Shown here: piece by piece, positions 1-49,834 of the stretch
How the letters are laid out: each line of letters starts with the position of its first letter
Numbering within the stretch: position 1 is the stretch's first letter
Assembly: GCA_051986585.1 (NCBI GenBank)
Contig: JBPYFA010000297.1
Coordinates: 1 to 49,834, forward strand
Reading direction: 5' to 3'
Length of the DNA: 49,834 bases
DNA from: Vicinamibacterales bacterium
GTDB taxonomy: Bacteria > Acidobacteriota > Vicinamibacteria > Vicinamibacterales > 2-12-FULL-66-21
Translations under genes and position numbers: made by a program
The notes under the pieces: generated by a model
Seen by the model: the letters and a program-made list of their open reading frames with translations, nothing else
The model's database searches: none
Told to the model about the DNA's origin: nothing

Positions 1-215
1 GGGAGTCTCGAGTCACAACCAGGAACGAACCAAAAACAAGAACAAACTAAAAAAACAAGGACAAACTAAAAACCAAGAACGAACCCAAAACCAAGAACGA
101 ACCCAAAACCAAAAACGAACCCAAAACCAAAAACGAACCCAAAACCAAAAACGAACCCAAAACCAAGAACAACAAACCACAACCCATAACCTAAAACCAA
201 GAACCAAGAACTGAC
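1..215. repeat. A/C-rich low-complexity tandem array with an 18-nt unit CCAARAACGAACCCAAAA. Five contiguous copies lie at 73-162, with degenerate copies on both sides. Truncated by the window edge.
   Basis: Direct reading: 73-90 equals 91-108, and 109-126 equals 127-144 equals 145-162. The array lies immediately 3' of the stop (224-226) of the minus-strand gene. It uses the same AAAACC/GAACCC vocabulary as the right arm of 19375-19530. Confidence 0.9.
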
Positions 216-223
216 TGACCAGA

Positions 224-2608
224 CTATCTATACAGCAAATACTTCGCCCTCACCGCCCTCCACTTCGCCTCACCCGCCGCCCAGCCGCTGACCACGTCGA
301 GCGGATCGGCGCCACTGCGAATCTGAGCTAATCCTTCCTTCGATCCGAACAGCTTGTCGGCAGACTCCAGCTCGAACTTCGCGCCGTACATCTTGTTCAG
401 CATCGACGCAATCTCGACGCCGACGCGGACCGGCCGGACGGCGGCCCGATCGGTCACGATCATGTAGACGCCCCCGCATTCCTCGTTGGCAAACTTGCTC
501 GCTGTCGGCGTGAAACGCACCGGGTAGAAACGGATGCCGGGAATGCTGCGAGCGTTGAGCGCGTCCGACAATGCGACGCCGTCAATCCAGGGAGCGCCGA
601 CTTGTTCAAACGGCGTGTCGGTGCCGCGGCCGACCGAAATGTTGGTGCTCTCGATCGCGCCGATGCCCGGATAGAGCGTCGCCTGAGTCAGGTTCCGCAT
701 GTTCGGCGACGGGTTGATCCAGGGGAGGCCGGTGGCATCGAACCACTGCTCCCTTCGCCAGTTGCGAACGGGAATCACGGTCAGCTCCGCGCCAATCCTG
801 TTTTCGCCGTTGAAGAGTTTCGCCAGCTCTCCGAGCGTCATTCCGTGCCTGATCGGCATCGGGAAATACCCGACAAAGCTCAACGCCGCCTTGTCGAGGG
901 TTGGCCCCTCGATCTGATAACCGCCGATCGGATTTGGCCGATCGAGGATGACGACCGGCACCTTGCGCTTCGCGGCTTCCTCCAGGACGTACGCCGTCGT
1001 CGTCATGTAGGTGTAGAAACGGGTGCCGATGTCCTGGAGATCGATCACCATCGTATCGATGCCCTGGAACATCGCATCGTTTGGTCTTCGCGTGTCGCCG
1101 TAGAGCGACTGAATCGAGAGCCCGGTCTTTTCATCGGTGGCCGACGGCACGCTGGCATCGAGAATTCCGCGAATTCCGTGCTCGGGGCTGAACAGCCGGA
1201 CGAGCGTCAGCCCCTTGGCGCCATGCAACAGGTCGATCGTCGTCGCGCCATCGCGCGCGCGGCCCGTGTGATTGGTGAGGAGTCCGACTCGCTTGCCCTG
1301 CAGCGCGGCAAAGCTGTTCGCGCGAAGGACGTCGATGCCGCTGAGCACGGGACTGAACGGGGGCGGCGGAGGCGGTGTTCCCGAGGGACCGAAATCGCGG
1401 CCGGTCCAGGCCGATGACGTGCGCACGGCTGGCGAGACGTCCTCGATCGACGATGCCGCGATCGTCGCCACGCGGGCGCGGAGCGGCGTGACGTCGCCTT
1501 TCCCGTCAGGATGAACGCGGTTCGATAGAAACACCACGAACATGCTCGTAACCGGGTCGATCCAGAGCGACGTGCCGGTGAATCCCGTGTGGCCGAAGGA
1601 TCCGACCGGCAGCAGCTCGCCACGATTCGACGAATAGGCCGAGTCGATGTCCCAGCCAAGCCCGCGCACGCTCCGGTCCCACGGGCCGGTCGCGGGCGTC
1701 GTCATCTTCGCGACGGTCAGCGGAGAGAGTATGCGCGTGCCGCGGTAGGTGCCGCCATCGAGGAGCATGCGGCAGAAAATGGTCAAATCGGCAGCGGTGC
1801 TGAATAGACCGGCGTGGCCGGCCACGCCGCCCATCCGTCTTGCAGTTGGATCGTGTACCACTCCCCGGAGCATCGCCATCGCGGGACCTTCGCATGGCCA
1901 CCCAAGCGGCGTGCAGCTTTCGGTCGGAGCGATACGCGGTCGCAGGTTCGCGGGCGGAAGGAACATCGTGTCCTTCATCCCGAGAGGCGCGAAGATATGG
2001 TCGTGCGCAAACCGATCCAGCGGCTCGCCGCTCACGCGGCGCACGATGTCGCCCAACAGGAAGTAATTGATGTCGCTGTAGACGAAACGTTCACCAGGCG
2101 GGGAAGTCGGAACCTCTTCGATCGCCATGTTGATCGCCGTCTCCGAGCCGCTCCAGGCATCGGCCAGATCGAGGTCAGGCCGAAGGCCCGACATGTGCGT
2201 CATCAGATGACGGATCGTGATGTCGGCCTTGCCGTATCGCTCGAAACCGGGAATGAAGGTGGACACGCGATCCGATAGCCGGATCTTGCCCTCTTCCAGA
2301 AGGAGCATCACGCTGGTCGTCGTCGCAACCACCTTGGTCAGGGAGGCAAGATCGAAGATCGTGTCCTCGGTCATCGGCTCCACAGACGGAACCAGCGCGC
2401 GACTGCCAACCGCCCTTTGATACAGGATCCGATCGCCCCTACCGACCACGACGACTGCGCCTGGCAGCTTCTTTTCGCCAATCGCCTGCCGCACGAGCGG
2501 CTCGATGGCTTCCAGTTTCTTCTGCTGATCGGCCTGAGGCGCGGCAAAGGGAATTGAGGATGGTGCTGCCGCCAGCACCAAGAGGATGGCAACGACGAAC
2601 TGTTTCAT
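224..2608 (-). CDS. Secreted fusion protein: N-terminal serine hydrolase (class C beta-lactamase/PBP-like) plus C-terminal DUF1343 (NamZ-type exo-beta-N-acetylmuramidase family)
   Basis: 794-aa ORF with a signal peptide (MKQFVVAILLVLAAAPSS). SxxK motif in DLASLTKVV. A poly-Pro linker (GTPPPPPPFSP) precedes a DUF1343-like stretch (GIDVLRANSFAALQGKRVGLLTNHTG...). Confidence 0.85.
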   Translation of the reverse strand: MKQFVVAILLVLAAAPSSIPFAAPQADQQKKLEAIEPLVRQAIGEKKLPGAVVVVGRGDRILYQRAVGSRALVPSVEPMTEDTIFDLASLTKVVATTTSVMLLLEEGKIRLSDRVSTFIPGFERYGKADITIRHLMTHMSGLRPDLDLADAWSGSETAINMAIEEVPTSPPGERFVYSDINYFLLGDIVRRVSGEPLDRFAHDHIFAPLGMKDTMFLPPANLRPRIAPTESCTPLGWPCEGPAMAMLRGVVHDPTARRMGGVAGHAGLFSTAADLTIFCRMLLDGGTYRGTRILSPLTVAKMTTPATGPWDRSVRGLGWDIDSAYSSNRGELLPVGSFGHTGFTGTSLWIDPVTSMFVVFLSNRVHPDGKGDVTPLRARVATIAASSIEDVSPAVRTSSAWTGRDFGPSGTPPPPPPFSPVLSGIDVLRANSFAALQGKRVGLLTNHTGRARDGATTIDLLHGAKGLTLVRLFSPEHGIRGILDASVPSATDEKTGLSIQSLYGDTRRPNDAMFQGIDTMVIDLQDIGTRFYTYMTTTAYVLEEAAKRKVPVVILDRPNPIGGYQIEGPTLDKAALSFVGYFPMPIRHGMTLGELAKLFNGENRIGAELTVIPVRNWRREQWFDATGLPWINPSPNMRNLTQATLYPGIGAIESTNISVGRGTDTPFEQVGAPWIDGVALSDALNARSIPGIRFYPVRFTPTASKFANEECGGVYMIVTDRAAVRPVRVGVEIASMLNKMYGAKFELESADKLFGSKEGLAQIRSGADPLDVVSGWAAGEAKWRAVRAKYLLYR

Positions 2609-2614
2609 GCAGGG

Positions 2615-2620
2615 ATTATA
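2615..2620 (-). promoter_or_regulatory. Candidate -10 box (TATAAT on the minus strand) exactly 6 nt upstream of ATG 2608; possible leaderless promoter
   Basis: The minus strand reads TTTTATAATCCCTGCATG. No Shine-Dalgarno can fit, and the -35 is not recognisable. Confidence 0.4.
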
Positions 2621-2746
2621 AAAGGGAAAGGCCGCGGCCCGAGCGGGGCGACGAATGAAGCCCGCGTACGTAGCGCGGCCAGGCGAGAACGCGTGGGGGT
2701 GGACGCCACGCGCACTGACAAATGCTGGCAGGAACGTCGAAAACGT

Positions 2747-4555
2747 TCAGTGCAGGGTCGTAATCGCCTGCATCCGCTGGTCGGTAGCCTGCAGGAAGAA
2801 TCCTTCCCAGGCGCGCCGGATGTTGTCGACCTTCGCGACGTCGATTGATGCAGGGGTCTTGCCGGCCGAGACGACGAACAGGAACGCCTGTCGATGCACG
2901 CGGGCGGAGTCGGCGGCCGATGGTGTACGTGGACCCAGAATGGCAATGACGTCCTGGATGAGCACGTCCCTCCGAGTCCCATTGAAGGTCACGCCGACTT
3001 CCGGGGCGGAGACGTCGGTTCGATTCACCGACATGTTGGTCGGGCTTTCGACGTAGAAGAACGGCGGCACCTGCGCGTCAGTGACGAGCCCCATCGCGTA
3101 CTGGTCGAGCAGGCTGTAGCGCTGCACCGCCCCGACGGTCTTGAACGAGCCGCCACCGAGATCCTGGATGTCGTTGCCCTCCATCACCGACGCGTCGGAA
3201 TCAAAGAAGAAACTCCAGTGCGCGAGATCGCGCCCGAGAAGCGCCTGCGACCGCTGGCCGTTGTGATCGCGAAATTCCAGAAATGCCAGCCAGCGGTGGC
3301 CGCACTCCTGACCCATCACGCTGAGCGTGTTGTTCTCGCCGAGAAACTTCTGCGTCGGATTGTCGGGATACTTCCCCAGCCAGTCCATGACGACGACGCT
3401 CCGCAGCCGGCCGCTGCTGCCGAAATCAGATGTCAGGTCGTAGGTGTCGACGCCGATTCCCCGGATTTCGTTCTTGACCGTCGTTTCATACGCAAACGCG
3501 TCGGTGATGACCGGCGCGTCGGTCCAGAGAACCAGCTGATCGTAGTTGTCCGGATGCGAGGCGTAGAACTTTTCGGTCAGCGCGACCACGTCGAGCTGCG
3601 CGTTCTGCGCAAAGCGCTCGCCCACGGCGCCGTTGCCGCCATCGGTCGGGCCGGCGTCGCTCAAGTTCACTGGCTTGAAGATCCCGGTCCGGCCGGGCGA
3701 GAGGCCGACAATCGCATCGCCGACGTTGATCGTCGCGCCATAAATCATCTCGATGTTGCCGTTGGGAAGCAGCGATGCCTGCAGCGTCACGGTCCGGGTC
3801 GTATCGAACCCGCGCACGTTGCACCAGGTGACGGTGAACTGATCGGACGCCGCATTCAGGTAAATGCGGCCGCTGCCGGTGGTGGGATCGAGATCCGAAA
3901 GGAACGGCGCAACCCGCGGCGGGCCGGTGAGCAGTCGCGCAACGTTGCGCTCGGTGCTCGACTTGTCCGCCTCTTCGAACGTGATGTTGCCGTCGGAGTT
4001 GACGAACGCGGTCGGCTGGGGCTTGCCATAGAAGGAGAACGAGAACGGCACCGCGCTCGACGCGCTGTCGTCGTCGCCAAGCGTCAGGCGCGTGCCCAGA
4101 GTGGCTTTGAAATTACCGTCGATCTTCGTCACGTTGTAGCCGCCCGACCCGTTGCGGGTGAAGCGTAAGCCGACGCTCCGAAGGTCGTAGCTGTTCGGCG
4201 GAAGGATCAGGTCCCCCTCGTCCTGAACGATGGCAATGTCGCCGACGTCGGCGTTGCTGCGCCGGGTCAACGTACGGCGTTCGTTAGGCGTGCGCCCGTT
4301 GCGCTCTGCGTACTCACGATGCGTCCAGAGCGCATCGAGAACCCGCCAGCGCGTGCTGCCGTCGACGACGTTGGTTTTGAGCGCCCTGGCCGCGGCCTGC
4401 TCCTCGGGCGACAACTCGATCTGATCGGCTTCGTCAGCCGCGGTGGTGCAAGGGTTGGTCGAGGTGGTGGGTGGAGGATTCGAGGAGGAGGAACTGCTGG
4501 ATCCGCACGCGGATGCCAGCAGCCCCAGGATTATGGCCGTGACGAGACGCTTCAC
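2747..4555 (-). CDS. Hypothetical secreted lipoprotein, 602 aa, unknown function
   Basis: Lipobox LLASAC followed by a Ser/Pro/Thr-rich linker. Coherent long ORF 7 nt downstream of the preceding gene. Contains QECGHRW, a zincin-like motif lacking the first His. Confidence 0.75.
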   Translation of the reverse strand: MKRLVTAIILGLLASACGSSSSSSSNPPPTTSTNPCTTAADEADQIELSPEEQAAARALKTNVVDGSTRWRVLDALWTHREYAERNGRTPNERRTLTRRSNADVGDIAIVQDEGDLILPPNSYDLRSVGLRFTRNGSGGYNVTKIDGNFKATLGTRLTLGDDDSASSAVPFSFSFYGKPQPTAFVNSDGNITFEEADKSSTERNVARLLTGPPRVAPFLSDLDPTTGSGRIYLNAASDQFTVTWCNVRGFDTTRTVTLQASLLPNGNIEMIYGATINVGDAIVGLSPGRTGIFKPVNLSDAGPTDGGNGAVGERFAQNAQLDVVALTEKFYASHPDNYDQLVLWTDAPVITDAFAYETTVKNEIRGIGVDTYDLTSDFGSSGRLRSVVVMDWLGKYPDNPTQKFLGENNTLSVMGQECGHRWLAFLEFRDHNGQRSQALLGRDLAHWSFFFDSDASVMEGNDIQDLGGGSFKTVGAVQRYSLLDQYAMGLVTDAQVPPFFYVESPTNMSVNRTDVSAPEVGVTFNGTRRDVLIQDVIAILGPRTPSAADSARVHRQAFLFVVSAGKTPASIDVAKVDNIRRAWEGFFLQATDQRMQAITTLH

Positions 4556-4562
4556 GGCCGTG

Positions 4563-5504
4563 CTACTTCTTGATCTGGTCCAGAATCTTCTTCGCGTCTT
4601 CCGCTTCCTTCGCGTTGGGTGCCAGCGAGACGAACTTCTCGAGGTCGGCCTTCGCTTCCGGGAGCTTGTCGGAAGCGACGTAGGCGCGACCGCGGTAGTA
4701 ATACAGCTCGTTGGTCGTGGGGAACTGGGCGATCAGCTTGGTCAGCAGGTCGACGGCTTCAGGACCTTTTTTATCGTTGATCAGGTTGATCGCTTGGTTG
4801 ATGTAGGTGTACGGGTCCTTCACGTCCTTCATGTCGATGCCATCGAGGATCGCCTTCGCACCCGCCTTGTCGCCGCTTTCCATCAGCAGTTCTGCCTGAA
4901 ACAGCTTCAGGTCGACGTTATTCGGTTCTTTGTCGAGATTGACCTTGAGGTGCTGCATCGCGGCGGGGACGTTGTTTTCAGCCGCGTAGGTGCGCGCGAT
5001 GAATCCTTCGAGCTGGTAAATGTTCGGATACTTCGCCAGCAGGTCTTCGTAGATCTTGCGCGCCTCCGGAATCTTGCCGGCCTGCGCGAGGCCGGCTGCA
5101 GTCTGCAGCTGCGCGTTGATGTCCACCATCGGGTCGGCCTTAGCCCCGGCTGCGCCCGCCTTCATCGTGACATTCAGGGGCGGCGCCTTGTCACCCTTGA
5201 CTTCGACCGTCTCGGTCGCCGTCTGAAGACCTTCCTTGGAAATCTCGACCTTCCATTCGCCGTTGGCGGCACCGTTGATGTGCCACTCGCCCTTCTTGTC
5301 GGTCTTCCCTGACAAGCTGTCGCCCTGTCCGGCCATCGTCGCCGTGACGAGGACGTTTTCGATCGGCTTACCCTGCTCGTCGACAACCTTACCGCCCAGC
5401 CGCGCGTTCCCGTGCGTCTGCGCGATCACCGGGGACGCCAGCCACGCTGCCGCGACGAACGCGATGGCCGTGCGGATGGGAATCGCTATGCGAAGTGCCT
5501 TCAT
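4563..5504 (-). CDS. Secreted TPR-repeat protein with an N-terminal carboxypeptidase-regulatory-like (CarboxypepD_reg) domain
   Basis: An internal ATG at 5504 is preceded by GGAGAG and gives the signal peptide MKALRIAIPIRTAIAFVAAAWLASPVIAQ. GKVVDEQGKPIENVLVTA is a beta-sandwich-type segment. The C-terminal half has TPR-like repeats. Confidence 0.8.
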   Translation of the reverse strand: MKALRIAIPIRTAIAFVAAAWLASPVIAQTHGNARLGGKVVDEQGKPIENVLVTATMAGQGDSLSGKTDKKGEWHINGAANGEWKVEISKEGLQTATETVEVKGDKAPPLNVTMKAGAAGAKADPMVDINAQLQTAAGLAQAGKIPEARKIYEDLLAKYPNIYQLEGFIARTYAAENNVPAAMQHLKVNLDKEPNNVDLKLFQAELLMESGDKAGAKAILDGIDMKDVKDPYTYINQAINLINDKKGPEAVDLLTKLIAQFPTTNELYYYRGRAYVASDKLPEAKADLEKFVSLAPNAKEAEDAKKILDQIKK

Positions 5505-5656
5505 GATCTCTCCTTGACTCCGGCCCCTCGTCGCGCGCGTCGAGAAGCCCATGCGTACAGCGCCGGTCTTCAATCAGACTCCGACTTTGGAGTGTAGCGC
5601 AAGCGGGACGCACGCCACCACCGGCGCGGACCTGGGGATCGCGTCTGAGGTTGGAT

Positions 5657-5932
5657 CTATTTGGCGAAACGGTCGAAGATGTCGACGAGCTCGGCCAATC
5701 GTCGCGTCTTCTCCGGATCGCCTTGGACGATGCCGTCGGGCACGCACCGTTCGACGTGGAATTTGAAAACCGCCAGGCTGATCCGGTTCAGTGCGGCCTC
5801 GGCCGCCGACAGCTGTTGCAGAAGTTCGACGCAGAGCCGCGGCTCCTGAACCATCCGGCGAATGCCACGGATCTGGCCTTCCACCCGGTTCAACCGCGTC
5901 ACGAGGGACTGCTGCTGGGTTTCGTCGAGCAT
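5657..5932 (-). CDS. csoR: CsoR/RcnR/FrmR-family metal-sensing transcriptional repressor with the C-H-C (CsoR-type) ligand pattern
   Basis: MLDETQQQSLVTRLNRVEGQIRGIRRMV...C...H...C (PRLCVELL, KFHVERC). The longer N-terminal extension in the ORF track lacks family similarity. Confidence 0.85.
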   Translation of the reverse strand: MLDETQQQSLVTRLNRVEGQIRGIRRMVQEPRLCVELLQQLSAAEAALNRISLAVFKFHVERCVPDGIVQGDPEKTRRLAELVDIFDRFAK

Positions 5933-6097
5933 ACGACCTGTATACTCCGGCTCGGCTCGAGTGGCGGCTGCTTTCTCGCGAGCGCTGCCGCAAAGCCGAA
6001 GAATTTTCTGTGACACCGGGCAAATACGCCTCATCGTCGAGCGCGACGGGGCGGAATGGAGGCCGGCTTCGTGTCTGCGATGTCGTCGATGACGGAA

Positions 6098-6126
6098 TTG
6101 ACAATCGATCACGAATGAATGAACAT
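6098..6126 (+). promoter_or_regulatory. Candidate promoter: -35 TTGACA (6098-6103), 17-nt spacer, -10-like GAACAT (6121-6126), then 6 nt to ATG 6133
   Basis: Read directly. The geometry matches the other -10-N6-start cases in this window. Confidence 0.4.
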
Positions 6127-6134
6127 TCATTCAT
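6115..6134. promoter_or_regulatory. Perfect 9+9 inverted repeat ATGAATGAA-CA-TTCATTCAT; candidate TetR (FadR/YsiA-like) operator
   Basis: Palindrome verified base by base. It overlaps both candidate start codons (6115, 6133) and the -10-like element of the TetR gene that heads the beta-oxidation operon. Confidence 0.6.
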
Positions 6135-6750
6135 GAGCAATTCGCGGCGGGCTCCGGCGCTCGCCGATCGCATCGACAAAGCCGACAAGCGCGATGCGAT
6201 CCTGCGCGCGGCGATCGAGACGTTCGCGGCGCGCGGCTTCTTCAACGCCCAGGTCGCCGATGTCGCGCGCTGCGCCGGTGTCGCCGCTGGCACCGTCTAC
6301 TTGTACTTCCGGGGGAAAGACGATCTTCTGATTTCGATCTTCGAACGCACGATGACCGACGCGATCGCCGCTGGACGTGAGAGCGTCGCCCGGCGGACCG
6401 GCGCGGCCGAGCGCCTGCGCGAGATTGCACGGATGCATTTCGAGCGGCTCGGACGGGATCGCGATCTCGCCGTCGTCTTCCAGGTCGAGCTGCGGCAATC
6501 GACGAAATTCATGGAGCGCTTCTCGGCCACCTACCTGCGCCAGTACCTGGGCATCATTCGCGATGTGATTGCCGAAGGACAGGCTGACGGAACGTTTCGC
6601 GCTGACGTCAGCCCGACGCTGGCGGCCAAGATGTTCTTTGGCGTACTCGACGAGATGGCGACGAACTGGATCCTGAGCCGGAGAAACTACTCGCTGGTCG
6701 CGCAAACTGCCGATGTGGTGAGTCTTTTTGTGGGCGGGCTGGAACGATGA
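6115..6750 (+). CDS. TetR-family transcriptional regulator, probably the fatty-acid degradation regulator (FadR/YsiA-like). The start may instead be ATG 6133.
   Basis: TetR HTH (ILRAAIETFAARGFFNAQVADVARCAGVAAGTVYLYF). The stop overlaps the start of the next gene (ATGATG...TGA at 6747-6750). Confidence 0.85.
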   Translation: MNEHSFMSNSRRAPALADRIDKADKRDAILRAAIETFAARGFFNAQVADVARCAGVAAGTVYLYFRGKDDLLISIFERTMTDAIAAGRESVARRTGAAERLREIARMHFERLGRDRDLAVVFQVELRQSTKFMERFSATYLRQYLGIIRDVIAEGQADGTFRADVSPTLAAKMFFGVLDEMATNWILSRRNYSLVAQTADVVSLFVGGLER

Positions 6751-8909
6751 TGCGGCACGTTCGCGAGGTCGCGGTGCTGGGCGCCGGAACGATGGGAGCG
6801 CAGATTGCGGCGCATTTCGCCAACGCCGGCATTCCGGCGCTGCTCCTCGACGTGACCAGGGACGCCGCGCGGGAAGGACTCGAACGCGCCCGTGCCCTCA
6901 AGCCCGACCCGTTCTTCACGCCGTCCACACATACGCTGATACGAACCGGCGGATTCGACGAGGATCTCAAGAACGTTTCCAGGTGCGACTGGATCCTCGA
7001 AGCCATCGTCGAGCGGCTCGACATCAAACAGCAGCTGTTCGAACGGCTCGAGTCGCATCGACGCGCTGATGCGATTGTCAGCTCCAACACTTCGGGAATC
7101 CCGATAGCAGCGCTGGCTGAGGGGCGATCGGCCGGGTTCCAGAGTCATTTTCTCGGCACCCACTTCTTCAACCCGCCACGATACCTGCGCCTCCTCGAAG
7201 TGATACCGACGTCGAAGACCGATCCTGCGGTCCTCGCCGCTGTGACCGCATTCGCGGATCGCCGGCTCGGCAAAGGCGTGGTGATTGCCAAGGACACACC
7301 GAACTTCATCGCCAACCATCTCGGACTGTTCGGCGTGATGCAGGTGTTTCGCGCACTCGCGACCGGGGACTACACGATCGAAGAAATCGACGCGATTACG
7401 GGGCCGGCAATTGGCAGGCCGAAGAGTGCGACGTTCAGGACCATGGACATAGCCGGCATCGACGTGCTGGCACACGTCTCTCGCAATCTCGCCGAGCGGT
7501 TGGAGACCGAATCCGATCGACAGCTCTTCGAGTTGCCGCCGCTCGTCTCCGACATGGTCAAACGCGGGTGGGTCGGAGCCAAAGCCGGTCAAGGCTTCTA
7601 CAAGAAGGCACCGGACGGTGAAATCCTGACACTCGATCCGAAGACGATGGAGTACCGCCCGAAACAGCCGCCGCGCTTGCCCTCACTCGACGCGGCGCGA
7701 ACCATCGAAGACGTCGGCGACCGCATCCGGACGCTCGTGAATGGCAACGATAAAGCCGGCCACTTTCTTCGCGCGACGTTGATACCAACGATCGAGTACG
7801 CGGAGCGGATTGCGCCGCAGATCGCGCACGATCGGGCCGACATCGACAACGCGATGCGGTGGGGATTCGGGTGGGAACTGGGTCCGTTCGAAACACTAGC
7901 GCAACTCGGACGCGGGTCCGCGAGCCTCGTTTCAAAGGCGCCAAAGAAGGTCGTGAAGAAGAACGCCGGCGCCAGCCTTGTCGATCTCGGCGACGGTGTG
8001 CTCTCGGTCGAGTTCCACTCGAAAATGAACGCGATCGGAGGCGACACGATCCAGATGCTTCAGGCTGGTGTGAAGGAAGCCTCGGCGAATTACCGTGCGC
8101 TGGTGGTTGCCAACGACGCGGTGAACTTCTCCGCCGGCGCCAACTTGATGCTCCTGCTGCTCGAGGCGCAGGAGGGCAACTGGGACGAGGTCGACATGAT
8201 GGTGCGCGCGTTCCAGGGAGCGACGATGGGGCTGAAGTATGCGGATGTGCCTGTGGTCGTCGCCCCGGCCGGTCTCACGCTTGGCGGTGGATGCGAGATT
8301 GCTCTTCATGCCGATCGCGTGCACGCCGCTGCCGAGGCGTACATCGGACTGGTCGAAGTTGGCGTCGGCCTGATTCCCGCGGGCGGCGGAACGAAGGAAA
8401 TGCTGGCCCGCGCGATGGACGATCTGCCGCGCGCGGCCGATCCGCTGCCGGCGGTCCAGCGCGTGTTCGAGACGATCGGTTTTGCGAAAGTCTCAACCAG
8501 TGGCCCGGACGCGAAACGACTGGGCTATCTGCGCGACGCGGATGGCATGTCCATGAACCGCGATCGGCTGCAGGAAGACGCCAAGGCCGCTGCGCTGGCC
8601 CGTGTTCCTGAGTACGTCCGGCCGCAGCCTCGGACCGCGATTCGCGTCGGCGGCAGTGGCCTGCTGGCCACGTTGAAGCTCGGTATCCACCTGGCGTGGC
8701 GTGGCGGACGAATCAGCGATCACGACGCGATTATCGGCCGGAAGCTGGCGTGGGTTCTCGCCGGCGGCAACGCGCCGCATGCGACCGCGGTGACCGAACA
8801 GCAACTGCTCGATCTCGAGCGTGAAGCGTTCCTGAGCCTGTGTGGTGAGCGCAAAACGCAGGAACGGATCGCGCACACATTGAAAACCGGAAAGCCATTG
8901 AGGAACTAG
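6747..8909 (+). CDS. Bifunctional 3-hydroxyacyl-CoA dehydrogenase / enoyl-CoA hydratase (FadN-type architecture)
   Basis: 720 aa. N-terminal Rossmann motif VLGAGTMGAQIA plus a 3HCDH region. C-terminal crotonase-like region (ANDAVNFSAGANL...GGGCEIAL). Confidence 0.9.
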   Translation: MMRHVREVAVLGAGTMGAQIAAHFANAGIPALLLDVTRDAAREGLERARALKPDPFFTPSTHTLIRTGGFDEDLKNVSRCDWILEAIVERLDIKQQLFERLESHRRADAIVSSNTSGIPIAALAEGRSAGFQSHFLGTHFFNPPRYLRLLEVIPTSKTDPAVLAAVTAFADRRLGKGVVIAKDTPNFIANHLGLFGVMQVFRALATGDYTIEEIDAITGPAIGRPKSATFRTMDIAGIDVLAHVSRNLAERLETESDRQLFELPPLVSDMVKRGWVGAKAGQGFYKKAPDGEILTLDPKTMEYRPKQPPRLPSLDAARTIEDVGDRIRTLVNGNDKAGHFLRATLIPTIEYAERIAPQIAHDRADIDNAMRWGFGWELGPFETLAQLGRGSASLVSKAPKKVVKKNAGASLVDLGDGVLSVEFHSKMNAIGGDTIQMLQAGVKEASANYRALVVANDAVNFSAGANLMLLLLEAQEGNWDEVDMMVRAFQGATMGLKYADVPVVVAPAGLTLGGGCEIALHADRVHAAAEAYIGLVEVGVGLIPAGGGTKEMLARAMDDLPRAADPLPAVQRVFETIGFAKVSTSGPDAKRLGYLRDADGMSMNRDRLQEDAKAAALARVPEYVRPQPRTAIRVGGSGLLATLKLGIHLAWRGGRISDHDAIIGRKLAWVLAGGNAPHATAVTEQQLLDLEREAFLSLCGERKTQERIAHTLKTGKPLRN

Positions 8910-8912
8910 CCG

Positions 8913-9692
8913 GTGTTCGACCAGGGACAGGGAACCCCACTCATCGTCATTCCCGGCGTGCAGGGCCGGTGGGAATGGATGAAGCCGACGCTCGATGAAC
9001 TCGGCAAGCGTTGCCGGGCATTGTCCTACACGTTGTGTGGCGACATTGGTTCGGGCATGAAGTTCGACCGTGCACTCGGGTTCGACAACTTCGTCCGGCA
9101 GCTCGACACCGTATTCGAGCAGGCGGCGATCGAGCGAGCCGCACTGTGCGGCGTGTCGTATGGAGGGTTCATCGCGCTGCGATATGCGGCCCTCCGCCCC
9201 GAACGCGTTTCGTCGCTGGTGTTCGCGTCGTCTCCCGCCCCAGGATGGATTCCCGATGCGCGGCAACGACGGTACGTGGCTCGTCCGTGGCAGTCCGCGC
9301 CCGCGTTTGTCGCCGGCGCGCCGCTCCGGTTATGGCCGGAGATTCGCGCCGCGTACGACACACCGCGTGAGCGATTGTCGTTCTTCGTGCGCCACGCGGC
9401 GCGCGTGGTTGCCGCTCCGATCGTGCCCCCTCTCGTGGCCGCGCGCGTCACCCTGCAGCAGCAGCGGGATTTCACGCCCGACTGCGCGCGCGTGCGAGTA
9501 CCGACGCTGATCGTGACCGGCGAGGACGATCTCGACCGGATCGTTCCGGCGGAAGTGACCCGGCGATATCGCCAGCTGATTCCCGGAGCGCGCTACGTGC
9601 AGATGAAACGATCGGGCCATCTCGGACTGCTCACACATCCGGCGCAGTTTGCCGATATCGTCACTGGATTCATCAATGGCAACGGTCACTGA
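8913..9692 (+). CDS. Alpha/beta-fold hydrolase
   Basis: GTG start. Nucleophile elbow GVSYGG. The C-terminal HLGLLTHP histidine region is typical of the fold. Confidence 0.8.
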   Translation: MFDQGQGTPLIVIPGVQGRWEWMKPTLDELGKRCRALSYTLCGDIGSGMKFDRALGFDNFVRQLDTVFEQAAIERAALCGVSYGGFIALRYAALRPERVSSLVFASSPAPGWIPDARQRRYVARPWQSAPAFVAGAPLRLWPEIRAAYDTPRERLSFFVRHAARVVAAPIVPPLVAARVTLQQQRDFTPDCARVRVPTLIVTGEDDLDRIVPAEVTRRYRQLIPGARYVQMKRSGHLGLLTHPAQFADIVTGFINGNGH

Positions 9693-10347
9693 TCTCGCCG
9701 GCCCCGCCGGTTCGCTCGAAGCGCTGCTGGATGAACCGGACCGGCCGCAAGGAAACGACCGTCCGATCAAGGCAGCCGTCGTATTCGCACATCCGCACCC
9801 GCAATTCGGCGGAACGATGCATACGAAAGCGGTCTATCGCGGAGCGAAAGGACTGACGCGCATCGGCTGTGCGGTGTTGCGATTCAATTTTCGTGGCGTC
9901 GGCCGCAGTCAGGGATCCTTCGATCAGGGGGATGGTGAAAAGGAGGATTTCCGCGCGGCGCTCGACTACATGGCTGACCGGTATCGGGGAGCGCCGTTGT
10001 GGGCGGCGGGATTCTCGTTTGGCGCCTGGGTCGCCTTGGAAGTTGGTGCGGTCGACGAGCGGGTTTCAGTGCTGGTCGGGATCGCGCCGCCGGTAGCGAC
10101 GTCGATCTCCGGTCACGATTACACGTTCGAGAACACGCTCGCAAGCACCAAGCCGAAGTTCTTCGTGCAGGGAGAGGCTGACGACATCTGCCCGCTCGAA
10201 GGAATGTGGGCGTTCTACGCAAAGCTCCACGAACCGAAAGAGCTGGTCGTCATCGACGCCGCGAATCACCTGTTCGAAGGAAAGGCGCAGGAGGTCGGCG
10301 ACGCGCTCGAGGATTTGCTGGTCGATTTTCAGAGTAACGAACCATGA
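9676..10347 (+). CDS. Alpha/beta hydrolase (COG2945-like); the alternative start at 9649 is less likely
   Basis: GFSFGAW nucleophile elbow. MATVTDLAGPAGSLEALL is a typical N-terminus. The 3' end overlaps the thiolase start (ATGA at 10344-10347). Confidence 0.75.
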   Translation: MATVTDLAGPAGSLEALLDEPDRPQGNDRPIKAAVVFAHPHPQFGGTMHTKAVYRGAKGLTRIGCAVLRFNFRGVGRSQGSFDQGDGEKEDFRAALDYMADRYRGAPLWAAGFSFGAWVALEVGAVDERVSVLVGIAPPVATSISGHDYTFENTLASTKPKFFVQGEADDICPLEGMWAFYAKLHEPKELVVIDAANHLFEGKAQEVGDALEDLLVDFQSNEP

Positions 10348-11471
10348 AGGAAGCCGTCATCGTTGCTGCGGTGCGCACACCGGTCGGGAAAGCGCCGAAC
10401 GGCGCGCTGCGGACGACGCGGCCTGACGAAATGGCCGCCGTGGTCATCAAAGATCTCTTGCGACGCGTGCCATCTCTCGATCCGGGTGAGATCGAAGACG
10501 TGATGTTCGGCTGTGCGATGCCGGAAGCGGAACAGGGCTTGAACGTCGCGCGAATAGCCAGCCTCCGTGCTGGGATTCCCGTGTCGGCCTCCGCGGTCAC
10601 CATCAACAGGTTCTGTTCGTCCGGTCTGCAGTCGATCGCCTCGGCCGCCGAACGAATCATCGCCGGCTTCGCGTCAACCATCGTCGCTGGCGGCACCGAG
10701 TCGATGAGCCTGGTGCCGATGGGCGGCAACAAGGTCGCGCCCAACCCGGCGCTGGTCGACAGCTATCCGGATGTGTATCTGAGCACGGGGCTGGTCGCCG
10801 AGAATCATGCGCGGGAAGCCTCGGTCTCGCGCCAGGAACAGGACAGCTTTGCGCTTCGCTCGCACCAGCGCGCCGTTGCCGCGATCGATGCCGGCCGGTT
10901 CGCCGACGAACTCGTGCCGTTGCCGGAGCTGAAAATCGACGAAGGCCCGCGGCGGGATACATCGATGGAAGCACTCTCGAAGCTGCGCCCGGCATTCCAC
11001 GTCAAGGGAACGGTGACGGCCGGCAACTCATCGCAGACGAGCGACGGCGCGGCGGCGGTTCTCGTCATGTCGCTCGACCGTGCACGTGAACTCGGGCTTC
11101 GACCGCTCGGCCGCTTCGTGGCGTTCGCGACGGCTGGCGTGGAACCCGAACGGTTCGGGATCGGCCCGGTGCCGGCGATTCGCAAGGTGCTGAAGCTGGC
11201 CGGCTTGTCGCTGGAGCAGATGGATCTCGTCGAGCTGAACGAGGCGTTCGCCGCCCAGGTCATCGCGTGCCTGCGCGAGCTGCCGATCGATCCGGATCGT
11301 TTGAACGTCAACGGAGGAGCGATCGCGCTCGGGCATCCGCTGGGCTGCACCGGGGCGAAATTGACGACGACACTTCTCAACGAGATGCGGCGGCGGAAGG
11401 CGAGATACGGGCTGGTTTCGATGTGCGTGGGCGGCGGAATGGGCGCCGCCGGAATCTTCGAAAGCATGTAG
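10344..11471 (+). CDS. fadA: Acetyl-CoA C-acyltransferase (3-ketoacyl-CoA thiolase)
   Basis: Active-site motifs NRFCSSGLQ, NGGAIALGHPLGCTG and CVGGGMG. Confidence 0.95.
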   Translation: MKEAVIVAAVRTPVGKAPNGALRTTRPDEMAAVVIKDLLRRVPSLDPGEIEDVMFGCAMPEAEQGLNVARIASLRAGIPVSASAVTINRFCSSGLQSIASAAERIIAGFASTIVAGGTESMSLVPMGGNKVAPNPALVDSYPDVYLSTGLVAENHAREASVSRQEQDSFALRSHQRAVAAIDAGRFADELVPLPELKIDEGPRRDTSMEALSKLRPAFHVKGTVTAGNSSQTSDGAAAVLVMSLDRARELGLRPLGRFVAFATAGVEPERFGIGPVPAIRKVLKLAGLSLEQMDLVELNEAFAAQVIACLRELPIDPDRLNVNGGAIALGHPLGCTGAKLTTTLLNEMRRRKARYGLVSMCVGGGMGAAGIFESM

Positions 11472-11475
11472 GTGC

Positions 11476-13244
11476 GTGATGACAACACTGACAACTGCGC
11501 GCGGCGGCTCCTGGTTGATCGAAGACACACCGGCAGACTCGGTGTTCACTCCGGAGTCGCTTTCCGACGAGCATCGGCTGATCGCGCAAACCGCTGAGGA
11601 GTTCGTCGCCAATGAGGTGATGGCCGGCCTGGAGCGACTCGAGCAGAAGGACTGGACTCTGGCGCGTGAGCTCGTGCGGCGCGCCGGCGAGCTCGGATTG
11701 CTGGGCACCGACGTCGCGGAGGCACTCGGCGGTGTCGGCCTGGACAAGGTGGCGGCGATCATCGTCGGCGAAGCGGTCGGTCGATCGGCGTCGTTTGCCA
11801 CCACGTTCGGGGCGCAGACCGGCCTGGCGATCACCCCGTTGGTTTGCTTTGGAACCGAGGCACAGAAGGAAAAGTATCTCGGACGCCTCATCAACGGGGA
11901 GATGGTGGTGCGTATGCGCTCAGCGAATCGGGATCGGGATCCGACGCGCTCGGGGCCAAGGCGAGAGCCACGCGACAGCCGGATGGAAGCTTCACCATCA
12001 GCGGCGAAAAGATGTGGATCACCAACGGCGGGTTCGCCGATCTCTTCATCGTGTTCGCCAAGGTCGTCGGCGATGGCGGGGACGCTTTCACCGCGTTCCT
12101 CGTCGAACGAACGTTCCCGGGTGTGAGCAACGGGAAAGAAGAACACAAGATGGGCCTCCACGGCTCGTCAACGACGCCGTTGATCCTGCAGGACGCGCGG
12201 GTGCCGGCGGAAAATGTGCTCGGCGAGATCGGGAAGGGACACAAGGTCGCCTTCAACGTGCTCAACTACGGCCGCTTCAAGCTCGCAGCGATGTGCAGTG
12301 GAGGTGCCCGCGCGATTGTCAGTGAGGCCGCGAAATACGCCGCGCAGCGAAAGCAGTTCGGTCAGCCGATCGCCTCGTTCGGCGCGATCAAGCACAAGCT
12401 CGCCGAGATCGCGATCCGGGAGTTCGCGGTCGAGAGCATGCTGTATCGCACGGCAGCGCTGATCGATCAGGCGGTCGAAGCAGCTGGCCCGACGCCCACC
12501 GGCGACGCGGTGCTCGCCGCGCTGGAAGAATTTGCCATCGAAGCAAGCATCCTCAAAGTGGCGGGCAGCGAAATGATCGATTACGCCGTTGACGAAAACG
12601 TGCAAATCCACGGCGGCAACGGCTTCGTGCGCGACTACGCCGCCGAGCGGATGTATCGCGACGCCAGGGTCAATCGCATCTTCGAGGGGACCAACGAGAT
12701 CAACCGGCTGCTGATTCCAGGCATGTTGATTCGCCGGGCACTCAAAGGCGGCCTGCCACTGATTCCGGCAGCCAAGAAACTGCAGGAGGAGATCCTGACG
12801 CCGTCGCCGGCCGAGCCGCCGTCCGACGAACCGCTGGAAAACGCGAAGCGGACCGTCGCGTCACTGCGGAAAGTGGCACTGATGGTGCTCGGCTCAGCCA
12901 TGCAGACCTACGGTGAGAAGCTGACGGACCGACAGGAGTTGCTCACGCTGGCCGCAGACATCATCATCGATGTGTTCGCCGCCGAGAGCGTGCTGCTCCG
13001 CGCGTCGCGCATGCCGGCAGCGTCGACCGCCGTCGCCGCGGCCGAGGTCTACATCGCGGACGCGGCAGGACGAGTCGAGATTGCGGCCCGCACGGCTCTT
13101 GCTGAAATGACCGACGGGGACAACCTGCGCACACTCTTGGCGGCGCTTCGGCGCCTGCTCAAACCCGCGCCCATCAACACCGTGGCACGGCGCCGGCAGA
13201 TCGCTGACGACATCATCGAGCGCAAGGCTTATCCTTATCGATGA
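11476..13244 (+). pseudogene. Long (about 590 aa) FadE/YusJ-type acyl-CoA dehydrogenase interrupted by a 1-nt frameshift near 11905-11912
   Basis: The N-terminal part reads in the 11476 frame up to ...KYLGRLINGEMV. Homology continues in the 11844 frame as GAYALSESGSGSDALGAKA...EKMWITNGG. One extra G in ATGGTGGTGCG would restore EMVGAYALSE. Confidence 0.85.
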
Positions 13245-13963
13245 TGGTGACTAAGCAGGCTGTCGTCGCGAATCAGCGGCGCGAGCCGAGGGCGAGCGCT
13301 GGCGGGCGCTGGGGGTGGGGCCCCAGCGCAAACCAAAAGAAGCAGACGCAGTCCGCAGTCACCGCGAATCAGCGGCGCGGGTTCCTCGCCGCTCTCTTAC
13401 TCCTGACACTGGCCTGCACGAAGGAAGTTTCCTACGTCGACAGCATCAGCGAATGGCGGACGACGAAGGACGCATTCATGCAGCGATCGCCGGATTCCCC
13501 GATTCCGGCCGATCGCCGCGCTTCGTTTCCACCGCTGAGTTATTTTCCGATCGAACCGGAGTATCGCGTCCCGGCGTCCCTCACCGTCAATCGCACGTCG
13601 GACGTGATCGAGATCCCGACATCCCGCGGTGAACGCCGGCCCCACAACCGGGTGGGCCAATTGTCTTTCACGTTGAAAGGGCGCCTGCTCACGCTGACGG
13701 CGTTCGTTGAAGTCGGTCAGCAGGACGTGAATCACCTGTTCGTACCGTTCGGCGATCTCACCAACGGCACTGAAACCTATCCGGGAGGTCGATACCTCGA
13801 ACTTGACCGGACGCCGACCGGCATCTACGATCTCGACTTCAACCGTGCGTTTCATCCGTTCTGCTACTACAACCCCCAATACGATTGCCCCTATCCGCCG
13901 CGAGAGAACCGGCTCCCGATTCCAATCCGCGCCGGAGAGCGCATGAGCGCGGCGGGACATTGA
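13241..13963 (+). CDS. DUF1684-domain lipoprotein
   Basis: C-terminal FNRAFHPFCYYNPQYDCPYPPRENRLPIPIRAGE is the DUF1684 signature. ATGA overlap with the upstream stop. Lipobox LLLLTLAC sits after an unusually long n-region. Confidence 0.8.
   Translation: MMVTKQAVVANQRREPRASAGGRWGWGPSANQKKQTQSAVTANQRRGFLAALLLLTLACTKEVSYVDSISEWRTTKDAFMQRSPDSPIPADRRASFPPLSYFPIEPEYRVPASLTVNRTSDVIEIPTSRGERRPHNRVGQLSFTLKGRLLTLTAFVEVGQQDVNHLFVPFGDLTNGTETYPGGRYLELDRTPTGIYDLDFNRAFHPFCYYNPQYDCPYPPRENRLPIPIRAGERMSAAGH
13267..13379. repeat. 17-nt direct repeat CGCGAATCAGCGGCGCG (13267-13283 and 13363-13379, offset 96 nt) flanking a 9-bp GC hairpin GCGCTGGGG-n6-CCCCAGCGC
   Basis: Verified by reading. It lies inside the N-terminal coding region of the DUF1684 gene and is in frame. 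Confidence 0.85.
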
Positions 13964-13970
13964 CGAAGCT

Positions 13971-14648
13971 GTGATCAAAGCCATCGTCTTCGATTTCGAC
14001 GGCGTGCTCGCGGACTCTGAACCGCTTCACCTGCGTGCGTACCAAACGGTGCTATCGAGATTGGGCATCGACCTCACCCGCGATGAGTACTACTCGAATT
14101 ACCTGGGGTACGACGACGAAGGGGTGTTCGCACAACTGTTCGAACGCCACGGATTGCGCGTGGACAGCGAGGGAATCCAGGCGTTGATCGAGGAGAAGAC
14201 GACCGTCTTCGATGCGACGATGGAAGAGAACATCGCGACAGCGGGCATCCTCTACCCGGGTGCGGCCGCCTGCGTCGAATTGATGGCATCGCGCTACCCC
14301 CTCGGCATTGCCTCCGGGGCGCTTCGCCATGAAATCGAGGCAATACTCCGCGGCGCGCATTTGCACCAGCATTTCCGGTTCATCGTCGCTTCCGGCGAAA
14401 CGCCGGAAGGAAAGCCAGCGCCCGACCCATATCGAAAGGCCGCGGGGCTCCACGGATTCGCGCCGATTGAGTGCATGGCGATTGAAGACTCGCGGTGGGG
14501 CATCGAGTCGGCAAAGTCTGCCGGGCTTGCTTGTATCGGAATAACGACGACCTACGGTCGCGAACATTTGCCAGGCGCCGACCACATCATCGAGTCACTC
14601 GAGGAGTTCACTCCCGACCTGGTCGACGTGTTCAGCAAGAGGCGCTAA
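13971..14648 (+). CDS. HAD-superfamily hydrolase (beta-phosphoglucomutase/phosphatase-like)
   Basis: MIKAIVFDFDGVLADSE (DxDGV motif I). GTG start. Confidence 0.85.
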   Translation: MIKAIVFDFDGVLADSEPLHLRAYQTVLSRLGIDLTRDEYYSNYLGYDDEGVFAQLFERHGLRVDSEGIQALIEEKTTVFDATMEENIATAGILYPGAAACVELMASRYPLGIASGALRHEIEAILRGAHLHQHFRFIVASGETPEGKPAPDPYRKAAGLHGFAPIECMAIEDSRWGIESAKSAGLACIGITTTYGREHLPGADHIIESLEEFTPDLVDVFSKRR

Positions 14649-14656
14649 AATTCAGC

Positions 14657-15604
14657 GTGCCGTTTTCTCTCCACCTCAACGCTCGGACCTCGGAAGTCGC
14701 CGCCGAATTGCAGAGGGCGATGAACGCGCCCGGAGATGATCTCGCACCTGCGGCGCTGGCGATCGCGAGAGTTGAGTATCCATCTCTCGATCCCAAGCCC
14801 TACCTCGCCAGGCTCGACCGCATGGGCCGCGAAGCGGCGACGCGCGTCACCGATTCCGCCGCGGATCCAATTCGCGCGTTCAACGAGTACTTGTACGACG
14901 AGCAGGGATTTGTCGGGAACCGCGAACGCTACGACGACCCGCGGAACAGCTTCATCAATGAAGTGCTGGATCGACGCACCGGTATTCCCATCAGCCTGGC
15001 CGTCGTCTACCTCGAGGTCGCGCACCGCGCAGGCCTGCACGTCGACGGCGTGAACTTCCCTGGACACTTCCTGCTGCGTATTCGAGACGGAATCGCCGGC
15101 GACGCCCGTTCGGAGGTCGGCATCATCGATCCGTTCCATGGCGGCGCGCGGCTGTCGGAATACGACTGTCGGCAGCTCTTGCGTCAGCATGTGGGTGACG
15201 AGGCGGCATTCGACGCGTCGCTTCTCGAGCCGGCAACCCGCCACGACATCGTTGTCCGCATGCTCGTGAATCTGAAGCGGCTGTACGTCAGGATGCAGTC
15301 GTTTCCACAGGCGAGGGTCATCTCCAGCCTGCTGCTCGGAATCGACCCGTCGGCGATTTCGGAGCTGCGCGACCGCGGGCTGCTGGCGTATCACCTGCAG
15401 GACTTTGCCGCGGCGTTACGCGATCTCGAGGAATACCTCCGACTCGCGCCGAAACTCGCCGAACCCGTCGAGCACGACGTGATCGCGGAACCTGAGGGCG
15501 AGCCGGACGGCGAGGATGCCGGTCGCGAAGGTGAGATGGATGACGCGACGCAGATTTGGGAGCACGTCAAGACGCTCCGCAAAAGAGTCGCAGGCTTCAA
15601 TTAG
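14657..15604 (+). CDS. SirB1/YchA-like protein (transglutaminase-like N-terminal domain plus TPR-like C-terminus). Start uncertain: GTG 14657 or ATG 14720.
   Basis: NEYLYDEQGFVGNRERYDDPRNSFINEVLDRRTGIPISLAVVYLEVAHRAGL...GVNFPGHFLLR is characteristic. The upstream part of the tracked ORF overlaps the HAD gene. Confidence 0.7.
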   Translation: MPFSLHLNARTSEVAAELQRAMNAPGDDLAPAALAIARVEYPSLDPKPYLARLDRMGREAATRVTDSAADPIRAFNEYLYDEQGFVGNRERYDDPRNSFINEVLDRRTGIPISLAVVYLEVAHRAGLHVDGVNFPGHFLLRIRDGIAGDARSEVGIIDPFHGGARLSEYDCRQLLRQHVGDEAAFDASLLEPATRHDIVVRMLVNLKRLYVRMQSFPQARVISSLLLGIDPSAISELRDRGLLAYHLQDFAAALRDLEEYLRLAPKLAEPVEHDVIAEPEGEPDGEDAGREGEMDDATQIWEHVKTLRKRVAGFN

Positions 15605-15610
15605 CCGCGA

Positions 15611-16792
15611 TCAGCGATCAGCAGTTTCACCGGATTGCAGGCGTGCAATCCGTTCACATCCTTCCAAGAGCTCTTCGACGCTGACGGCGCCGTAGGACAG
15701 CCGAAGGAACCCCTCTCCAGCCCGCCCGAATGACGCTCCCGGAATCGTGACCACATGCGTGCGTTCCAGAAGCGACGCCGCGAGCGACTCCGAAGGCTGG
15801 CCGGTCAGGATACGAGCGAACGCGAAGAAGCCGCCGCCGGTCGGCTGCCATCGGACGACAGGATTGCGCGAGAGCGCACTCTCCAGCACCGATCGCCGTC
15901 GTCGAAGCTCGGGCACAAACTGCGAGATGTAGTTCCAGTCGTCACGGACGGCCGCCTCGACGGCCTTCTGTGAAATCACCGGCGCGCAGATGATCATCGC
16001 GTCCTGGATTTTGATCGCCTCGTCGCAGATTCGTCGATCGGCAAGCAGATACCCGACGCGCCACCCGGTCATGGCAAACGACTTCGAGAATGTGCCGACC
16101 ACCACAACGTTGTCGCGCCAGCCGGCGATGGAGGCGGCGCTCGCGTGTGCGCCGTCGTAGACAAATTGCATGTAGGTCTCGTCGCACAGCAGCGTGATTT
16201 GCCGACGCGATAGCTCCGAGACGATCCGGTCGAGCTCCTCTCGGGCGATGACGGCGCCGGTCGGATTGCTGGGGGTGCAAAGAACGACGGCCCGCGTCCC
16301 TGGTGTCAGATGCGGCTCGATGTCATTCCAGCGTGCGGCAAAGCCACTGGAAGCGGAAACCGGTGCTTCGATCGGGATTGCGCCAGCCGCACGAACGGCC
16401 ATCTCGTGATTGAGAAAGTACGGGCTGGCCAGCACGACCTGATCGCCGGGATCGACGGTCGTCAATACCGCCAGCATGAATGCCTGGTTGCCGCCGGCAG
16501 TGATGATGAAATCTTCCGGGTTCGCATGAACGCCGAGGTGCTCCCGGAACCGATCGCAGAGCGCTTCACGAAAGCTGAGTAGACCCGCATCGGATGAATA
16601 CCGGTGGACGTCCGGATCAGCCAGCGCACGGGCGGCGGCTTCGAGCGCGGCCGGCGGGGGCGGGAATCCGGGCACCGCCTGCCCGAGGCTGATCACACGA
16701 TGGCCAGCATCCCGCAGCGCGGCCGCTTTCTGATTGAGAAAATCGAAAGGCGGAAAAACGAGTCGATGGGCGCGAGCGGAAACAGCCGACAT
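15611..16792 (-). CDS. Class I/II pyridoxal-phosphate-dependent aminotransferase
   Basis: PLP-lysine motif SKSFAMTGWRVGY. 393 aa. Confidence 0.9.
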   Translation of the reverse strand: MSAVSARAHRLVFPPFDFLNQKAAALRDAGHRVISLGQAVPGFPPPPAALEAAARALADPDVHRYSSDAGLLSFREALCDRFREHLGVHANPEDFIITAGGNQAFMLAVLTTVDPGDQVVLASPYFLNHEMAVRAAGAIPIEAPVSASSGFAARWNDIEPHLTPGTRAVVLCTPSNPTGAVIAREELDRIVSELSRRQITLLCDETYMQFVYDGAHASAASIAGWRDNVVVVGTFSKSFAMTGWRVGYLLADRRICDEAIKIQDAMIICAPVISQKAVEAAVRDDWNYISQFVPELRRRRSVLESALSRNPVVRWQPTGGGFFAFARILTGQPSESLAASLLERTHVVTIPGASFGRAGEGFLRLSYGAVSVEELLEGCERIARLQSGETADR

Positions 16793-16805
16793 CAGCCGCC
16801 GAACA

Positions 16806-17765
16806 TTATTGTGCTGCTACCGTTGACGTGCGAAGCGAATGCTGGTTTTCGAGAAACCACTCGTAGGTAGAGGTGAGCCCCTCGTGCAGGCTGATCCGGT
16901 GCGTCCACCCGAGCGCGTGCAGCCGGCCCACGTCGAGCAGCTTTCGAGGCGGTCCGTCGGGCTTGCTGGTGTCGAACCGTAGCGTCGCGGCAGGATGAAT
17001 CACCGCCCTGAGCGTTTCCGCCAGCTCGCGAATAGAGAGATCCTCACCGGTGCCGACATTGATATGGCCTAACTCGTCGTAGCGCTCCATCAGGAACACA
17101 CAGGCATCGGCGAGATCGTCTGCGTGCAGAAACTCACGACGCGGGGTGCCTGTTCCCCAGATCTCGATTTCGCGCCGTCCCTCGATCTTCGCGTCGTGGA
17201 ATTTCCGAATCAGCGCCGGCAGGACGTGGGACTGCGTCAGGTCGAAGTTGTCGTTGGGGCCGTACAGGTTCGTCGGCATCGCTGAGATGAAGTTCGACCC
17301 GTACTGGCGACGATATGCCTCGCACAGTTTGATGCCGGCGATCTTGGCAATCGCATACGGCTCGTTGGTCGGCTCGAGCAACCCAGTGAGCAGGTGCTCT
17401 TCCTTCATCGGCTGCGGTGCAAGCCGCGGATAGATACACGAACTGCCGAGGTAGAGGAGCTTCTTCACGCCGTATTGATGCGCCGCATGAACCACGGTCG
17501 CGTGAATCAGCATGTTGTCGTAGATGAACTCGGCGGGGCGAGTCGAGTTCGCGAAAATCCCACCCACGGTTCCCGCAACCAGAAACACGTAGTCGGGCCG
17601 ATTCGCACGAAACCAGTAGCTGACGGCCGCCTGATCGCGAAGATCCAGTTGATCGCGAGTTGCGGTGAGCAGTCGGGTCGCACCGGCGCGCTCGAGCCGG
17701 CGAACGATAGCTGAGCCGACCAGCCCGCGGCTGCCGGCAACGAAAATTCGGGAGTTCAGGTTCAT
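16806..17765 (-). CDS. fcl: GDP-L-fucose synthase (GDP-4-keto-6-deoxymannose epimerase/reductase)
   Basis: IFVAGSRGLVGSA, GSSCIYP, YAIAK, NLYGPNDNF, WGTGTPRREFLH. The ATG at 17765 (MNLNSRIFVAG) is preferred over the GTG at 17777. Confidence 0.9.
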   Translation of the reverse strand: MNLNSRIFVAGSRGLVGSAIVRRLERAGATRLLTATRDQLDLRDQAAVSYWFRANRPDYVFLVAGTVGGIFANSTRPAEFIYDNMLIHATVVHAAHQYGVKKLLYLGSSCIYPRLAPQPMKEEHLLTGLLEPTNEPYAIAKIAGIKLCEAYRRQYGSNFISAMPTNLYGPNDNFDLTQSHVLPALIRKFHDAKIEGRREIEIWGTGTPRREFLHADDLADACVFLMERYDELGHINVGTGEDLSIRELAETLRAVIHPAATLRFDTSKPDGPPRKLLDVGRLHALGWTHRISLHEGLTSTYEWFLENQHSLRTSTVAAQ

Positions 17766-17847
17766 GAGACTAGACACAAGGATACTGGAGAGAGCTGTTC
17801 CTTAGCACCGATTGTTGCTCCCGAAGGGCGCGGGCTCGGGCGCCGCG

Positions 17848-18504
17848 TTATGGTGAAACGACAACGTGCTTTCGAAAATTCCCCGCAGCGTCGGGATCTG
17901 TGTCGATGGCGGCAAGCACTCCTCGGGCGTACGTCAGACGCCGGTCAGGTTTGCCGTCGCCGTTCTCGTCGAAGGATGCCGTCTTCAGTATGCCAGCCTC
18001 GTAGGTTTCCCACTTGTCTACCCGGCCATTGTGGTCGGTGTCTTCTTCGGCGGCGGTGATCGTCTCAGCCTCGTAGTGCTCCCATCGATCGATCTTGGTC
18101 TCATCGAAAGACGAAGAAATCTCGATTCGTCGAGTCTTTCCATCATCGCCAGGAAACGCCCAGGCGTCGGGCTTGCCCGTGTCAGCGCGCGAGAAGCCAA
18201 CTTTCACGAGCTTCGACTGGTCGTCGTAATACTCCCACCGGTCGATCTTGCCGTCCTCGTTGCGATCGATCCGGGTTCGAACGGCACGTCGGCCGTCCAT
18301 TTCAGTCCAGGTGTCGACTTTGCCGTTGTGATTGGAATCGAAGGCGAGCTCGGTCAAGCGGCCGGTCTTCGTGTCGTAGGTTGGCGTGATGCCCGCCTTG
18401 TTTGCCGGGCCGGCGGATCGAGAGCAATCCGCAATGAGCGACACGCACGCACACAGAAGCAACGCGGCGCCGAACCGTACCCGCGCCACACCGGCGTCTG
18501 GCAC
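17848..18504 (-). CDS. Lipoprotein with about six DxNxDGK-D-W (calcium-binding-like) repeats
   Basis: Lipobox region LLLCACVSLIADC. Repeats: DSNHNGKVDTW, DRNEDGKIDRW, DTDHNGRVDKW, DENGDGKPD. Confidence 0.7.
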   Translation of the reverse strand: MPDAGVARVRFGAALLLCACVSLIADCSRSAGPANKAGITPTYDTKTGRLTELAFDSNHNGKVDTWTEMDGRRAVRTRIDRNEDGKIDRWEYYDDQSKLVKVGFSRADTGKPDAWAFPGDDGKTRRIEISSSFDETKIDRWEHYEAETITAAEEDTDHNGRVDKWETYEAGILKTASFDENGDGKPDRRLTYARGVLAAIDTDPDAAGNFRKHVVVSP

Positions 18505-18567
18505 GCCGGCGATGGTACGAACCGCACGCGCGTGTGGTCAAGTGGAATTGTCGTGAGCTGGCGGACA

Positions 18568-18700
18568 ACGGAGGTGACGGAGAGCACGGGACAAGCTCTA
18601 ACACGGAGATGCGGAGACACGGAGGTCATTGGAAAAAGCAAACACTCCGTGCCTCCGTGTCTCCGTGTTGATCCTGTCCCGTGCCCTCCGTTACCTCCGT
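18568..18700. repeat. Long imperfect palindrome built from ACGGAG/CTCCGT motifs. Arms 18568-18625 and 18652-18700, with the loop around 18626-18651.
   Basis: The left arm ACGGAGGTGACGGAGAGCACGGGACAAG...AACACGGAG..AGACACGGAGG matches the reverse complement of the right arm CCTCCGTGTCTCCGTGTT..CTGTCCCGTGCCCTCCGTTACCTCCGT, apart from a few mismatches and a 6-nt bulge. Confidence 0.85.
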
Positions 18701-18713
18701 GCCCGCTCGCAAG

Positions 18714-19001
18714 CTACGCCGATGGCAGCGGGTCCTGATGCAGGACCAGCACTGCGAGCTGGACGCGATTCGGCACCCCGAACTTGCGATACACACGCGA
18801 GAGGTGATTCTTCACCGTCTGGAGCCGCAGCCCCAGACGATCGGCGATCTCCTGGTTGGAGCATCCATTGGCGAGCAGCGCCACAATCTGCTGCTCGCGG
18901 GGTGAGAAGCGCGAAGGACGCGCCGCCGCACCGTTCGAACCTTGCACTGCTTCGAGGGCTTGGGGCCTCGGAAGCTCACCGGCGAGTGTTGGAAGCATCA
19001 T
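18714..19001 (-). CDS. Stand-alone LuxR/GerE-type HTH protein (about 95 aa)
   Basis: REQQIVALLANGCSNQEIADRLGLRLQTVKNHLSRVYRKFGV. The internal ATG at 19001 is chosen; the upstream part of the tracked ORF overlaps the neighbouring gene. Confidence 0.8.
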   Translation of the reverse strand: MMLPTLAGELPRPQALEAVQGSNGAAARPSRFSPREQQIVALLANGCSNQEIADRLGLRLQTVKNHLSRVYRKFGVPNRVQLAVLVLHQDPLPSA

Positions 19002-19051
19002 GCCGGTAATAACGTGGCGGGGCAGCCAAACGTACAGGGCCGCCCCACCGG

Positions 19052-19312
19052 CTACGAAACGATGAAGCCCGTGCGAAGGGCGAGCAGGACCAGCTGCAGC
19101 CGAGTCGAAACCCCAAGCTTCGCGTAAAGTCCTGACAGCATGTTCTTTACGGTCTGAAGCTGGATGCCGAGCGTGGCGGCAATTTGCGCGTTCGAATGCC
19201 CCTGGACGAGCAACTGAACGACCTCGATCTCCCGGCTTGTCAAGTAGATACGCGGAATCGGCTCCACTGCAGCGGCGGAGCCGTTCGCTATGGTGTTGAA
19301 CTGTGTCTCCAT
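19052..19312 (-). CDS. Stand-alone LuxR/GerE-type HTH protein (86 aa), a paralogue of the downstream gene
   Basis: REIEVVQLLVQGHSNAQIAATLGIQLQTVKNMLSGLYAKLGV. Confidence 0.8.
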   Translation of the reverse strand: METQFNTIANGSAAAVEPIPRIYLTSREIEVVQLLVQGHSNAQIAATLGIQLQTVKNMLSGLYAKLGVSTRLQLVLLALRTGFIVS

Positions 19313-19374
19313 ACCTCTGATAACGAAGCACAGAGCAAAAGCGCACAGGGTTTAATCGCTGATTTGAGAGGTCT

Positions 19375-19530
19375 GTTCTTGGTTTTCCGTTTTGGGTTCT
19401 CGGTTTCCGTTTGTGGTTTGTGGTTTGTGGTTTGTGTTTTTGAGTTGTCCAACCCCGATGACAGTCAGCCCCGAACCGGAAAAAACCGAAAACTGAAAAC
19501 CCAAAACAGAAAACTGAAAACCGAAAACGG
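19375..19530. repeat. Low-complexity imperfect inverted repeat: G/T-rich left arm (including GTTTGTG x4 at 19409-19436) and A/C-rich right arm (GAAAAC/AACCCAAAAC)
   Basis: GTTTTGGGTT on the left pairs with AACCCAAAAC on the right, and GGTTTTC with GAAAACC. It uses the same vocabulary as 1-215. Confidence 0.8.
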
Positions 19531-19542
19531 GCGCCAACGCCC
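19529..19542 (-). terminator. Intrinsic-terminator-like hairpin GGGCG-TTGG-CGCCC followed (minus strand) by GTTTTCGGTTTTCAGTTTTC
   Basis: It starts directly after the stop codon (19543-19545) of the M20 peptidase gene. The U-rich tract is supplied by the repeat. Confidence 0.55.
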
Positions 19543-20916
19543 TCAATGACCGCCCTTACCTATCTCATCGTAAAGATAAGCCGACGCGATGATTCCCCCG
19601 TGGAAGTTGCCCAGATCGAGCTTTTCGTTCGGCGCGTGGGCGTTCTCGTCTGGCAAGCCGACCCCGAACAGGACCGACGGCAGTCCGAGGATTTCCTGGA
19701 AGGTGGCCACGACCGGAATCGACCCGCCTTCGCGGTTAAATACGGGCGTCTGCCCGAATCCCTTCTCGATCGCCCGTCCCGCGGCCTGAACGAACGGATT
19801 GTCGAATTCGGTCATCCACGGTTTGCCGCCGTGCATGCGAGTGATCTTCACCTCAACGGTCTTGGGCGCAACTTTCCGGACGTAGTCTTCAAAGAGCTTT
19901 GCGATCTTGTCCGGATCTTGATTCGGCACGAGCCGCATGCTGACCTTTGCCATCGCGACGGCGGGGATCACCGTCTTGGCGCCTTCGCCGGTGAAACCAC
20001 CCAGCATTCCGTTCACCTCGAACGTCGGGCGCGCCCACACTCGCTCGAGCGTCGAATAGCCACTTTCTCCGAAGAGCTTCGGCGCCCCCAACTCTTTCGC
20101 ATAGCGCTTTTCGTTGAACGGCAGCCGTTTCCACTGGCCGCGCTCCTCCTCGGTCAGGTCGCGCACATCGTCGTAGAAGCCAGGGATCTTGATGCGGCCG
20201 CCGCGATCCTTCATTTGCGCCAGGATCTGTGCGAGCACCATGTTCGGGTTCGCCACCGCGCCACCGAATGAGCCTGAATGGAGGTCGCTCTTCGTTCCTC
20301 GCAGATCGATCTGGAAGTAGACGAGACCACGAAGCCCGTAGCAGATGGATGGAATTCCGCGATCGAACATCGGCGAATCGGAGATCACGACCACGTCGGC
20401 CGACAGTTCGTCCTTGTGCGACTTGACGAAGTTGTCGAGGTTTGCCGATCCAACCTCCTCTTCTCCTTCGAGAATGATCTTCATGTTGACCGGCAGGCGG
20501 CCGTTCTGTTTGAGGTGCGCTTCGATCGCCTTGAAGTGCATGAACACCTGTCCCTTGTCGTCGGCCGCTCCCCGGGCGTATATCTCGCCGTCGCGGACGG
20601 TGGCCTCGAACGGCGGCGATTCCCACAGGTTCAACGGATCGACCGGCTGCACGTCGTAGTGGCCGTAGAACAGGATCGTTGGCGCGCCCTCTGCGCCGAG
20701 CCAGTCACCGTAGACAACGGGAAAGCCCGGCGTATCGATCAACTTCACGTTCTGCAGACCAATCCGCCGCATTTCGTCGGCGGTCCACTCGGCACAACGC
20801 TTCACGTCGTCGGCATGTTGCGGCAGGGCGCTGATGCTTGGAATCGCGAGATAGGTTTTCAGTTCGTCGACGTAGCGATCGCGATTGGTGTTGATGAAAT
20901 CAATGACGTTATTCAT
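19543..20916 (-). CDS. M20-family metallopeptidase (dipeptidase, ArgE/DapE/ACY1/CPG2 superfamily)
   Basis: LFYGHYDVQP, GAADDKG, EGEEEVGS. The start at ATG 20916 (MNNVIDFINTNRDRY) is preferred; the tracked N-terminal extension overlaps the upstream gene. Confidence 0.9.
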   Translation of the reverse strand: MNNVIDFINTNRDRYVDELKTYLAIPSISALPQHADDVKRCAEWTADEMRRIGLQNVKLIDTPGFPVVYGDWLGAEGAPTILFYGHYDVQPVDPLNLWESPPFEATVRDGEIYARGAADDKGQVFMHFKAIEAHLKQNGRLPVNMKIILEGEEEVGSANLDNFVKSHKDELSADVVVISDSPMFDRGIPSICYGLRGLVYFQIDLRGTKSDLHSGSFGGAVANPNMVLAQILAQMKDRGGRIKIPGFYDDVRDLTEEERGQWKRLPFNEKRYAKELGAPKLFGESGYSTLERVWARPTFEVNGMLGGFTGEGAKTVIPAVAMAKVSMRLVPNQDPDKIAKLFEDYVRKVAPKTVEVKITRMHGGKPWMTEFDNPFVQAAGRAIEKGFGQTPVFNREGGSIPVVATFQEILGLPSVLFGVGLPDENAHAPNEKLDLGNFHGGIIASAYLYDEIGKGGH

Positions 20917-20945
20917 GACCGTCTCGGCAAGAAATCGCTCACACG

Positions 20946-21782
20946 TTACGCACCGGAGGGATGCTCGATCGGAAGATCCTCGCGATCCCCCCATTCCTTC
21001 CACGATCCGATGTACATGCGGACGCGCGGATAGCCCAGCAATCGCAGCGCAAGGTACGAGTTGGCGGCACGATAACCGCCTTGGCAATAGGTGATCACCT
21101 CGCGGTCCGGAGTCACGCCGGCATCGGTGTACATCTTCTTCAGTTCGTCGGCACTCTTGAATTCACCGGACTCCGACAGATTGCGCGTCCACTCGATGTG
21201 AACCGCGCCTGGCACGGCGCCGCCGCGGCGCGCCCTGACCAGTGTTCCCTCGTGCTCGGCATCGCTGCGCGTGTCGACGATGACCGAATCATCACGGCCG
21301 ATTGCGTTCTTGACCTCCTTCCACGTCGCCAGCGTGCGCTCGTCACGGCGTCCGGTCCATTCGCTCTTCGGCGGCGGCGCGGCCTCGCGGGTCACGGGCA
21401 GACCGGCGGCGATCCACGCCGTGAATCCACCATCGAGCACTCGGACGGATGGATGGCCAAAGTACTCCAGGAACCAGAATGCGCGGGCCGCGCGAACGCC
21501 AGATTGTTCATCGTAGACAACGACCGGAGTAGTGGCGTCGACACCATGAACCGCGAGCACATGTTCGATCATCCACATGAACGCCTTCAGGGGAGCGGGA
21601 TCGGTGTCGACGAGGCTCACGCCCCACAAGTCGAGATGGATCGCGGTCGGAATGTGGCCAGCGGCGTACGCTTCAGGCGGACGGAGGTCGAGGAGCAGCG
21701 GCTTCGGCGCGGCGTCGGCATCGAGAAGCGCCGCCAGATCTCGCGGGCTCAGCACCAGATCCGAATTCACGTAGCCTTTCAT
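20946..21782 (-). CDS. Two-domain rhodanese sulfurtransferase (thiosulfate/3-mercaptopyruvate type)
   Basis: Tandem rhodanese domains with an active-site loop YCQGGYRAA in the C-terminal domain. Confidence 0.85.
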   Translation of the reverse strand: MKGYVNSDLVLSPRDLAALLDADAAPKPLLLDLRPPEAYAAGHIPTAIHLDLWGVSLVDTDPAPLKAFMWMIEHVLAVHGVDATTPVVVYDEQSGVRAARAFWFLEYFGHPSVRVLDGGFTAWIAAGLPVTREAAPPPKSEWTGRRDERTLATWKEVKNAIGRDDSVIVDTRSDAEHEGTLVRARRGGAVPGAVHIEWTRNLSESGEFKSADELKKMYTDAGVTPDREVITYCQGGYRAANSYLALRLLGYPRVRMYIGSWKEWGDREDLPIEHPSGA

Positions 21783-21877
21783 AACCGCTCATCGTAACAA
21801 GGTAACCAGGAAAAGGAAAAGCGCCTGCGCCCCTCATTCCTTTGACATTGTTATCTTTGTATCGCAAAGTATAAGTC

Positions 21878-22531
21878 ATGGATCTCTCGCGCGCGCTCGG
21901 GCAGCTGGCGGACATCCATCAGCAGCTCGCGAAAGGTGAGGTCTATCGCGGATACCGATCGGTCCCGGTCGCCGCATCGGGGCTGATCGGAATCATCGCA
22001 GCCTGGGCGCAGGCCCCGGGGCTCGCGGCCGCCGATCCGCCGGGGTTCGTCCTGTATTGGACCGGGATCGCGACCTGCGCGGCGCTGGTGGGCGTGAGCG
22101 AGATCATTTACAACTACGTTCGCGACGGACACAGCGAGCGCAGGCGCACCCGCCAAGTCGTTGGCCAGTTTCTGCCCAGCCTTGTTGCCGGGGCGGTGAT
22201 TTCGATTAGCTTCGTGCGCTTGAGTGTCGCGCTGGTGCCGCTTCTCCCCGGCTTGTGGGCGATCTGCTTCGGCATCGGCATCCTGGCGTCGCGGCCGTAC
22301 CTTCCGCGCGCGAGCGGATGGGTGGCCATGTTCTATTACGTGGCCGGGATCGGACTGTTGGCGCGCGGCGCTGAACCGCCGCACGCGTGGTGGGTCGGCG
22401 GAACGTTTGGCATCGGACAGCTGCTGGCCGCGTTCGTGCTGTTCTGGAACCTGGAACGGCGCGGCGCCGACAGCGGTGATACAGCGACGCGATTCGAGGA
22501 CATCGATGAGTGGGAAGAAGAAGGTCGATAA
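21878..22531 (+). CDS. Hypothetical integral membrane protein
   Basis: Several hydrophobic helices (GLIGIIAAW, LVGVSEIIYNY, LLPGLWAICFGIGILA, FVLFWNL). Overlaps the downstream regulator gene. Confidence 0.65.
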   Translation: MDLSRALGQLADIHQQLAKGEVYRGYRSVPVAASGLIGIIAAWAQAPGLAAADPPGFVLYWTGIATCAALVGVSEIIYNYVRDGHSERRRTRQVVGQFLPSLVAGAVISISFVRLSVALVPLLPGLWAICFGIGILASRPYLPRASGWVAMFYYVAGIGLLARGAEPPHAWWVGGTFGIGQLLAAFVLFWNLERRGADSGDTATRFEDIDEWEEEGR

Positions 22532-22907
22532 AGGCGGCGATCAGGGGCGATTTGCGTACGACGGCCTCGAGCGCGTGCTGCACGAAAAGGCGCGCCTCGG
22601 GATCATGACGTCGCTCGTCACCCGACCCGAGGGGCTGCTGTTCTCGGAGTTGAAGCGGCTCTGCGCGCTGACCGACGGGAATCTGAGCCGTCACCTCGAT
22701 GTGCTGCGCGAAGCCGGGCTGGTTGAAGTCTGGAAGGGCTTCGAGAATCGACGTCCTCAGACGTTGTGCCGCTTGAGCGCCGACGGACGTGAGCGATTTC
22801 TCGCCTACCTCGAACAGCTCGAACAGGTGATCCGCGATGCGATGCCGAAGGCCGCGAAACGCGCTCAGCGCCTTCCCGATCTTCCCAAAGGCTTCGTTCC
22901 GGCATGA
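22506..22907 (+). CDS. Winged-helix transcriptional regulator (MarR/ArsR-like small wHTH)
   Basis: LHEKARLGIMTSLVTRPEGLLFSELKRLCALTDGNLSRHLDVLREAGLVEV. ATG at 22506. Confidence 0.75.
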   Translation: MSGKKKVDKGGDQGRFAYDGLERVLHEKARLGIMTSLVTRPEGLLFSELKRLCALTDGNLSRHLDVLREAGLVEVWKGFENRRPQTLCRLSADGRERFLAYLEQLEQVIRDAMPKAAKRAQRLPDLPKGFVPA

Positions 22908-22926
22908 TCTCGACGTAAGCGAAGCT

Positions 22927-23670
22927 CTAGCTCAGACGCCATCCATCATCCGAAACATAGGCTCGTTGCTCATCGTGCAGCTTGACGAGGTGAGCGAGAA
23001 CGCTGTCGGCAGCGGCAGTCAACAGCATCGGACTCAACGGTCCATAGATTCGCGACACAATCTGCTCGGGGGTCATCAGGCCATCGCGTAGCGCCGCGAC
23101 GATCTCGGCCTCGCGTTGTGCGCGGTGCTCGATGTATTGGCCGATCGCCGCGATGGGATCTTCGATGATCGGACCATGACCCGGAAGCAGGCGCGCCGGC
23201 CGTAAGTTGCGCACCTTCTCGAGCGAATCGAGGTAGTGCCTCAGGTTGCCGCCTTTGCTCGCCGGGATCACAATCGATCCTCCCGTCCGCACCAGGTCGC
23301 CGCAGTACACATCGCGGCTGGCTTCATCAAGGAAACACAGGTGATCGGGAGCGTGCCCTGGCGTCGGAATGATCCGCACCCTGGTGTCGCCACACTCGAC
23401 GATGTCGGTGGTGTGGCCGAATCGGATCACTTCCGTTGATGGCCATCGTCGAAGGACGGCTTCGAGCCCGCCGACGTGATCGGGATGGCCGTGCGTGATC
23501 AGGACGCGCGCAAGTGGTCGGCCTTGGAGTGCCGACTCAACGTTATCGAGATGCCTCGGGTCGCCGACCCCGGCATCGACAAGGGCCGGCAATCGCCCGG
23601 TCATGAGAAACGTATTCGTCCCTGTCGGACCTGTCCAAGCTGACGCGTTGTTCGCGGGAAGTAGAATCAT
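22927..23670 (-). CDS. MBL-fold metallo-hydrolase
   Basis: HxHxDH motif ITHGHPDHVGG. Start at ATG 23670 (MILLPANNASAW). Confidence 0.85.
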   Translation of the reverse strand: MILLPANNASAWTGPTGTNTFLMTGRLPALVDAGVGDPRHLDNVESALQGRPLARVLITHGHPDHVGGLEAVLRRWPSTEVIRFGHTTDIVECGDTRVRIIPTPGHAPDHLCFLDEASRDVYCGDLVRTGGSIVIPASKGGNLRHYLDSLEKVRNLRPARLLPGHGPIIEDPIAAIGQYIEHRAQREAEIVAALRDGLMTPEQIVSRIYGPLSPMLLTAAADSVLAHLVKLHDEQRAYVSDDGWRLS

Positions 23671-23711
23671 CGACGCTCGAAAATAGTATGATCTCGGCGT
23701 AGGCTGAATCC

Positions 23712-23918
23712 ATGGTCCTGATCTTCGGCAAGGATGGCTGCCCGTACACGCAAAACGCCCGCGATCACTACGCGCAGGCAAAGGTCCCCTTTCAATACCT
23801 GAACGTGAAGAAGAACGCAGCGGATCTCGAGCGGATGCTCGGGTATTCGAAGGGGGCGCGCCGAGTGCCGGTGATCGTCGATGGCGAGAGCGTCACGATC
23901 GGATTTGGCGGCACTTGA
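23712..23918 (+). CDS. Small glutaredoxin-like protein with a single-Cys CPYT motif
   Basis: MVLIFGKDGCPYTQNARDHY...RRVPVIVDGESVTIGFGG. 68 aa. Confidence 0.75.
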   Translation: MVLIFGKDGCPYTQNARDHYAQAKVPFQYLNVKKNAADLERMLGYSKGARRVPVIVDGESVTIGFGGT

Positions 23919-23951
23919 GGCGTGTGACGTCGCGGTCGCGACGACCCGCTG

Positions 23952-23957
23952 TACAAT
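23952..23957 (+). promoter_or_regulatory. Candidate -10 box TACAAT exactly 6 nt upstream of GTG 23964
   Basis: The sequence reads TGTACAATCCGCGAGTG, and no SD is possible. Confidence 0.4.
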
Positions 23958-23963
23958 CCGCGA

Positions 23964-25565
23964 GTGCCCGAAGAGTTCACCGCTGACGAGCGCGCGCGGC
24001 TCGCTCCTTACTTCACCAATCTCGACAGCCACGTCTTCGCGCTGATCAATCTGCCGGAGACGGTCAAGGGCGCGCTGTTTGCGCGTTACTCGCGATCGGC
24101 CAAGAGCCTCCGTCGTCTGTTTCTCGACGAGTTCGCGGAGAAGGTTTCCGCTGCCCCCAACCCGAGCGAAGGATCAGCCGGCGCGGCTGGCCTCGAGCGC
24201 GCTGAGCGGCTTTACGCGCGTGTGTTCAACGAGTATGGCGACGATTCGGTCGCGCAGCTTGGCGGAGCGCATATCGCCTGCGAGTACGTGTCGAATGTCC
24301 TGACCAAGGTGCTGGAATGGGGACGTCTGATGGCGTACCTGGAGCAGTCCACCCGGTACGTTCCGTACACGGACAAGCTCGACGATCGCTGGCGCTATCA
24401 CGTTCCCGACGAGATCCCGCCTGGCCGGCTGCGTGAGAAATACGTCGCGACCATGGACGCGGCTTTCGCCGCCTACGCGAAATGGATCGCGCCGATGCAA
24501 GCTCACTTCGCGACGCGCTATCCAAAATCGCCTGCCGATTCCGATGCGGTCCATCGTGCTGCGATCCGCGCAAAGGCGCTCGATACGCTTCGCGGCTTGC
24601 TTCCGGCGGCAACGCAGTCCAACGTCGGCATCTTCGGGACCGGTCAGGCATTCGAAGGGCTGCTGCTGCGCATGCGGGCCAACCCATTGAGCGAAGTACG
24701 GACCTGCGCGGACCAGATGCTGACGGAACTGCGGAAAGTGATCCCGGCCTTTCTCACCCGCGTTGATCAGCCTGAACGCGGCGGACGATGGAGCGAGTAC
24801 TTCGCCGGCATTCGCGGAGAGCTCGAGGACATCGCGGCGGACTTGTCGGCGGTCGAGCCAGAGCCGCGCAACGAGGTCACGCTGACGGATTTCGATCCCG
24901 ACGGGGAAACCAAGGTCGTCGCCGCTGCGCTCTACTCAGTCTCGGATTTGCCGGACGATCAGCTGCTCGACATCGCCCGCCGCCTCTCGGCCGACGAGCG
25001 CCTCTCGATTCTTCGCACCTACGTCGGGAGCCGCACGAACCGCCGGCATCGCCCCGGCCGCGCCTTCGAGCGCACCAGTTATCGGTTCGACGTGCTGACC
25101 GATTACGGCGCGTTCCGCGATCTGCAGCGACATCGTCTGCTGACACTGGAGTGGCAGCCGCTGACACCGCGCCACGGCTTCGTGCAGCCTGAGGCGATCA
25201 TTGAGACCGGAGCGGGAGATGACTGGCACGAAGTCATGGAGCGCTCCGCGACTCTGCACGAAGCGTTGACCGCATCGGGACTCCAAGCGGTCGCGCCCTA
25301 TGCCGTGTCGATGGCCTATCGCGTCCGGTTCTACATGGACATGAACGCGCGCGAAGCGATGCACGTCATCGAGCTTCGCTCGGCACCGCAGGGCCATCCC
25401 GCCTATCGCCGCGTCTGCCAGCGCATGCACACATTGATCGCCGAACGCGCCGGCCACCGCGCGCTCGCTGCGGCGATGCAATTCGCCGATCACTCCGAGG
25501 TCGAACTCGAGCGACTCAGTGCCGAACGCGCGCTGGAGCGAAGACGGTCAATCCCTAATCCCTAA
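23964..25565 (+). CDS. thyX: FAD-dependent thymidylate synthase, long double-ThyX-domain form
   Basis: 533 aa. ThyX signatures FARYSRS, QRHRLLT and ELRSAPQGHPAYRRV. The last codons (SIPNP*) are encoded by the flanking repeat. Confidence 0.85.
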   Translation: MPEEFTADERARLAPYFTNLDSHVFALINLPETVKGALFARYSRSAKSLRRLFLDEFAEKVSAAPNPSEGSAGAAGLERAERLYARVFNEYGDDSVAQLGGAHIACEYVSNVLTKVLEWGRLMAYLEQSTRYVPYTDKLDDRWRYHVPDEIPPGRLREKYVATMDAAFAAYAKWIAPMQAHFATRYPKSPADSDAVHRAAIRAKALDTLRGLLPAATQSNVGIFGTGQAFEGLLLRMRANPLSEVRTCADQMLTELRKVIPAFLTRVDQPERGGRWSEYFAGIRGELEDIAADLSAVEPEPRNEVTLTDFDPDGETKVVAAALYSVSDLPDDQLLDIARRLSADERLSILRTYVGSRTNRRHRPGRAFERTSYRFDVLTDYGAFRDLQRHRLLTLEWQPLTPRHGFVQPEAIIETGAGDDWHEVMERSATLHEALTASGLQAVAPYAVSMAYRVRFYMDMNAREAMHVIELRSAPQGHPAYRRVCQRMHTLIAERAGHRALAAAMQFADHSEVELERLSAERALERRRSIPNP

Positions 25566-25726
25566 TCGCTTATCCCGAATCGCTAATCCCGAATCGCTAA
25601 TCGTTGAATCCTTGAATCGTCGAATCGCTGAATCCTCCAATCGCTGATCCTTGAATCGTCGAATCGCTGATCCTTGAATCGTCGAATCGCTGAACCCTCG
25701 AATCGGTGAATCCTCGAATCCCCGAG
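25548..25726. repeat. Left arm of the inverted repeat flanking the four-helix-bundle ORF. It uses the GAATC/TAATC vocabulary and contains an exact 23-nt tandem GATCCTTGAATCGTCGAATCGCT at 25646-25668 and 25669-25691.
   Basis: 25577-25603 is the reverse complement of 26266-26292 at 23 of 27 positions. Confidence 0.85.
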
Positions 25727-25762
25727 CGCCTTTCGGCATGAGTCGTGCCTCGAACGGTGGCC

Positions 25763-26158
25763 ATGGCACGCAAACTCGAGGAATTGCCCATCTACTCGAA
25801 GGCTGTCGCGTTCTGGACTGCAGTTAATGCAACACTCGACAATCCCCGCCTTCGCAAAGATCGCCGCCTGCACGAGCAGATTTCGGACGCGAACAACTCG
25901 ATCACTGCCAACATGGTCGAAGGTTTCGAGCAGGGCTCTGACCGGGCATTCGCCAATTTCTTGACCCACTCGAAGGGCTCGCTGGCAGAAGTCATTGCAC
26001 GTCTGAAGCAGGCCTACTTCAACAAATGCATCTCCGACGAAGAGCTGAAACGCCTCGTGGAACCCGGAAACGAACTCGGCAAGATGCTGGGAGGCTTTAT
26101 CAAGTACTTGCGCCGCTCGGACTGGAATGACCGAGGCCACCACCGCAAGGAGGACTGA
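25763..26158 (+). CDS. Four-helix-bundle protein (23S rRNA intervening-sequence protein / S23p family, TIGR02436-like). GTG 25745 is an alternative start.
   Basis: LPIYSKAVAFWTAV...LHEQISDANNSITANMVEGFEQGSDRAFANFLTHSKGSLAEVIARLKQAY matches the family pattern as I remember it. Confidence 0.8.
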   Translation: MARKLEELPIYSKAVAFWTAVNATLDNPRLRKDRRLHEQISDANNSITANMVEGFEQGSDRAFANFLTHSKGSLAEVIARLKQAYFNKCISDEELKRLVEPGNELGKMLGGFIKYLRRSDWNDRGHHRKED

Positions 26159-26292
26159 TTCAGGGATCCGGGATTCAGGGGAGAGATTCAGGGATTCAGG
26201 GATTCGAGGATTAGGGATTCGAGGATTAAGGATTCAGGATTAAGGATTCGAGGATTAAGGATTCGCGATTAGCGATGAGCGATTAGCGATTC
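26155..26292. repeat. Right arm of the inverted repeat flanking the four-helix-bundle ORF (GATTC/GATTA vocabulary)
   Basis: It starts on the ORF stop codon (26156-26158) and ends on the def stop codon (26291-26293). It is complementary to the left arm. Confidence 0.85.
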
Positions 26293-26857
26293 ATTCCGCT
26301 TTCACGCCGCGTCCGCTCCAGTAGCGGCCGAACTCGTCGAGAAAGGTGAGCGACTGGAAGTTCTTCATCCGATCGAAGAACAGGACGCCGTCGAGATGAT
26401 CGGTCTCGTGCTGGATGACGCGTGCGGTGAAACCGGATGCGGGCATCTCGATCTTCTTGCCGGTGCGATCGAACGCACGCACGACGATGTGGCGCGCGCG
26501 CGGAACGCGGCCGCGAATGTCGGGAATGCTCAGGCATCCTTCCCAGTCCTCGACGACGTCGCGCGACGACATTTCTATTTCCGGGTTAATCAGCGTGATC
26601 AGCGGCACTTCATCGCCGTCTTCCCGCTCGTCATCATCGGGCGCGTCCTGGCGCGGCGGAAAACCCGCGACGAAGATCCGCAGTCCTTCGTGCACCTGAG
26701 GCGCCGCAAGTCCGACACCCTGGTATTCCCTCATCGTCTCGAACATGTCGTCGATGAGCTGCTGAACCTTCGGCGTCCGGATTTCTGAGGGATGCAGCGG
26801 ACGCGCCTTCGCGCGCAGAACCGGATGCCCCATGCGCGCGATCTTCAAAATCGACAT
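26291..26857 (-). CDS. def: Peptide deformylase
   Basis: GVGLAAPQ, EGCLSIP, HETDHLDG. Start at ATG 26857 (MSILKIARMGHPVLR). Confidence 0.95.
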   Translation of the reverse strand: MSILKIARMGHPVLRAKARPLHPSEIRTPKVQQLIDDMFETMREYQGVGLAAPQVHEGLRIFVAGFPPRQDAPDDDEREDGDEVPLITLINPEIEMSSRDVVEDWEGCLSIPDIRGRVPRARHIVVRAFDRTGKKIEMPASGFTARVIQHETDHLDGVLFFDRMKNFQSLTFLDEFGRYWSGRGVKAE

Positions 26858-26863
26858 AAGCAA

Positions 26864-26869
26864 ATTATA
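26864..26869 (-). promoter_or_regulatory. Consensus -10 box TATAAT exactly 6 nt upstream of the def ATG (leaderless geometry)
   Basis: The minus strand reads GCATATAATTTGCTTATG. Confidence 0.5.
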
Positions 26870-26943
26870 TGCGGCCAGCACCAGGTCGCGGATCGACTGG
26901 CCACGCAGGAATTGGAGACTCGCCCTGAGAAATCGAGTACAAA

Positions 26944-27489
26944 GTGGACTCGTTGACTCAGATGGCGCCCGGTGACCCTTCGTTTCGGTTCTGCCCTGCA
27001 TGTGGCAGTGCTCTCGACGTCCGTCAATTGAAAGCGGGCGACCCGCTCCGGCCCGTCTGCCCGCGCTGTGGATACATCCACTATCTGGATCCGAAGGTCG
27101 CGGTTGGAACCGTGATCGAAATGCCAGATGAGCGGATCGTCCTCGTACGGCGAGCGATCGAGCCCGGCTATGGCTTGTGGGTGTTTCCAGGTGGCTACGT
27201 CGATCGCGGTGAGGAGGTTACCGTTGCAGCGAGACGCGAGGCCCGCGAGGAAGCGGGACTGGAAGTTCGCCTCGACGGCCTGATCAATATCTACTCGTAC
27301 CCCGGACGGCCTATCGTCGTGATCGTCTACAAGGCATCTGTGATCAGCGGGGAATTGCGGATCGATGAGGAGTCGCTCGAAGCGCGTCTGTTCTCACGAT
27401 CGGAGATTCCATGGGATCAGCTGGCGTTCCGCAGCACTCACGAAGCGCTCGAGGACTTTTACCGCGGCCTCGCCCATCCAATGCGCTGA
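26944..27489 (+). CDS. NUDIX hydrolase with an N-terminal CxxC...CxxC zinc ribbon. Start is GTG 26944 or ATG 26962.
   Basis: CPACG...CPRCG followed by the Nudix box GGYVDRGEEVTVAARREAREEAGLEV. Confidence 0.85.
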   Translation: MDSLTQMAPGDPSFRFCPACGSALDVRQLKAGDPLRPVCPRCGYIHYLDPKVAVGTVIEMPDERIVLVRRAIEPGYGLWVFPGGYVDRGEEVTVAARREAREEAGLEVRLDGLINIYSYPGRPIVVIVYKASVISGELRIDEESLEARLFSRSEIPWDQLAFRSTHEALEDFYRGLAHPMR

Positions 27490-27576
27490 TTTCGGATTTC
27501 GCTGTCGTCAGCCAAAAACAGCCGCATCTGGTTGAGCTCGGGCGCGAAACCCCGCCCGATCGCGCACGGATGAGGA

Positions 27577-27585
27577 TGGTATAAT
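27577..27585 (+). promoter_or_regulatory. Extended -10 promoter candidate TGgTATAAT
   Basis: Read directly. It lies about 110 nt upstream of ATG 27696, and the hairpin at 27636-27678 lies in the predicted leader. Confidence 0.4.
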
Positions 27586-27695
27586 TCTCGCTCTTCCGAC
27601 CCTGATTCTTGGGGCTCTTACGTCCGATAAGTACTCCGTGATTACCCTCCGTCTGTCCGAGGGGACTGCGAATCACGGTTCAGTGGATACCGCAA

Positions 27696-28151
27696 ATGAA
27701 GAACACTCTTCTCCTCGTGCTGTCTCTCGCCGCGGCAATCGCAAGTGGCTGCACCAGTCTGGAGCATAAAAGCTCACTCACCGATCCCTCGATCGCCGGC
27801 AACAACTCGCTGATCGGCAATTGGACCTCATCAACGCTGATTCCGACGCCGAGCACGTGCACCGACTTCAAGTGGAATGTCAGCGAGCAGACCCAATCAT
27901 CGATGAAGGGATCCTTCACTGCCACCTGCCCCGGCGACCTGAAGTTTACCGGCGTCGCTGAAGGATCAATGACGACGCCGACCAACATTCAATGGAAGGC
28001 AAACGGAAACGCAACCGCCCCTGGCTTGACGTCGTGCGCGATCTCGCTGACCGGAACGGCCACGCTCAGCACTGATTCGATCATCGTGCCCTACTCCGGC
28101 GACACGTGCCTCGGCAAGGTCAGTGGCATTGAAACGTTGAAGAAACATTGA
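27696..28151 (+). CDS. Small hypothetical lipoprotein (151 aa)
   Basis: Lipobox LAAAIASGC. Ser/Thr/Asn-rich with four further Cys. By eye it is less GC-rich than its neighbours. Confidence 0.7.
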   Translation: MKNTLLLVLSLAAAIASGCTSLEHKSSLTDPSIAGNNSLIGNWTSSTLIPTPSTCTDFKWNVSEQTQSSMKGSFTATCPGDLKFTGVAEGSMTTPTNIQWKANGNATAPGLTSCAISLTGTATLSTDSIIVPYSGDTCLGKVSGIETLKKH

Positions 28152-28154
28152 AAT

Positions 28155-28203
28155 TGCTGAATGCTGATTGCTGACTGAAAGTCGCCGCAATCAGCAATCA
28201 GCA
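28155..28203. terminator. 17-bp stem (16 of 17 paired) hairpin of TGCTGA/GATTGC motifs between convergent genes
   Basis: 28155-28171 (TGCTGAATGCTGATTGC) pairs with 28187-28203 (GCAATCAGCAATCAGCA). The right arm encodes the last codons (SADC*) of the MutT-like gene. Confidence 0.7.
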
Positions 28204-28607
28204 CTTACAGTAAGTTTCCTTATCAGCTCTGCATCCGCCGGCGGAAAAGGCAATTGCCGGAGTTCCTCTCGCGATACCCACCGTATCTCCTGACCAAGCA
28301 TCGGGCGCACGCCGCCGATTAACGTGCAGGCAAAGAAGTGCAGCTCGACCACACGGTCGGGATACGTGTGCGCGATCGAGAAGACTTCTGTGCCAACGAC
28401 GATCTCCGCATCGAGTTCCTCGCCCATCTCGCGCGACAGCGACGATGCGTGCGTCTCTCCTTCTTCGCACTTGCCCCCAGGAAACTCCCAGTAACCCTCG
28501 AGGTGTACGCCACCGGGACGGCGCGTGACGAGGAAGCGGCCGTTCTCTTCGACGACGGCTGCCGTCACGACGATTCTCGGCAGCGAGAGCGGCGACAAGT
28601 CGGTCAC
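28191..28607 (-). CDS. mutT: MutT-type NUDIX (deoxy)nucleoside-triphosphate pyrophosphohydrolase
   Basis: Intact Nudix box GGKCEEGETHASSLSREMGEELDAEI. GTG 28607 overlaps the upstream TGA (GTGA). Confidence 0.8.
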   Translation of the reverse strand: MTDLSPLSLPRIVVTAAVVEENGRFLVTRRPGGVHLEGYWEFPGGKCEEGETHASSLSREMGEELDAEIVVGTEVFSIAHTYPDRVVELHFFACTLIGGVRPMLGQEIRWVSREELRQLPFPPADAELIRKLTVSADC

Positions 28608-29308
28608 GGTCGATCGAAGGGAAACGCGGCACAACCGCTCCGCAAGGGACAGCTGCCGCATTGCGGCTTGCGCGCCGTGCACAGGGTCGCGCCGAAATCC
28701 ATCAGCGCCTGGTTGAAGTCGAAGACGTGCCGCCTTGGAAGCACCGTTCTGGAGATCTCCCAGAGGTGGCGCCGCATCGCGTGAGACTTTGGATCGCCGT
28801 CGCCGACAAAGACACGAAAAAGCACACGGGCGACGTTCGTGTCCAGGATCGCCGCGCGCTGGCCGAATGCAAAGCTCAGCACCGCCCCGGCGGTGTAGGC
28901 ACCAATGCCCTTAAACGAGCGCAACGTCTCCTCGTCGCCTGGAAGCTCGCCGCCATACCGCGTCACCGATTCGCGCGCGATGGCATGCAATCGCCGCGGC
29001 CAGATGTTGTAGCCGAGCGGCCGCCACGTCTCCGAAACCTCGTCCTCGGGCGCGGCGGCGAGAGCGCCGAGATTCGGATACTTCTCAATCCATTCGTGAT
29101 ATTTCGGAACGACTCGATCCACCTGTGTCTGCTGCAGCATGACTTCCGAGACCAGGATGCGATAGGGATCCCGCGTTTGCCGCCAGGGTAAATCGCGGCC
29201 GTTCCTTCGGTACCATTCGAGCAGCCGGCGCCGAAACCACTGTCGGCCGGCGGGCGGTGGAAGTGCGAAGCGTGCTTTTTGTGGGCGCTTGCGGGTGCTG
29301 GCGCCCAT
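28604..29308 (-). CDS. mutY: MutY-like adenine DNA glycosylase, catalytic HhH-GPD/[4Fe-4S] domain only (234 aa, no C-terminal Nudix-like domain)
   Basis: WYRRNGRDLPWRQTRDPYRILVSEVMLQQTQV, GIGAYTAGAVLSFAFGQRAAILDTNVARV, cluster loop CTARKPQCGSCPLRSGC. Confidence 0.85.
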   Translation of the reverse strand: MGASTRKRPQKARFALPPPAGRQWFRRRLLEWYRRNGRDLPWRQTRDPYRILVSEVMLQQTQVDRVVPKYHEWIEKYPNLGALAAAPEDEVSETWRPLGYNIWPRRLHAIARESVTRYGGELPGDEETLRSFKGIGAYTAGAVLSFAFGQRAAILDTNVARVLFRVFVGDGDPKSHAMRRHLWEISRTVLPRRHVFDFNQALMDFGATLCTARKPQCGSCPLRSGCAAFPFDRP

Positions 29309-29341
29309 TCAGGAATGCGCGACGGCGATCGATTGCATGTA

Positions 29342-29347
29342 CATAAT
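29342..29347 (+). promoter_or_regulatory. Candidate -10 box CATAAT exactly 6 nt upstream of GTG 29354
   Basis: The sequence reads TGTACATAATGAGAACGTG. Only 45 nt separate the divergent starts. Confidence 0.35.
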
Positions 29348-29353
29348 GAGAAC

Positions 29354-29893
29354 GTGAGAATCTACACCAGGACCGGCGATGATGGCGATACCGGTCTGTT
29401 CGATGGCACGCGCGTCTCGAAGAACCACCCGCGCGTGGCCGCGTACGGCGATGTCGATGAACTGAACGCGTGGCTCGGATTTGCCCGGGCGTCGATGAAC
29501 GATCCCGATCTTTCAGGAATGCTCGACCGGATTCAGCGCGATCTCTTCGCCGTCGGCGCGCGCCTGGCCGACCCCGCCCACCGGATAGCGGAACGTGTGA
29601 CCAAGGCCGCGGTCAGCGATGACGACGTTCGCCGGCTCGAAGCATGGATCGATCGGCTGGAGTCGGAACTGCCGCCGCTTCGCCGGTTCATTCTTCCTGG
29701 CGGCTCTACCGGCGGTGCGGCCCTGCACGTCGCGCGGACGATCTGCCGCCGTGCCGAGCGATCGGTCGTTTCGCTTGGCACCGACGCGGTCGAGCCCGGC
29801 GTCTTGATCTACATCAATCGGCTCTCCGATCTGCTCTTCGTCATGGGACGGGCCGCCAACCGGCGATCAGGGGCGGCTGAAGCCGAATGGTAA
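29354..29893 (+). CDS. PduO-type ATP:cob(I)alamin adenosyltransferase
   Basis: The VRIYTRTGDDGDTGL N-terminus is typical of the family. GTG 29354 is in frame, and the tracked longer start would overlap the mutY-like start. Confidence 0.85.
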   Translation: MRIYTRTGDDGDTGLFDGTRVSKNHPRVAAYGDVDELNAWLGFARASMNDPDLSGMLDRIQRDLFAVGARLADPAHRIAERVTKAAVSDDDVRRLEAWIDRLESELPPLRRFILPGGSTGGAALHVARTICRRAERSVVSLGTDAVEPGVLIYINRLSDLLFVMGRAANRRSGAAEAEW

Positions 29894-30801
29894 GCGCGCC
29901 GGTTCCATCGGGATCCGGCAGTAACCTCGACGCCGCGTACAGATACTGCGAGCGGATCGCGCGCGAGCATTACGAAAACTTTCCCGTCGCCTCGACCCTG
30001 CTTCCCGCACCGATGCGGCCGCACATTGCTGCGATCTACGCGTTCGCGCGGCGCGCCGACGACTTCGCCGACGAGCCTGGGCCCGACGCTGCCGAACGCG
30101 TCCGACTTCTCGACGAGTGGGGCGCCCGGCTCGATCGTGCGGTTCCTGCCGGATACGACCCCACTATCCCTAATGATGATTTGATCTTCATCGCGCTCGA
30201 GCACACGATACGCACGCACCGGTTGCCGCGCTCGTTGTTTCACGATCTCCTGAGCGCATTCCGGCAGGACGTGGTGACGACCCGCTATGGCACATGGCGC
30301 GAGGTACTGGATTATTGCCGACGGTCGGCGAACCCGGTCGGCCGGCTCGTCCTCCGCGTCGCCGGATACGACGATGCGACGCTCGATGCACAGTCCGACG
30401 CGGTGTGCACGGCGCTCCAGCTTACGAACTTCTGGCAGGATCTCGCCATCGACTGGGGCCGCGGGCGTTTGTACCTGCCGGCTGAGGAGCTGACGAGCGC
30501 CTTCGCGCGCGAGTCGGACCTCGATCGCGGCGAACTCACACCTGAGTGGCGCACGGCGCTGCAGGCAGCCGTCCGCAAGACGCGTGAGCTCTTCGACATC
30601 GGGCGTCCAGTGTGCGACGCAGTGAAGGGCCGGCTTCGGTGGGAGCTTCGCTTCACCTGGCTCGGCGGCATGCACATACTCGAGAACATCGAAGCCGCAG
30701 GATTCGACATGCTTCATCATCGTCCAACACTCGGCCCGAGGGACGCGCCACTACTCTGCTGGCGGGCACTGCAATGGAGAAAGGCTGAGGCCGCGCGCTG
30801 A
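29887..30801 (+). CDS. hpnC: Squalene synthase HpnC (hydroxysqualene synthase; squalene/phytoene synthase family)
   Basis: YRYCERIAREHYENFPVAS, AFARRADDFADE, NFWQDLAID. ATGGTAA overlap with the upstream stop. Confidence 0.85.
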   Translation: MVSAPVPSGSGSNLDAAYRYCERIAREHYENFPVASTLLPAPMRPHIAAIYAFARRADDFADEPGPDAAERVRLLDEWGARLDRAVPAGYDPTIPNDDLIFIALEHTIRTHRLPRSLFHDLLSAFRQDVVTTRYGTWREVLDYCRRSANPVGRLVLRVAGYDDATLDAQSDAVCTALQLTNFWQDLAIDWGRGRLYLPAEELTSAFARESDLDRGELTPEWRTALQAAVRKTRELFDIGRPVCDAVKGRLRWELRFTWLGGMHILENIEAAGFDMLHHRPTLGPRDAPLLCWRALQWRKAEAAR

Positions 30802-30802
30802 C

Positions 30803-31639
30803 ATGGCCCGCGACACGAACTTCTACTATTCGTTCCTGGTCCTCCCAGCCGAGAAGCGGCGAGCGATCGTAGCGGTGTGGGACTTCTGCCGCGCCGTGGA
30901 TGATGCGGTGGACTATGCAGGGACAGGAGAGAGTGCTCGATCGCAGGTGGAACGATGGCGAGCTGAACTCGCAGTGGTTTTCAACGGCGGGACACCAGCG
31001 ACGCCGCAGGGGCGTGCCCTCGCTCCATTCGTGCAGCAGTTCAATCTCCCTCGTTCTGCCTTTGAAGCGCTCATCGAGGGTGTTGAAATGGATCTCGGGT
31101 CCCGACGCTATGAAACGTTCGATGAGCTCTATCAGTACTGCATTCGAGTCGCGTCGGCGGTCGGCCTGATCTGCGTGGAGATCTTCGGATATGCCGACCC
31201 GCGCTCGCGCCACTACGCGACCGACCTCGGGGTTGCGCTTCAGTTGACCAACATCCTCCGGGATGTGCCGGAAGACCTCTCGCGCGGACGCGTCTACATT
31301 CCACAGGAGGATCTGCGCGCGCACCGCTGCTCCGAGGCGGATCTCGAGCGGGAGCGCGCCGCCGCAGGTCATGGTGTAAGGTCGCCCAACGTAAAGGCGC
31401 TGCTTCGTCAACAGGCGGAGCGTGCCCGAAGCTACTACGCGAAGGCGGCCGCCGAGCTGCCGGCGGCGGATAGACGCCGGCTTTCGGCCGCGGAGATCAT
31501 GGGCGCGATTTACCGCGCCATTCTGAGGCGTATCGAACGCGCCGACTACGATGTCTTTTCCCGCGTCGTGCGGATTCCCCGGCCCCAGCGCGCCGTCATC
31601 GCCGCCATCACGTGGGCACGCACAACGCTCGGCGCGTGA
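30803..31639 (+). CDS. hpnD: Presqualene diphosphate synthase HpnD
   Basis: NFYYSFLVLPAEKRRAIVAVWDFCRAVDDAVD, NILRDVPEDL. Confidence 0.85.
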   Translation: MARDTNFYYSFLVLPAEKRRAIVAVWDFCRAVDDAVDYAGTGESARSQVERWRAELAVVFNGGTPATPQGRALAPFVQQFNLPRSAFEALIEGVEMDLGSRRYETFDELYQYCIRVASAVGLICVEIFGYADPRSRHYATDLGVALQLTNILRDVPEDLSRGRVYIPQEDLRAHRCSEADLERERAAAGHGVRSPNVKALLRQQAERARSYYAKAAAELPAADRRRLSAAEIMGAIYRAILRRIERADYDVFSRVVRIPRPQRAVIAAITWARTTLGA

Positions 31640-33018
31640 TGGCCGCGGATAAACCACCCACTTCGCAGTCTGATCCTTCCGATCCCGTCGTGATCGTCGG
31701 CGGCGGGTTCGCCGGGCTCAGTGCCGCGGCGGTGCTCGCAGAACGGGGGCAACGTGTGCTCGTCGCGGATGCGAGGGCCCGGCTCGGCGGGCGTGCAACA
31801 GCGTTTCGCGACCGCGAAACGGGCGAACTCGTCGACAACGGGCAACACGTCCTTTTCGGCTGCTATCGCGCCACGTTTGAGTTTCTTGGACGAGTGGGTG
31901 CGCTCGATCGCGTCCACGTGCAGCCCTCGCTCGCCATCCCATTTGTCGATCGAAATGGACGCCGATCGCTGCTGCGATGCCCGAAGCTTCCCTCACCATT
32001 CCACTTGCTTGGCGGCGTGCTGAGTTGGGACGCATTGCCATGGCGTGAGAGGCTCTCGGTGCTCAGACTGGCCGCCCCACTACGCCGGGCCCGCGCAGAG
32101 TTGAAGCAGACCGGCGCCGTTTCGGCCAATCCAGCAGGGACCGTCACGGAATGGCTCACGGCCCATGGTCAACATGGACGGCTGCGAAGCTGGTTGTGGG
32201 AACCGCTCGCCGTTGCCGCACTCAATCAATCGCCGGCGGTCGCTTCCGCATCTCCTTTCATCCGCGTCCTGGCGGAGATGTTCGGGCCGGACCCGCGGGA
32301 CTCAGCGCTCGTCCTGCCGACGAGACCGCTGCACGAAATGTATGCGGAGCCGGCGCGCAGTTTCATTGAACAACGAGGCGGCGAGGTGCGCGTGAATGCG
32401 CTCGCGAGAGTCGCGGTTGAAAGCGGACGCGTGAGCGGTGTGGACATTCGGGGCGAGCGGATCGCGACAAGTCGCGTGATCGCCGCGGTACCGTGGTTCG
32501 ATCTCGCGCGGCTTTTCGTGGCGCCCCCCACTCAGCTCGCCGGAGTACTGGCCTCGGCGAACGCGATGGAATCAATGCCGATCGTCACGGTCAATCTCTG
32601 GTACGACCAAGTCCTCATGGACGAACCATTCGTGGGGCTGCCGGGACGCGACATGCAGTGGGTCTTTGACAAGCGAATCGCGTTCGGCGGCAAGGCTTCG
32701 CACCTGTCGCTGGTGTCGAGCGGGGCCACCGCGCTGACGTCGATGAGCCGCGAGCAGTTGACCGCTCTCGCGGCGCGCGAAGTCGAGGAGGCGATGCCGG
32801 CCGCCCGGCACAGCCGGCTGCTGCGCGCCACTGTGGTCAGAGAAAAGAATGCGACCTTCTCGCTGGCGCCGGATCAGCCGCCACGCCCGCCGACCCGAAC
32901 TGCCATTCAAGGACTTTACCTCGCCGGCGATTGGCTCGACACCGGACTCCCAGGCACAATCGAAAGCGCCGTCGTCAGCGGACACACAGCCGCACAAGAA
33001 TTGCTGAGTGGCGATTGA
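31639..33018 (+). CDS. hpnE: Hydroxysqualene dehydroxylase HpnE (FAD-dependent amine-oxidase-like)
   Basis: VVIVGGGFAGLSAAAVLAERGQRVLVADARARLGGRA. ATG 31639 overlaps the hpnD TGA. Confidence 0.85.
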   Translation: MAADKPPTSQSDPSDPVVIVGGGFAGLSAAAVLAERGQRVLVADARARLGGRATAFRDRETGELVDNGQHVLFGCYRATFEFLGRVGALDRVHVQPSLAIPFVDRNGRRSLLRCPKLPSPFHLLGGVLSWDALPWRERLSVLRLAAPLRRARAELKQTGAVSANPAGTVTEWLTAHGQHGRLRSWLWEPLAVAALNQSPAVASASPFIRVLAEMFGPDPRDSALVLPTRPLHEMYAEPARSFIEQRGGEVRVNALARVAVESGRVSGVDIRGERIATSRVIAAVPWFDLARLFVAPPTQLAGVLASANAMESMPIVTVNLWYDQVLMDEPFVGLPGRDMQWVFDKRIAFGGKASHLSLVSSGATALTSMSREQLTALAAREVEEAMPAARHSRLLRATVVREKNATFSLAPDQPPRPPTRTAIQGLYLAGDWLDTGLPGTIESAVVSGHTAAQELLSGD

Positions 33019-33264
33019 TGACTGCGGATTTCCGGATTGGCGATTGCGGATTGAGATTGACGATTGCGCATTGAGATTGACGATTGCGGATTGAAATTGA
33101 CGATTGACGATTGAAATTGACGATTGCTGATTGTTCGATGCACGATCAATCAACAGTCGGCAATCCCAATCAACAATCGACAATCCCAATCAACAATCGG
33201 CAATCCCAATCAGCAGTCTGCAATCACGAAATCCGCAATCGACAATCCGCATTCAGCAATTGAC
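33013..33264. repeat. About 250-nt imperfect palindrome. The left arm is a 20-nt tandem GATTGCGGATTGAGATTGAC (units at 33042, 33062, 33082, 33102, plus a partial unit). The right arm is a 20-nt CAATCCCAATCAACAATCGR tandem.
   Basis: GATTG pentamers at 7+6+7 spacing on the left face CAATC pentamers at the same spacing on the right, about 15 of 20 complementary per unit. The element fills the whole hpnE-thiI spacer. Confidence 0.85.
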
Positions 33265-34443
33265 ATGAATTCGATAGTGGTTCATTACCAGGAGATCGCC
33301 CTCAAGGGTAATAACCGCCCGTGGTTCATCGCGCGGCTGGCGCGCAATCTGCGGGGGGCGACGGCGGATGTCGGCGTCCGAGAGGTCCGCGTGCTGATGG
33401 GGCGAATCGAGCTTGTGCTCGAAGGCAGCGCCGAGTGGCCGGTTGTTCGGGAACGATTGCAGCGCGTCTTCGGGGTGGCAAATTTCGCGAAAGCGGGGCG
33501 CGCGCCGCTCGATGTTGACGCCATCGCCGCGGCGGTTCTGGCGGATCTCAATGGATTACCGGATCCGCGCACCTTTAGAGTCTCCGCCCGCCGCGCCGAC
33601 AAGCGATTCCCGCTCACGTCGCCGCAGATCGAGCGTGAAGTCGGCGGACGGATCAAGGAGGCGAGGGGATGGACGGTCAACCTTGATCATCCGGAATTGA
33701 CCATTCATGTCGAAGCGCTGACCAACGATGCGTTCTACTACTTCGGGAAGGAGTTGGGAGCCGGAGGCATGCCGGTCGGGGTGAGCGGGCGCGTCGCGTG
33801 CCTGTTGTCTGGAGGCATCGACTCTCCGGTTGCCGCCTGGCGGTTGATGCGACGCGGCTGTCGCGCGCTGCTCGTGCACTTTCACAGCTATCCGATTCTC
33901 TCGCGCGCTTCGCAGGAGAAGGCGCGCGAGCTGGCGCGCCTGCTGGCGCGGTATCAATTCCACTCGCGGCTGTTTCTCGTGCCGTTTGGAGAAATCCAGC
34001 AGCAGGTCACGCTCAGTGTGCCGCCGCCGATGCGCGTCGTGATCTACCGACGGCTGATGATGAGAATCGCCGAGCGCATCGGCCAGGCACATCGGGCACA
34101 GGCGCTCGTCACCGGCGAGGTGGTTGGCCAGGTTGCGTCGCAGACACTGGAGAATCTCGCGTCAATCAACAGCGTGGTGACAATGCCCGTGCTGCGGCCG
34201 TTGATCGGCCTGGACAAGGACGAGATCACGGCGGAAGCACAACGGCTCGGCACTTATCCGATCTCGATCATCCCCGATCAGGACTGTTGCACGCTGTTTA
34301 CGCCGCGACATCCCGCGACCAAGGCACGCAGCCGCGACGTCGAGGCCGCGGAGGCGACGCTGCCCGTCGCCCAGATCGTCGAGCAAGCGGCTGCAGCTGC
34401 CGTCGTGGAGGACTTCGTGTTCCCACAACCGAGCCGCGAATAA
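33265..34443 (+). CDS. thiI: tRNA 4-thiouridine(8) synthase ThiI
   Basis: MNSIVVHYQEIALKGNNR, a THUMP-like middle region, and the PP-loop LLSGGIDSPVAAW. Confidence 0.9.
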   Translation: MNSIVVHYQEIALKGNNRPWFIARLARNLRGATADVGVREVRVLMGRIELVLEGSAEWPVVRERLQRVFGVANFAKAGRAPLDVDAIAAAVLADLNGLPDPRTFRVSARRADKRFPLTSPQIEREVGGRIKEARGWTVNLDHPELTIHVEALTNDAFYYFGKELGAGGMPVGVSGRVACLLSGGIDSPVAAWRLMRRGCRALLVHFHSYPILSRASQEKARELARLLARYQFHSRLFLVPFGEIQQQVTLSVPPPMRVVIYRRLMMRIAERIGQAHRAQALVTGEVVGQVASQTLENLASINSVVTMPVLRPLIGLDKDEITAEAQRLGTYPISIIPDQDCCTLFTPRHPATKARSRDVEAAEATLPVAQIVEQAAAAAVVEDFVFPQPSRE

Positions 34444-34621
34444 TAGCGCCCGGGAGCTGAATGTCGGTCGGTCGTTGAGGCGCCACGTCCGGCGCGGCGT
34501 TCTCGACACGACGCCACGAAAGCCGAGAACACGCGAAGCCGCTGATGAACACGGACACAACTGATCGATGTAAAATGAGGGTTTCATCTGCGACGCAGAA
34601 TTGCTTCGGGAGACAGCGAAC

Positions 34622-35629
34622 GTGAAAATCACAGCGGGCAAGCTTGCGGGAATGAAGGCGGTATCGAACGATCGCGGCGTGATTGCGGCAGCAGCGATGG
34701 ATCAGCGCGGCTCGCTGAAGAAATCGCTCGCCAAGGAGAAAGGGGCCGATGTCAGCGATCAGGAGATGGAGGAGTTCAAGACTCTCGTCACCGAAGTGCT
34801 GACCAAGCACGCGAGCGCGATTCTGCTCGATCCGGAATGGGGGCTGCCGGCGAGCAAGCGCCGAGCCGCAGGATCGGGTCTCCTTCTCGCCTACGAGAAG
34901 ACCGGCTACGACGCGAATACGCCCGGCCGGCTTCCCGATTTGCTGGACGACTGGTCGGTTCGACGTCTCAAGGAAGCCGGCGCCGACTGCTTGAAGATTC
35001 TTCTGTACTACACGCCGTTCGATCCGGCTCCGATCAACAACCACAAGCAGGCGTGGGTCGAGCGGATTGGAGACGAGTGCCGGGCCAACGACATTCCCTT
35101 CTTCCTCGAATTCGTCGGCTACGAAGAGGGGGCCGATGAAAAGGGCCTCGCCTATGCGAAGAAGAAACCTGAAATCGTCATCGGCGCGATGAAGGAGTTC
35201 ACCAAGGATCGCTACGGAGTCGACGTGATGAAAGTCGAGGTCCCGGTGAACATGAAGTTCGTCGAGGGCGCAAAGGTCTCGAGCGGACAGCACGCATACT
35301 CGAAGAAAGAAGCGATGGAGCACTTCCGACGGGCGGCCGAAGTCTCGACCAAGCCGTTCATTTATTTGTCCGCTGGCGTGAGCAATCCTGAGTTTACGGA
35401 GGCGCTCGAGCTCGCGGCCGAAGCAGGGACGAAGTTCTCCGGCGTGCTCTGCGGCCGCGCGACCTGGAAGGACGGCATCGCGGTCTACGGAAAGCAAGGC
35501 GGCGCGGCATTTCGAAAGTGGCTCGAGGACGAAGGCGTGAAGAACATTCAGAACGTCAACAATCGTCTGAAGGCAGCCCACCCCTGGTACGAGTTCTACG
35601 GCGCAAAGTCGGCGGAAGCGTTGGCATAA
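34622..35629 (+). CDS. lacD: Class I tagatose-1,6-bisphosphate aldolase family (LacD-like). The start may be TTG 34601.
   Basis: Very LacD-like throughout: AMDQRGSLKK, ILLDPEWGLPAS, LLLAYEKTGYD, VMKVEVPVNMKFVEG, IYLSAGVS, GVLCGRATW. Confidence 0.85.
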   Translation: MKITAGKLAGMKAVSNDRGVIAAAAMDQRGSLKKSLAKEKGADVSDQEMEEFKTLVTEVLTKHASAILLDPEWGLPASKRRAAGSGLLLAYEKTGYDANTPGRLPDLLDDWSVRRLKEAGADCLKILLYYTPFDPAPINNHKQAWVERIGDECRANDIPFFLEFVGYEEGADEKGLAYAKKKPEIVIGAMKEFTKDRYGVDVMKVEVPVNMKFVEGAKVSSGQHAYSKKEAMEHFRRAAEVSTKPFIYLSAGVSNPEFTEALELAAEAGTKFSGVLCGRATWKDGIAVYGKQGGAAFRKWLEDEGVKNIQNVNNRLKAAHPWYEFYGAKSAEALA

Positions 35630-35689
35630 GCAGTCAGACTTCGCTTGACGATCACGGCGAAGTCGGTCTCGCCGAAGCGGTGGCGCATT

Positions 35690-35734
35690 CCAGTTTCCAG
35701 TTTCCGGTAAGTCTTACCGGGGACTGGCAACTGG
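35690..35734. terminator. 22-bp stem (19 of 22 paired) hairpin of CCAGTTTCC/GGAAACTGG motifs between convergent genes
   Basis: 35690-35711 pairs with 35713-35734. The right arm contains the stop and last codons of the antiporter. An 8-bp hairpin GACTTCGC/GCGAAGTC lies at 35636-35663. Confidence 0.7.
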
Positions 35735-36955
35735 AAACCGGGAACTGGCAGCTGGACTCGCCAGCATCCCCAGCACCGGTCCCGCCATGCACGTCGTCAT
35801 CAGCGCCATGATCACCATCATCGTGTACATCTGCGGCGAGAGGATTCCCAGGTCGTAGCCGATGTTCAGGACGACGAGCTCCATCAAGCCGCGTGTGTTC
35901 ATCAGCGCGCCGAGTGCGATCGCATCGCGCCACGCGAATCCGTAGAACCGCGCCGCAACCGAAATCGCGCCGAACTTTCCCGCAACAGCGGCGACAAGAA
36001 CCAGGCCGCAGGCGATCCACGCCTCCGCTGTCAGCTGACCAACCTCGGTTCGCAAGCCCGCATACGCAAAAAACAACGGCAGTAGCAGCGTCGACGTCAG
36101 CGGCTCGATGGCATCCCGCACCGGCGCGCGCAACGACGCGGCGCCCGCCACCGCCACCCCGGCGATGAAGGCGCCAAACAGCGCATGCACGCCGATTGCT
36201 TCAGTGGCCAGCGCGAGAGCGAAGAGAAAGACAAGCGCGCGAAGCAGCGATCCCCGCGGAACCGTTCCTGCGCGTGCCTGACCGAATAACCGGGCAGCTC
36301 GGGGCCTGACGACAACCAGTGCGAGCGATGCGACAACCGCCGTCAAGGTGACGGCCACCAGCGGCGCGTGGAAGCCATTCCCCTGCCCAATTGCGAGCGC
36401 CAGCGCGAGCAAGCACCACGCCGTGACATCGTCGATGGCGGCACAGCCGATCGCGGTGTTGCCAAGATCCGTTTCTTTCAGGCCCCGCTCCACCAGAATC
36501 CGCGCGAGAACCGGAAACGCCGTGATGCTCATCGCGATGCCGATGAACAACGCGAACGTCAGATACGGAACGCCGACCGGCGCATAGCGATCGTGAAGGT
36601 AGAACGACAGCGCGAAACCAAGTGCAAACGGCACGATGATTCCCGCGTTGCTGATGAAAACCGTCGCGCGGGCGCGGCGGCGAAGGCGTTCGACGTCCAC
36701 GTCCATGCCGACAGTGAACATGAAGAGGACGACGCCGAGCTGGCTGATGAGATAAAGAGGAGGCAATGAAGCCGCCGGAAACAGGCGAGTTTCCAGCGAC
36801 GGCGACAGCTGGCCGAGAAGCGATGGCCCCAGCAGAATTCCGGCGAACATCTCGCCGATGACCGCCGTCTGTCCGAGCCGCCGGAACGCCAGCGCCGTGA
36901 TCCGGCCGGCCGATACGATGACGATGATTTGGACGAGAAGAACCGCCAGCGGCAT
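35714..36955 (-). CDS. Cation:proton antiporter (CPA2, Kef/NapA-like)
   Basis: 413 aa and polytopic. The N-terminus LLVQIIVIVSAGRITALAFRRLGQTAVIGEMFAGILLGPS is typical of Na+/H+ exchanger family proteins. Confidence 0.85.
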   Translation of the reverse strand: MPLAVLLVQIIVIVSAGRITALAFRRLGQTAVIGEMFAGILLGPSLLGQLSPSLETRLFPAASLPPLYLISQLGVVLFMFTVGMDVDVERLRRRARATVFISNAGIIVPFALGFALSFYLHDRYAPVGVPYLTFALFIGIAMSITAFPVLARILVERGLKETDLGNTAIGCAAIDDVTAWCLLALALAIGQGNGFHAPLVAVTLTAVVASLALVVVRPRAARLFGQARAGTVPRGSLLRALVFLFALALATEAIGVHALFGAFIAGVAVAGAASLRAPVRDAIEPLTSTLLLPLFFAYAGLRTEVGQLTAEAWIACGLVLVAAVAGKFGAISVAARFYGFAWRDAIALGALMNTRGLMELVVLNIGYDLGILSPQMYTMMVIMALMTTCMAGPVLGMLASPAASSRFPVASPR

Positions 36956-37618
36956 TCACCTCTGGAGATCTCGTCCACCACTCGGAGCCGACAACAGTTC
37001 GTCGAGCGCCGCGGTGAACGATGCCGTTCTCTGCATGCCGCTGAGCGTTTTCAATACACGGACCTTGTTGTCCTTCTCGAGCGACCCGATTAGAAAGGTC
37101 GGCGTTCCAGCGACACCAGCCTTCACGCCGTCATTGAAGTCGCGTTTGATCTTCCCTCTGGCCGCCCCACTCATGCATTTCTGAAACGCCTCCGGATTCA
37201 AACCAAGGGCAGCGGCGTGAGCTGTCAAATCGGCTGGATCGAGCGCTTGTTGATTGGCGAAGAGCCGCGCATGCATGTCCCAGAATTTTCCCTGCTGGTT
37301 CGCGCATTCGGCCGCTTCGGCCGCCCTCAATGCTTTGGGATGCGACTCGTCCAAAGGAAAGTTGCGGTAGACGTAGCGGACTTTGCCAGGCTTGATGTAC
37401 TGCTCTTCGATCGCTGAGAACGTCTCACGCGCAAACGCGCCGCAGTACGGACACTGAAAATCGGAGTATTCAATCACGACCACTGGTGCGTCGGTACTGC
37501 CAAGAGATGGCGCGCCCTGAATCGAGAGCGTCGCCGGCGCGTTGCCGAGAACGGCCGGAACACCGCTTACGACCCAGGCCAGCAAGAGGATCGTCAGTGT
37601 TCGTGAAATTCGACTCAT
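36956..37618 (-). CDS. DsbA-family thiol:disulfide oxidoreductase
   Basis: Signal peptide plus FQCPYCGAF. Abuts the antiporter start. Confidence 0.85.
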   Translation of the reverse strand: MSRISRTLTILLLAWVVSGVPAVLGNAPATLSIQGAPSLGSTDAPVVVIEYSDFQCPYCGAFARETFSAIEEQYIKPGKVRYVYRNFPLDESHPKALRAAEAAECANQQGKFWDMHARLFANQQALDPADLTAHAAALGLNPEAFQKCMSGAARGKIKRDFNDGVKAGVAGTPTFLIGSLEKDNKVRVLKTLSGMQRTASFTAALDELLSAPSGGRDLQR

Positions 37619-37642
37619 CGCCTGTCTCCTGACGACTAATAG

Positions 37643-38689
37643 CTATTCCGCCGCGACGCGAGTTGGTTCGGTGGATATCGGCACGAACGGCAGCGCTTCG
37701 ACTTTTCCCGCCTGCGAGTCCACGACGACCACCGTCCCTGGCTCGACGTAATCGCGATGCACATAACCGAGTGCGATCGGCCTGCCGAGCGCCGGCGATT
37801 CAATTGCGCTCGTGATGGCGCCAACGTCGCGGTCCGCCGTTGCAATCCGATCGCCGGCAGCAGGTACCCGGCTGCCCTGCTCGAACGCGATCCCGACCAG
37901 CCGCCTGGCGACGCGACCATGGCCGCGATGCAGGACGCGAATGATGACCTCTTGCCCGACGTAACATCCCTTGGTCAGGCTAATCGCCCGATCTTCGATC
38001 CCCGCCTCCAGCGGAATCGTTTCGTCATTCATATCCACGCCGAAGAGCGGCCGGCCCGCCTCGATCCGGCACACTTCTGTGGACTCACCGCTCACGTCGA
38101 TTCCGCCGGCACGTCCAAGTGACGCGAGCAGATCCTGCTTGCGCGGCAGCTCCACGATGATGTCGAAGCCGCGAACACCGATATCGTCGCTTACGACCAC
38201 GCAGGCGGCCGTGCCGTCGAAATCCCAGGTGCGATTCGCATAAAGCGAAAGAGATCGCATCGTGTCGTCGAGCTCGCGCAATCGGTCGGGACGATCGCCG
38301 GCCAGCGCTCGTGCGACAACCGACAGCGCCGAGGGACCGTAAACGCCGATCTGTGCCGTCGCCGGAGACGTGTTCGCGATTTGCACGTCCTCGCTGAACA
38401 CAAACTGGGACCATCGCGCTGCAGTCGTCTCCGCGAGAGAGCCGTTGAGATCGACGAGCAAGTGGCTGCCGGTCTCAAACACCCGCATGTCGGTGATCAT
38501 CCGGCCCTGGGGCGTCAAGTAGGCACTGTAGCAGCCGGTGCCGGCGGTGAGCGCGGCGATGTCGTTGGTCAGCAGTCCCTGAAGGTAGGTTCGACGATCG
38601 GCGCCGGCGACAACGAGCCGGCCCCGCGATGACCGATCGACGATGCCGGCGGTGTGTCGAAGCGCGTGATATTCCGTCAGTAAGGACAT
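37643..38689 (-). CDS. ygfZ: YgfZ/GcvT-family folate-binding protein
   Basis: GIVDRSSRGRLVVAGADRRTYLQGLLTNDI and the KGCYVGQE signature. Confidence 0.8.
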   Translation of the reverse strand: MSLLTEYHALRHTAGIVDRSSRGRLVVAGADRRTYLQGLLTNDIAALTAGTGCYSAYLTPQGRMITDMRVFETGSHLLVDLNGSLAETTAARWSQFVFSEDVQIANTSPATAQIGVYGPSALSVVARALAGDRPDRLRELDDTMRSLSLYANRTWDFDGTAACVVVSDDIGVRGFDIIVELPRKQDLLASLGRAGGIDVSGESTEVCRIEAGRPLFGVDMNDETIPLEAGIEDRAISLTKGCYVGQEVIIRVLHRGHGRVARRLVGIAFEQGSRVPAAGDRIATADRDVGAITSAIESPALGRPIALGYVHRDYVEPGTVVVVDSQAGKVEALPFVPISTEPTRVAAE

Positions 38690-38715
38690 GTGCGGCGTAC
38701 TGGTATCCTGAATTG

Positions 38716-40395
38716 ATGCAATCAGTACGACATTTTACTGCGGTGGCGCTTGCCGCCACGTTGATAGCCGTCTACCCCGGCGCCTGGCGTGCGGGCGCGC
38801 AGACAGCGGCCCAGGAGACGGCGGCGACGCCCGGTGAGGGAGAGGTCGAGTTCACCGTTTTTCTAACAGGCACCCGCGTCGGCGTCGAGCACGTCCGTTT
38901 GGCGCGCGCTGGATCGACCTGGGTCATCTCGTCGACCGCGCAGTTTGGGGCGCCGCTCAGCATGACGGTCAACCGGTTCGAGGTGAAATATACGAGCGAC
39001 TGGCAGCCGCTCGAGCTGCACATCGAGGCGACGCAAGGAAATCGTCCGATGGCGCTGAACACCTCGTTTGGGGTCACCACTGCCATCAACGAGATCACGC
39101 AGAACGGCACGACCGGATCGAAGACCGACCAGGTATCGGCCCGCACCATCGTCCTTCCCAACCAGTTCTTTGCCGGTTACGAAGCCCTGGCAGCGCGACT
39201 GTCGCAGTCACAGCCGGGCACCGAACTCCGCGCCTACGTTGCGCCGCAGGCTGAAATCCCCGTGTCGGTTAAGAACGTGACGACCGAACAGCTTCCATCG
39301 CCGGCGGGACTGATAGCGGCACGGCGGTACGAGCTTGTCTTTCAGAATCCCGGGCGCCCGCTGGATGCGACGGTCACGATCGATTCCCGGGCGCGGCTGG
39401 TCAGTCTCGAGATCCCGAGCGCAGGATTGCGCGTGTTGCGTTCCGAGCTCTCCAGCGTGGCGGTACGCTCTGAACCGGTCAGGAACCCGAACGATTCGGA
39501 CGTGCTCATTCCTGCCACCGGGTTCAGCCTGGCAGGCACGCTCACGGTGCCCGCTGGGGTCACCAAGCTGCACCTGCCGGCTGTCGTTCTGGTCGCGGGT
39601 TCGGGTTCGGTCGATCGCGATGAAGTCGTCGCCGGGGTACCAATCTTTGCGCAGCTTGCGCGAGGCCTCGCCGACCAGGGATTCCTGGTACTTCGCTACG
39701 ATAAGCGCGGTGTTGGACAGAGCGGGGGACGAAGTGAACGGGTGACGCTCAGCGACTTTGCCGACGACCTCGTCACCGCGGTCAGATGGTTGGCGAAGCG
39801 CCCCGACGTCGATCCCAAGCGGATCGCCGTCGCTGGCCACAGCGAAGGGGGCGCCGTCGCAATGCTCGCGGCAGCACGCGAAAAGCAGATCGCCTCGTTG
39901 ATCCTGATCGCCGCGCCCGGCACTCGCGGATCTGACCTCGTGCTCGAACAGCAGCAGCATGCGCTCGATCTCATCAAAGCGACCGACGAAGAGCGCAAAG
40001 CCAAGATCGACTTGCAGACGAAGATCCAGTCGGCGGTGATGACCGATACGGGATGGGAATCCATTCCGCCGGACCTCCGCGTACAAGCCGACTCGGCGTG
40101 GTTCAAGAGCCTGCTTATGTTCGACCCGCAGAAGGTGATGCAGAGGATCGAGCAGCCAATTCTGATTATCCAGGGCGATCTGGATCAACAAGTCTTCCCG
40201 CATCACGCCGACCAGCTCGCGGCGCTCGCGCGCACGCGCAAGAAAGCTCCGCCGCCCGAGGTCGTGCATCTGCCGGGGATCAACCACCTGCTCGTGCCGG
40301 CCAAGACCGGGGACGTCGCCGAGTACGGTTCGCTTCCGGACAAGACGGTGACGCCAGTCGTTGCCAAGACGATTGCGGAGTGGTTGAAGAAGTAA
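38716..40395 (+). CDS. Secreted alpha/beta hydrolase with an N-terminal domain of unknown function
   Basis: Signal peptide MQSVRHFTAVALAATLIAVYPGAWRAGAQ. Nucleophile elbow VAGHSEGGAVAM. Confidence 0.8.
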   Translation: MQSVRHFTAVALAATLIAVYPGAWRAGAQTAAQETAATPGEGEVEFTVFLTGTRVGVEHVRLARAGSTWVISSTAQFGAPLSMTVNRFEVKYTSDWQPLELHIEATQGNRPMALNTSFGVTTAINEITQNGTTGSKTDQVSARTIVLPNQFFAGYEALAARLSQSQPGTELRAYVAPQAEIPVSVKNVTTEQLPSPAGLIAARRYELVFQNPGRPLDATVTIDSRARLVSLEIPSAGLRVLRSELSSVAVRSEPVRNPNDSDVLIPATGFSLAGTLTVPAGVTKLHLPAVVLVAGSGSVDRDEVVAGVPIFAQLARGLADQGFLVLRYDKRGVGQSGGRSERVTLSDFADDLVTAVRWLAKRPDVDPKRIAVAGHSEGGAVAMLAAAREKQIASLILIAAPGTRGSDLVLEQQQHALDLIKATDEERKAKIDLQTKIQSAVMTDTGWESIPPDLRVQADSAWFKSLLMFDPQKVMQRIEQPILIIQGDLDQQVFPHHADQLAALARTRKKAPPPEVVHLPGINHLLVPAKTGDVAEYGSLPDKTVTPVVAKTIAEWLKK

Positions 40396-40484
40396 GATCG
40401 ACTACACTCTCAATCGGAATTGGTGAAATGGTCGGCCGGTGAGTTGGGCGGGCGACGACTGAAAGACCGCGGAGACAGAGGAGC

Positions 40485-41618
40485 ATGAGAGTCGGCATCC
40501 CGAAAGAAACGTGGCCGGGCGAAACGCGTGTCGCGGTTATTCCCGCCGCGATTCCCGGTCTCGTAAAGTCGGGCCTCGAGGTTGCCGTCGAAGCTGGCGC
40601 TGGAATAGCGGCCGGGTTTCCGGACGAAGGTTATCGATCGCAAGGCGCAGCGGTTGTCCAGCGGCCCGAGCTGTTCAAGACCTCGGATATCGTGCTTCAA
40701 GTCCGAGCCACGCCGGCCGATCCGTCGCTTCTGCGAAGCGGACAAACGGTGATCGGTTTTGCCGACCCGCTGGGCAATCCTCAAGCGATTCGCCAGCTCG
40801 CCCCCACCGGCATCAATCTCTTTTCGATGGAGCTGATGCCTCGGATCACGAGAGCGCAAAGCATGGATGCGCTGTCGTCAATGGCGACCATTGCCGGCTA
40901 CAAAGGCGTGCTCCTTGCCGCGACGACGTTGCCGCGCATGTTCCCGATGCTGATGACGGCGGCGGGGACGATCTCGCCGGCCCGCGTGTTCATCATGGGC
41001 GCCGGCGTCGCCGGCCTGCAGGCCATCTCAACCGCCCGACGCCTGGGCGCAAAGGTCGAAGCCTACGACGTTCGCGCCGCGGTCAAAGAGCAGGTGCAGA
41101 GTCTTGGTGCGCGGTTCGTCGAGCTTCCGCTCGAGGCCGGGGACTCCGAGGACAAGGGCGGATACGCAAAGGCGCAGGACGAGTCGTTCTACAAGCGGCA
41201 GCGCGAGATGATGTTGAAAGTGGTGGCCGCCAGCGACGTGGTGATCACGACCGCGCTCGTCCCGGGCAAGCGGGCGCCGATCCTGTTGACGACCGAAATG
41301 GTCGAAGCGATGGCGCCTGGATCCGTCGTCGTCGATCTCGCAGCTGAGCGCGGCGGCAACTGTGAGCTGACCAAGCCGGACGAGCTGGTCGAGCATCGCG
41401 GTGTGACGATTATCGGACCATCGAACCCACCGGCGCTCGTTCCATATCACGCGAGTCAGATGTACTCGAAGAACATCACGACGTTTCTTGCCCATCTTCT
41501 CGGCAAGAACGGCGCAGCTCAACCTCCCCTCCCAATCAACAGCGACGACGAGATCACGAAGGAAACGCTGCTGACGCGCGACGGCGCCGTGGTACATGCA
41601 CGGGTCAGCGCTGCCTGA
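40485..41618 (+). CDS. pntAA: NAD(P) transhydrogenase subunit alpha part 1 (dI domain)
   Basis: MRVGIPKETWPGETRVAVIP, AQSMDALSSMATIAGYKGVLLAA, GAGVAGLQAI. SD GAGGAG lies upstream. Confidence 0.85.
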   Translation: MRVGIPKETWPGETRVAVIPAAIPGLVKSGLEVAVEAGAGIAAGFPDEGYRSQGAAVVQRPELFKTSDIVLQVRATPADPSLLRSGQTVIGFADPLGNPQAIRQLAPTGINLFSMELMPRITRAQSMDALSSMATIAGYKGVLLAATTLPRMFPMLMTAAGTISPARVFIMGAGVAGLQAISTARRLGAKVEAYDVRAAVKEQVQSLGARFVELPLEAGDSEDKGGYAKAQDESFYKRQREMMLKVVAASDVVITTALVPGKRAPILLTTEMVEAMAPGSVVVDLAAERGGNCELTKPDELVEHRGVTIIGPSNPPALVPYHASQMYSKNITTFLAHLLGKNGAAQPPLPINSDDEITKETLLTRDGAVVHARVSAA

Positions 41619-41635
41619 CCAACAAAACGAACACT

Positions 41636-41926
41636 ATGTGGATACTCAGGACCGCCGACGAAACTACCGACCCCTTCACCTTCCGCATTCTTCCCGGCGC
41701 AATCAAGACCATCGGGCGATCCACTGGCGCCCAGTTCATCGTCGATGCGGCGCTCGTGTCGCGCCTTCACTGTCGACTCAGCGCCGGGGCGACCGAGCTT
41801 CAGGTCGATGACCTCGAGAGCACAAACGGCACGTTCGTCAATGGCAAGCGCGTCCAGCGATCCACTCTGAAAGAGGGGGACCGGCTCGGCGTCGGCCGAG
41901 TTGAGCTGGTCATCAGCAAGGAATAG
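41636..41926 (+). CDS. FHA-domain protein (96 aa)
   Basis: IGRSTGAQFIVDAALVSRLHCRL...STNGTFVNGKRV. Confidence 0.85.
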   Translation: MWILRTADETTDPFTFRILPGAIKTIGRSTGAQFIVDAALVSRLHCRLSAGATELQVDDLESTNGTFVNGKRVQRSTLKEGDRLGVGRVELVISKE

Positions 41927-41932
41927 TCGTCT

Positions 41933-42577
41933 CTACCCGCCCGTAAGAAACGGATTGGTGCGCTTCTCGACACCCACCGTTGTCGGCTCGCCGTGACCGG
42001 GATAGACGACAGTTTCATCGGGAAACGCGAAGAGAACGCTTCGAATCGAATCCAACAGCGTCGCCAGATCGCCGCCCGGAAGATCGACACGCCCAATCGA
42101 GCCCGCAAAAAGCGTATCGCCGACAAAGAGTGTGCGCTCACGCTGCGTCTCGCGGCCGACCGCCAGACAGACGCCACCGGGGCAGTGTCCTGGCGTGTGA
42201 TGCACCCAGGCGCCGTAGCTGCCGAACCTCCATGGTCCGGAGCCGTCGTAAAAAAAGTCGATGTCGGGCTGCGGGTCAACTCGAAGGCCAAACATCTGCC
42301 CTTGTTGCAGGACGGCTTTGTAGAGAAACAGGTCCGCCTTGTGGAGGCCGACGGGCGCGCCCAGCGCCTTCTTTGCCGCGGCGACGCCCGTAATGTGGTC
42401 GATGTGGGCGTGCGTCAGCAGGATGTATCGGATCGTGAGCTCGTGATCTTCGACCGCCGCCAACAATTCGTCGACCTCGTCCCCTGGATCGATGAGCACA
42501 CCCTCCCGGGTGTCCTCGCACCCGAGAACAAATCCGTTCTTGAAAAACGGCGGAACCGCGCGGATCTCGAGAAGCAT
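41933..42577 (-). CDS. MBL-fold hydrolase (hydroxyacylglutathione hydrolase-like)
   Basis: LLTHAHIDHITG. Start at ATG 42577 (MLLEIRAVPPFF). Confidence 0.85.
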   Translation of the reverse strand: MLLEIRAVPPFFKNGFVLGCEDTREGVLIDPGDEVDELLAAVEDHELTIRYILLTHAHIDHITGVAAAKKALGAPVGLHKADLFLYKAVLQQGQMFGLRVDPQPDIDFFYDGSGPWRFGSYGAWVHHTPGHCPGGVCLAVGRETQRERTLFVGDTLFAGSIGRVDLPGGDLATLLDSIRSVLFAFPDETVVYPGHGEPTTVGVEKRTNPFLTGG

Positions 42578-42643
42578 GTCTGAAATCTGGAATTGGTTAA
42601 TCGGTGAGCCCCTTCTCCCGTCATTTTCGCATTCCTCGGTAAG

Positions 42644-43369
42644 ATGACGAACACTCCCTATACCGAAGCGCGGCGGGTCCACGATAGCCTTTTGGCAGCC
42701 ATCGAGAAACGGTGCCTGATCTGGATGGCCGGGCGGCTGCCCGCGTGGGTCAACTCCGATCATCTGACGATGCTCGCCGGGGTTGCGATGCTCGGCGCTG
42801 GCGTGTGCTATTGGGTTGGAACGCCGGCAGCGCTGCTGGTTTCCATAGTCCTACTGGCCCTCAACTGGTTCGGTGACAGCCTTGATGGCACGCTCGCGCG
42901 CGTTCGGCATCACGAGCGGCCGCGGTACGGCTTTTACGTCGATCACGTCCTGGACGCGTTGTGCATGCTGTTCGTGTTTGGCGGACTCATTCTCGGCGGA
43001 CACATCAGTCTCGCGATCGGTGCGGGATTTCTCGTTGCCTACTACCTGCTGCTCAACGAAATCGCCCTCGCGACTCACGCCGTGGGAGTGTTCAAAATCT
43101 CGTTCTGGAAGTTCGGTCCCACCGAGCTGCGAATTCTGCTCGCGTTGGGATCGATCCGATTGATGCAGTCGGATCTCGTCAGGCTGTGGGGCCACGACTA
43201 TCGCTTGTTCGACATCGGCGGTGCGATCGGGATCGTCGGCCTGGTGGTGACATTCATTGCCTCGGCGGTCGCGAACACGAGGACGCTCTACGCGGCAGAA
43301 CCACTGCCGCCGCATCGCGCCTTGCAGTTCGCGCCTCGCGGTTCGATCGAGCTTGAACCGCGAACCTAG
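42644..43369 (+). CDS. CDP-alcohol phosphatidyltransferase family membrane protein
   Basis: Motif GDSLDGTLARVRHHERPRYGFYVDHVLD (DGxxAR...G...D...D). Confidence 0.85.
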   Translation: MTNTPYTEARRVHDSLLAAIEKRCLIWMAGRLPAWVNSDHLTMLAGVAMLGAGVCYWVGTPAALLVSIVLLALNWFGDSLDGTLARVRHHERPRYGFYVDHVLDALCMLFVFGGLILGGHISLAIGAGFLVAYYLLLNEIALATHAVGVFKISFWKFGPTELRILLALGSIRLMQSDLVRLWGHDYRLFDIGGAIGIVGLVVTFIASAVANTRTLYAAEPLPPHRALQFAPRGSIELEPRT

Positions 43370-43536
43370 AACCCAGAACATAGAACCCAGACGTAGAACC
43401 CAGAAAGTAGAACCTACTGGAAACTGGAAACTGGAAGCTGGGAACTAAGCTGGAAACTGGAAGCTGGAAAACTGGAAACTGGAAACTGGGAACTAAACCG
43501 GAAGCTGGAAGCTGGAAGCTGGAAACTAAGCTGAAC
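43367..43536. repeat. Non-palindromic low-complexity array: about 3.5 copies of TAGAACCCAGAN(1-3) at 43367-43415, then a CTGGAAR array (43417-43536) organised in three blocks ending in GGAACTAA
   Basis: Read directly. It starts on the stop codon TAG (43367-43369). The CTGGAAACTGG motif is the complement of the 35690 hairpin arm. Confidence 0.85.
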
Positions 43537-43564
43537 TCCGAAGCCGCGCGCTCAGCGACTACGC

Positions 43565-43570
43565 TATGAT
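43565..43570 (+). promoter_or_regulatory. Candidate -10 box TATGAT exactly 6 nt upstream of ATG 43577
   Basis: The sequence reads GCTATGATCTGCAGATG, and no SD is possible. Confidence 0.4.
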
Positions 43571-43576
43571 CTGCAG

Positions 43577-43942
43577 ATGATTCTGGCCGCGGTCGACGAC
43601 CTCCTCTTCAGCTCGAAAATTCGAACCACCGCGAAACAGGCCGGCGTCGACCTGGTATTCGCCCGAACGCCGCCGGAAATTCTGGAGCAGGCGCGGAATC
43701 TCAAACCGTCGCTCTTGATCTTCGATCTGAACAGCGCCAAAGCCAACCCGATCGACACGATCACCCGGTTGAAGCAGGATGCGGATCTCTCCGCAATCCG
43801 AACGCTCGGCTTCGTCTCGCACGTCCACACCGGCCTCATCGACGCGGCGCGCCAGGCTGGAATCGATGACGTGATGGCTCGGTCCGCCTTCGCGGCGCGG
43901 CTGGCCGAAATCCTCGTCGCCGCGAGCCCGAGCCGGCCCTGA
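43577..43942 (+). CDS. Single-domain response-regulator receiver (CheY-like) protein
   Basis: Acidic pair AAVDD and putative phospho-acceptor LLIFDLN. The conserved Lys position appears to be Arg (VMARS). Confidence 0.7.
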   Translation: MILAAVDDLLFSSKIRTTAKQAGVDLVFARTPPEILEQARNLKPSLLIFDLNSAKANPIDTITRLKQDADLSAIRTLGFVSHVHTGLIDAARQAGIDDVMARSAFAARLAEILVAASPSRP

Positions 43943-44880
43943 TCACCGTCGAGGATGTTCGCGCGGCGGCGCGCAGGCTCGAGGGCCTTGTCCTGCGCAC
44001 TCCACTCCGGCGTTCCGCCTGGCTGTCGGACCTTGCCGGTACCGACGTCTTTCTCAAGATCGAGACGCTGCAGCCGACGTTCTCGTTCAAGCTGCGAGGC
44101 GCACTGAATGCGGTGCTCGCGCGCGGCAACCCGACGCGGCCGCTCGTGACCGCCTCCGCAGGCAACCACGGCAAGGCGCTCGCCTACGCGGCTCGGACCG
44201 CCGGAGTGCCGCTGACGGTCTACGTCCCCGACAGTGCTCCACGGTCGAAGAAAGACGCGATCCGGCAGATGGGGGCGGACCTGATCGCCTGCGCCGATTA
44301 CGACGAAGCGGAATCGAGAGCGAAGGCACATGGGGCCACCGGCGCGGCGGAATTCATTTCGCCATACTCACATCCGGACGTCATCGCGGGAGCCGGGACG
44401 ATCGCGCTCGAAATATTCGAGCAGGAGCCAGCGGTGGATTCGATCGTCGTGCCTGTCGGCGGCGGAGGACTCGTCAGCGGCATCGCCATAGCGGCCAAGG
44501 GGCTCCCACGCCAGGCCGAGATCGTTGGAGTGGAGGTCGAGGCGTCGTGCCCATTTCGCCAGGGACTCGCTCTCGGGCATATCGTCTCGATTGCCGTTCA
44601 ACCGACGCTCGCCGACGGTCTGAGCGGAAATCTCGATCCCGATACGGTGACGTTCGATATCGTGCAGGGGATGGTGGATCGAATGACGACGGTGACCGAA
44701 GATCAGCTGCGGCGCGCGATGAACGGCGTGATCAAGGAGGAGCGGCTGATCGCGGAAGCCGCAGGCGCGACCGCCGTCGCCGCCATCGTCGGCGGCGTGC
44801 TGCCGATCAGCGGTCGTCGAGCGGCAGTGGTCCTCTCGGGCGCAAACGTGGACCGTGAAGTGCTCGCATCGATTATTTGA
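43939..44880 (+). CDS. PLP-dependent threonine/serine ammonia-lyase family enzyme (PALP fold). Proposed non-canonical CTG (43939) or ATC (43942) start.
   Basis: ITVEDVRAAARRLEGLVLRTPL...LKIETLQPTFSFKLRGA (PLP lysine), SAGNHGKALA, PVGGGGLVSG. The homologous N-terminus lies upstream of the first ATG/GTG/TTG (44113) in this frame. Confidence 0.75.
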   Translation: MITVEDVRAAARRLEGLVLRTPLRRSAWLSDLAGTDVFLKIETLQPTFSFKLRGALNAVLARGNPTRPLVTASAGNHGKALAYAARTAGVPLTVYVPDSAPRSKKDAIRQMGADLIACADYDEAESRAKAHGATGAAEFISPYSHPDVIAGAGTIALEIFEQEPAVDSIVVPVGGGGLVSGIAIAAKGLPRQAEIVGVEVEASCPFRQGLALGHIVSIAVQPTLADGLSGNLDPDTVTFDIVQGMVDRMTTVTEDQLRRAMNGVIKEERLIAEAAGATAVAAIVGGVLPISGRRAAVVLSGANVDREVLASII

Positions 44881-45838
44881 GGAACCACCAGGCCAGACCC
44901 GCAATCGCGACGAAGGCAGCTGCCCAGAGCCACCACTTTGCGGTGCCGCCCCCCTCGTCATCGAGCGGCAGGAGCTCCGACGGGCTCGCCTCACCTGCGC
45001 GGACATCGAGGATCGCCCCGATACCGCGAAGCTCCGCCGAGAACGATGCGGCGCTCTGCGGCCGTTGGTCGATGTCCTTCGACAGGGATCTCATGATCAG
45101 CGAGTCGAGATCGGCGAGCGTTGTCGAGACCGCGTGCGCCGGAGCGATCTTCGCCGCCATCACGTTCACCGCCGTGTCCGCCGCGTTCGCAGCTGCAAAT
45201 GGATTCCGGCCGGTCAACATCTCGTACGCGATCACTCCCAGAGAAAACACGTCCGTCCGACCATCAACAGCCCCACCGACTACCTGCTCGGGGGACATGT
45301 AACTGACGACCGATACTGTTTCCGGACCGAGCGACTGGGGCGCACGCGCCGCTTCAGCCCGGATGCGGCCGCCAGTCGTCCAGCGGGCGATGCCAAACTC
45401 GAGCAGCTTCGCGCTGCCTTTGTGGGTGACGATGATCGTGTCCGGCCGAAGATCGCCGTGCAGGATGCCAAGGCCGTGGGCGTCGGCCAGCGCGTCGGCC
45501 ATCTGCACCGTCAATTCGACGACCCGGCGTGGATTGACGGAGCGCCCTTCACACTCCTGGCGCAGCGTGATCCCGGCCGCGAATTCGTAGGCAAGATAGC
45601 AGTCCCCCTCGTACTCGCCAACGTCAAAGAGCGTCGCGATATTCGGGTGTGACAGCGCCATCGCCGCACGCGCATCCTTGAAGAACGCCTCGCGTGTGGC
45701 AGCATCGGGAAACAACTCCGCCGAGAAGAACTTCAACGCGACCGTGCGGCCGACCTTGGTATCACGCGCTCGAAACAGCTCGCCGGTGGCGTTGTCTCCG
45801 AGCCGCTCCAGGACGTTGTAGTGGGCGATCGAGGTCAA
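44873..45838 (-). CDS. Membrane-anchored Ser/Thr protein kinase-like protein with degenerate catalytic motifs
   Basis: VALKFF (Lys), HGDLRPDT instead of HRDLKPxN, LEFG instead of DFG, YMSPEQ. C-terminal TM segment WWLWAAAFVAIAGLAWWFL. Confidence 0.8.
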   Translation of the reverse strand: MTSIAHYNVLERLGDNATGELFRARDTKVGRTVALKFFSAELFPDAATREAFFKDARAAMALSHPNIATLFDVGEYEGDCYLAYEFAAGITLRQECEGRSVNPRRVVELTVQMADALADAHGLGILHGDLRPDTIIVTHKGSAKLLEFGIARWTTGGRIRAEAARAPQSLGPETVSVVSYMSPEQVVGGAVDGRTDVFSLGVIAYEMLTGRNPFAAANAADTAVNVMAAKIAPAHAVSTTLADLDSLIMRSLSKDIDQRPQSAASFSAELRGIGAILDVRAGEASPSELLPLDDEGGGTAKWWLWAAAFVAIAGLAWWFLK

Positions 45839-45842
45839 GTGT

Positions 45843-46598
45843 TCAGCGCTTGGGGGGCCGTGCGGGCCGCAGCTCGACCCGGCTGGGAAGACTCCGCGGT
45901 GGATGACGGATCAGATCGACGAGCACTTCGGCGACGTCCTCTGGCGCGAGTTTCCAGTCTGCCGCAGGGCCGCCGGCCGACTCTCCCCGTCCAAAACCCG
46001 TCGACACGGAGCCAGGCAGGACGTAGCTGACGCGAATGTTGTCCTGACGGACCTCCTGCATCAGTGCCTCGCTGAACGCGTTCACCGCCGCTTTCGACGC
46101 GCAATACGCTGCACCCGACGCAAAGGGATTTTTGCCGGCAAGGCTGCTGATGTTGATAATCCAGCCGCCGCCCCGCTTCTTCAGATGCGGAATCGCCGCG
46201 TGAGAGCAGAAAAAGGTCCCACTGAGGTTCGTCTCGATGACGTCGTGCCAGGAGTCGACGTCGGTATCTGCCACGTTTCGAAAAATCCCAACGCCGGCAT
46301 TGTTCACCAGGATATCGAGACCTCCGAATTGCTCCGCCGCCGCGTCAACGGCTGCGGCCGCATCATCGGCATCACGGACATCGGCGACGGAGGTATGAAT
46401 CCGATCGTGACGTCCGGAGTCGCCGCGAGACAACAGGGTGCGCGCCTCGTCGAGGGTTGCGCCGGTGCGGCCAGTAATCGACACGCTGGCACCGCCATCG
46501 ATGAGCGCCGCCGCAATCGCCAATCCGATCCCTCGCGACCCGCCGGTGACGAGCGCGACCCGGCCCGTGAGGTCGGCGGTTTGAGCTGATACCGGCAT
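45843..46598 (-). CDS. SDR-family oxidoreductase (FabG-like)
   Basis: VTGGSRGIGLAIA, NNAG, YCASKAAV. Confidence 0.9.
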   Translation of the reverse strand: MPVSAQTADLTGRVALVTGGSRGIGLAIAAALIDGGASVSITGRTGATLDEARTLLSRGDSGRHDRIHTSVADVRDADDAAAAVDAAAEQFGGLDILVNNAGVGIFRNVADTDVDSWHDVIETNLSGTFFCSHAAIPHLKKRGGGWIINISSLAGKNPFASGAAYCASKAAVNAFSEALMQEVRQDNIRVSYVLPGSVSTGFGRGESAGGPAADWKLAPEDVAEVLVDLIRHPPRSLPSRVELRPARPPKR

Positions 46599-46682
46599 CG
46601 CTCACTAGCATAATCGAGCCGACCGCGAAATTTCGATTCGACCCTGCCATTGCCGCACCGATAGAATCAACAGCGGCTGTAC

Positions 46683-47516
46683 ATGTCTTTCGTCGCAATT
46701 ATCGGTGCCGGAACCCTGGGCGGCACGATCGCGCAAACGCTCGCGATTCGGGATCGCATTCCCGAGATTCGGCTGATCGACGCCGAGGAGCGTATCGCTC
46801 AAGGCAAGGCGCTCGACATCCGACAGTCGTCACCGGTCGAAGGATTCAGCACCATCGTCTCCGCCGGCGGGTCGGTCGCGGCTGCCGCGGGCGCGTCCGC
46901 GCTGATCGTGGCCGATCGTGCATCTGACAACGGTGAATTCACCGGCGAAGACGGACTCGCGCTGGTGCGACGGCTCATCGGCATCGAGCAGGCCGCACCG
47001 ATCGTGTTCGCGGGGGCCTCGCAGCGCGAGTTGATGGTTCGGACGCTCGGCGAGCTTCGGGTGCGCGACTCCCGGATCGTCGGCTCCGCTCCGCTCGCGT
47101 TGGAGTCCGGTCTGCGCGCGCTTGCCGGCTTATCGATCGACGCATCCGGCGTCCCGATTGCCCTGAGCGTCGTCGGCGTGCCGCCACGAGACGCCGTGGT
47201 GGCCTGGGAAGAGGCAACCATCTCCGGGCAGCCACTCTCTGCGCACCTTCCGGCTCACACGATCGCGGCGCTCAATTCAAGGATTGCCAGCTTGTGGCCG
47301 CCTGGGCACTACGCTCTCGCGTCGGCGACGACTCGCGTGACCGAAGCCATTGTGCTTGGCTCCAGGCAGCGCCTGTCGTGCTTCGTGAGCCTGCCGCGCG
47401 GACGAGTGGCCTCGATGGCGGTGGAGCTTGGCGAAGACGGCGTACGGCGCGTCGTGGAACCAGTGCTAACGAGACAGGAGAGGACTAGATTGGAGAACGG
47501 GCTCGTGAATCCATAA
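46683..47516 (+). CDS. Malate/lactate dehydrogenase-like protein lacking the catalytic residues
   Basis: The N-terminus VAIIGAGTLGGTIAQTLA...IRLIDA...AQGKALDIRQSSPVEGF aligns to MDH by eye, but the RKPGMSRDDL and GxHGD segments are replaced (see finding). Confidence 0.65.
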   Translation: MSFVAIIGAGTLGGTIAQTLAIRDRIPEIRLIDAEERIAQGKALDIRQSSPVEGFSTIVSAGGSVAAAAGASALIVADRASDNGEFTGEDGLALVRRLIGIEQAAPIVFAGASQRELMVRTLGELRVRDSRIVGSAPLALESGLRALAGLSIDASGVPIALSVVGVPPRDAVVAWEEATISGQPLSAHLPAHTIAALNSRIASLWPPGHYALASATTRVTEAIVLGSRQRLSCFVSLPRGRVASMAVELGEDGVRRVVEPVLTRQERTRLENGLVNP

Positions 47517-47694
47517 TCCCTAATCCGTGATCCCGAATCCCTGATCCGCGAATCCCGAATCCCCGAATCATTGAATCCTCGAATCTCTGCCGGATTCAGC
47601 GCCGAGAGACTCTGCGATTCTTGGATTCGCGATTCGGGATCAGCGATTCTTGGATCAGCGATTCGGGATCAGCGATTAGGGATCAGGGATTCAG
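47507..47694. repeat. Imperfect inverted repeat with the GAATCC/GATTCG vocabulary (the same as the arms of the four-helix-bundle cassette) between convergent genes, with no ORF in the loop
   Basis: 47518-47547 is the reverse complement of 47652-47681 at 27 of 30 positions. An apical mini-hairpin GAATC-n7-GATTC lies near 47580-47596. Confidence 0.85.
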
Positions 47695-48296
47695 TGTGTG
47701 GATTCGCGCGCGTGAAGGGCGAGTCCGCCGGCGAACGCGCCAAGGTGCTGGCGAAGGATCAGGCGGCCGCGATGCAAACGGGACTTCAGCGTCTGCGGCT
47801 TCACGCGGAGAATCGCGCTCGCCTCTTCGGTCGACAATCCCTGGATGTCGCGAAGGATCACCGGCACGCGATAGACCTCCGGCAGGTGCGTCAGCGCCTT
47901 GATCAGGCGATTCCGCAGTTCCGCCCGCATCACCTGATCGTCGGCAAGCGATGACCAGTCAGCGGGATCGTTTCCCGACTGATCGTTGCCGTCGTCCGGC
48001 CTGCGAACTTCATGCGGACGGCTGAACCGGCCGTTCCGCAGCCGCGACATCGCGGTGTTAAAGGTAATCCGATAAATCCAGGAAGACAGCGCCGCGTCGC
48101 CGCGGAACGCGTCAATCTTCCGGTGCACTTTCAGTAACACGTCCTGGGTGACCTCTTCGGCATCCTCCCAGTTTTTGAGATACCGGAACGCAAGCTGGTG
48201 GATTCGCGGTCCGTACGTCGAGGCAAGATCGGTGACGGCCGTGCTGTCCCCCGCCTGCATCCGGCCGATGAGTTCTTGCTCCGCCGGCTGACGCAT
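47691..48296 (-). CDS. ECF-type RNA polymerase sigma-70 factor
   Basis: Region 2 (EDAEEVTQDVLLKVHRKIDAFRG...WIYRITFN) and region 4 (LPEVYRVPVILRDIQGLSTEEASAIL). ATG 48296 is preceded by GGAGG. Confidence 0.9.
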   Translation of the reverse strand: MRQPAEQELIGRMQAGDSTAVTDLASTYGPRIHQLAFRYLKNWEDAEEVTQDVLLKVHRKIDAFRGDAALSSWIYRITFNTAMSRLRNGRFSRPHEVRRPDDGNDQSGNDPADWSSLADDQVMRAELRNRLIKALTHLPEVYRVPVILRDIQGLSTEEASAILRVKPQTLKSRLHRGRLILRQHLGAFAGGLALHARESTH

Positions 48297-48362
48297 CTGG
48301 GGCCTCCGTAAGTAGCAGAACACCGGATGGCCGCGGCTTATTCCGATTTTGAAATTAATCCG

Positions 48363-49052
48363 TTAAGAAGTTGACTTCGTGGAGTTTACTGATGAGGCTG
48401 GGATCAGATCGCGGGCGAAAACAGTACCGAACGCGTCACAGATTGCGGGAATGACCGACTCGAGCGGAAGCCGCTCGCCCGTCAGCCGCTCCAGCGATGT
48501 GACGCCCTTATCCGCAATGCCGCACGGCACAATCAGACCGAAATGGTCGAGCTTGGTCGAAACGTTAAGGGCAAAGCCGTGGCTGGTCACCCATCGCGCG
48601 ATCCGCACACCGATCGCCGCCAGTTTCTCGTCCCCCACCCACACCCCGGTCAGCCGCGACGTCCGATGCGCCGCGATGCCGAACGTGGCCACCGCTTGAA
48701 TGATCATCTCCTCGAGGTCCCGGACGTAACGGTGAACGTCCAACCGATCGGGCTTTAGATCGATGATTGGGTAGCCAACCAGCTGACCTGGGCCATGGTA
48801 AGTGACGTCTCCGCCTCTCCCTGACTCCACTACTTCGACCCCTTCTTCGCGGAGAGTTTCCGCGTTTGCGACGATATGGCTGCGATCGTCGCGCGTCTTC
48901 ACGCCCAGCGTGATAACAGGGGGATGTTCGAGAAGCAGAAGCTGATCCGGAATGGCGTCAGTCTTTCGTTGCTCGACGAGACGCTTCTGCAGATCGATGC
49001 CTTCAGCGTAGGGAATCGTTCCGAGCCAGTGGACCTCGACGATGCGAGACAT
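48363..49052 (-). CDS. lipB: Lipoyl(octanoyl) transferase
   Basis: LLLEHPPVITLG, RGGDVTYHGPGQLVGYPI, AIGVRIARWVTSHGFALNV, VPCGI. Start at ATG 49052. Confidence 0.9.
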   Translation of the reverse strand: MSRIVEVHWLGTIPYAEGIDLQKRLVEQRKTDAIPDQLLLLEHPPVITLGVKTRDDRSHIVANAETLREEGVEVVESGRGGDVTYHGPGQLVGYPIIDLKPDRLDVHRYVRDLEEMIIQAVATFGIAAHRTSRLTGVWVGDEKLAAIGVRIARWVTSHGFALNVSTKLDHFGLIVPCGIADKGVTSLERLTGERLPLESVIPAICDAFGTVFARDLIPASSVNSTKSTS

Positions 49053-49066
49053 ATGAGCGCACACGA

Positions 49067-49199
49067 AAATGCTGAAGGTTGAATGCTGAATGCTGAAGTG
49101 GTTAATTGCTGATTGGGGATTGCGGATTGAACGGTTCTTCAATCAGCAATCAGCAATCCGCAATATCATTCATCATTCAGCATTCAACCTTCAGCATTT
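49067..49199. repeat. 133-nt palindrome with a perfect 26-bp outer stem, inner GATTGC/GCAATC pairing and an apical GATTGAA-n6-TTCAATC hairpin
   Basis: 49067-49092 (AAATGCTGAAGGTTGAATGCTGAATG) is the exact reverse complement of 49174-49199. It lies between the E2 stop (49201) and the lipB start (49052). Confidence 0.95.
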
Positions 49200-49200
49200 C

Positions 49201-49833
49201 CTACATCCACGCCTCATCGAAATTTTCGAGGCGTTCCTTCACGAACCCGAGGAACCGGCCGGCGTCGGCGCCGTCCACGAGGCGGTGGTCATGGCCCAGG
49301 GTGATGTGGCACACCGGCCGGATCGCGATCGCATCGTCGATCACGACGGCACGCTTATCGATGCTGCCGACGCCAAGAATCGCGACTTGCGGCTGATTGA
49401 TGAGCGGCATCCCATACAACGCGCCGAAGATTCCCGGGTTCGTGATCGTGAATGTGCCGGCCTGCACTTCCTCTGGATTCAGTTTCTTGACGCGCGCGCG
49501 ATTGGCGAGATCGTTGATCGCGCGGCTCAGACCAAGCAGGTTTTTCTCGTCAGCGTTCCTGATCACCGGAACAATCAGTCCGTTATCGAGCGCGACGGCG
49601 ATCCCGAGATTGATGTCCTTCTTGTAGATGATGTTGTCGCCGTCGAGCGAGGCATTGACGATCGGAAACTGCCGCAGCGCGTCAATCGCCACCTTGGCAA
49701 TGAACGCGGTATAGGTCAAGCGCGCGCCGCCTGCTTCGTAGTCCGCCTTCTTCTTCTCCCGCAATACGGCGACGCGGCCGAAATTCACTTCATACACCGA
49801 ATAGACGTGCGGCGACGTGTGCGCGCTGAGCAC
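49201..49833 (-). CDS. 2-oxoacid dehydrogenase E2 component (dihydrolipoamide acyltransferase), C-terminal catalytic domain; 5' end lies outside the window
   Basis: ...TNPGIFG...HITLGHDHRLVDGADAGRFL (DHRxxDG catalytic motif). Confidence 0.9.
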   Translation of the reverse strand: MLSAHTSPHVYSVYEVNFGRVAVLREKKKADYEAGGARLTYTAFIAKVAIDALRQFPIVNASLDGDNIIYKKDINLGIAVALDNGLIVPVIRNADEKNLLGLSRAINDLANRARVKKLNPEEVQAGTFTITNPGIFGALYGMPLINQPQVAILGVGSIDKRAVVIDDAIAIRPVCHITLGHDHRLVDGADAGRFLGFVKERLENFDEAWM

Positions 49834-49834
49834 C

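Follow-up and report, generated by a model that had tools for sequence, protein, structure and literature searches.

Heptamer arrays in the window

The window, a 49,834-nt stretch, comes from a soil acidobacterium of the order Vicinamibacterales. Repeat arrays lie between many of its genes, and one pair of arrays encloses a PF05635 gene. The features are as follows; strand is given where one was assigned.

17–215: single arm, (AAAACC/GAACCCAAAACCAAGAAC)n array (TRF), cut by the window start, any partner arm being outside the window; ends 8 nt from the stop of a NamZ/beta-lactamase gene (224–2608, minus strand)
18568–18700: nested hairpin of ACGGAG-core 8-nt units, arms 87–88% complementary, MFE -102.6; 14 nt past the LuxR/GerE stop (minus strand; Pfam), 64 nt ahead of the start of the next minus-strand gene
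19372–19528: hairpin, (GTTTTSG/GTTTGTG)n and (AAAACNG)n (TRF, arm complementarity, fold), sharing the vocabulary of 17–215; comes after the M20 peptidase stop (19543, minus strand); a small GC stem (19529–19542) precedes the hairpin
25548–25726, plus strand: 5' arm, (AATCNNN/AATCNNNN)n (TRF; 139-nt alignment to the reverse complement of 26155–26292); holds the thyX stop codon (25563–25565) and the codons for the final ~5 ThyX residues
25735–25748, plus strand: conserved motif GGCATGAGTCGTGC, 14 nt upstream of the PF05635 ATG
25763–26158, plus strand: PF05635 23S_rRNA_IVP/TIGR02436 gene, 131 aa, four-helix-bundle (Pfam, TIGR02436), in the 'loop' between the AATC/GATT arms
26155–26292, plus strand: 3' arm, (NNNGATT)n, bounded by the stop codons of the PF05635 gene and of def (minus strand)
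28149–28209: short hairpin, TGCTGAA/TGCTGAT ... GCAATCA, 23-nt arms, 87% complementary; separates convergent g27696 and NUDIX genes, overlapping both stop codons
32999–33265: longest hairpin, (GATTGNN)n then (CAATCNN)n, 116-nt arms, 77% complementary, MFE -123; starts inside the hpnE-like stop codon, ends 1–4 nt ahead of the thiI start
35688–35756: short hairpin, (TTCCAGT)n / (ACTGGRA)n, 24-nt arms, 88% complementary; between convergent deoC and Na+/H+ exchanger genes (Pfam), including the exchanger's last codons and stop
43362–43533, plus strand: double array on a single strand, (GAACCYA)n then (CTGGAAR)n (TRF; lag-7 autocorrelation 0.58); begins at the CDP-alcohol transferase stop, ends 44 nt short of a receiver gene
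47506–47693: hairpin without an ORF, AATC ... GATT, 58-nt arms, 83% complementary, MFE -103.5; takes up the whole convergent spacer between the Ldh-like and ECF-sigma stops
49067–49199: nested hairpin, outer AATGCTG units, inner ATTGCGG/CAATCAG units, 31-nt arms, 97% complementary; between the E2 stop (49201) and the lipB start

Low-complexity arrays are present, by TRF and sequence inspection, where a sequence-only reading had placed a family of self-complementary elements. The family is real, and seven of its members are strong hairpins; 13267–13379, a suggested member, is rejected (fold z -1.3), being a 17-nt direct repeat around a GC-rich palindrome. The repeat unit in the window is a degenerate heptamer of 7–8 nt, each copy having a fixed core of 4–5 nt and 2–3 variable positions. 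The 5–6 nt motifs originally named are cores of this unit: lag-7 autocorrelation is 0.45–0.60 in the element spacers versus ~0.25–0.3 elsewhere. Neither the 7-nt period nor the likeness to heptameric repeats in the literature had been noticed in the sequence-only reading. Over 1.33 Mb, the commonest smallest period of TRF arrays is 7 (n = 118, versus 14 for period 6 and 18 for period 8). Window elements are 48 to 270 nt long with undefined termini; one element may combine several of the vocabularies. Some vocabularies hold G or C triplets (GGGATTC, AATCCCC). ORFs extend into arrays and gain a few arbitrary C-terminal residues. The GC stem at 19529–19542 together with the T-rich array beside it is terminator-like, and GGA recurs every 7 nt in 43416–43533, a candidate regulator platform.

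In sequence type, the elements match the cyanobacterial STRRs and the Xanthomonas GGGAATC repeats: all are heptanucleotide-repeat arrays. The repeat type itself is already known from Xanthomonas and cyanobacteria. Mazel et al. reportedly described the STRR heptanucleotide sequences of heterocystous cyanobacteria in 1990. STRRs resemble the window elements in being tandem, intergenic, lineage-specific heptamers with several families per genome. They differ in being described mainly as direct arrays, for which palindromic pairing and stop-codon position are not defining, and in occurring in cyanobacteria, not Acidobacteriota. Both PMC4692102 and PMC5088731 mention STRR sequences. The TAACTGA heptamers found as direct repeats in Beggiatoaceae, cyanobacteria and Bacteroidetes (PMC4679880) are also intergenic tandem arrays with a patchy phylogenetic distribution; in contrast, they comprise one unit, lie mostly just upstream of start codons and are direct only, with one inverted case.

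Rehm et al. 2015 (PLoS One, PMC4692102) described heptameric GGGAATC / GGGGAYT repeats in Xanthomonas and Nostoc. The Xanthomonas repeats are tandem 7-nt units at ~180 intergenic sites, with ~70–75 inverted pairs able to form stem-loops; most overlap a stop codon or sit no more than 50 bp from one, and both coding DNA and the gaps between divergent ORFs are depleted of them. Most copies are transcribed, and close species do not conserve them (PMC4692102). Like the Xanthomonas and Nostoc heptamers, the window elements form inverted pairs, adjoin stops and are rare between divergent genes, and the Xanthomonas GAATC core resembles the window GAATC/GATTC vocabulary. However, Xanthomonas has one G-rich unit per genome, read as G-quadruplex-forming (PMC4692102), whereas the window genome, from a different phylum, uses six or more vocabularies, mostly poor in G, with degenerate units, arms of up to 116 nt and vocabularies nested inside one hairpin. 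It is improbable that the arrays act through non-B structure (G-quadruplex or i-motif, as proposed for Xanthomonas) or as a multi-site platform for a single-strand-binding regulator. GGGAATC oligonucleotides do form G-quadruplexes (Rehm et al., PMC4692102), triplets are found in some window vocabularies, and single arrays account for about half of occupied spacers; most window vocabularies (AATGCTG, GATTGAC, AAAACCG, ACGGAG, CTGGAAA), however, lack G-tracts and cannot form G-quadruplexes.

Folding and position relative to genes

Fold strength was assessed with RNAfold against dinucleotide shuffles and is expressed as z. Seven window loci are strong self-contained hairpins with z of about -4 to -13: 18560–18705 (-12.9), 19370–19532 (-3.9), 28145–28212 (-7.1), 32995–33268 (-9.6), 35685–35760 (-4.9), 47500–47700 (-8.5) and 49060–49205 (-11.6). 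Arm complementarity is 77–97%, and irregular units are mirrored across the arms of 49067–49199 and 18568–18700. An arm, a loop and a complementary arm had been proposed for every element; this describes the seven hairpins, and the remaining loci need correction. The truncated 1–215 array is single and has no fold of its own (z +2.0). The double array at 43362–43533 is also single: no complementary arm was found for it, and its fold is weak (z -3.2, -0.24 kcal/nt). Neither 25548–25726 nor 26155–26292 folds on itself; they pair only together, across ~430 nt bearing the PF05635 gene (cofold -160.8 versus -83 kcal/mol with shuffled arms; z -15). Shuffling the order of units does not alter the pairing of these two arms, D1 and D2 (z -0.3), so their complementarity is at motif level and register is not maintained.

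In roughly half of the occupied spacers an array lies beside its complement, giving a long imperfect palindrome; the others hold a single array or a weak fold. Among 29 hairpins between co-directional genes, the sense strand gives the better fold in 13 and the antisense strand in 16. Folding is not strand-specific, and G-U-based selection at the RNA level is consequently undetectable. All elements lack a U-tract, and they show no excess of canonical terminator matches.

Arrays contact stop codons or lie close to them at every window locus, as first suggested. Six stops are inside an array (thyX, hpnE-like, Ldh-like, CDP-OH transferase, NUDIX and antiporter), while those of g27696, the PF05635 gene, def, ECF sigma, E2, M20, LuxR and NamZ are 0–20 nt away. 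The predicted location between convergent and co-directional genes is also borne out in the window: elements occupy 4/4 convergent spacers of at least 39 nt, 6/19 co-directional spacers of at least 30 nt and 0/7 divergent spacers.

The wider survey of position covered 938 kb of related genomes, where intergenic DNA makes up 10.8% of the sequence and holds 81% of array bases. With spacers restricted to those of 40 nt or more, arrays occupy 31/66 convergent (47%), 55/242 co-directional (23%) and 9/91 divergent (10%); convergent versus divergent gives p = 2e-7. For all spacers the values are 21%, 10% and 6%, respectively. The median distance from stop to array in co-directional spacers is 5 nt, and the genomes are otherwise compact (median spacers 18–25 nt). 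The association with gene 3' ends, which the sequence-only reading had expected of a wider scan, is statistically real over these 938 kb of relatives. Nor are the arrays an artefact of one contig or of assembly: they are lineage-wide in Vicinamibacterales, being found in most of ~55 independent assemblies, including the interior of 1.8–2.2 Mb contigs. Arrays occupy 101/906 Vicinamibacterales spacers versus 6/361 at outgroup loci; across the whole order, they have colonised the short stretches that follow genes.

The PF05635 gene and its heptamer arms

The window PF05635 protein, which the sequence-only reading had named as a four-helix-bundle ORF without placing it in the family of 23S rRNA intervening-sequence proteins, scores 63.7 bits against a Pfam cutoff of 33.8, and 69.7 bits with TIGR02436; it has 278 homologues. 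The arrangement (AATCNNN)n ... (NNNGATT)n, with at least five AATC upstream and at least five GATT downstream, occurs at 48/58 acidobacterial PF05635 loci. Mean AATC/GATT counts at PF05635 loci are 9.9/0.5 upstream and 1.1/9.7 downstream. Loci with heptamer arms span at least 19 gene contexts, without a transposase. Arm vocabulary shifts with PF05635 subfamily (AATC at 51–79% identity, GATCC at 49–50%, AATTAACG at 35%). In Xanthomonas arboricola and Lysobacter, PF05635 genes lie between (GGGAATC)4 ... (GATTCCC/CATTCCC)4; inverted heptamer arrays also surround PF05635 genes in a Bacteroidota genome and in AT-rich metagenome contigs, at 33–35% identity. The PF05635 link, seen here in Xanthomonadaceae as well, is not made in PMC4692102, and no published report was found of such heptamer arms around PF05635 genes in Acidobacteriota (AATC/GATT) or Xanthomonadaceae (GGGAATC). 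A GGYAY-N5-KTGC motif precedes the gene by 14–17 nt in 46/65 loci, and occurs on the opposite strand in 3. The GGCATGAGTCGTGC motif (25735–25748) looks like a sigma-54 -24/-12 promoter; a small GGCAY/GTGCC stem-loop is another possibility.

Intervening sequences with a PF05635 ('S23p') ORF are found in 23S rRNA of Leptospira and Coxiella (PMC4990558). The PF05635 gene-in-hairpin cassette has the architecture of such an intervening sequence: a PF05635 ORF of ~120–130 aa, complementary termini forming a long stem, no transposase, and a scattered distribution suggesting horizontal spread. In contrast to intervening sequences, which are located within helices of 23S rRNA and cut out by RNase III (PMC4990558), the window-type cassette lies between protein-coding genes and its arms are heptamer arrays of 20–200 nt. 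Versions without an ORF also exist. The hairpin at 47506–47693 matches the PF05635 arms in vocabulary and order, and another with the same terminal AGTGATT units adjoins def in related locus L001 (130–235).

The arrays and PF05635 might form one system. The four-helix-bundle protein, which we take to be a relative of the DGR accessory protein Avd, would bind heptamer arrays as DNA or RNA and aid in maintaining, spreading or processing them; ORF-less hairpins would be non-autonomous partners or landing pads, and the cassette a free-living counterpart of the 23S rRNA intervening sequence. The recurrent inverted arms across phyla, the shift of vocabulary with subfamily, the many contexts without transposase and the ORF-less hairpins with the same termini all favour this proposal. 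It is nevertheless doubtful: the 50-kb window has a single PF05635 gene and 1.28 Mb of syntenic relatives have none, despite ~100 spacers with arrays; the AATC/GATT core is present in only 23/117 period-7 arrays; and the protein could be a mere passenger recombining into arrays.

Turnover and proposed spread of the arrays

Comparison of orthologous spacers reveals the gain, loss and change of motif for which the sequence-only reading had proposed this test, relatives carrying other motifs or none. Across genomes, the hpnE-thiI spacer contains heptamer hairpins of at least nine vocabularies and is empty in many others. The 28149–28209 hairpin is missing from relative L081, where the g27696 and NUDIX counterparts overlap. 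Relatives L011 and L054 (~95% identical genomes) have one hairpin in common, and another of 135 nt is present in only one. No target-site duplication is seen at this filled/empty site; where the hairpin is missing, the sequence is unrelated and ~20 nt long.

REP/BIME elements of enterobacteria and pseudomonads are proposed mRNA 3' stabilisers or terminators. They too are intergenic imperfect palindromes of genome-specific sequence, frequent between convergent genes and after stops. REPs differ in being single units of 20–40 nt with conserved sequence, mobilised by RAYT; the window elements are variable-length arrays of 7-nt units. Miniature transposable elements of MITE or REP type, served in trans by a transposase elsewhere in the genome, are very unlikely to explain the arrays. 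The same vocabulary does occur in several spacers, close relatives differ in presence, and the elements are palindromic and intergenic as REP/BIME elements are. Against this, the elements have neither fixed length nor terminal inverted repeats, vocabularies are mixed within an element, the L011/L054 site lacks a duplication, and no transposase or RAYT was found in the window. The original argument against a single MITE is upheld by this variability.

The sequence-only reading had favoured generation in situ, which holds only in part. Among array pairs more than 600 nt apart, identical heptamers are shared by 8.1% at the same locus versus 0.7% between loci (~11x; p = 1.6e-11). A purely in-situ origin is insufficient because distant spacers of one genome share identical heptamers and because the AATC/GATT vocabulary travels with PF05635 into its many contexts.

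The arrays could also be functionless satellite DNA, created anywhere by slippage and fold-back errors; selection would clear coding DNA and promoter-bearing spacers, so that arrays pile up after stop codons. This is possible, though on balance unlikely. It agrees with the rapid turnover and frequently empty spacers, folding without strand asymmetry, motif-level D1/D2 pairing, arm lengths that vary from 20 to 200 nt among close relatives, and the arbitrary residues added to ORFs. However, it does not account well for a vocabulary common to the spacers of one genome, cores conserved beside variable positions, an AATC core kept around PF05635 from ~50%-identical acidobacterial proteins to Xanthomonadaceae, or, in otherwise compact genomes, an occupancy approaching one half among convergent spacers of 40 nt or more.

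The reading we prefer, and consider reasonably probable, is that heptamer arrays are copied between spacers, form hairpins and the PF05635 cassette, and are tolerated or act at gene 3' ends. Arrays would grow and shrink by slippage or unequal exchange of 7–8 nt and higher-order 14–23 nt units. Each genome would hold a handful of unit vocabularies; since each recurs in many spacers, the arrays are likely to have spread by a copy process rather than by independent origin, most likely recombination or gene conversion between arrays. Transcribed palindromes would give stems of 50–130 bp at mRNA 3' ends. Their most likely effect would be to stop or process transcripts, as a 3' exonuclease barrier or RNase III substrate. 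A hairpin role leaves the single-array or weak-fold half of occupied spacers unexplained, and simple tolerance, there being no promoters to disrupt, predicts the convergent > co-directional > divergent gradient equally well; elements may persist at 3' ends because they are harmless there. For the PF05635 cassette, the probable mode of movement is a double crossover in which its arms recombine with a resident ORF-less hairpin. One class of array doubles as the arms around a gene type otherwise known from 23S rRNA intervening sequences.

Heptamer arrays and hairpins at gene ends

The gene map combines a codon-usage gene caller, trained on Pfam-supported genes, with Pfam scans of all 53 window genes; the gene names proposed in the sequence-only reading agree with it. 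By Pfam these are housekeeping genes only, no transposase or reverse transcriptase is found among the 53, and there is no hint of phage. The window contains no tRNA or tmRNA genes, and Rfam at gathering thresholds gives no matches over its whole length, rRNA included.

The low-complexity repeats noted earlier are plainly visible in the sequence, and TRF returns arrays at all of these loci. At each locus except 13267-13379 the period is 7 nt (in some cases 8), with 3-16 copies; these are heptanucleotide tandem arrays in the usual sense of a head-to-tail 7-nt unit in at least 3-4 copies. Consensus units in the window include AATCCCT, GATTGAC, CAATCAG, ACTGGAA, AATGCTG, AAAACCG, GTTTGTG and ACACGGAG; two or three unit positions outside the core differ from copy to copy. 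The 5-6 nt motifs first described are the conserved cores and not the full units, whose TRF period is mostly 7 and sometimes 8.

The elements had also been assigned a shared arm-loop-arm architecture. This describes seven loci, which form self-contained hairpins with an arm complementarity of 77-97%; it does not describe 1-215, 43362-43533, the pair 25548-25726/26155-26292 or 13267-13379. Irregular units are also mirrored between the arms of 49067-49199 and of 18568-18700.

Heptamer elements of the window (z, fold energy relative to dinucleotide shuffles)
1-215: single arm, truncated at the window edge
18560-18705: hairpin, z -12.9
19370-19532: hairpin, z -3.9
25548-25726 and 26155-26292: arm pair, no fold individually, mutually complementary across a 430-nt gene
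28145-28212: hairpin, z -7.1
32995-33268: hairpin, z -9.6
35685-35760: hairpin, z -4.9
43362-43533: single-stranded double array without complement
47500-47700: hairpin, z -8.5
49060-49205: hairpin, z -11.6

The arms 25548-25726 and 26155-26292 align over 139 nt and have a cofolding energy of -160.8 against -83 kcal/mol for shuffled arms (z -15). Shuffling the order of units in the second arm leaves the pairing the same, so no maintained register is evident here; the arms are complementary only at the level of the motif.

The locus 13267-13379, listed as a possible member, does not belong to the family. It has a different repeat and a z of only -1.3: a 17-nt direct repeat, CGCGAATCAGCGGCGCG, occurs twice, on both sides of the GC-rich palindrome GGGGTGGGGCCCC, in the N-terminal region called for a DUF1684 gene. 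A similar insert of about 130 nt, centred on GGGGCGTGGGGCCCCC, is found at 10878-11008 of L011 (a locus of a related genome) and is missing from the 95%-identical locus L054.

As first described, the elements start at or within stop codons: every window element contacts one. Arrays include the stops of thyX, the hpnE-like and Ldh-like genes, and the CDP-alcohol transferase, NUDIX and antiporter genes; those of the remaining neighbour genes are 0-20 nt from an array. The arrays displace stop codons, which adds a few arbitrary C-terminal residues. Elements do lie between convergent and also co-directional genes; they occupy 4/4 convergent spacers of at least 39 nt, 6/19 co-directional spacers of at least 30 nt and 0/7 divergent spacers.

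Several further features were observed in the window. The single-stranded (CTGGAAR)n array that follows the CDP-alcohol transferase (43416-43533) presents GGA every 7 nt about 16 times; it resembles multi-GGA CsrA/RsmA-binding decoy RNAs, and Rfam gives no hit for it. A tandem pair of small LuxR/GerE-type HTH genes on the minus strand (18714-19001 and 19052-19312) has a heptamer hairpin on either side; the two appear as one 210-aa ORF in a mechanical ORF list. ThyX (23964-25565) has 533 aa and two Thy1 stretches, about twice the usual length, and the long form is kept in relatives (533-589 aa). At 11476-13244 an acyl-CoA dehydrogenase is split across two reading frames: ORF 11476-12126 encodes the N-terminal domain (PF02771), and ORF 11844-13244 encodes the middle and C-terminal ones. 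A frameshift, a pseudogene or a sequencing error could account for the split. The unannotated gene 27696-28151 is preceded by a conserved non-coding stretch (27560-27650), recognisable in at least 15 related genomes, with a TGGTATAAT box (extended -10-like) followed by a conserved leader ending in CCGATAAG; region 27470-27720 has no Rfam match at E <= 1.

Distribution and turnover among relatives

Species-representative genomes were scanned with the HpnC-like protein; of the 80 loci obtained, those that match best belong to Vicinamibacterales (Acidobacteriota) MAGs, with at most 77% protein identity and conserved synteny. The arrays are present lineage-wide, in 101/906 Vicinamibacterales spacers as against 6/361 in outgroup loci. 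Over all loci, 118 arrays have a smallest period of 7, a sharp peak in the histogram compared with 14 arrays of period 6 and 18 of period 8. Arrays lie inside many independent contigs of up to 2.2 Mb and are therefore not assembly artefacts.

Enrichment at gene ends relative to other positions holds across 938 kb of Vicinamibacterales sequence, where intergenic DNA makes up 10.8% of the total and contains 81% of array bases. Occupancy over all spacers is 21% for convergent, 10% for co-directional and 6% for divergent ones. For spacers of at least 40 nt it is 31/66, 55/242 and 9/91 (p = 2e-7), a cut-off that is partly circular because the element itself lengthens the spacer. Where the genes are co-directional, the median distance from the upstream stop to the start of the array is 5 nt. 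Of 100 occupied spacers in relatives, 54 have a folding energy of -0.38 kcal/nt or lower; about half of occupied spacers contain single arrays. Complementary arrays 600-1400 nt apart were also considered as cassettes around small ORFs; in four related loci (L005, L012, L046, L079) such pairs flank an MBL hydrolase, a CDP-OH transferase, def and a homoserine dehydrogenase. Since these are ordinary genes, the pairs are separate spacer elements and not cassettes.

Transcribed palindromes at these positions may serve as 3'-end structures. A tolerance model, by which arrays persist wherever they disrupt no promoter, predicts the gradient from convergent through co-directional to divergent spacers equally well. 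Against an RNA-specific function are the lack of a U-tract at the elements and the equal folding of sense and antisense strands in 29 co-directional spacers (13 against 16, no asymmetry); the motif-level pairing of the arms at 25548-25726 and 26155-26292 and the single arrays in about half of occupied spacers also count against it. The elements are not intrinsic terminators, which have a short GC-rich stem and a U-tract. Scans for canonical promoters and terminators show no enrichment (18 sites against 14.9 expected; 4 against 10.3) and no overlap with elements, except for a small GC stem with a T-rich array at 19529-19547.

The elements are gained, lost and changed in motif rapidly, as had been suggested for orthologous spacers. 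The hpnE-thiI spacer holds a hairpin of a different vocabulary in different genomes; further relatives also have a hairpin there, and in many the spacer is short and repeat-free.

Heptamer unit of the hpnE-thiI spacer hairpin in the window and in loci of related genomes
Window: GATTGNN
L003: ATTGCTG
L009: AATGCCG
L013: CACGAAG
L029: GCTGAAG
L038: GTTCTTG
L054: AATGCTG

At about 95% DNA identity, L011 and L054 have the hpnE-thiI hairpin in common almost base for base. In the thyX-def spacer, a 135-nt AATGCTG hairpin is present in L011 and not in L054; no target-site duplication is found at this filled/empty site, where L054 has about 20 nt of unrelated sequence. An AGCTGSM heptamer hairpin at L011 19279-19399 corresponds to a different, non-heptamer palindrome of similar length in the orthologous spacer (L054 19026-19178); here spacer content has been replaced wholesale and not mutated. 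At 5406-6480 of L005 thyX and def are separated by an inserted SDR gene with two distinct GGTGCCA/TGGCACC heptamer hairpins, one before and one after it, which indicates that new gene junctions acquire hairpins of their own.

Vocabularies are genome-specific and recur within one genome, which argues against one transposing MITE, in line with the sequence-only reading. An identical heptamer is found in 8.1% of same-locus array pairs more than 600 nt apart and in 0.7% of pairs between loci (p = 1.6e-11). Such within-genome sharing argues against purely independent generation; in-situ slippage, favoured earlier, is thus insufficient as the sole origin, and arrays must in some way also be copied from spacer to spacer.

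Among long simple repeats in bacteria, heptamer repeats are the most over-represented; the heptamer arrays of cyanobacteria are known as STRRs. In Xanthomonas there are about 185 GGGAATC arrays, of which 70-75 form inverted pairs with the potential for a stem-loop; the arrays are enriched around stop codons, either overlapping them or lying no more than 50 bp away, and are depleted in coding sequence and in spacers that separate divergent ORFs (Rehm et al. 2015; PMC4692102). The majority are transcribed, close species lack conservation, and the Nostoc arrays are GGGGAYT (PMC4692102). Heptamer arrays are also on record in Beggiatoaceae, cyanobacteria and Bacteroidetes (PMC4679880) and in Geobacter (PMC2700814).

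The unit period, the position at stop codons and the depletion in coding DNA and divergent spacers all recur in the window and its relatives, as do frequent inverted pairs (seven window hairpins; 54/100 occupied spacers in relatives). Rehm et al. interpreted their repeats as forming G-quadruplexes and noted no connection with mobile elements (PMC4692102); most units here lack the GGG tract (AATGCTG, GATTGAC, AAAACCG, CTGGAAA, ACGGAG). A MITE, with terminal inverted repeats, fixed length and target-site duplication, does not fit lengths of 48-270 nt, varying vocabulary and the lack of a duplication between L011 and L054. REP/BIME elements do not fit either: no conserved 20-40 nt unit is common to the loci, and no RAYT/Y1 transposase is found among the 53 window genes. 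The original observation is real and its description largely right. With a unit period of 7 nt, arms that pair as palindromes in about half of the occupied spacers and a strong bias to gene 3' ends, the elements are not of a new kind; they are an unusually rich variant of the heptameric-repeat class of Xanthomonas and cyanobacteria, not described before. What sets it apart is the Acidobacteriota host, the many G-poor vocabularies and the long hairpins.

PF05635 genes within heptamer hairpins

The most interesting outcome is that PF05635 genes are consistently embedded in heptamer hairpins. ORF 25763-26158, between thyX and def, is an unambiguous member of PF05635 (23S rRNA-intervening-sequence protein; 63.7 bits) and TIGR02436 (four-helix-bundle protein), and has hundreds of homologues, 50-86% identical, in soil metagenomes. 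Contexts were retrieved for six homologues by exact-protein look-up: three are at the same thyX-def site as in the window, two have a GerE-type response regulator on one side and an SDR gene on the other, and one is found between an aldo-keto reductase and an outer-membrane factor. The window and all six have (AATCNNN)n 5' of the gene and (NNNGATT)n 3' of it, with AATCACT/AATCCCT and AGTGATT as outermost units.

A metagenome scan with the family alignment gave 75 further loci; counts are based on 58 that are full-length with at least 120 nt on both sides. In 48/58 there are at least five AATC upstream together with at least five GATT downstream, and mean AATC/GATT counts are 9.9/0.5 upstream and 1.1/9.7 downstream. 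The metagenome loci show at least 19 different gene contexts upstream and likewise at least 19 downstream. In more distant homologues the arm vocabulary is a different one: GATCC-type where identity is 49-50%, AATTAACG/CGTTAATT where it is 35% and ATTAA-type where it is 33%. Many of the metagenome contigs (L087-L161) are only 1-1.5 kb and end within the flanking arrays; arrays thus break short-read assemblies, and cassettes and hairpins are likely under-represented in MAGs.

The sequence GGCATGAGTCGTGC lies at window positions 25735-25748, 14 nt upstream of the PF05635 start codon. GGYAY-N5-KTGC occurs 14-17 nt before the gene in 46/65 homologous loci, as against 3 on the opposite strand. Judged by its sequence, the motif may represent a sigma-54 -24/-12 promoter, whose mRNA would be near-leaderless, or else a small GGCAY/GTGCC stem-loop.

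The def-proximal site is filled by the cassette in the window and in related loci L081-83; it holds an ORF-less hairpin with the same terminal units in L001, a single AATC array in L068 and L029, and nothing in L002, L004, L020 and L028. This hints that the cassette replaces ORF-less hairpins at orthologous sites. In the window, a second ORF-less hairpin (47506-47693) matches the PF05635 arms in vocabulary and order. Other PF05635 copies are absent from 1.28-1.38 Mb of related loci (tblastn and family HMM), and PF05635 as a general companion of arrays was rejected for recent events.

A PDB sequence search with the PF05635 protein alone gave no match; with the family profile, weak matches to 2gsc (XCC0516) and 2rld were obtained. 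A fragment of the Xanthomonas protein XCC0516, taken from the PDB alignment, was then used as query. The PF05635 genes of Xanthomonas arboricola and Lysobacter are situated between accB and accC, preceded by (GGGAATC)4 and followed by (GATTCCC/CATTCCC)4. In a Winogradskyella copy the inverted arms are GATAAG-type; a Carboxylicivirga copy shows no clear pattern. The PF05635-in-hairpin cassette occurs in many contexts and at least two phyla, and the association with heptamer-array hairpins is consistent in Acidobacteriota and Xanthomonadaceae and probably in Bacteroidota. No paper in the literature searched connects PF05635 genes with flanking heptamer arrays.

We know of no function assigned in 30 years to the IVS-encoded 'S23p' protein, and Avd, of diversity-generating retroelements, is a PF05635 relative. 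Such a retroelement is not present here: the window has no reverse transcriptase, the neighbours are thyX and def, and TRF detects no 100-nt TR/VR-type direct repeat. In 23S rRNA IVSs, the PF05635 ORF lies within complementary termini that form a stem cut by RNase III (PMC4990558). The arrangement is alike in the window and in 48/58 homologous loci; the cassette differs in lying between thyX and def, or elsewhere between other protein genes, and Rfam finds no rRNA in the window.

Spread of the arrays and significance

Arrays probably expand and contract by slippage or unequal exchange, as suggested by higher-order periods of 14-23 nt and by arm lengths of 20-200 nt in close relatives. Recombination between arrays may spread them, and would also carry the cassette into ORF-less hairpins without transposase or duplications.

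A far wider reading, which we hold to be doubtful, is that the heptamer palindromic arrays of cyanobacteria (STRRs), of Xanthomonas (GGGAATC) and of the acidobacteria described here may form one multi-phylum system with the PF05635 'S23p / four-helix-bundle' genes of 23S rRNA intervening sequences. The gene would always ride in a heptamer-array hairpin, its subfamily would track arm vocabulary, it would spread by recombining into ORF-less hairpins, and its Avd-like pentamer may bind, process or propagate the arrays.

Array-broken assemblies and shifted stops affect the annotation of soil MAGs. Through the embedding of PF05635 genes, intergenic heptamer arrays are linked with 23S rRNA intervening sequences, and the latter with a wider class of intergenic cassettes; this embedding also offers the testable hypothesis that heptamer arrays are the nucleic-acid partner of the PF05635 protein. 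The lineage is a rich case, with many vocabularies per genome and long hairpins at nearly half of convergent ends (spacers of at least 40 nt); together with visible gain and loss between 95%-identical genomes, this makes the questions of origin and function tractable.
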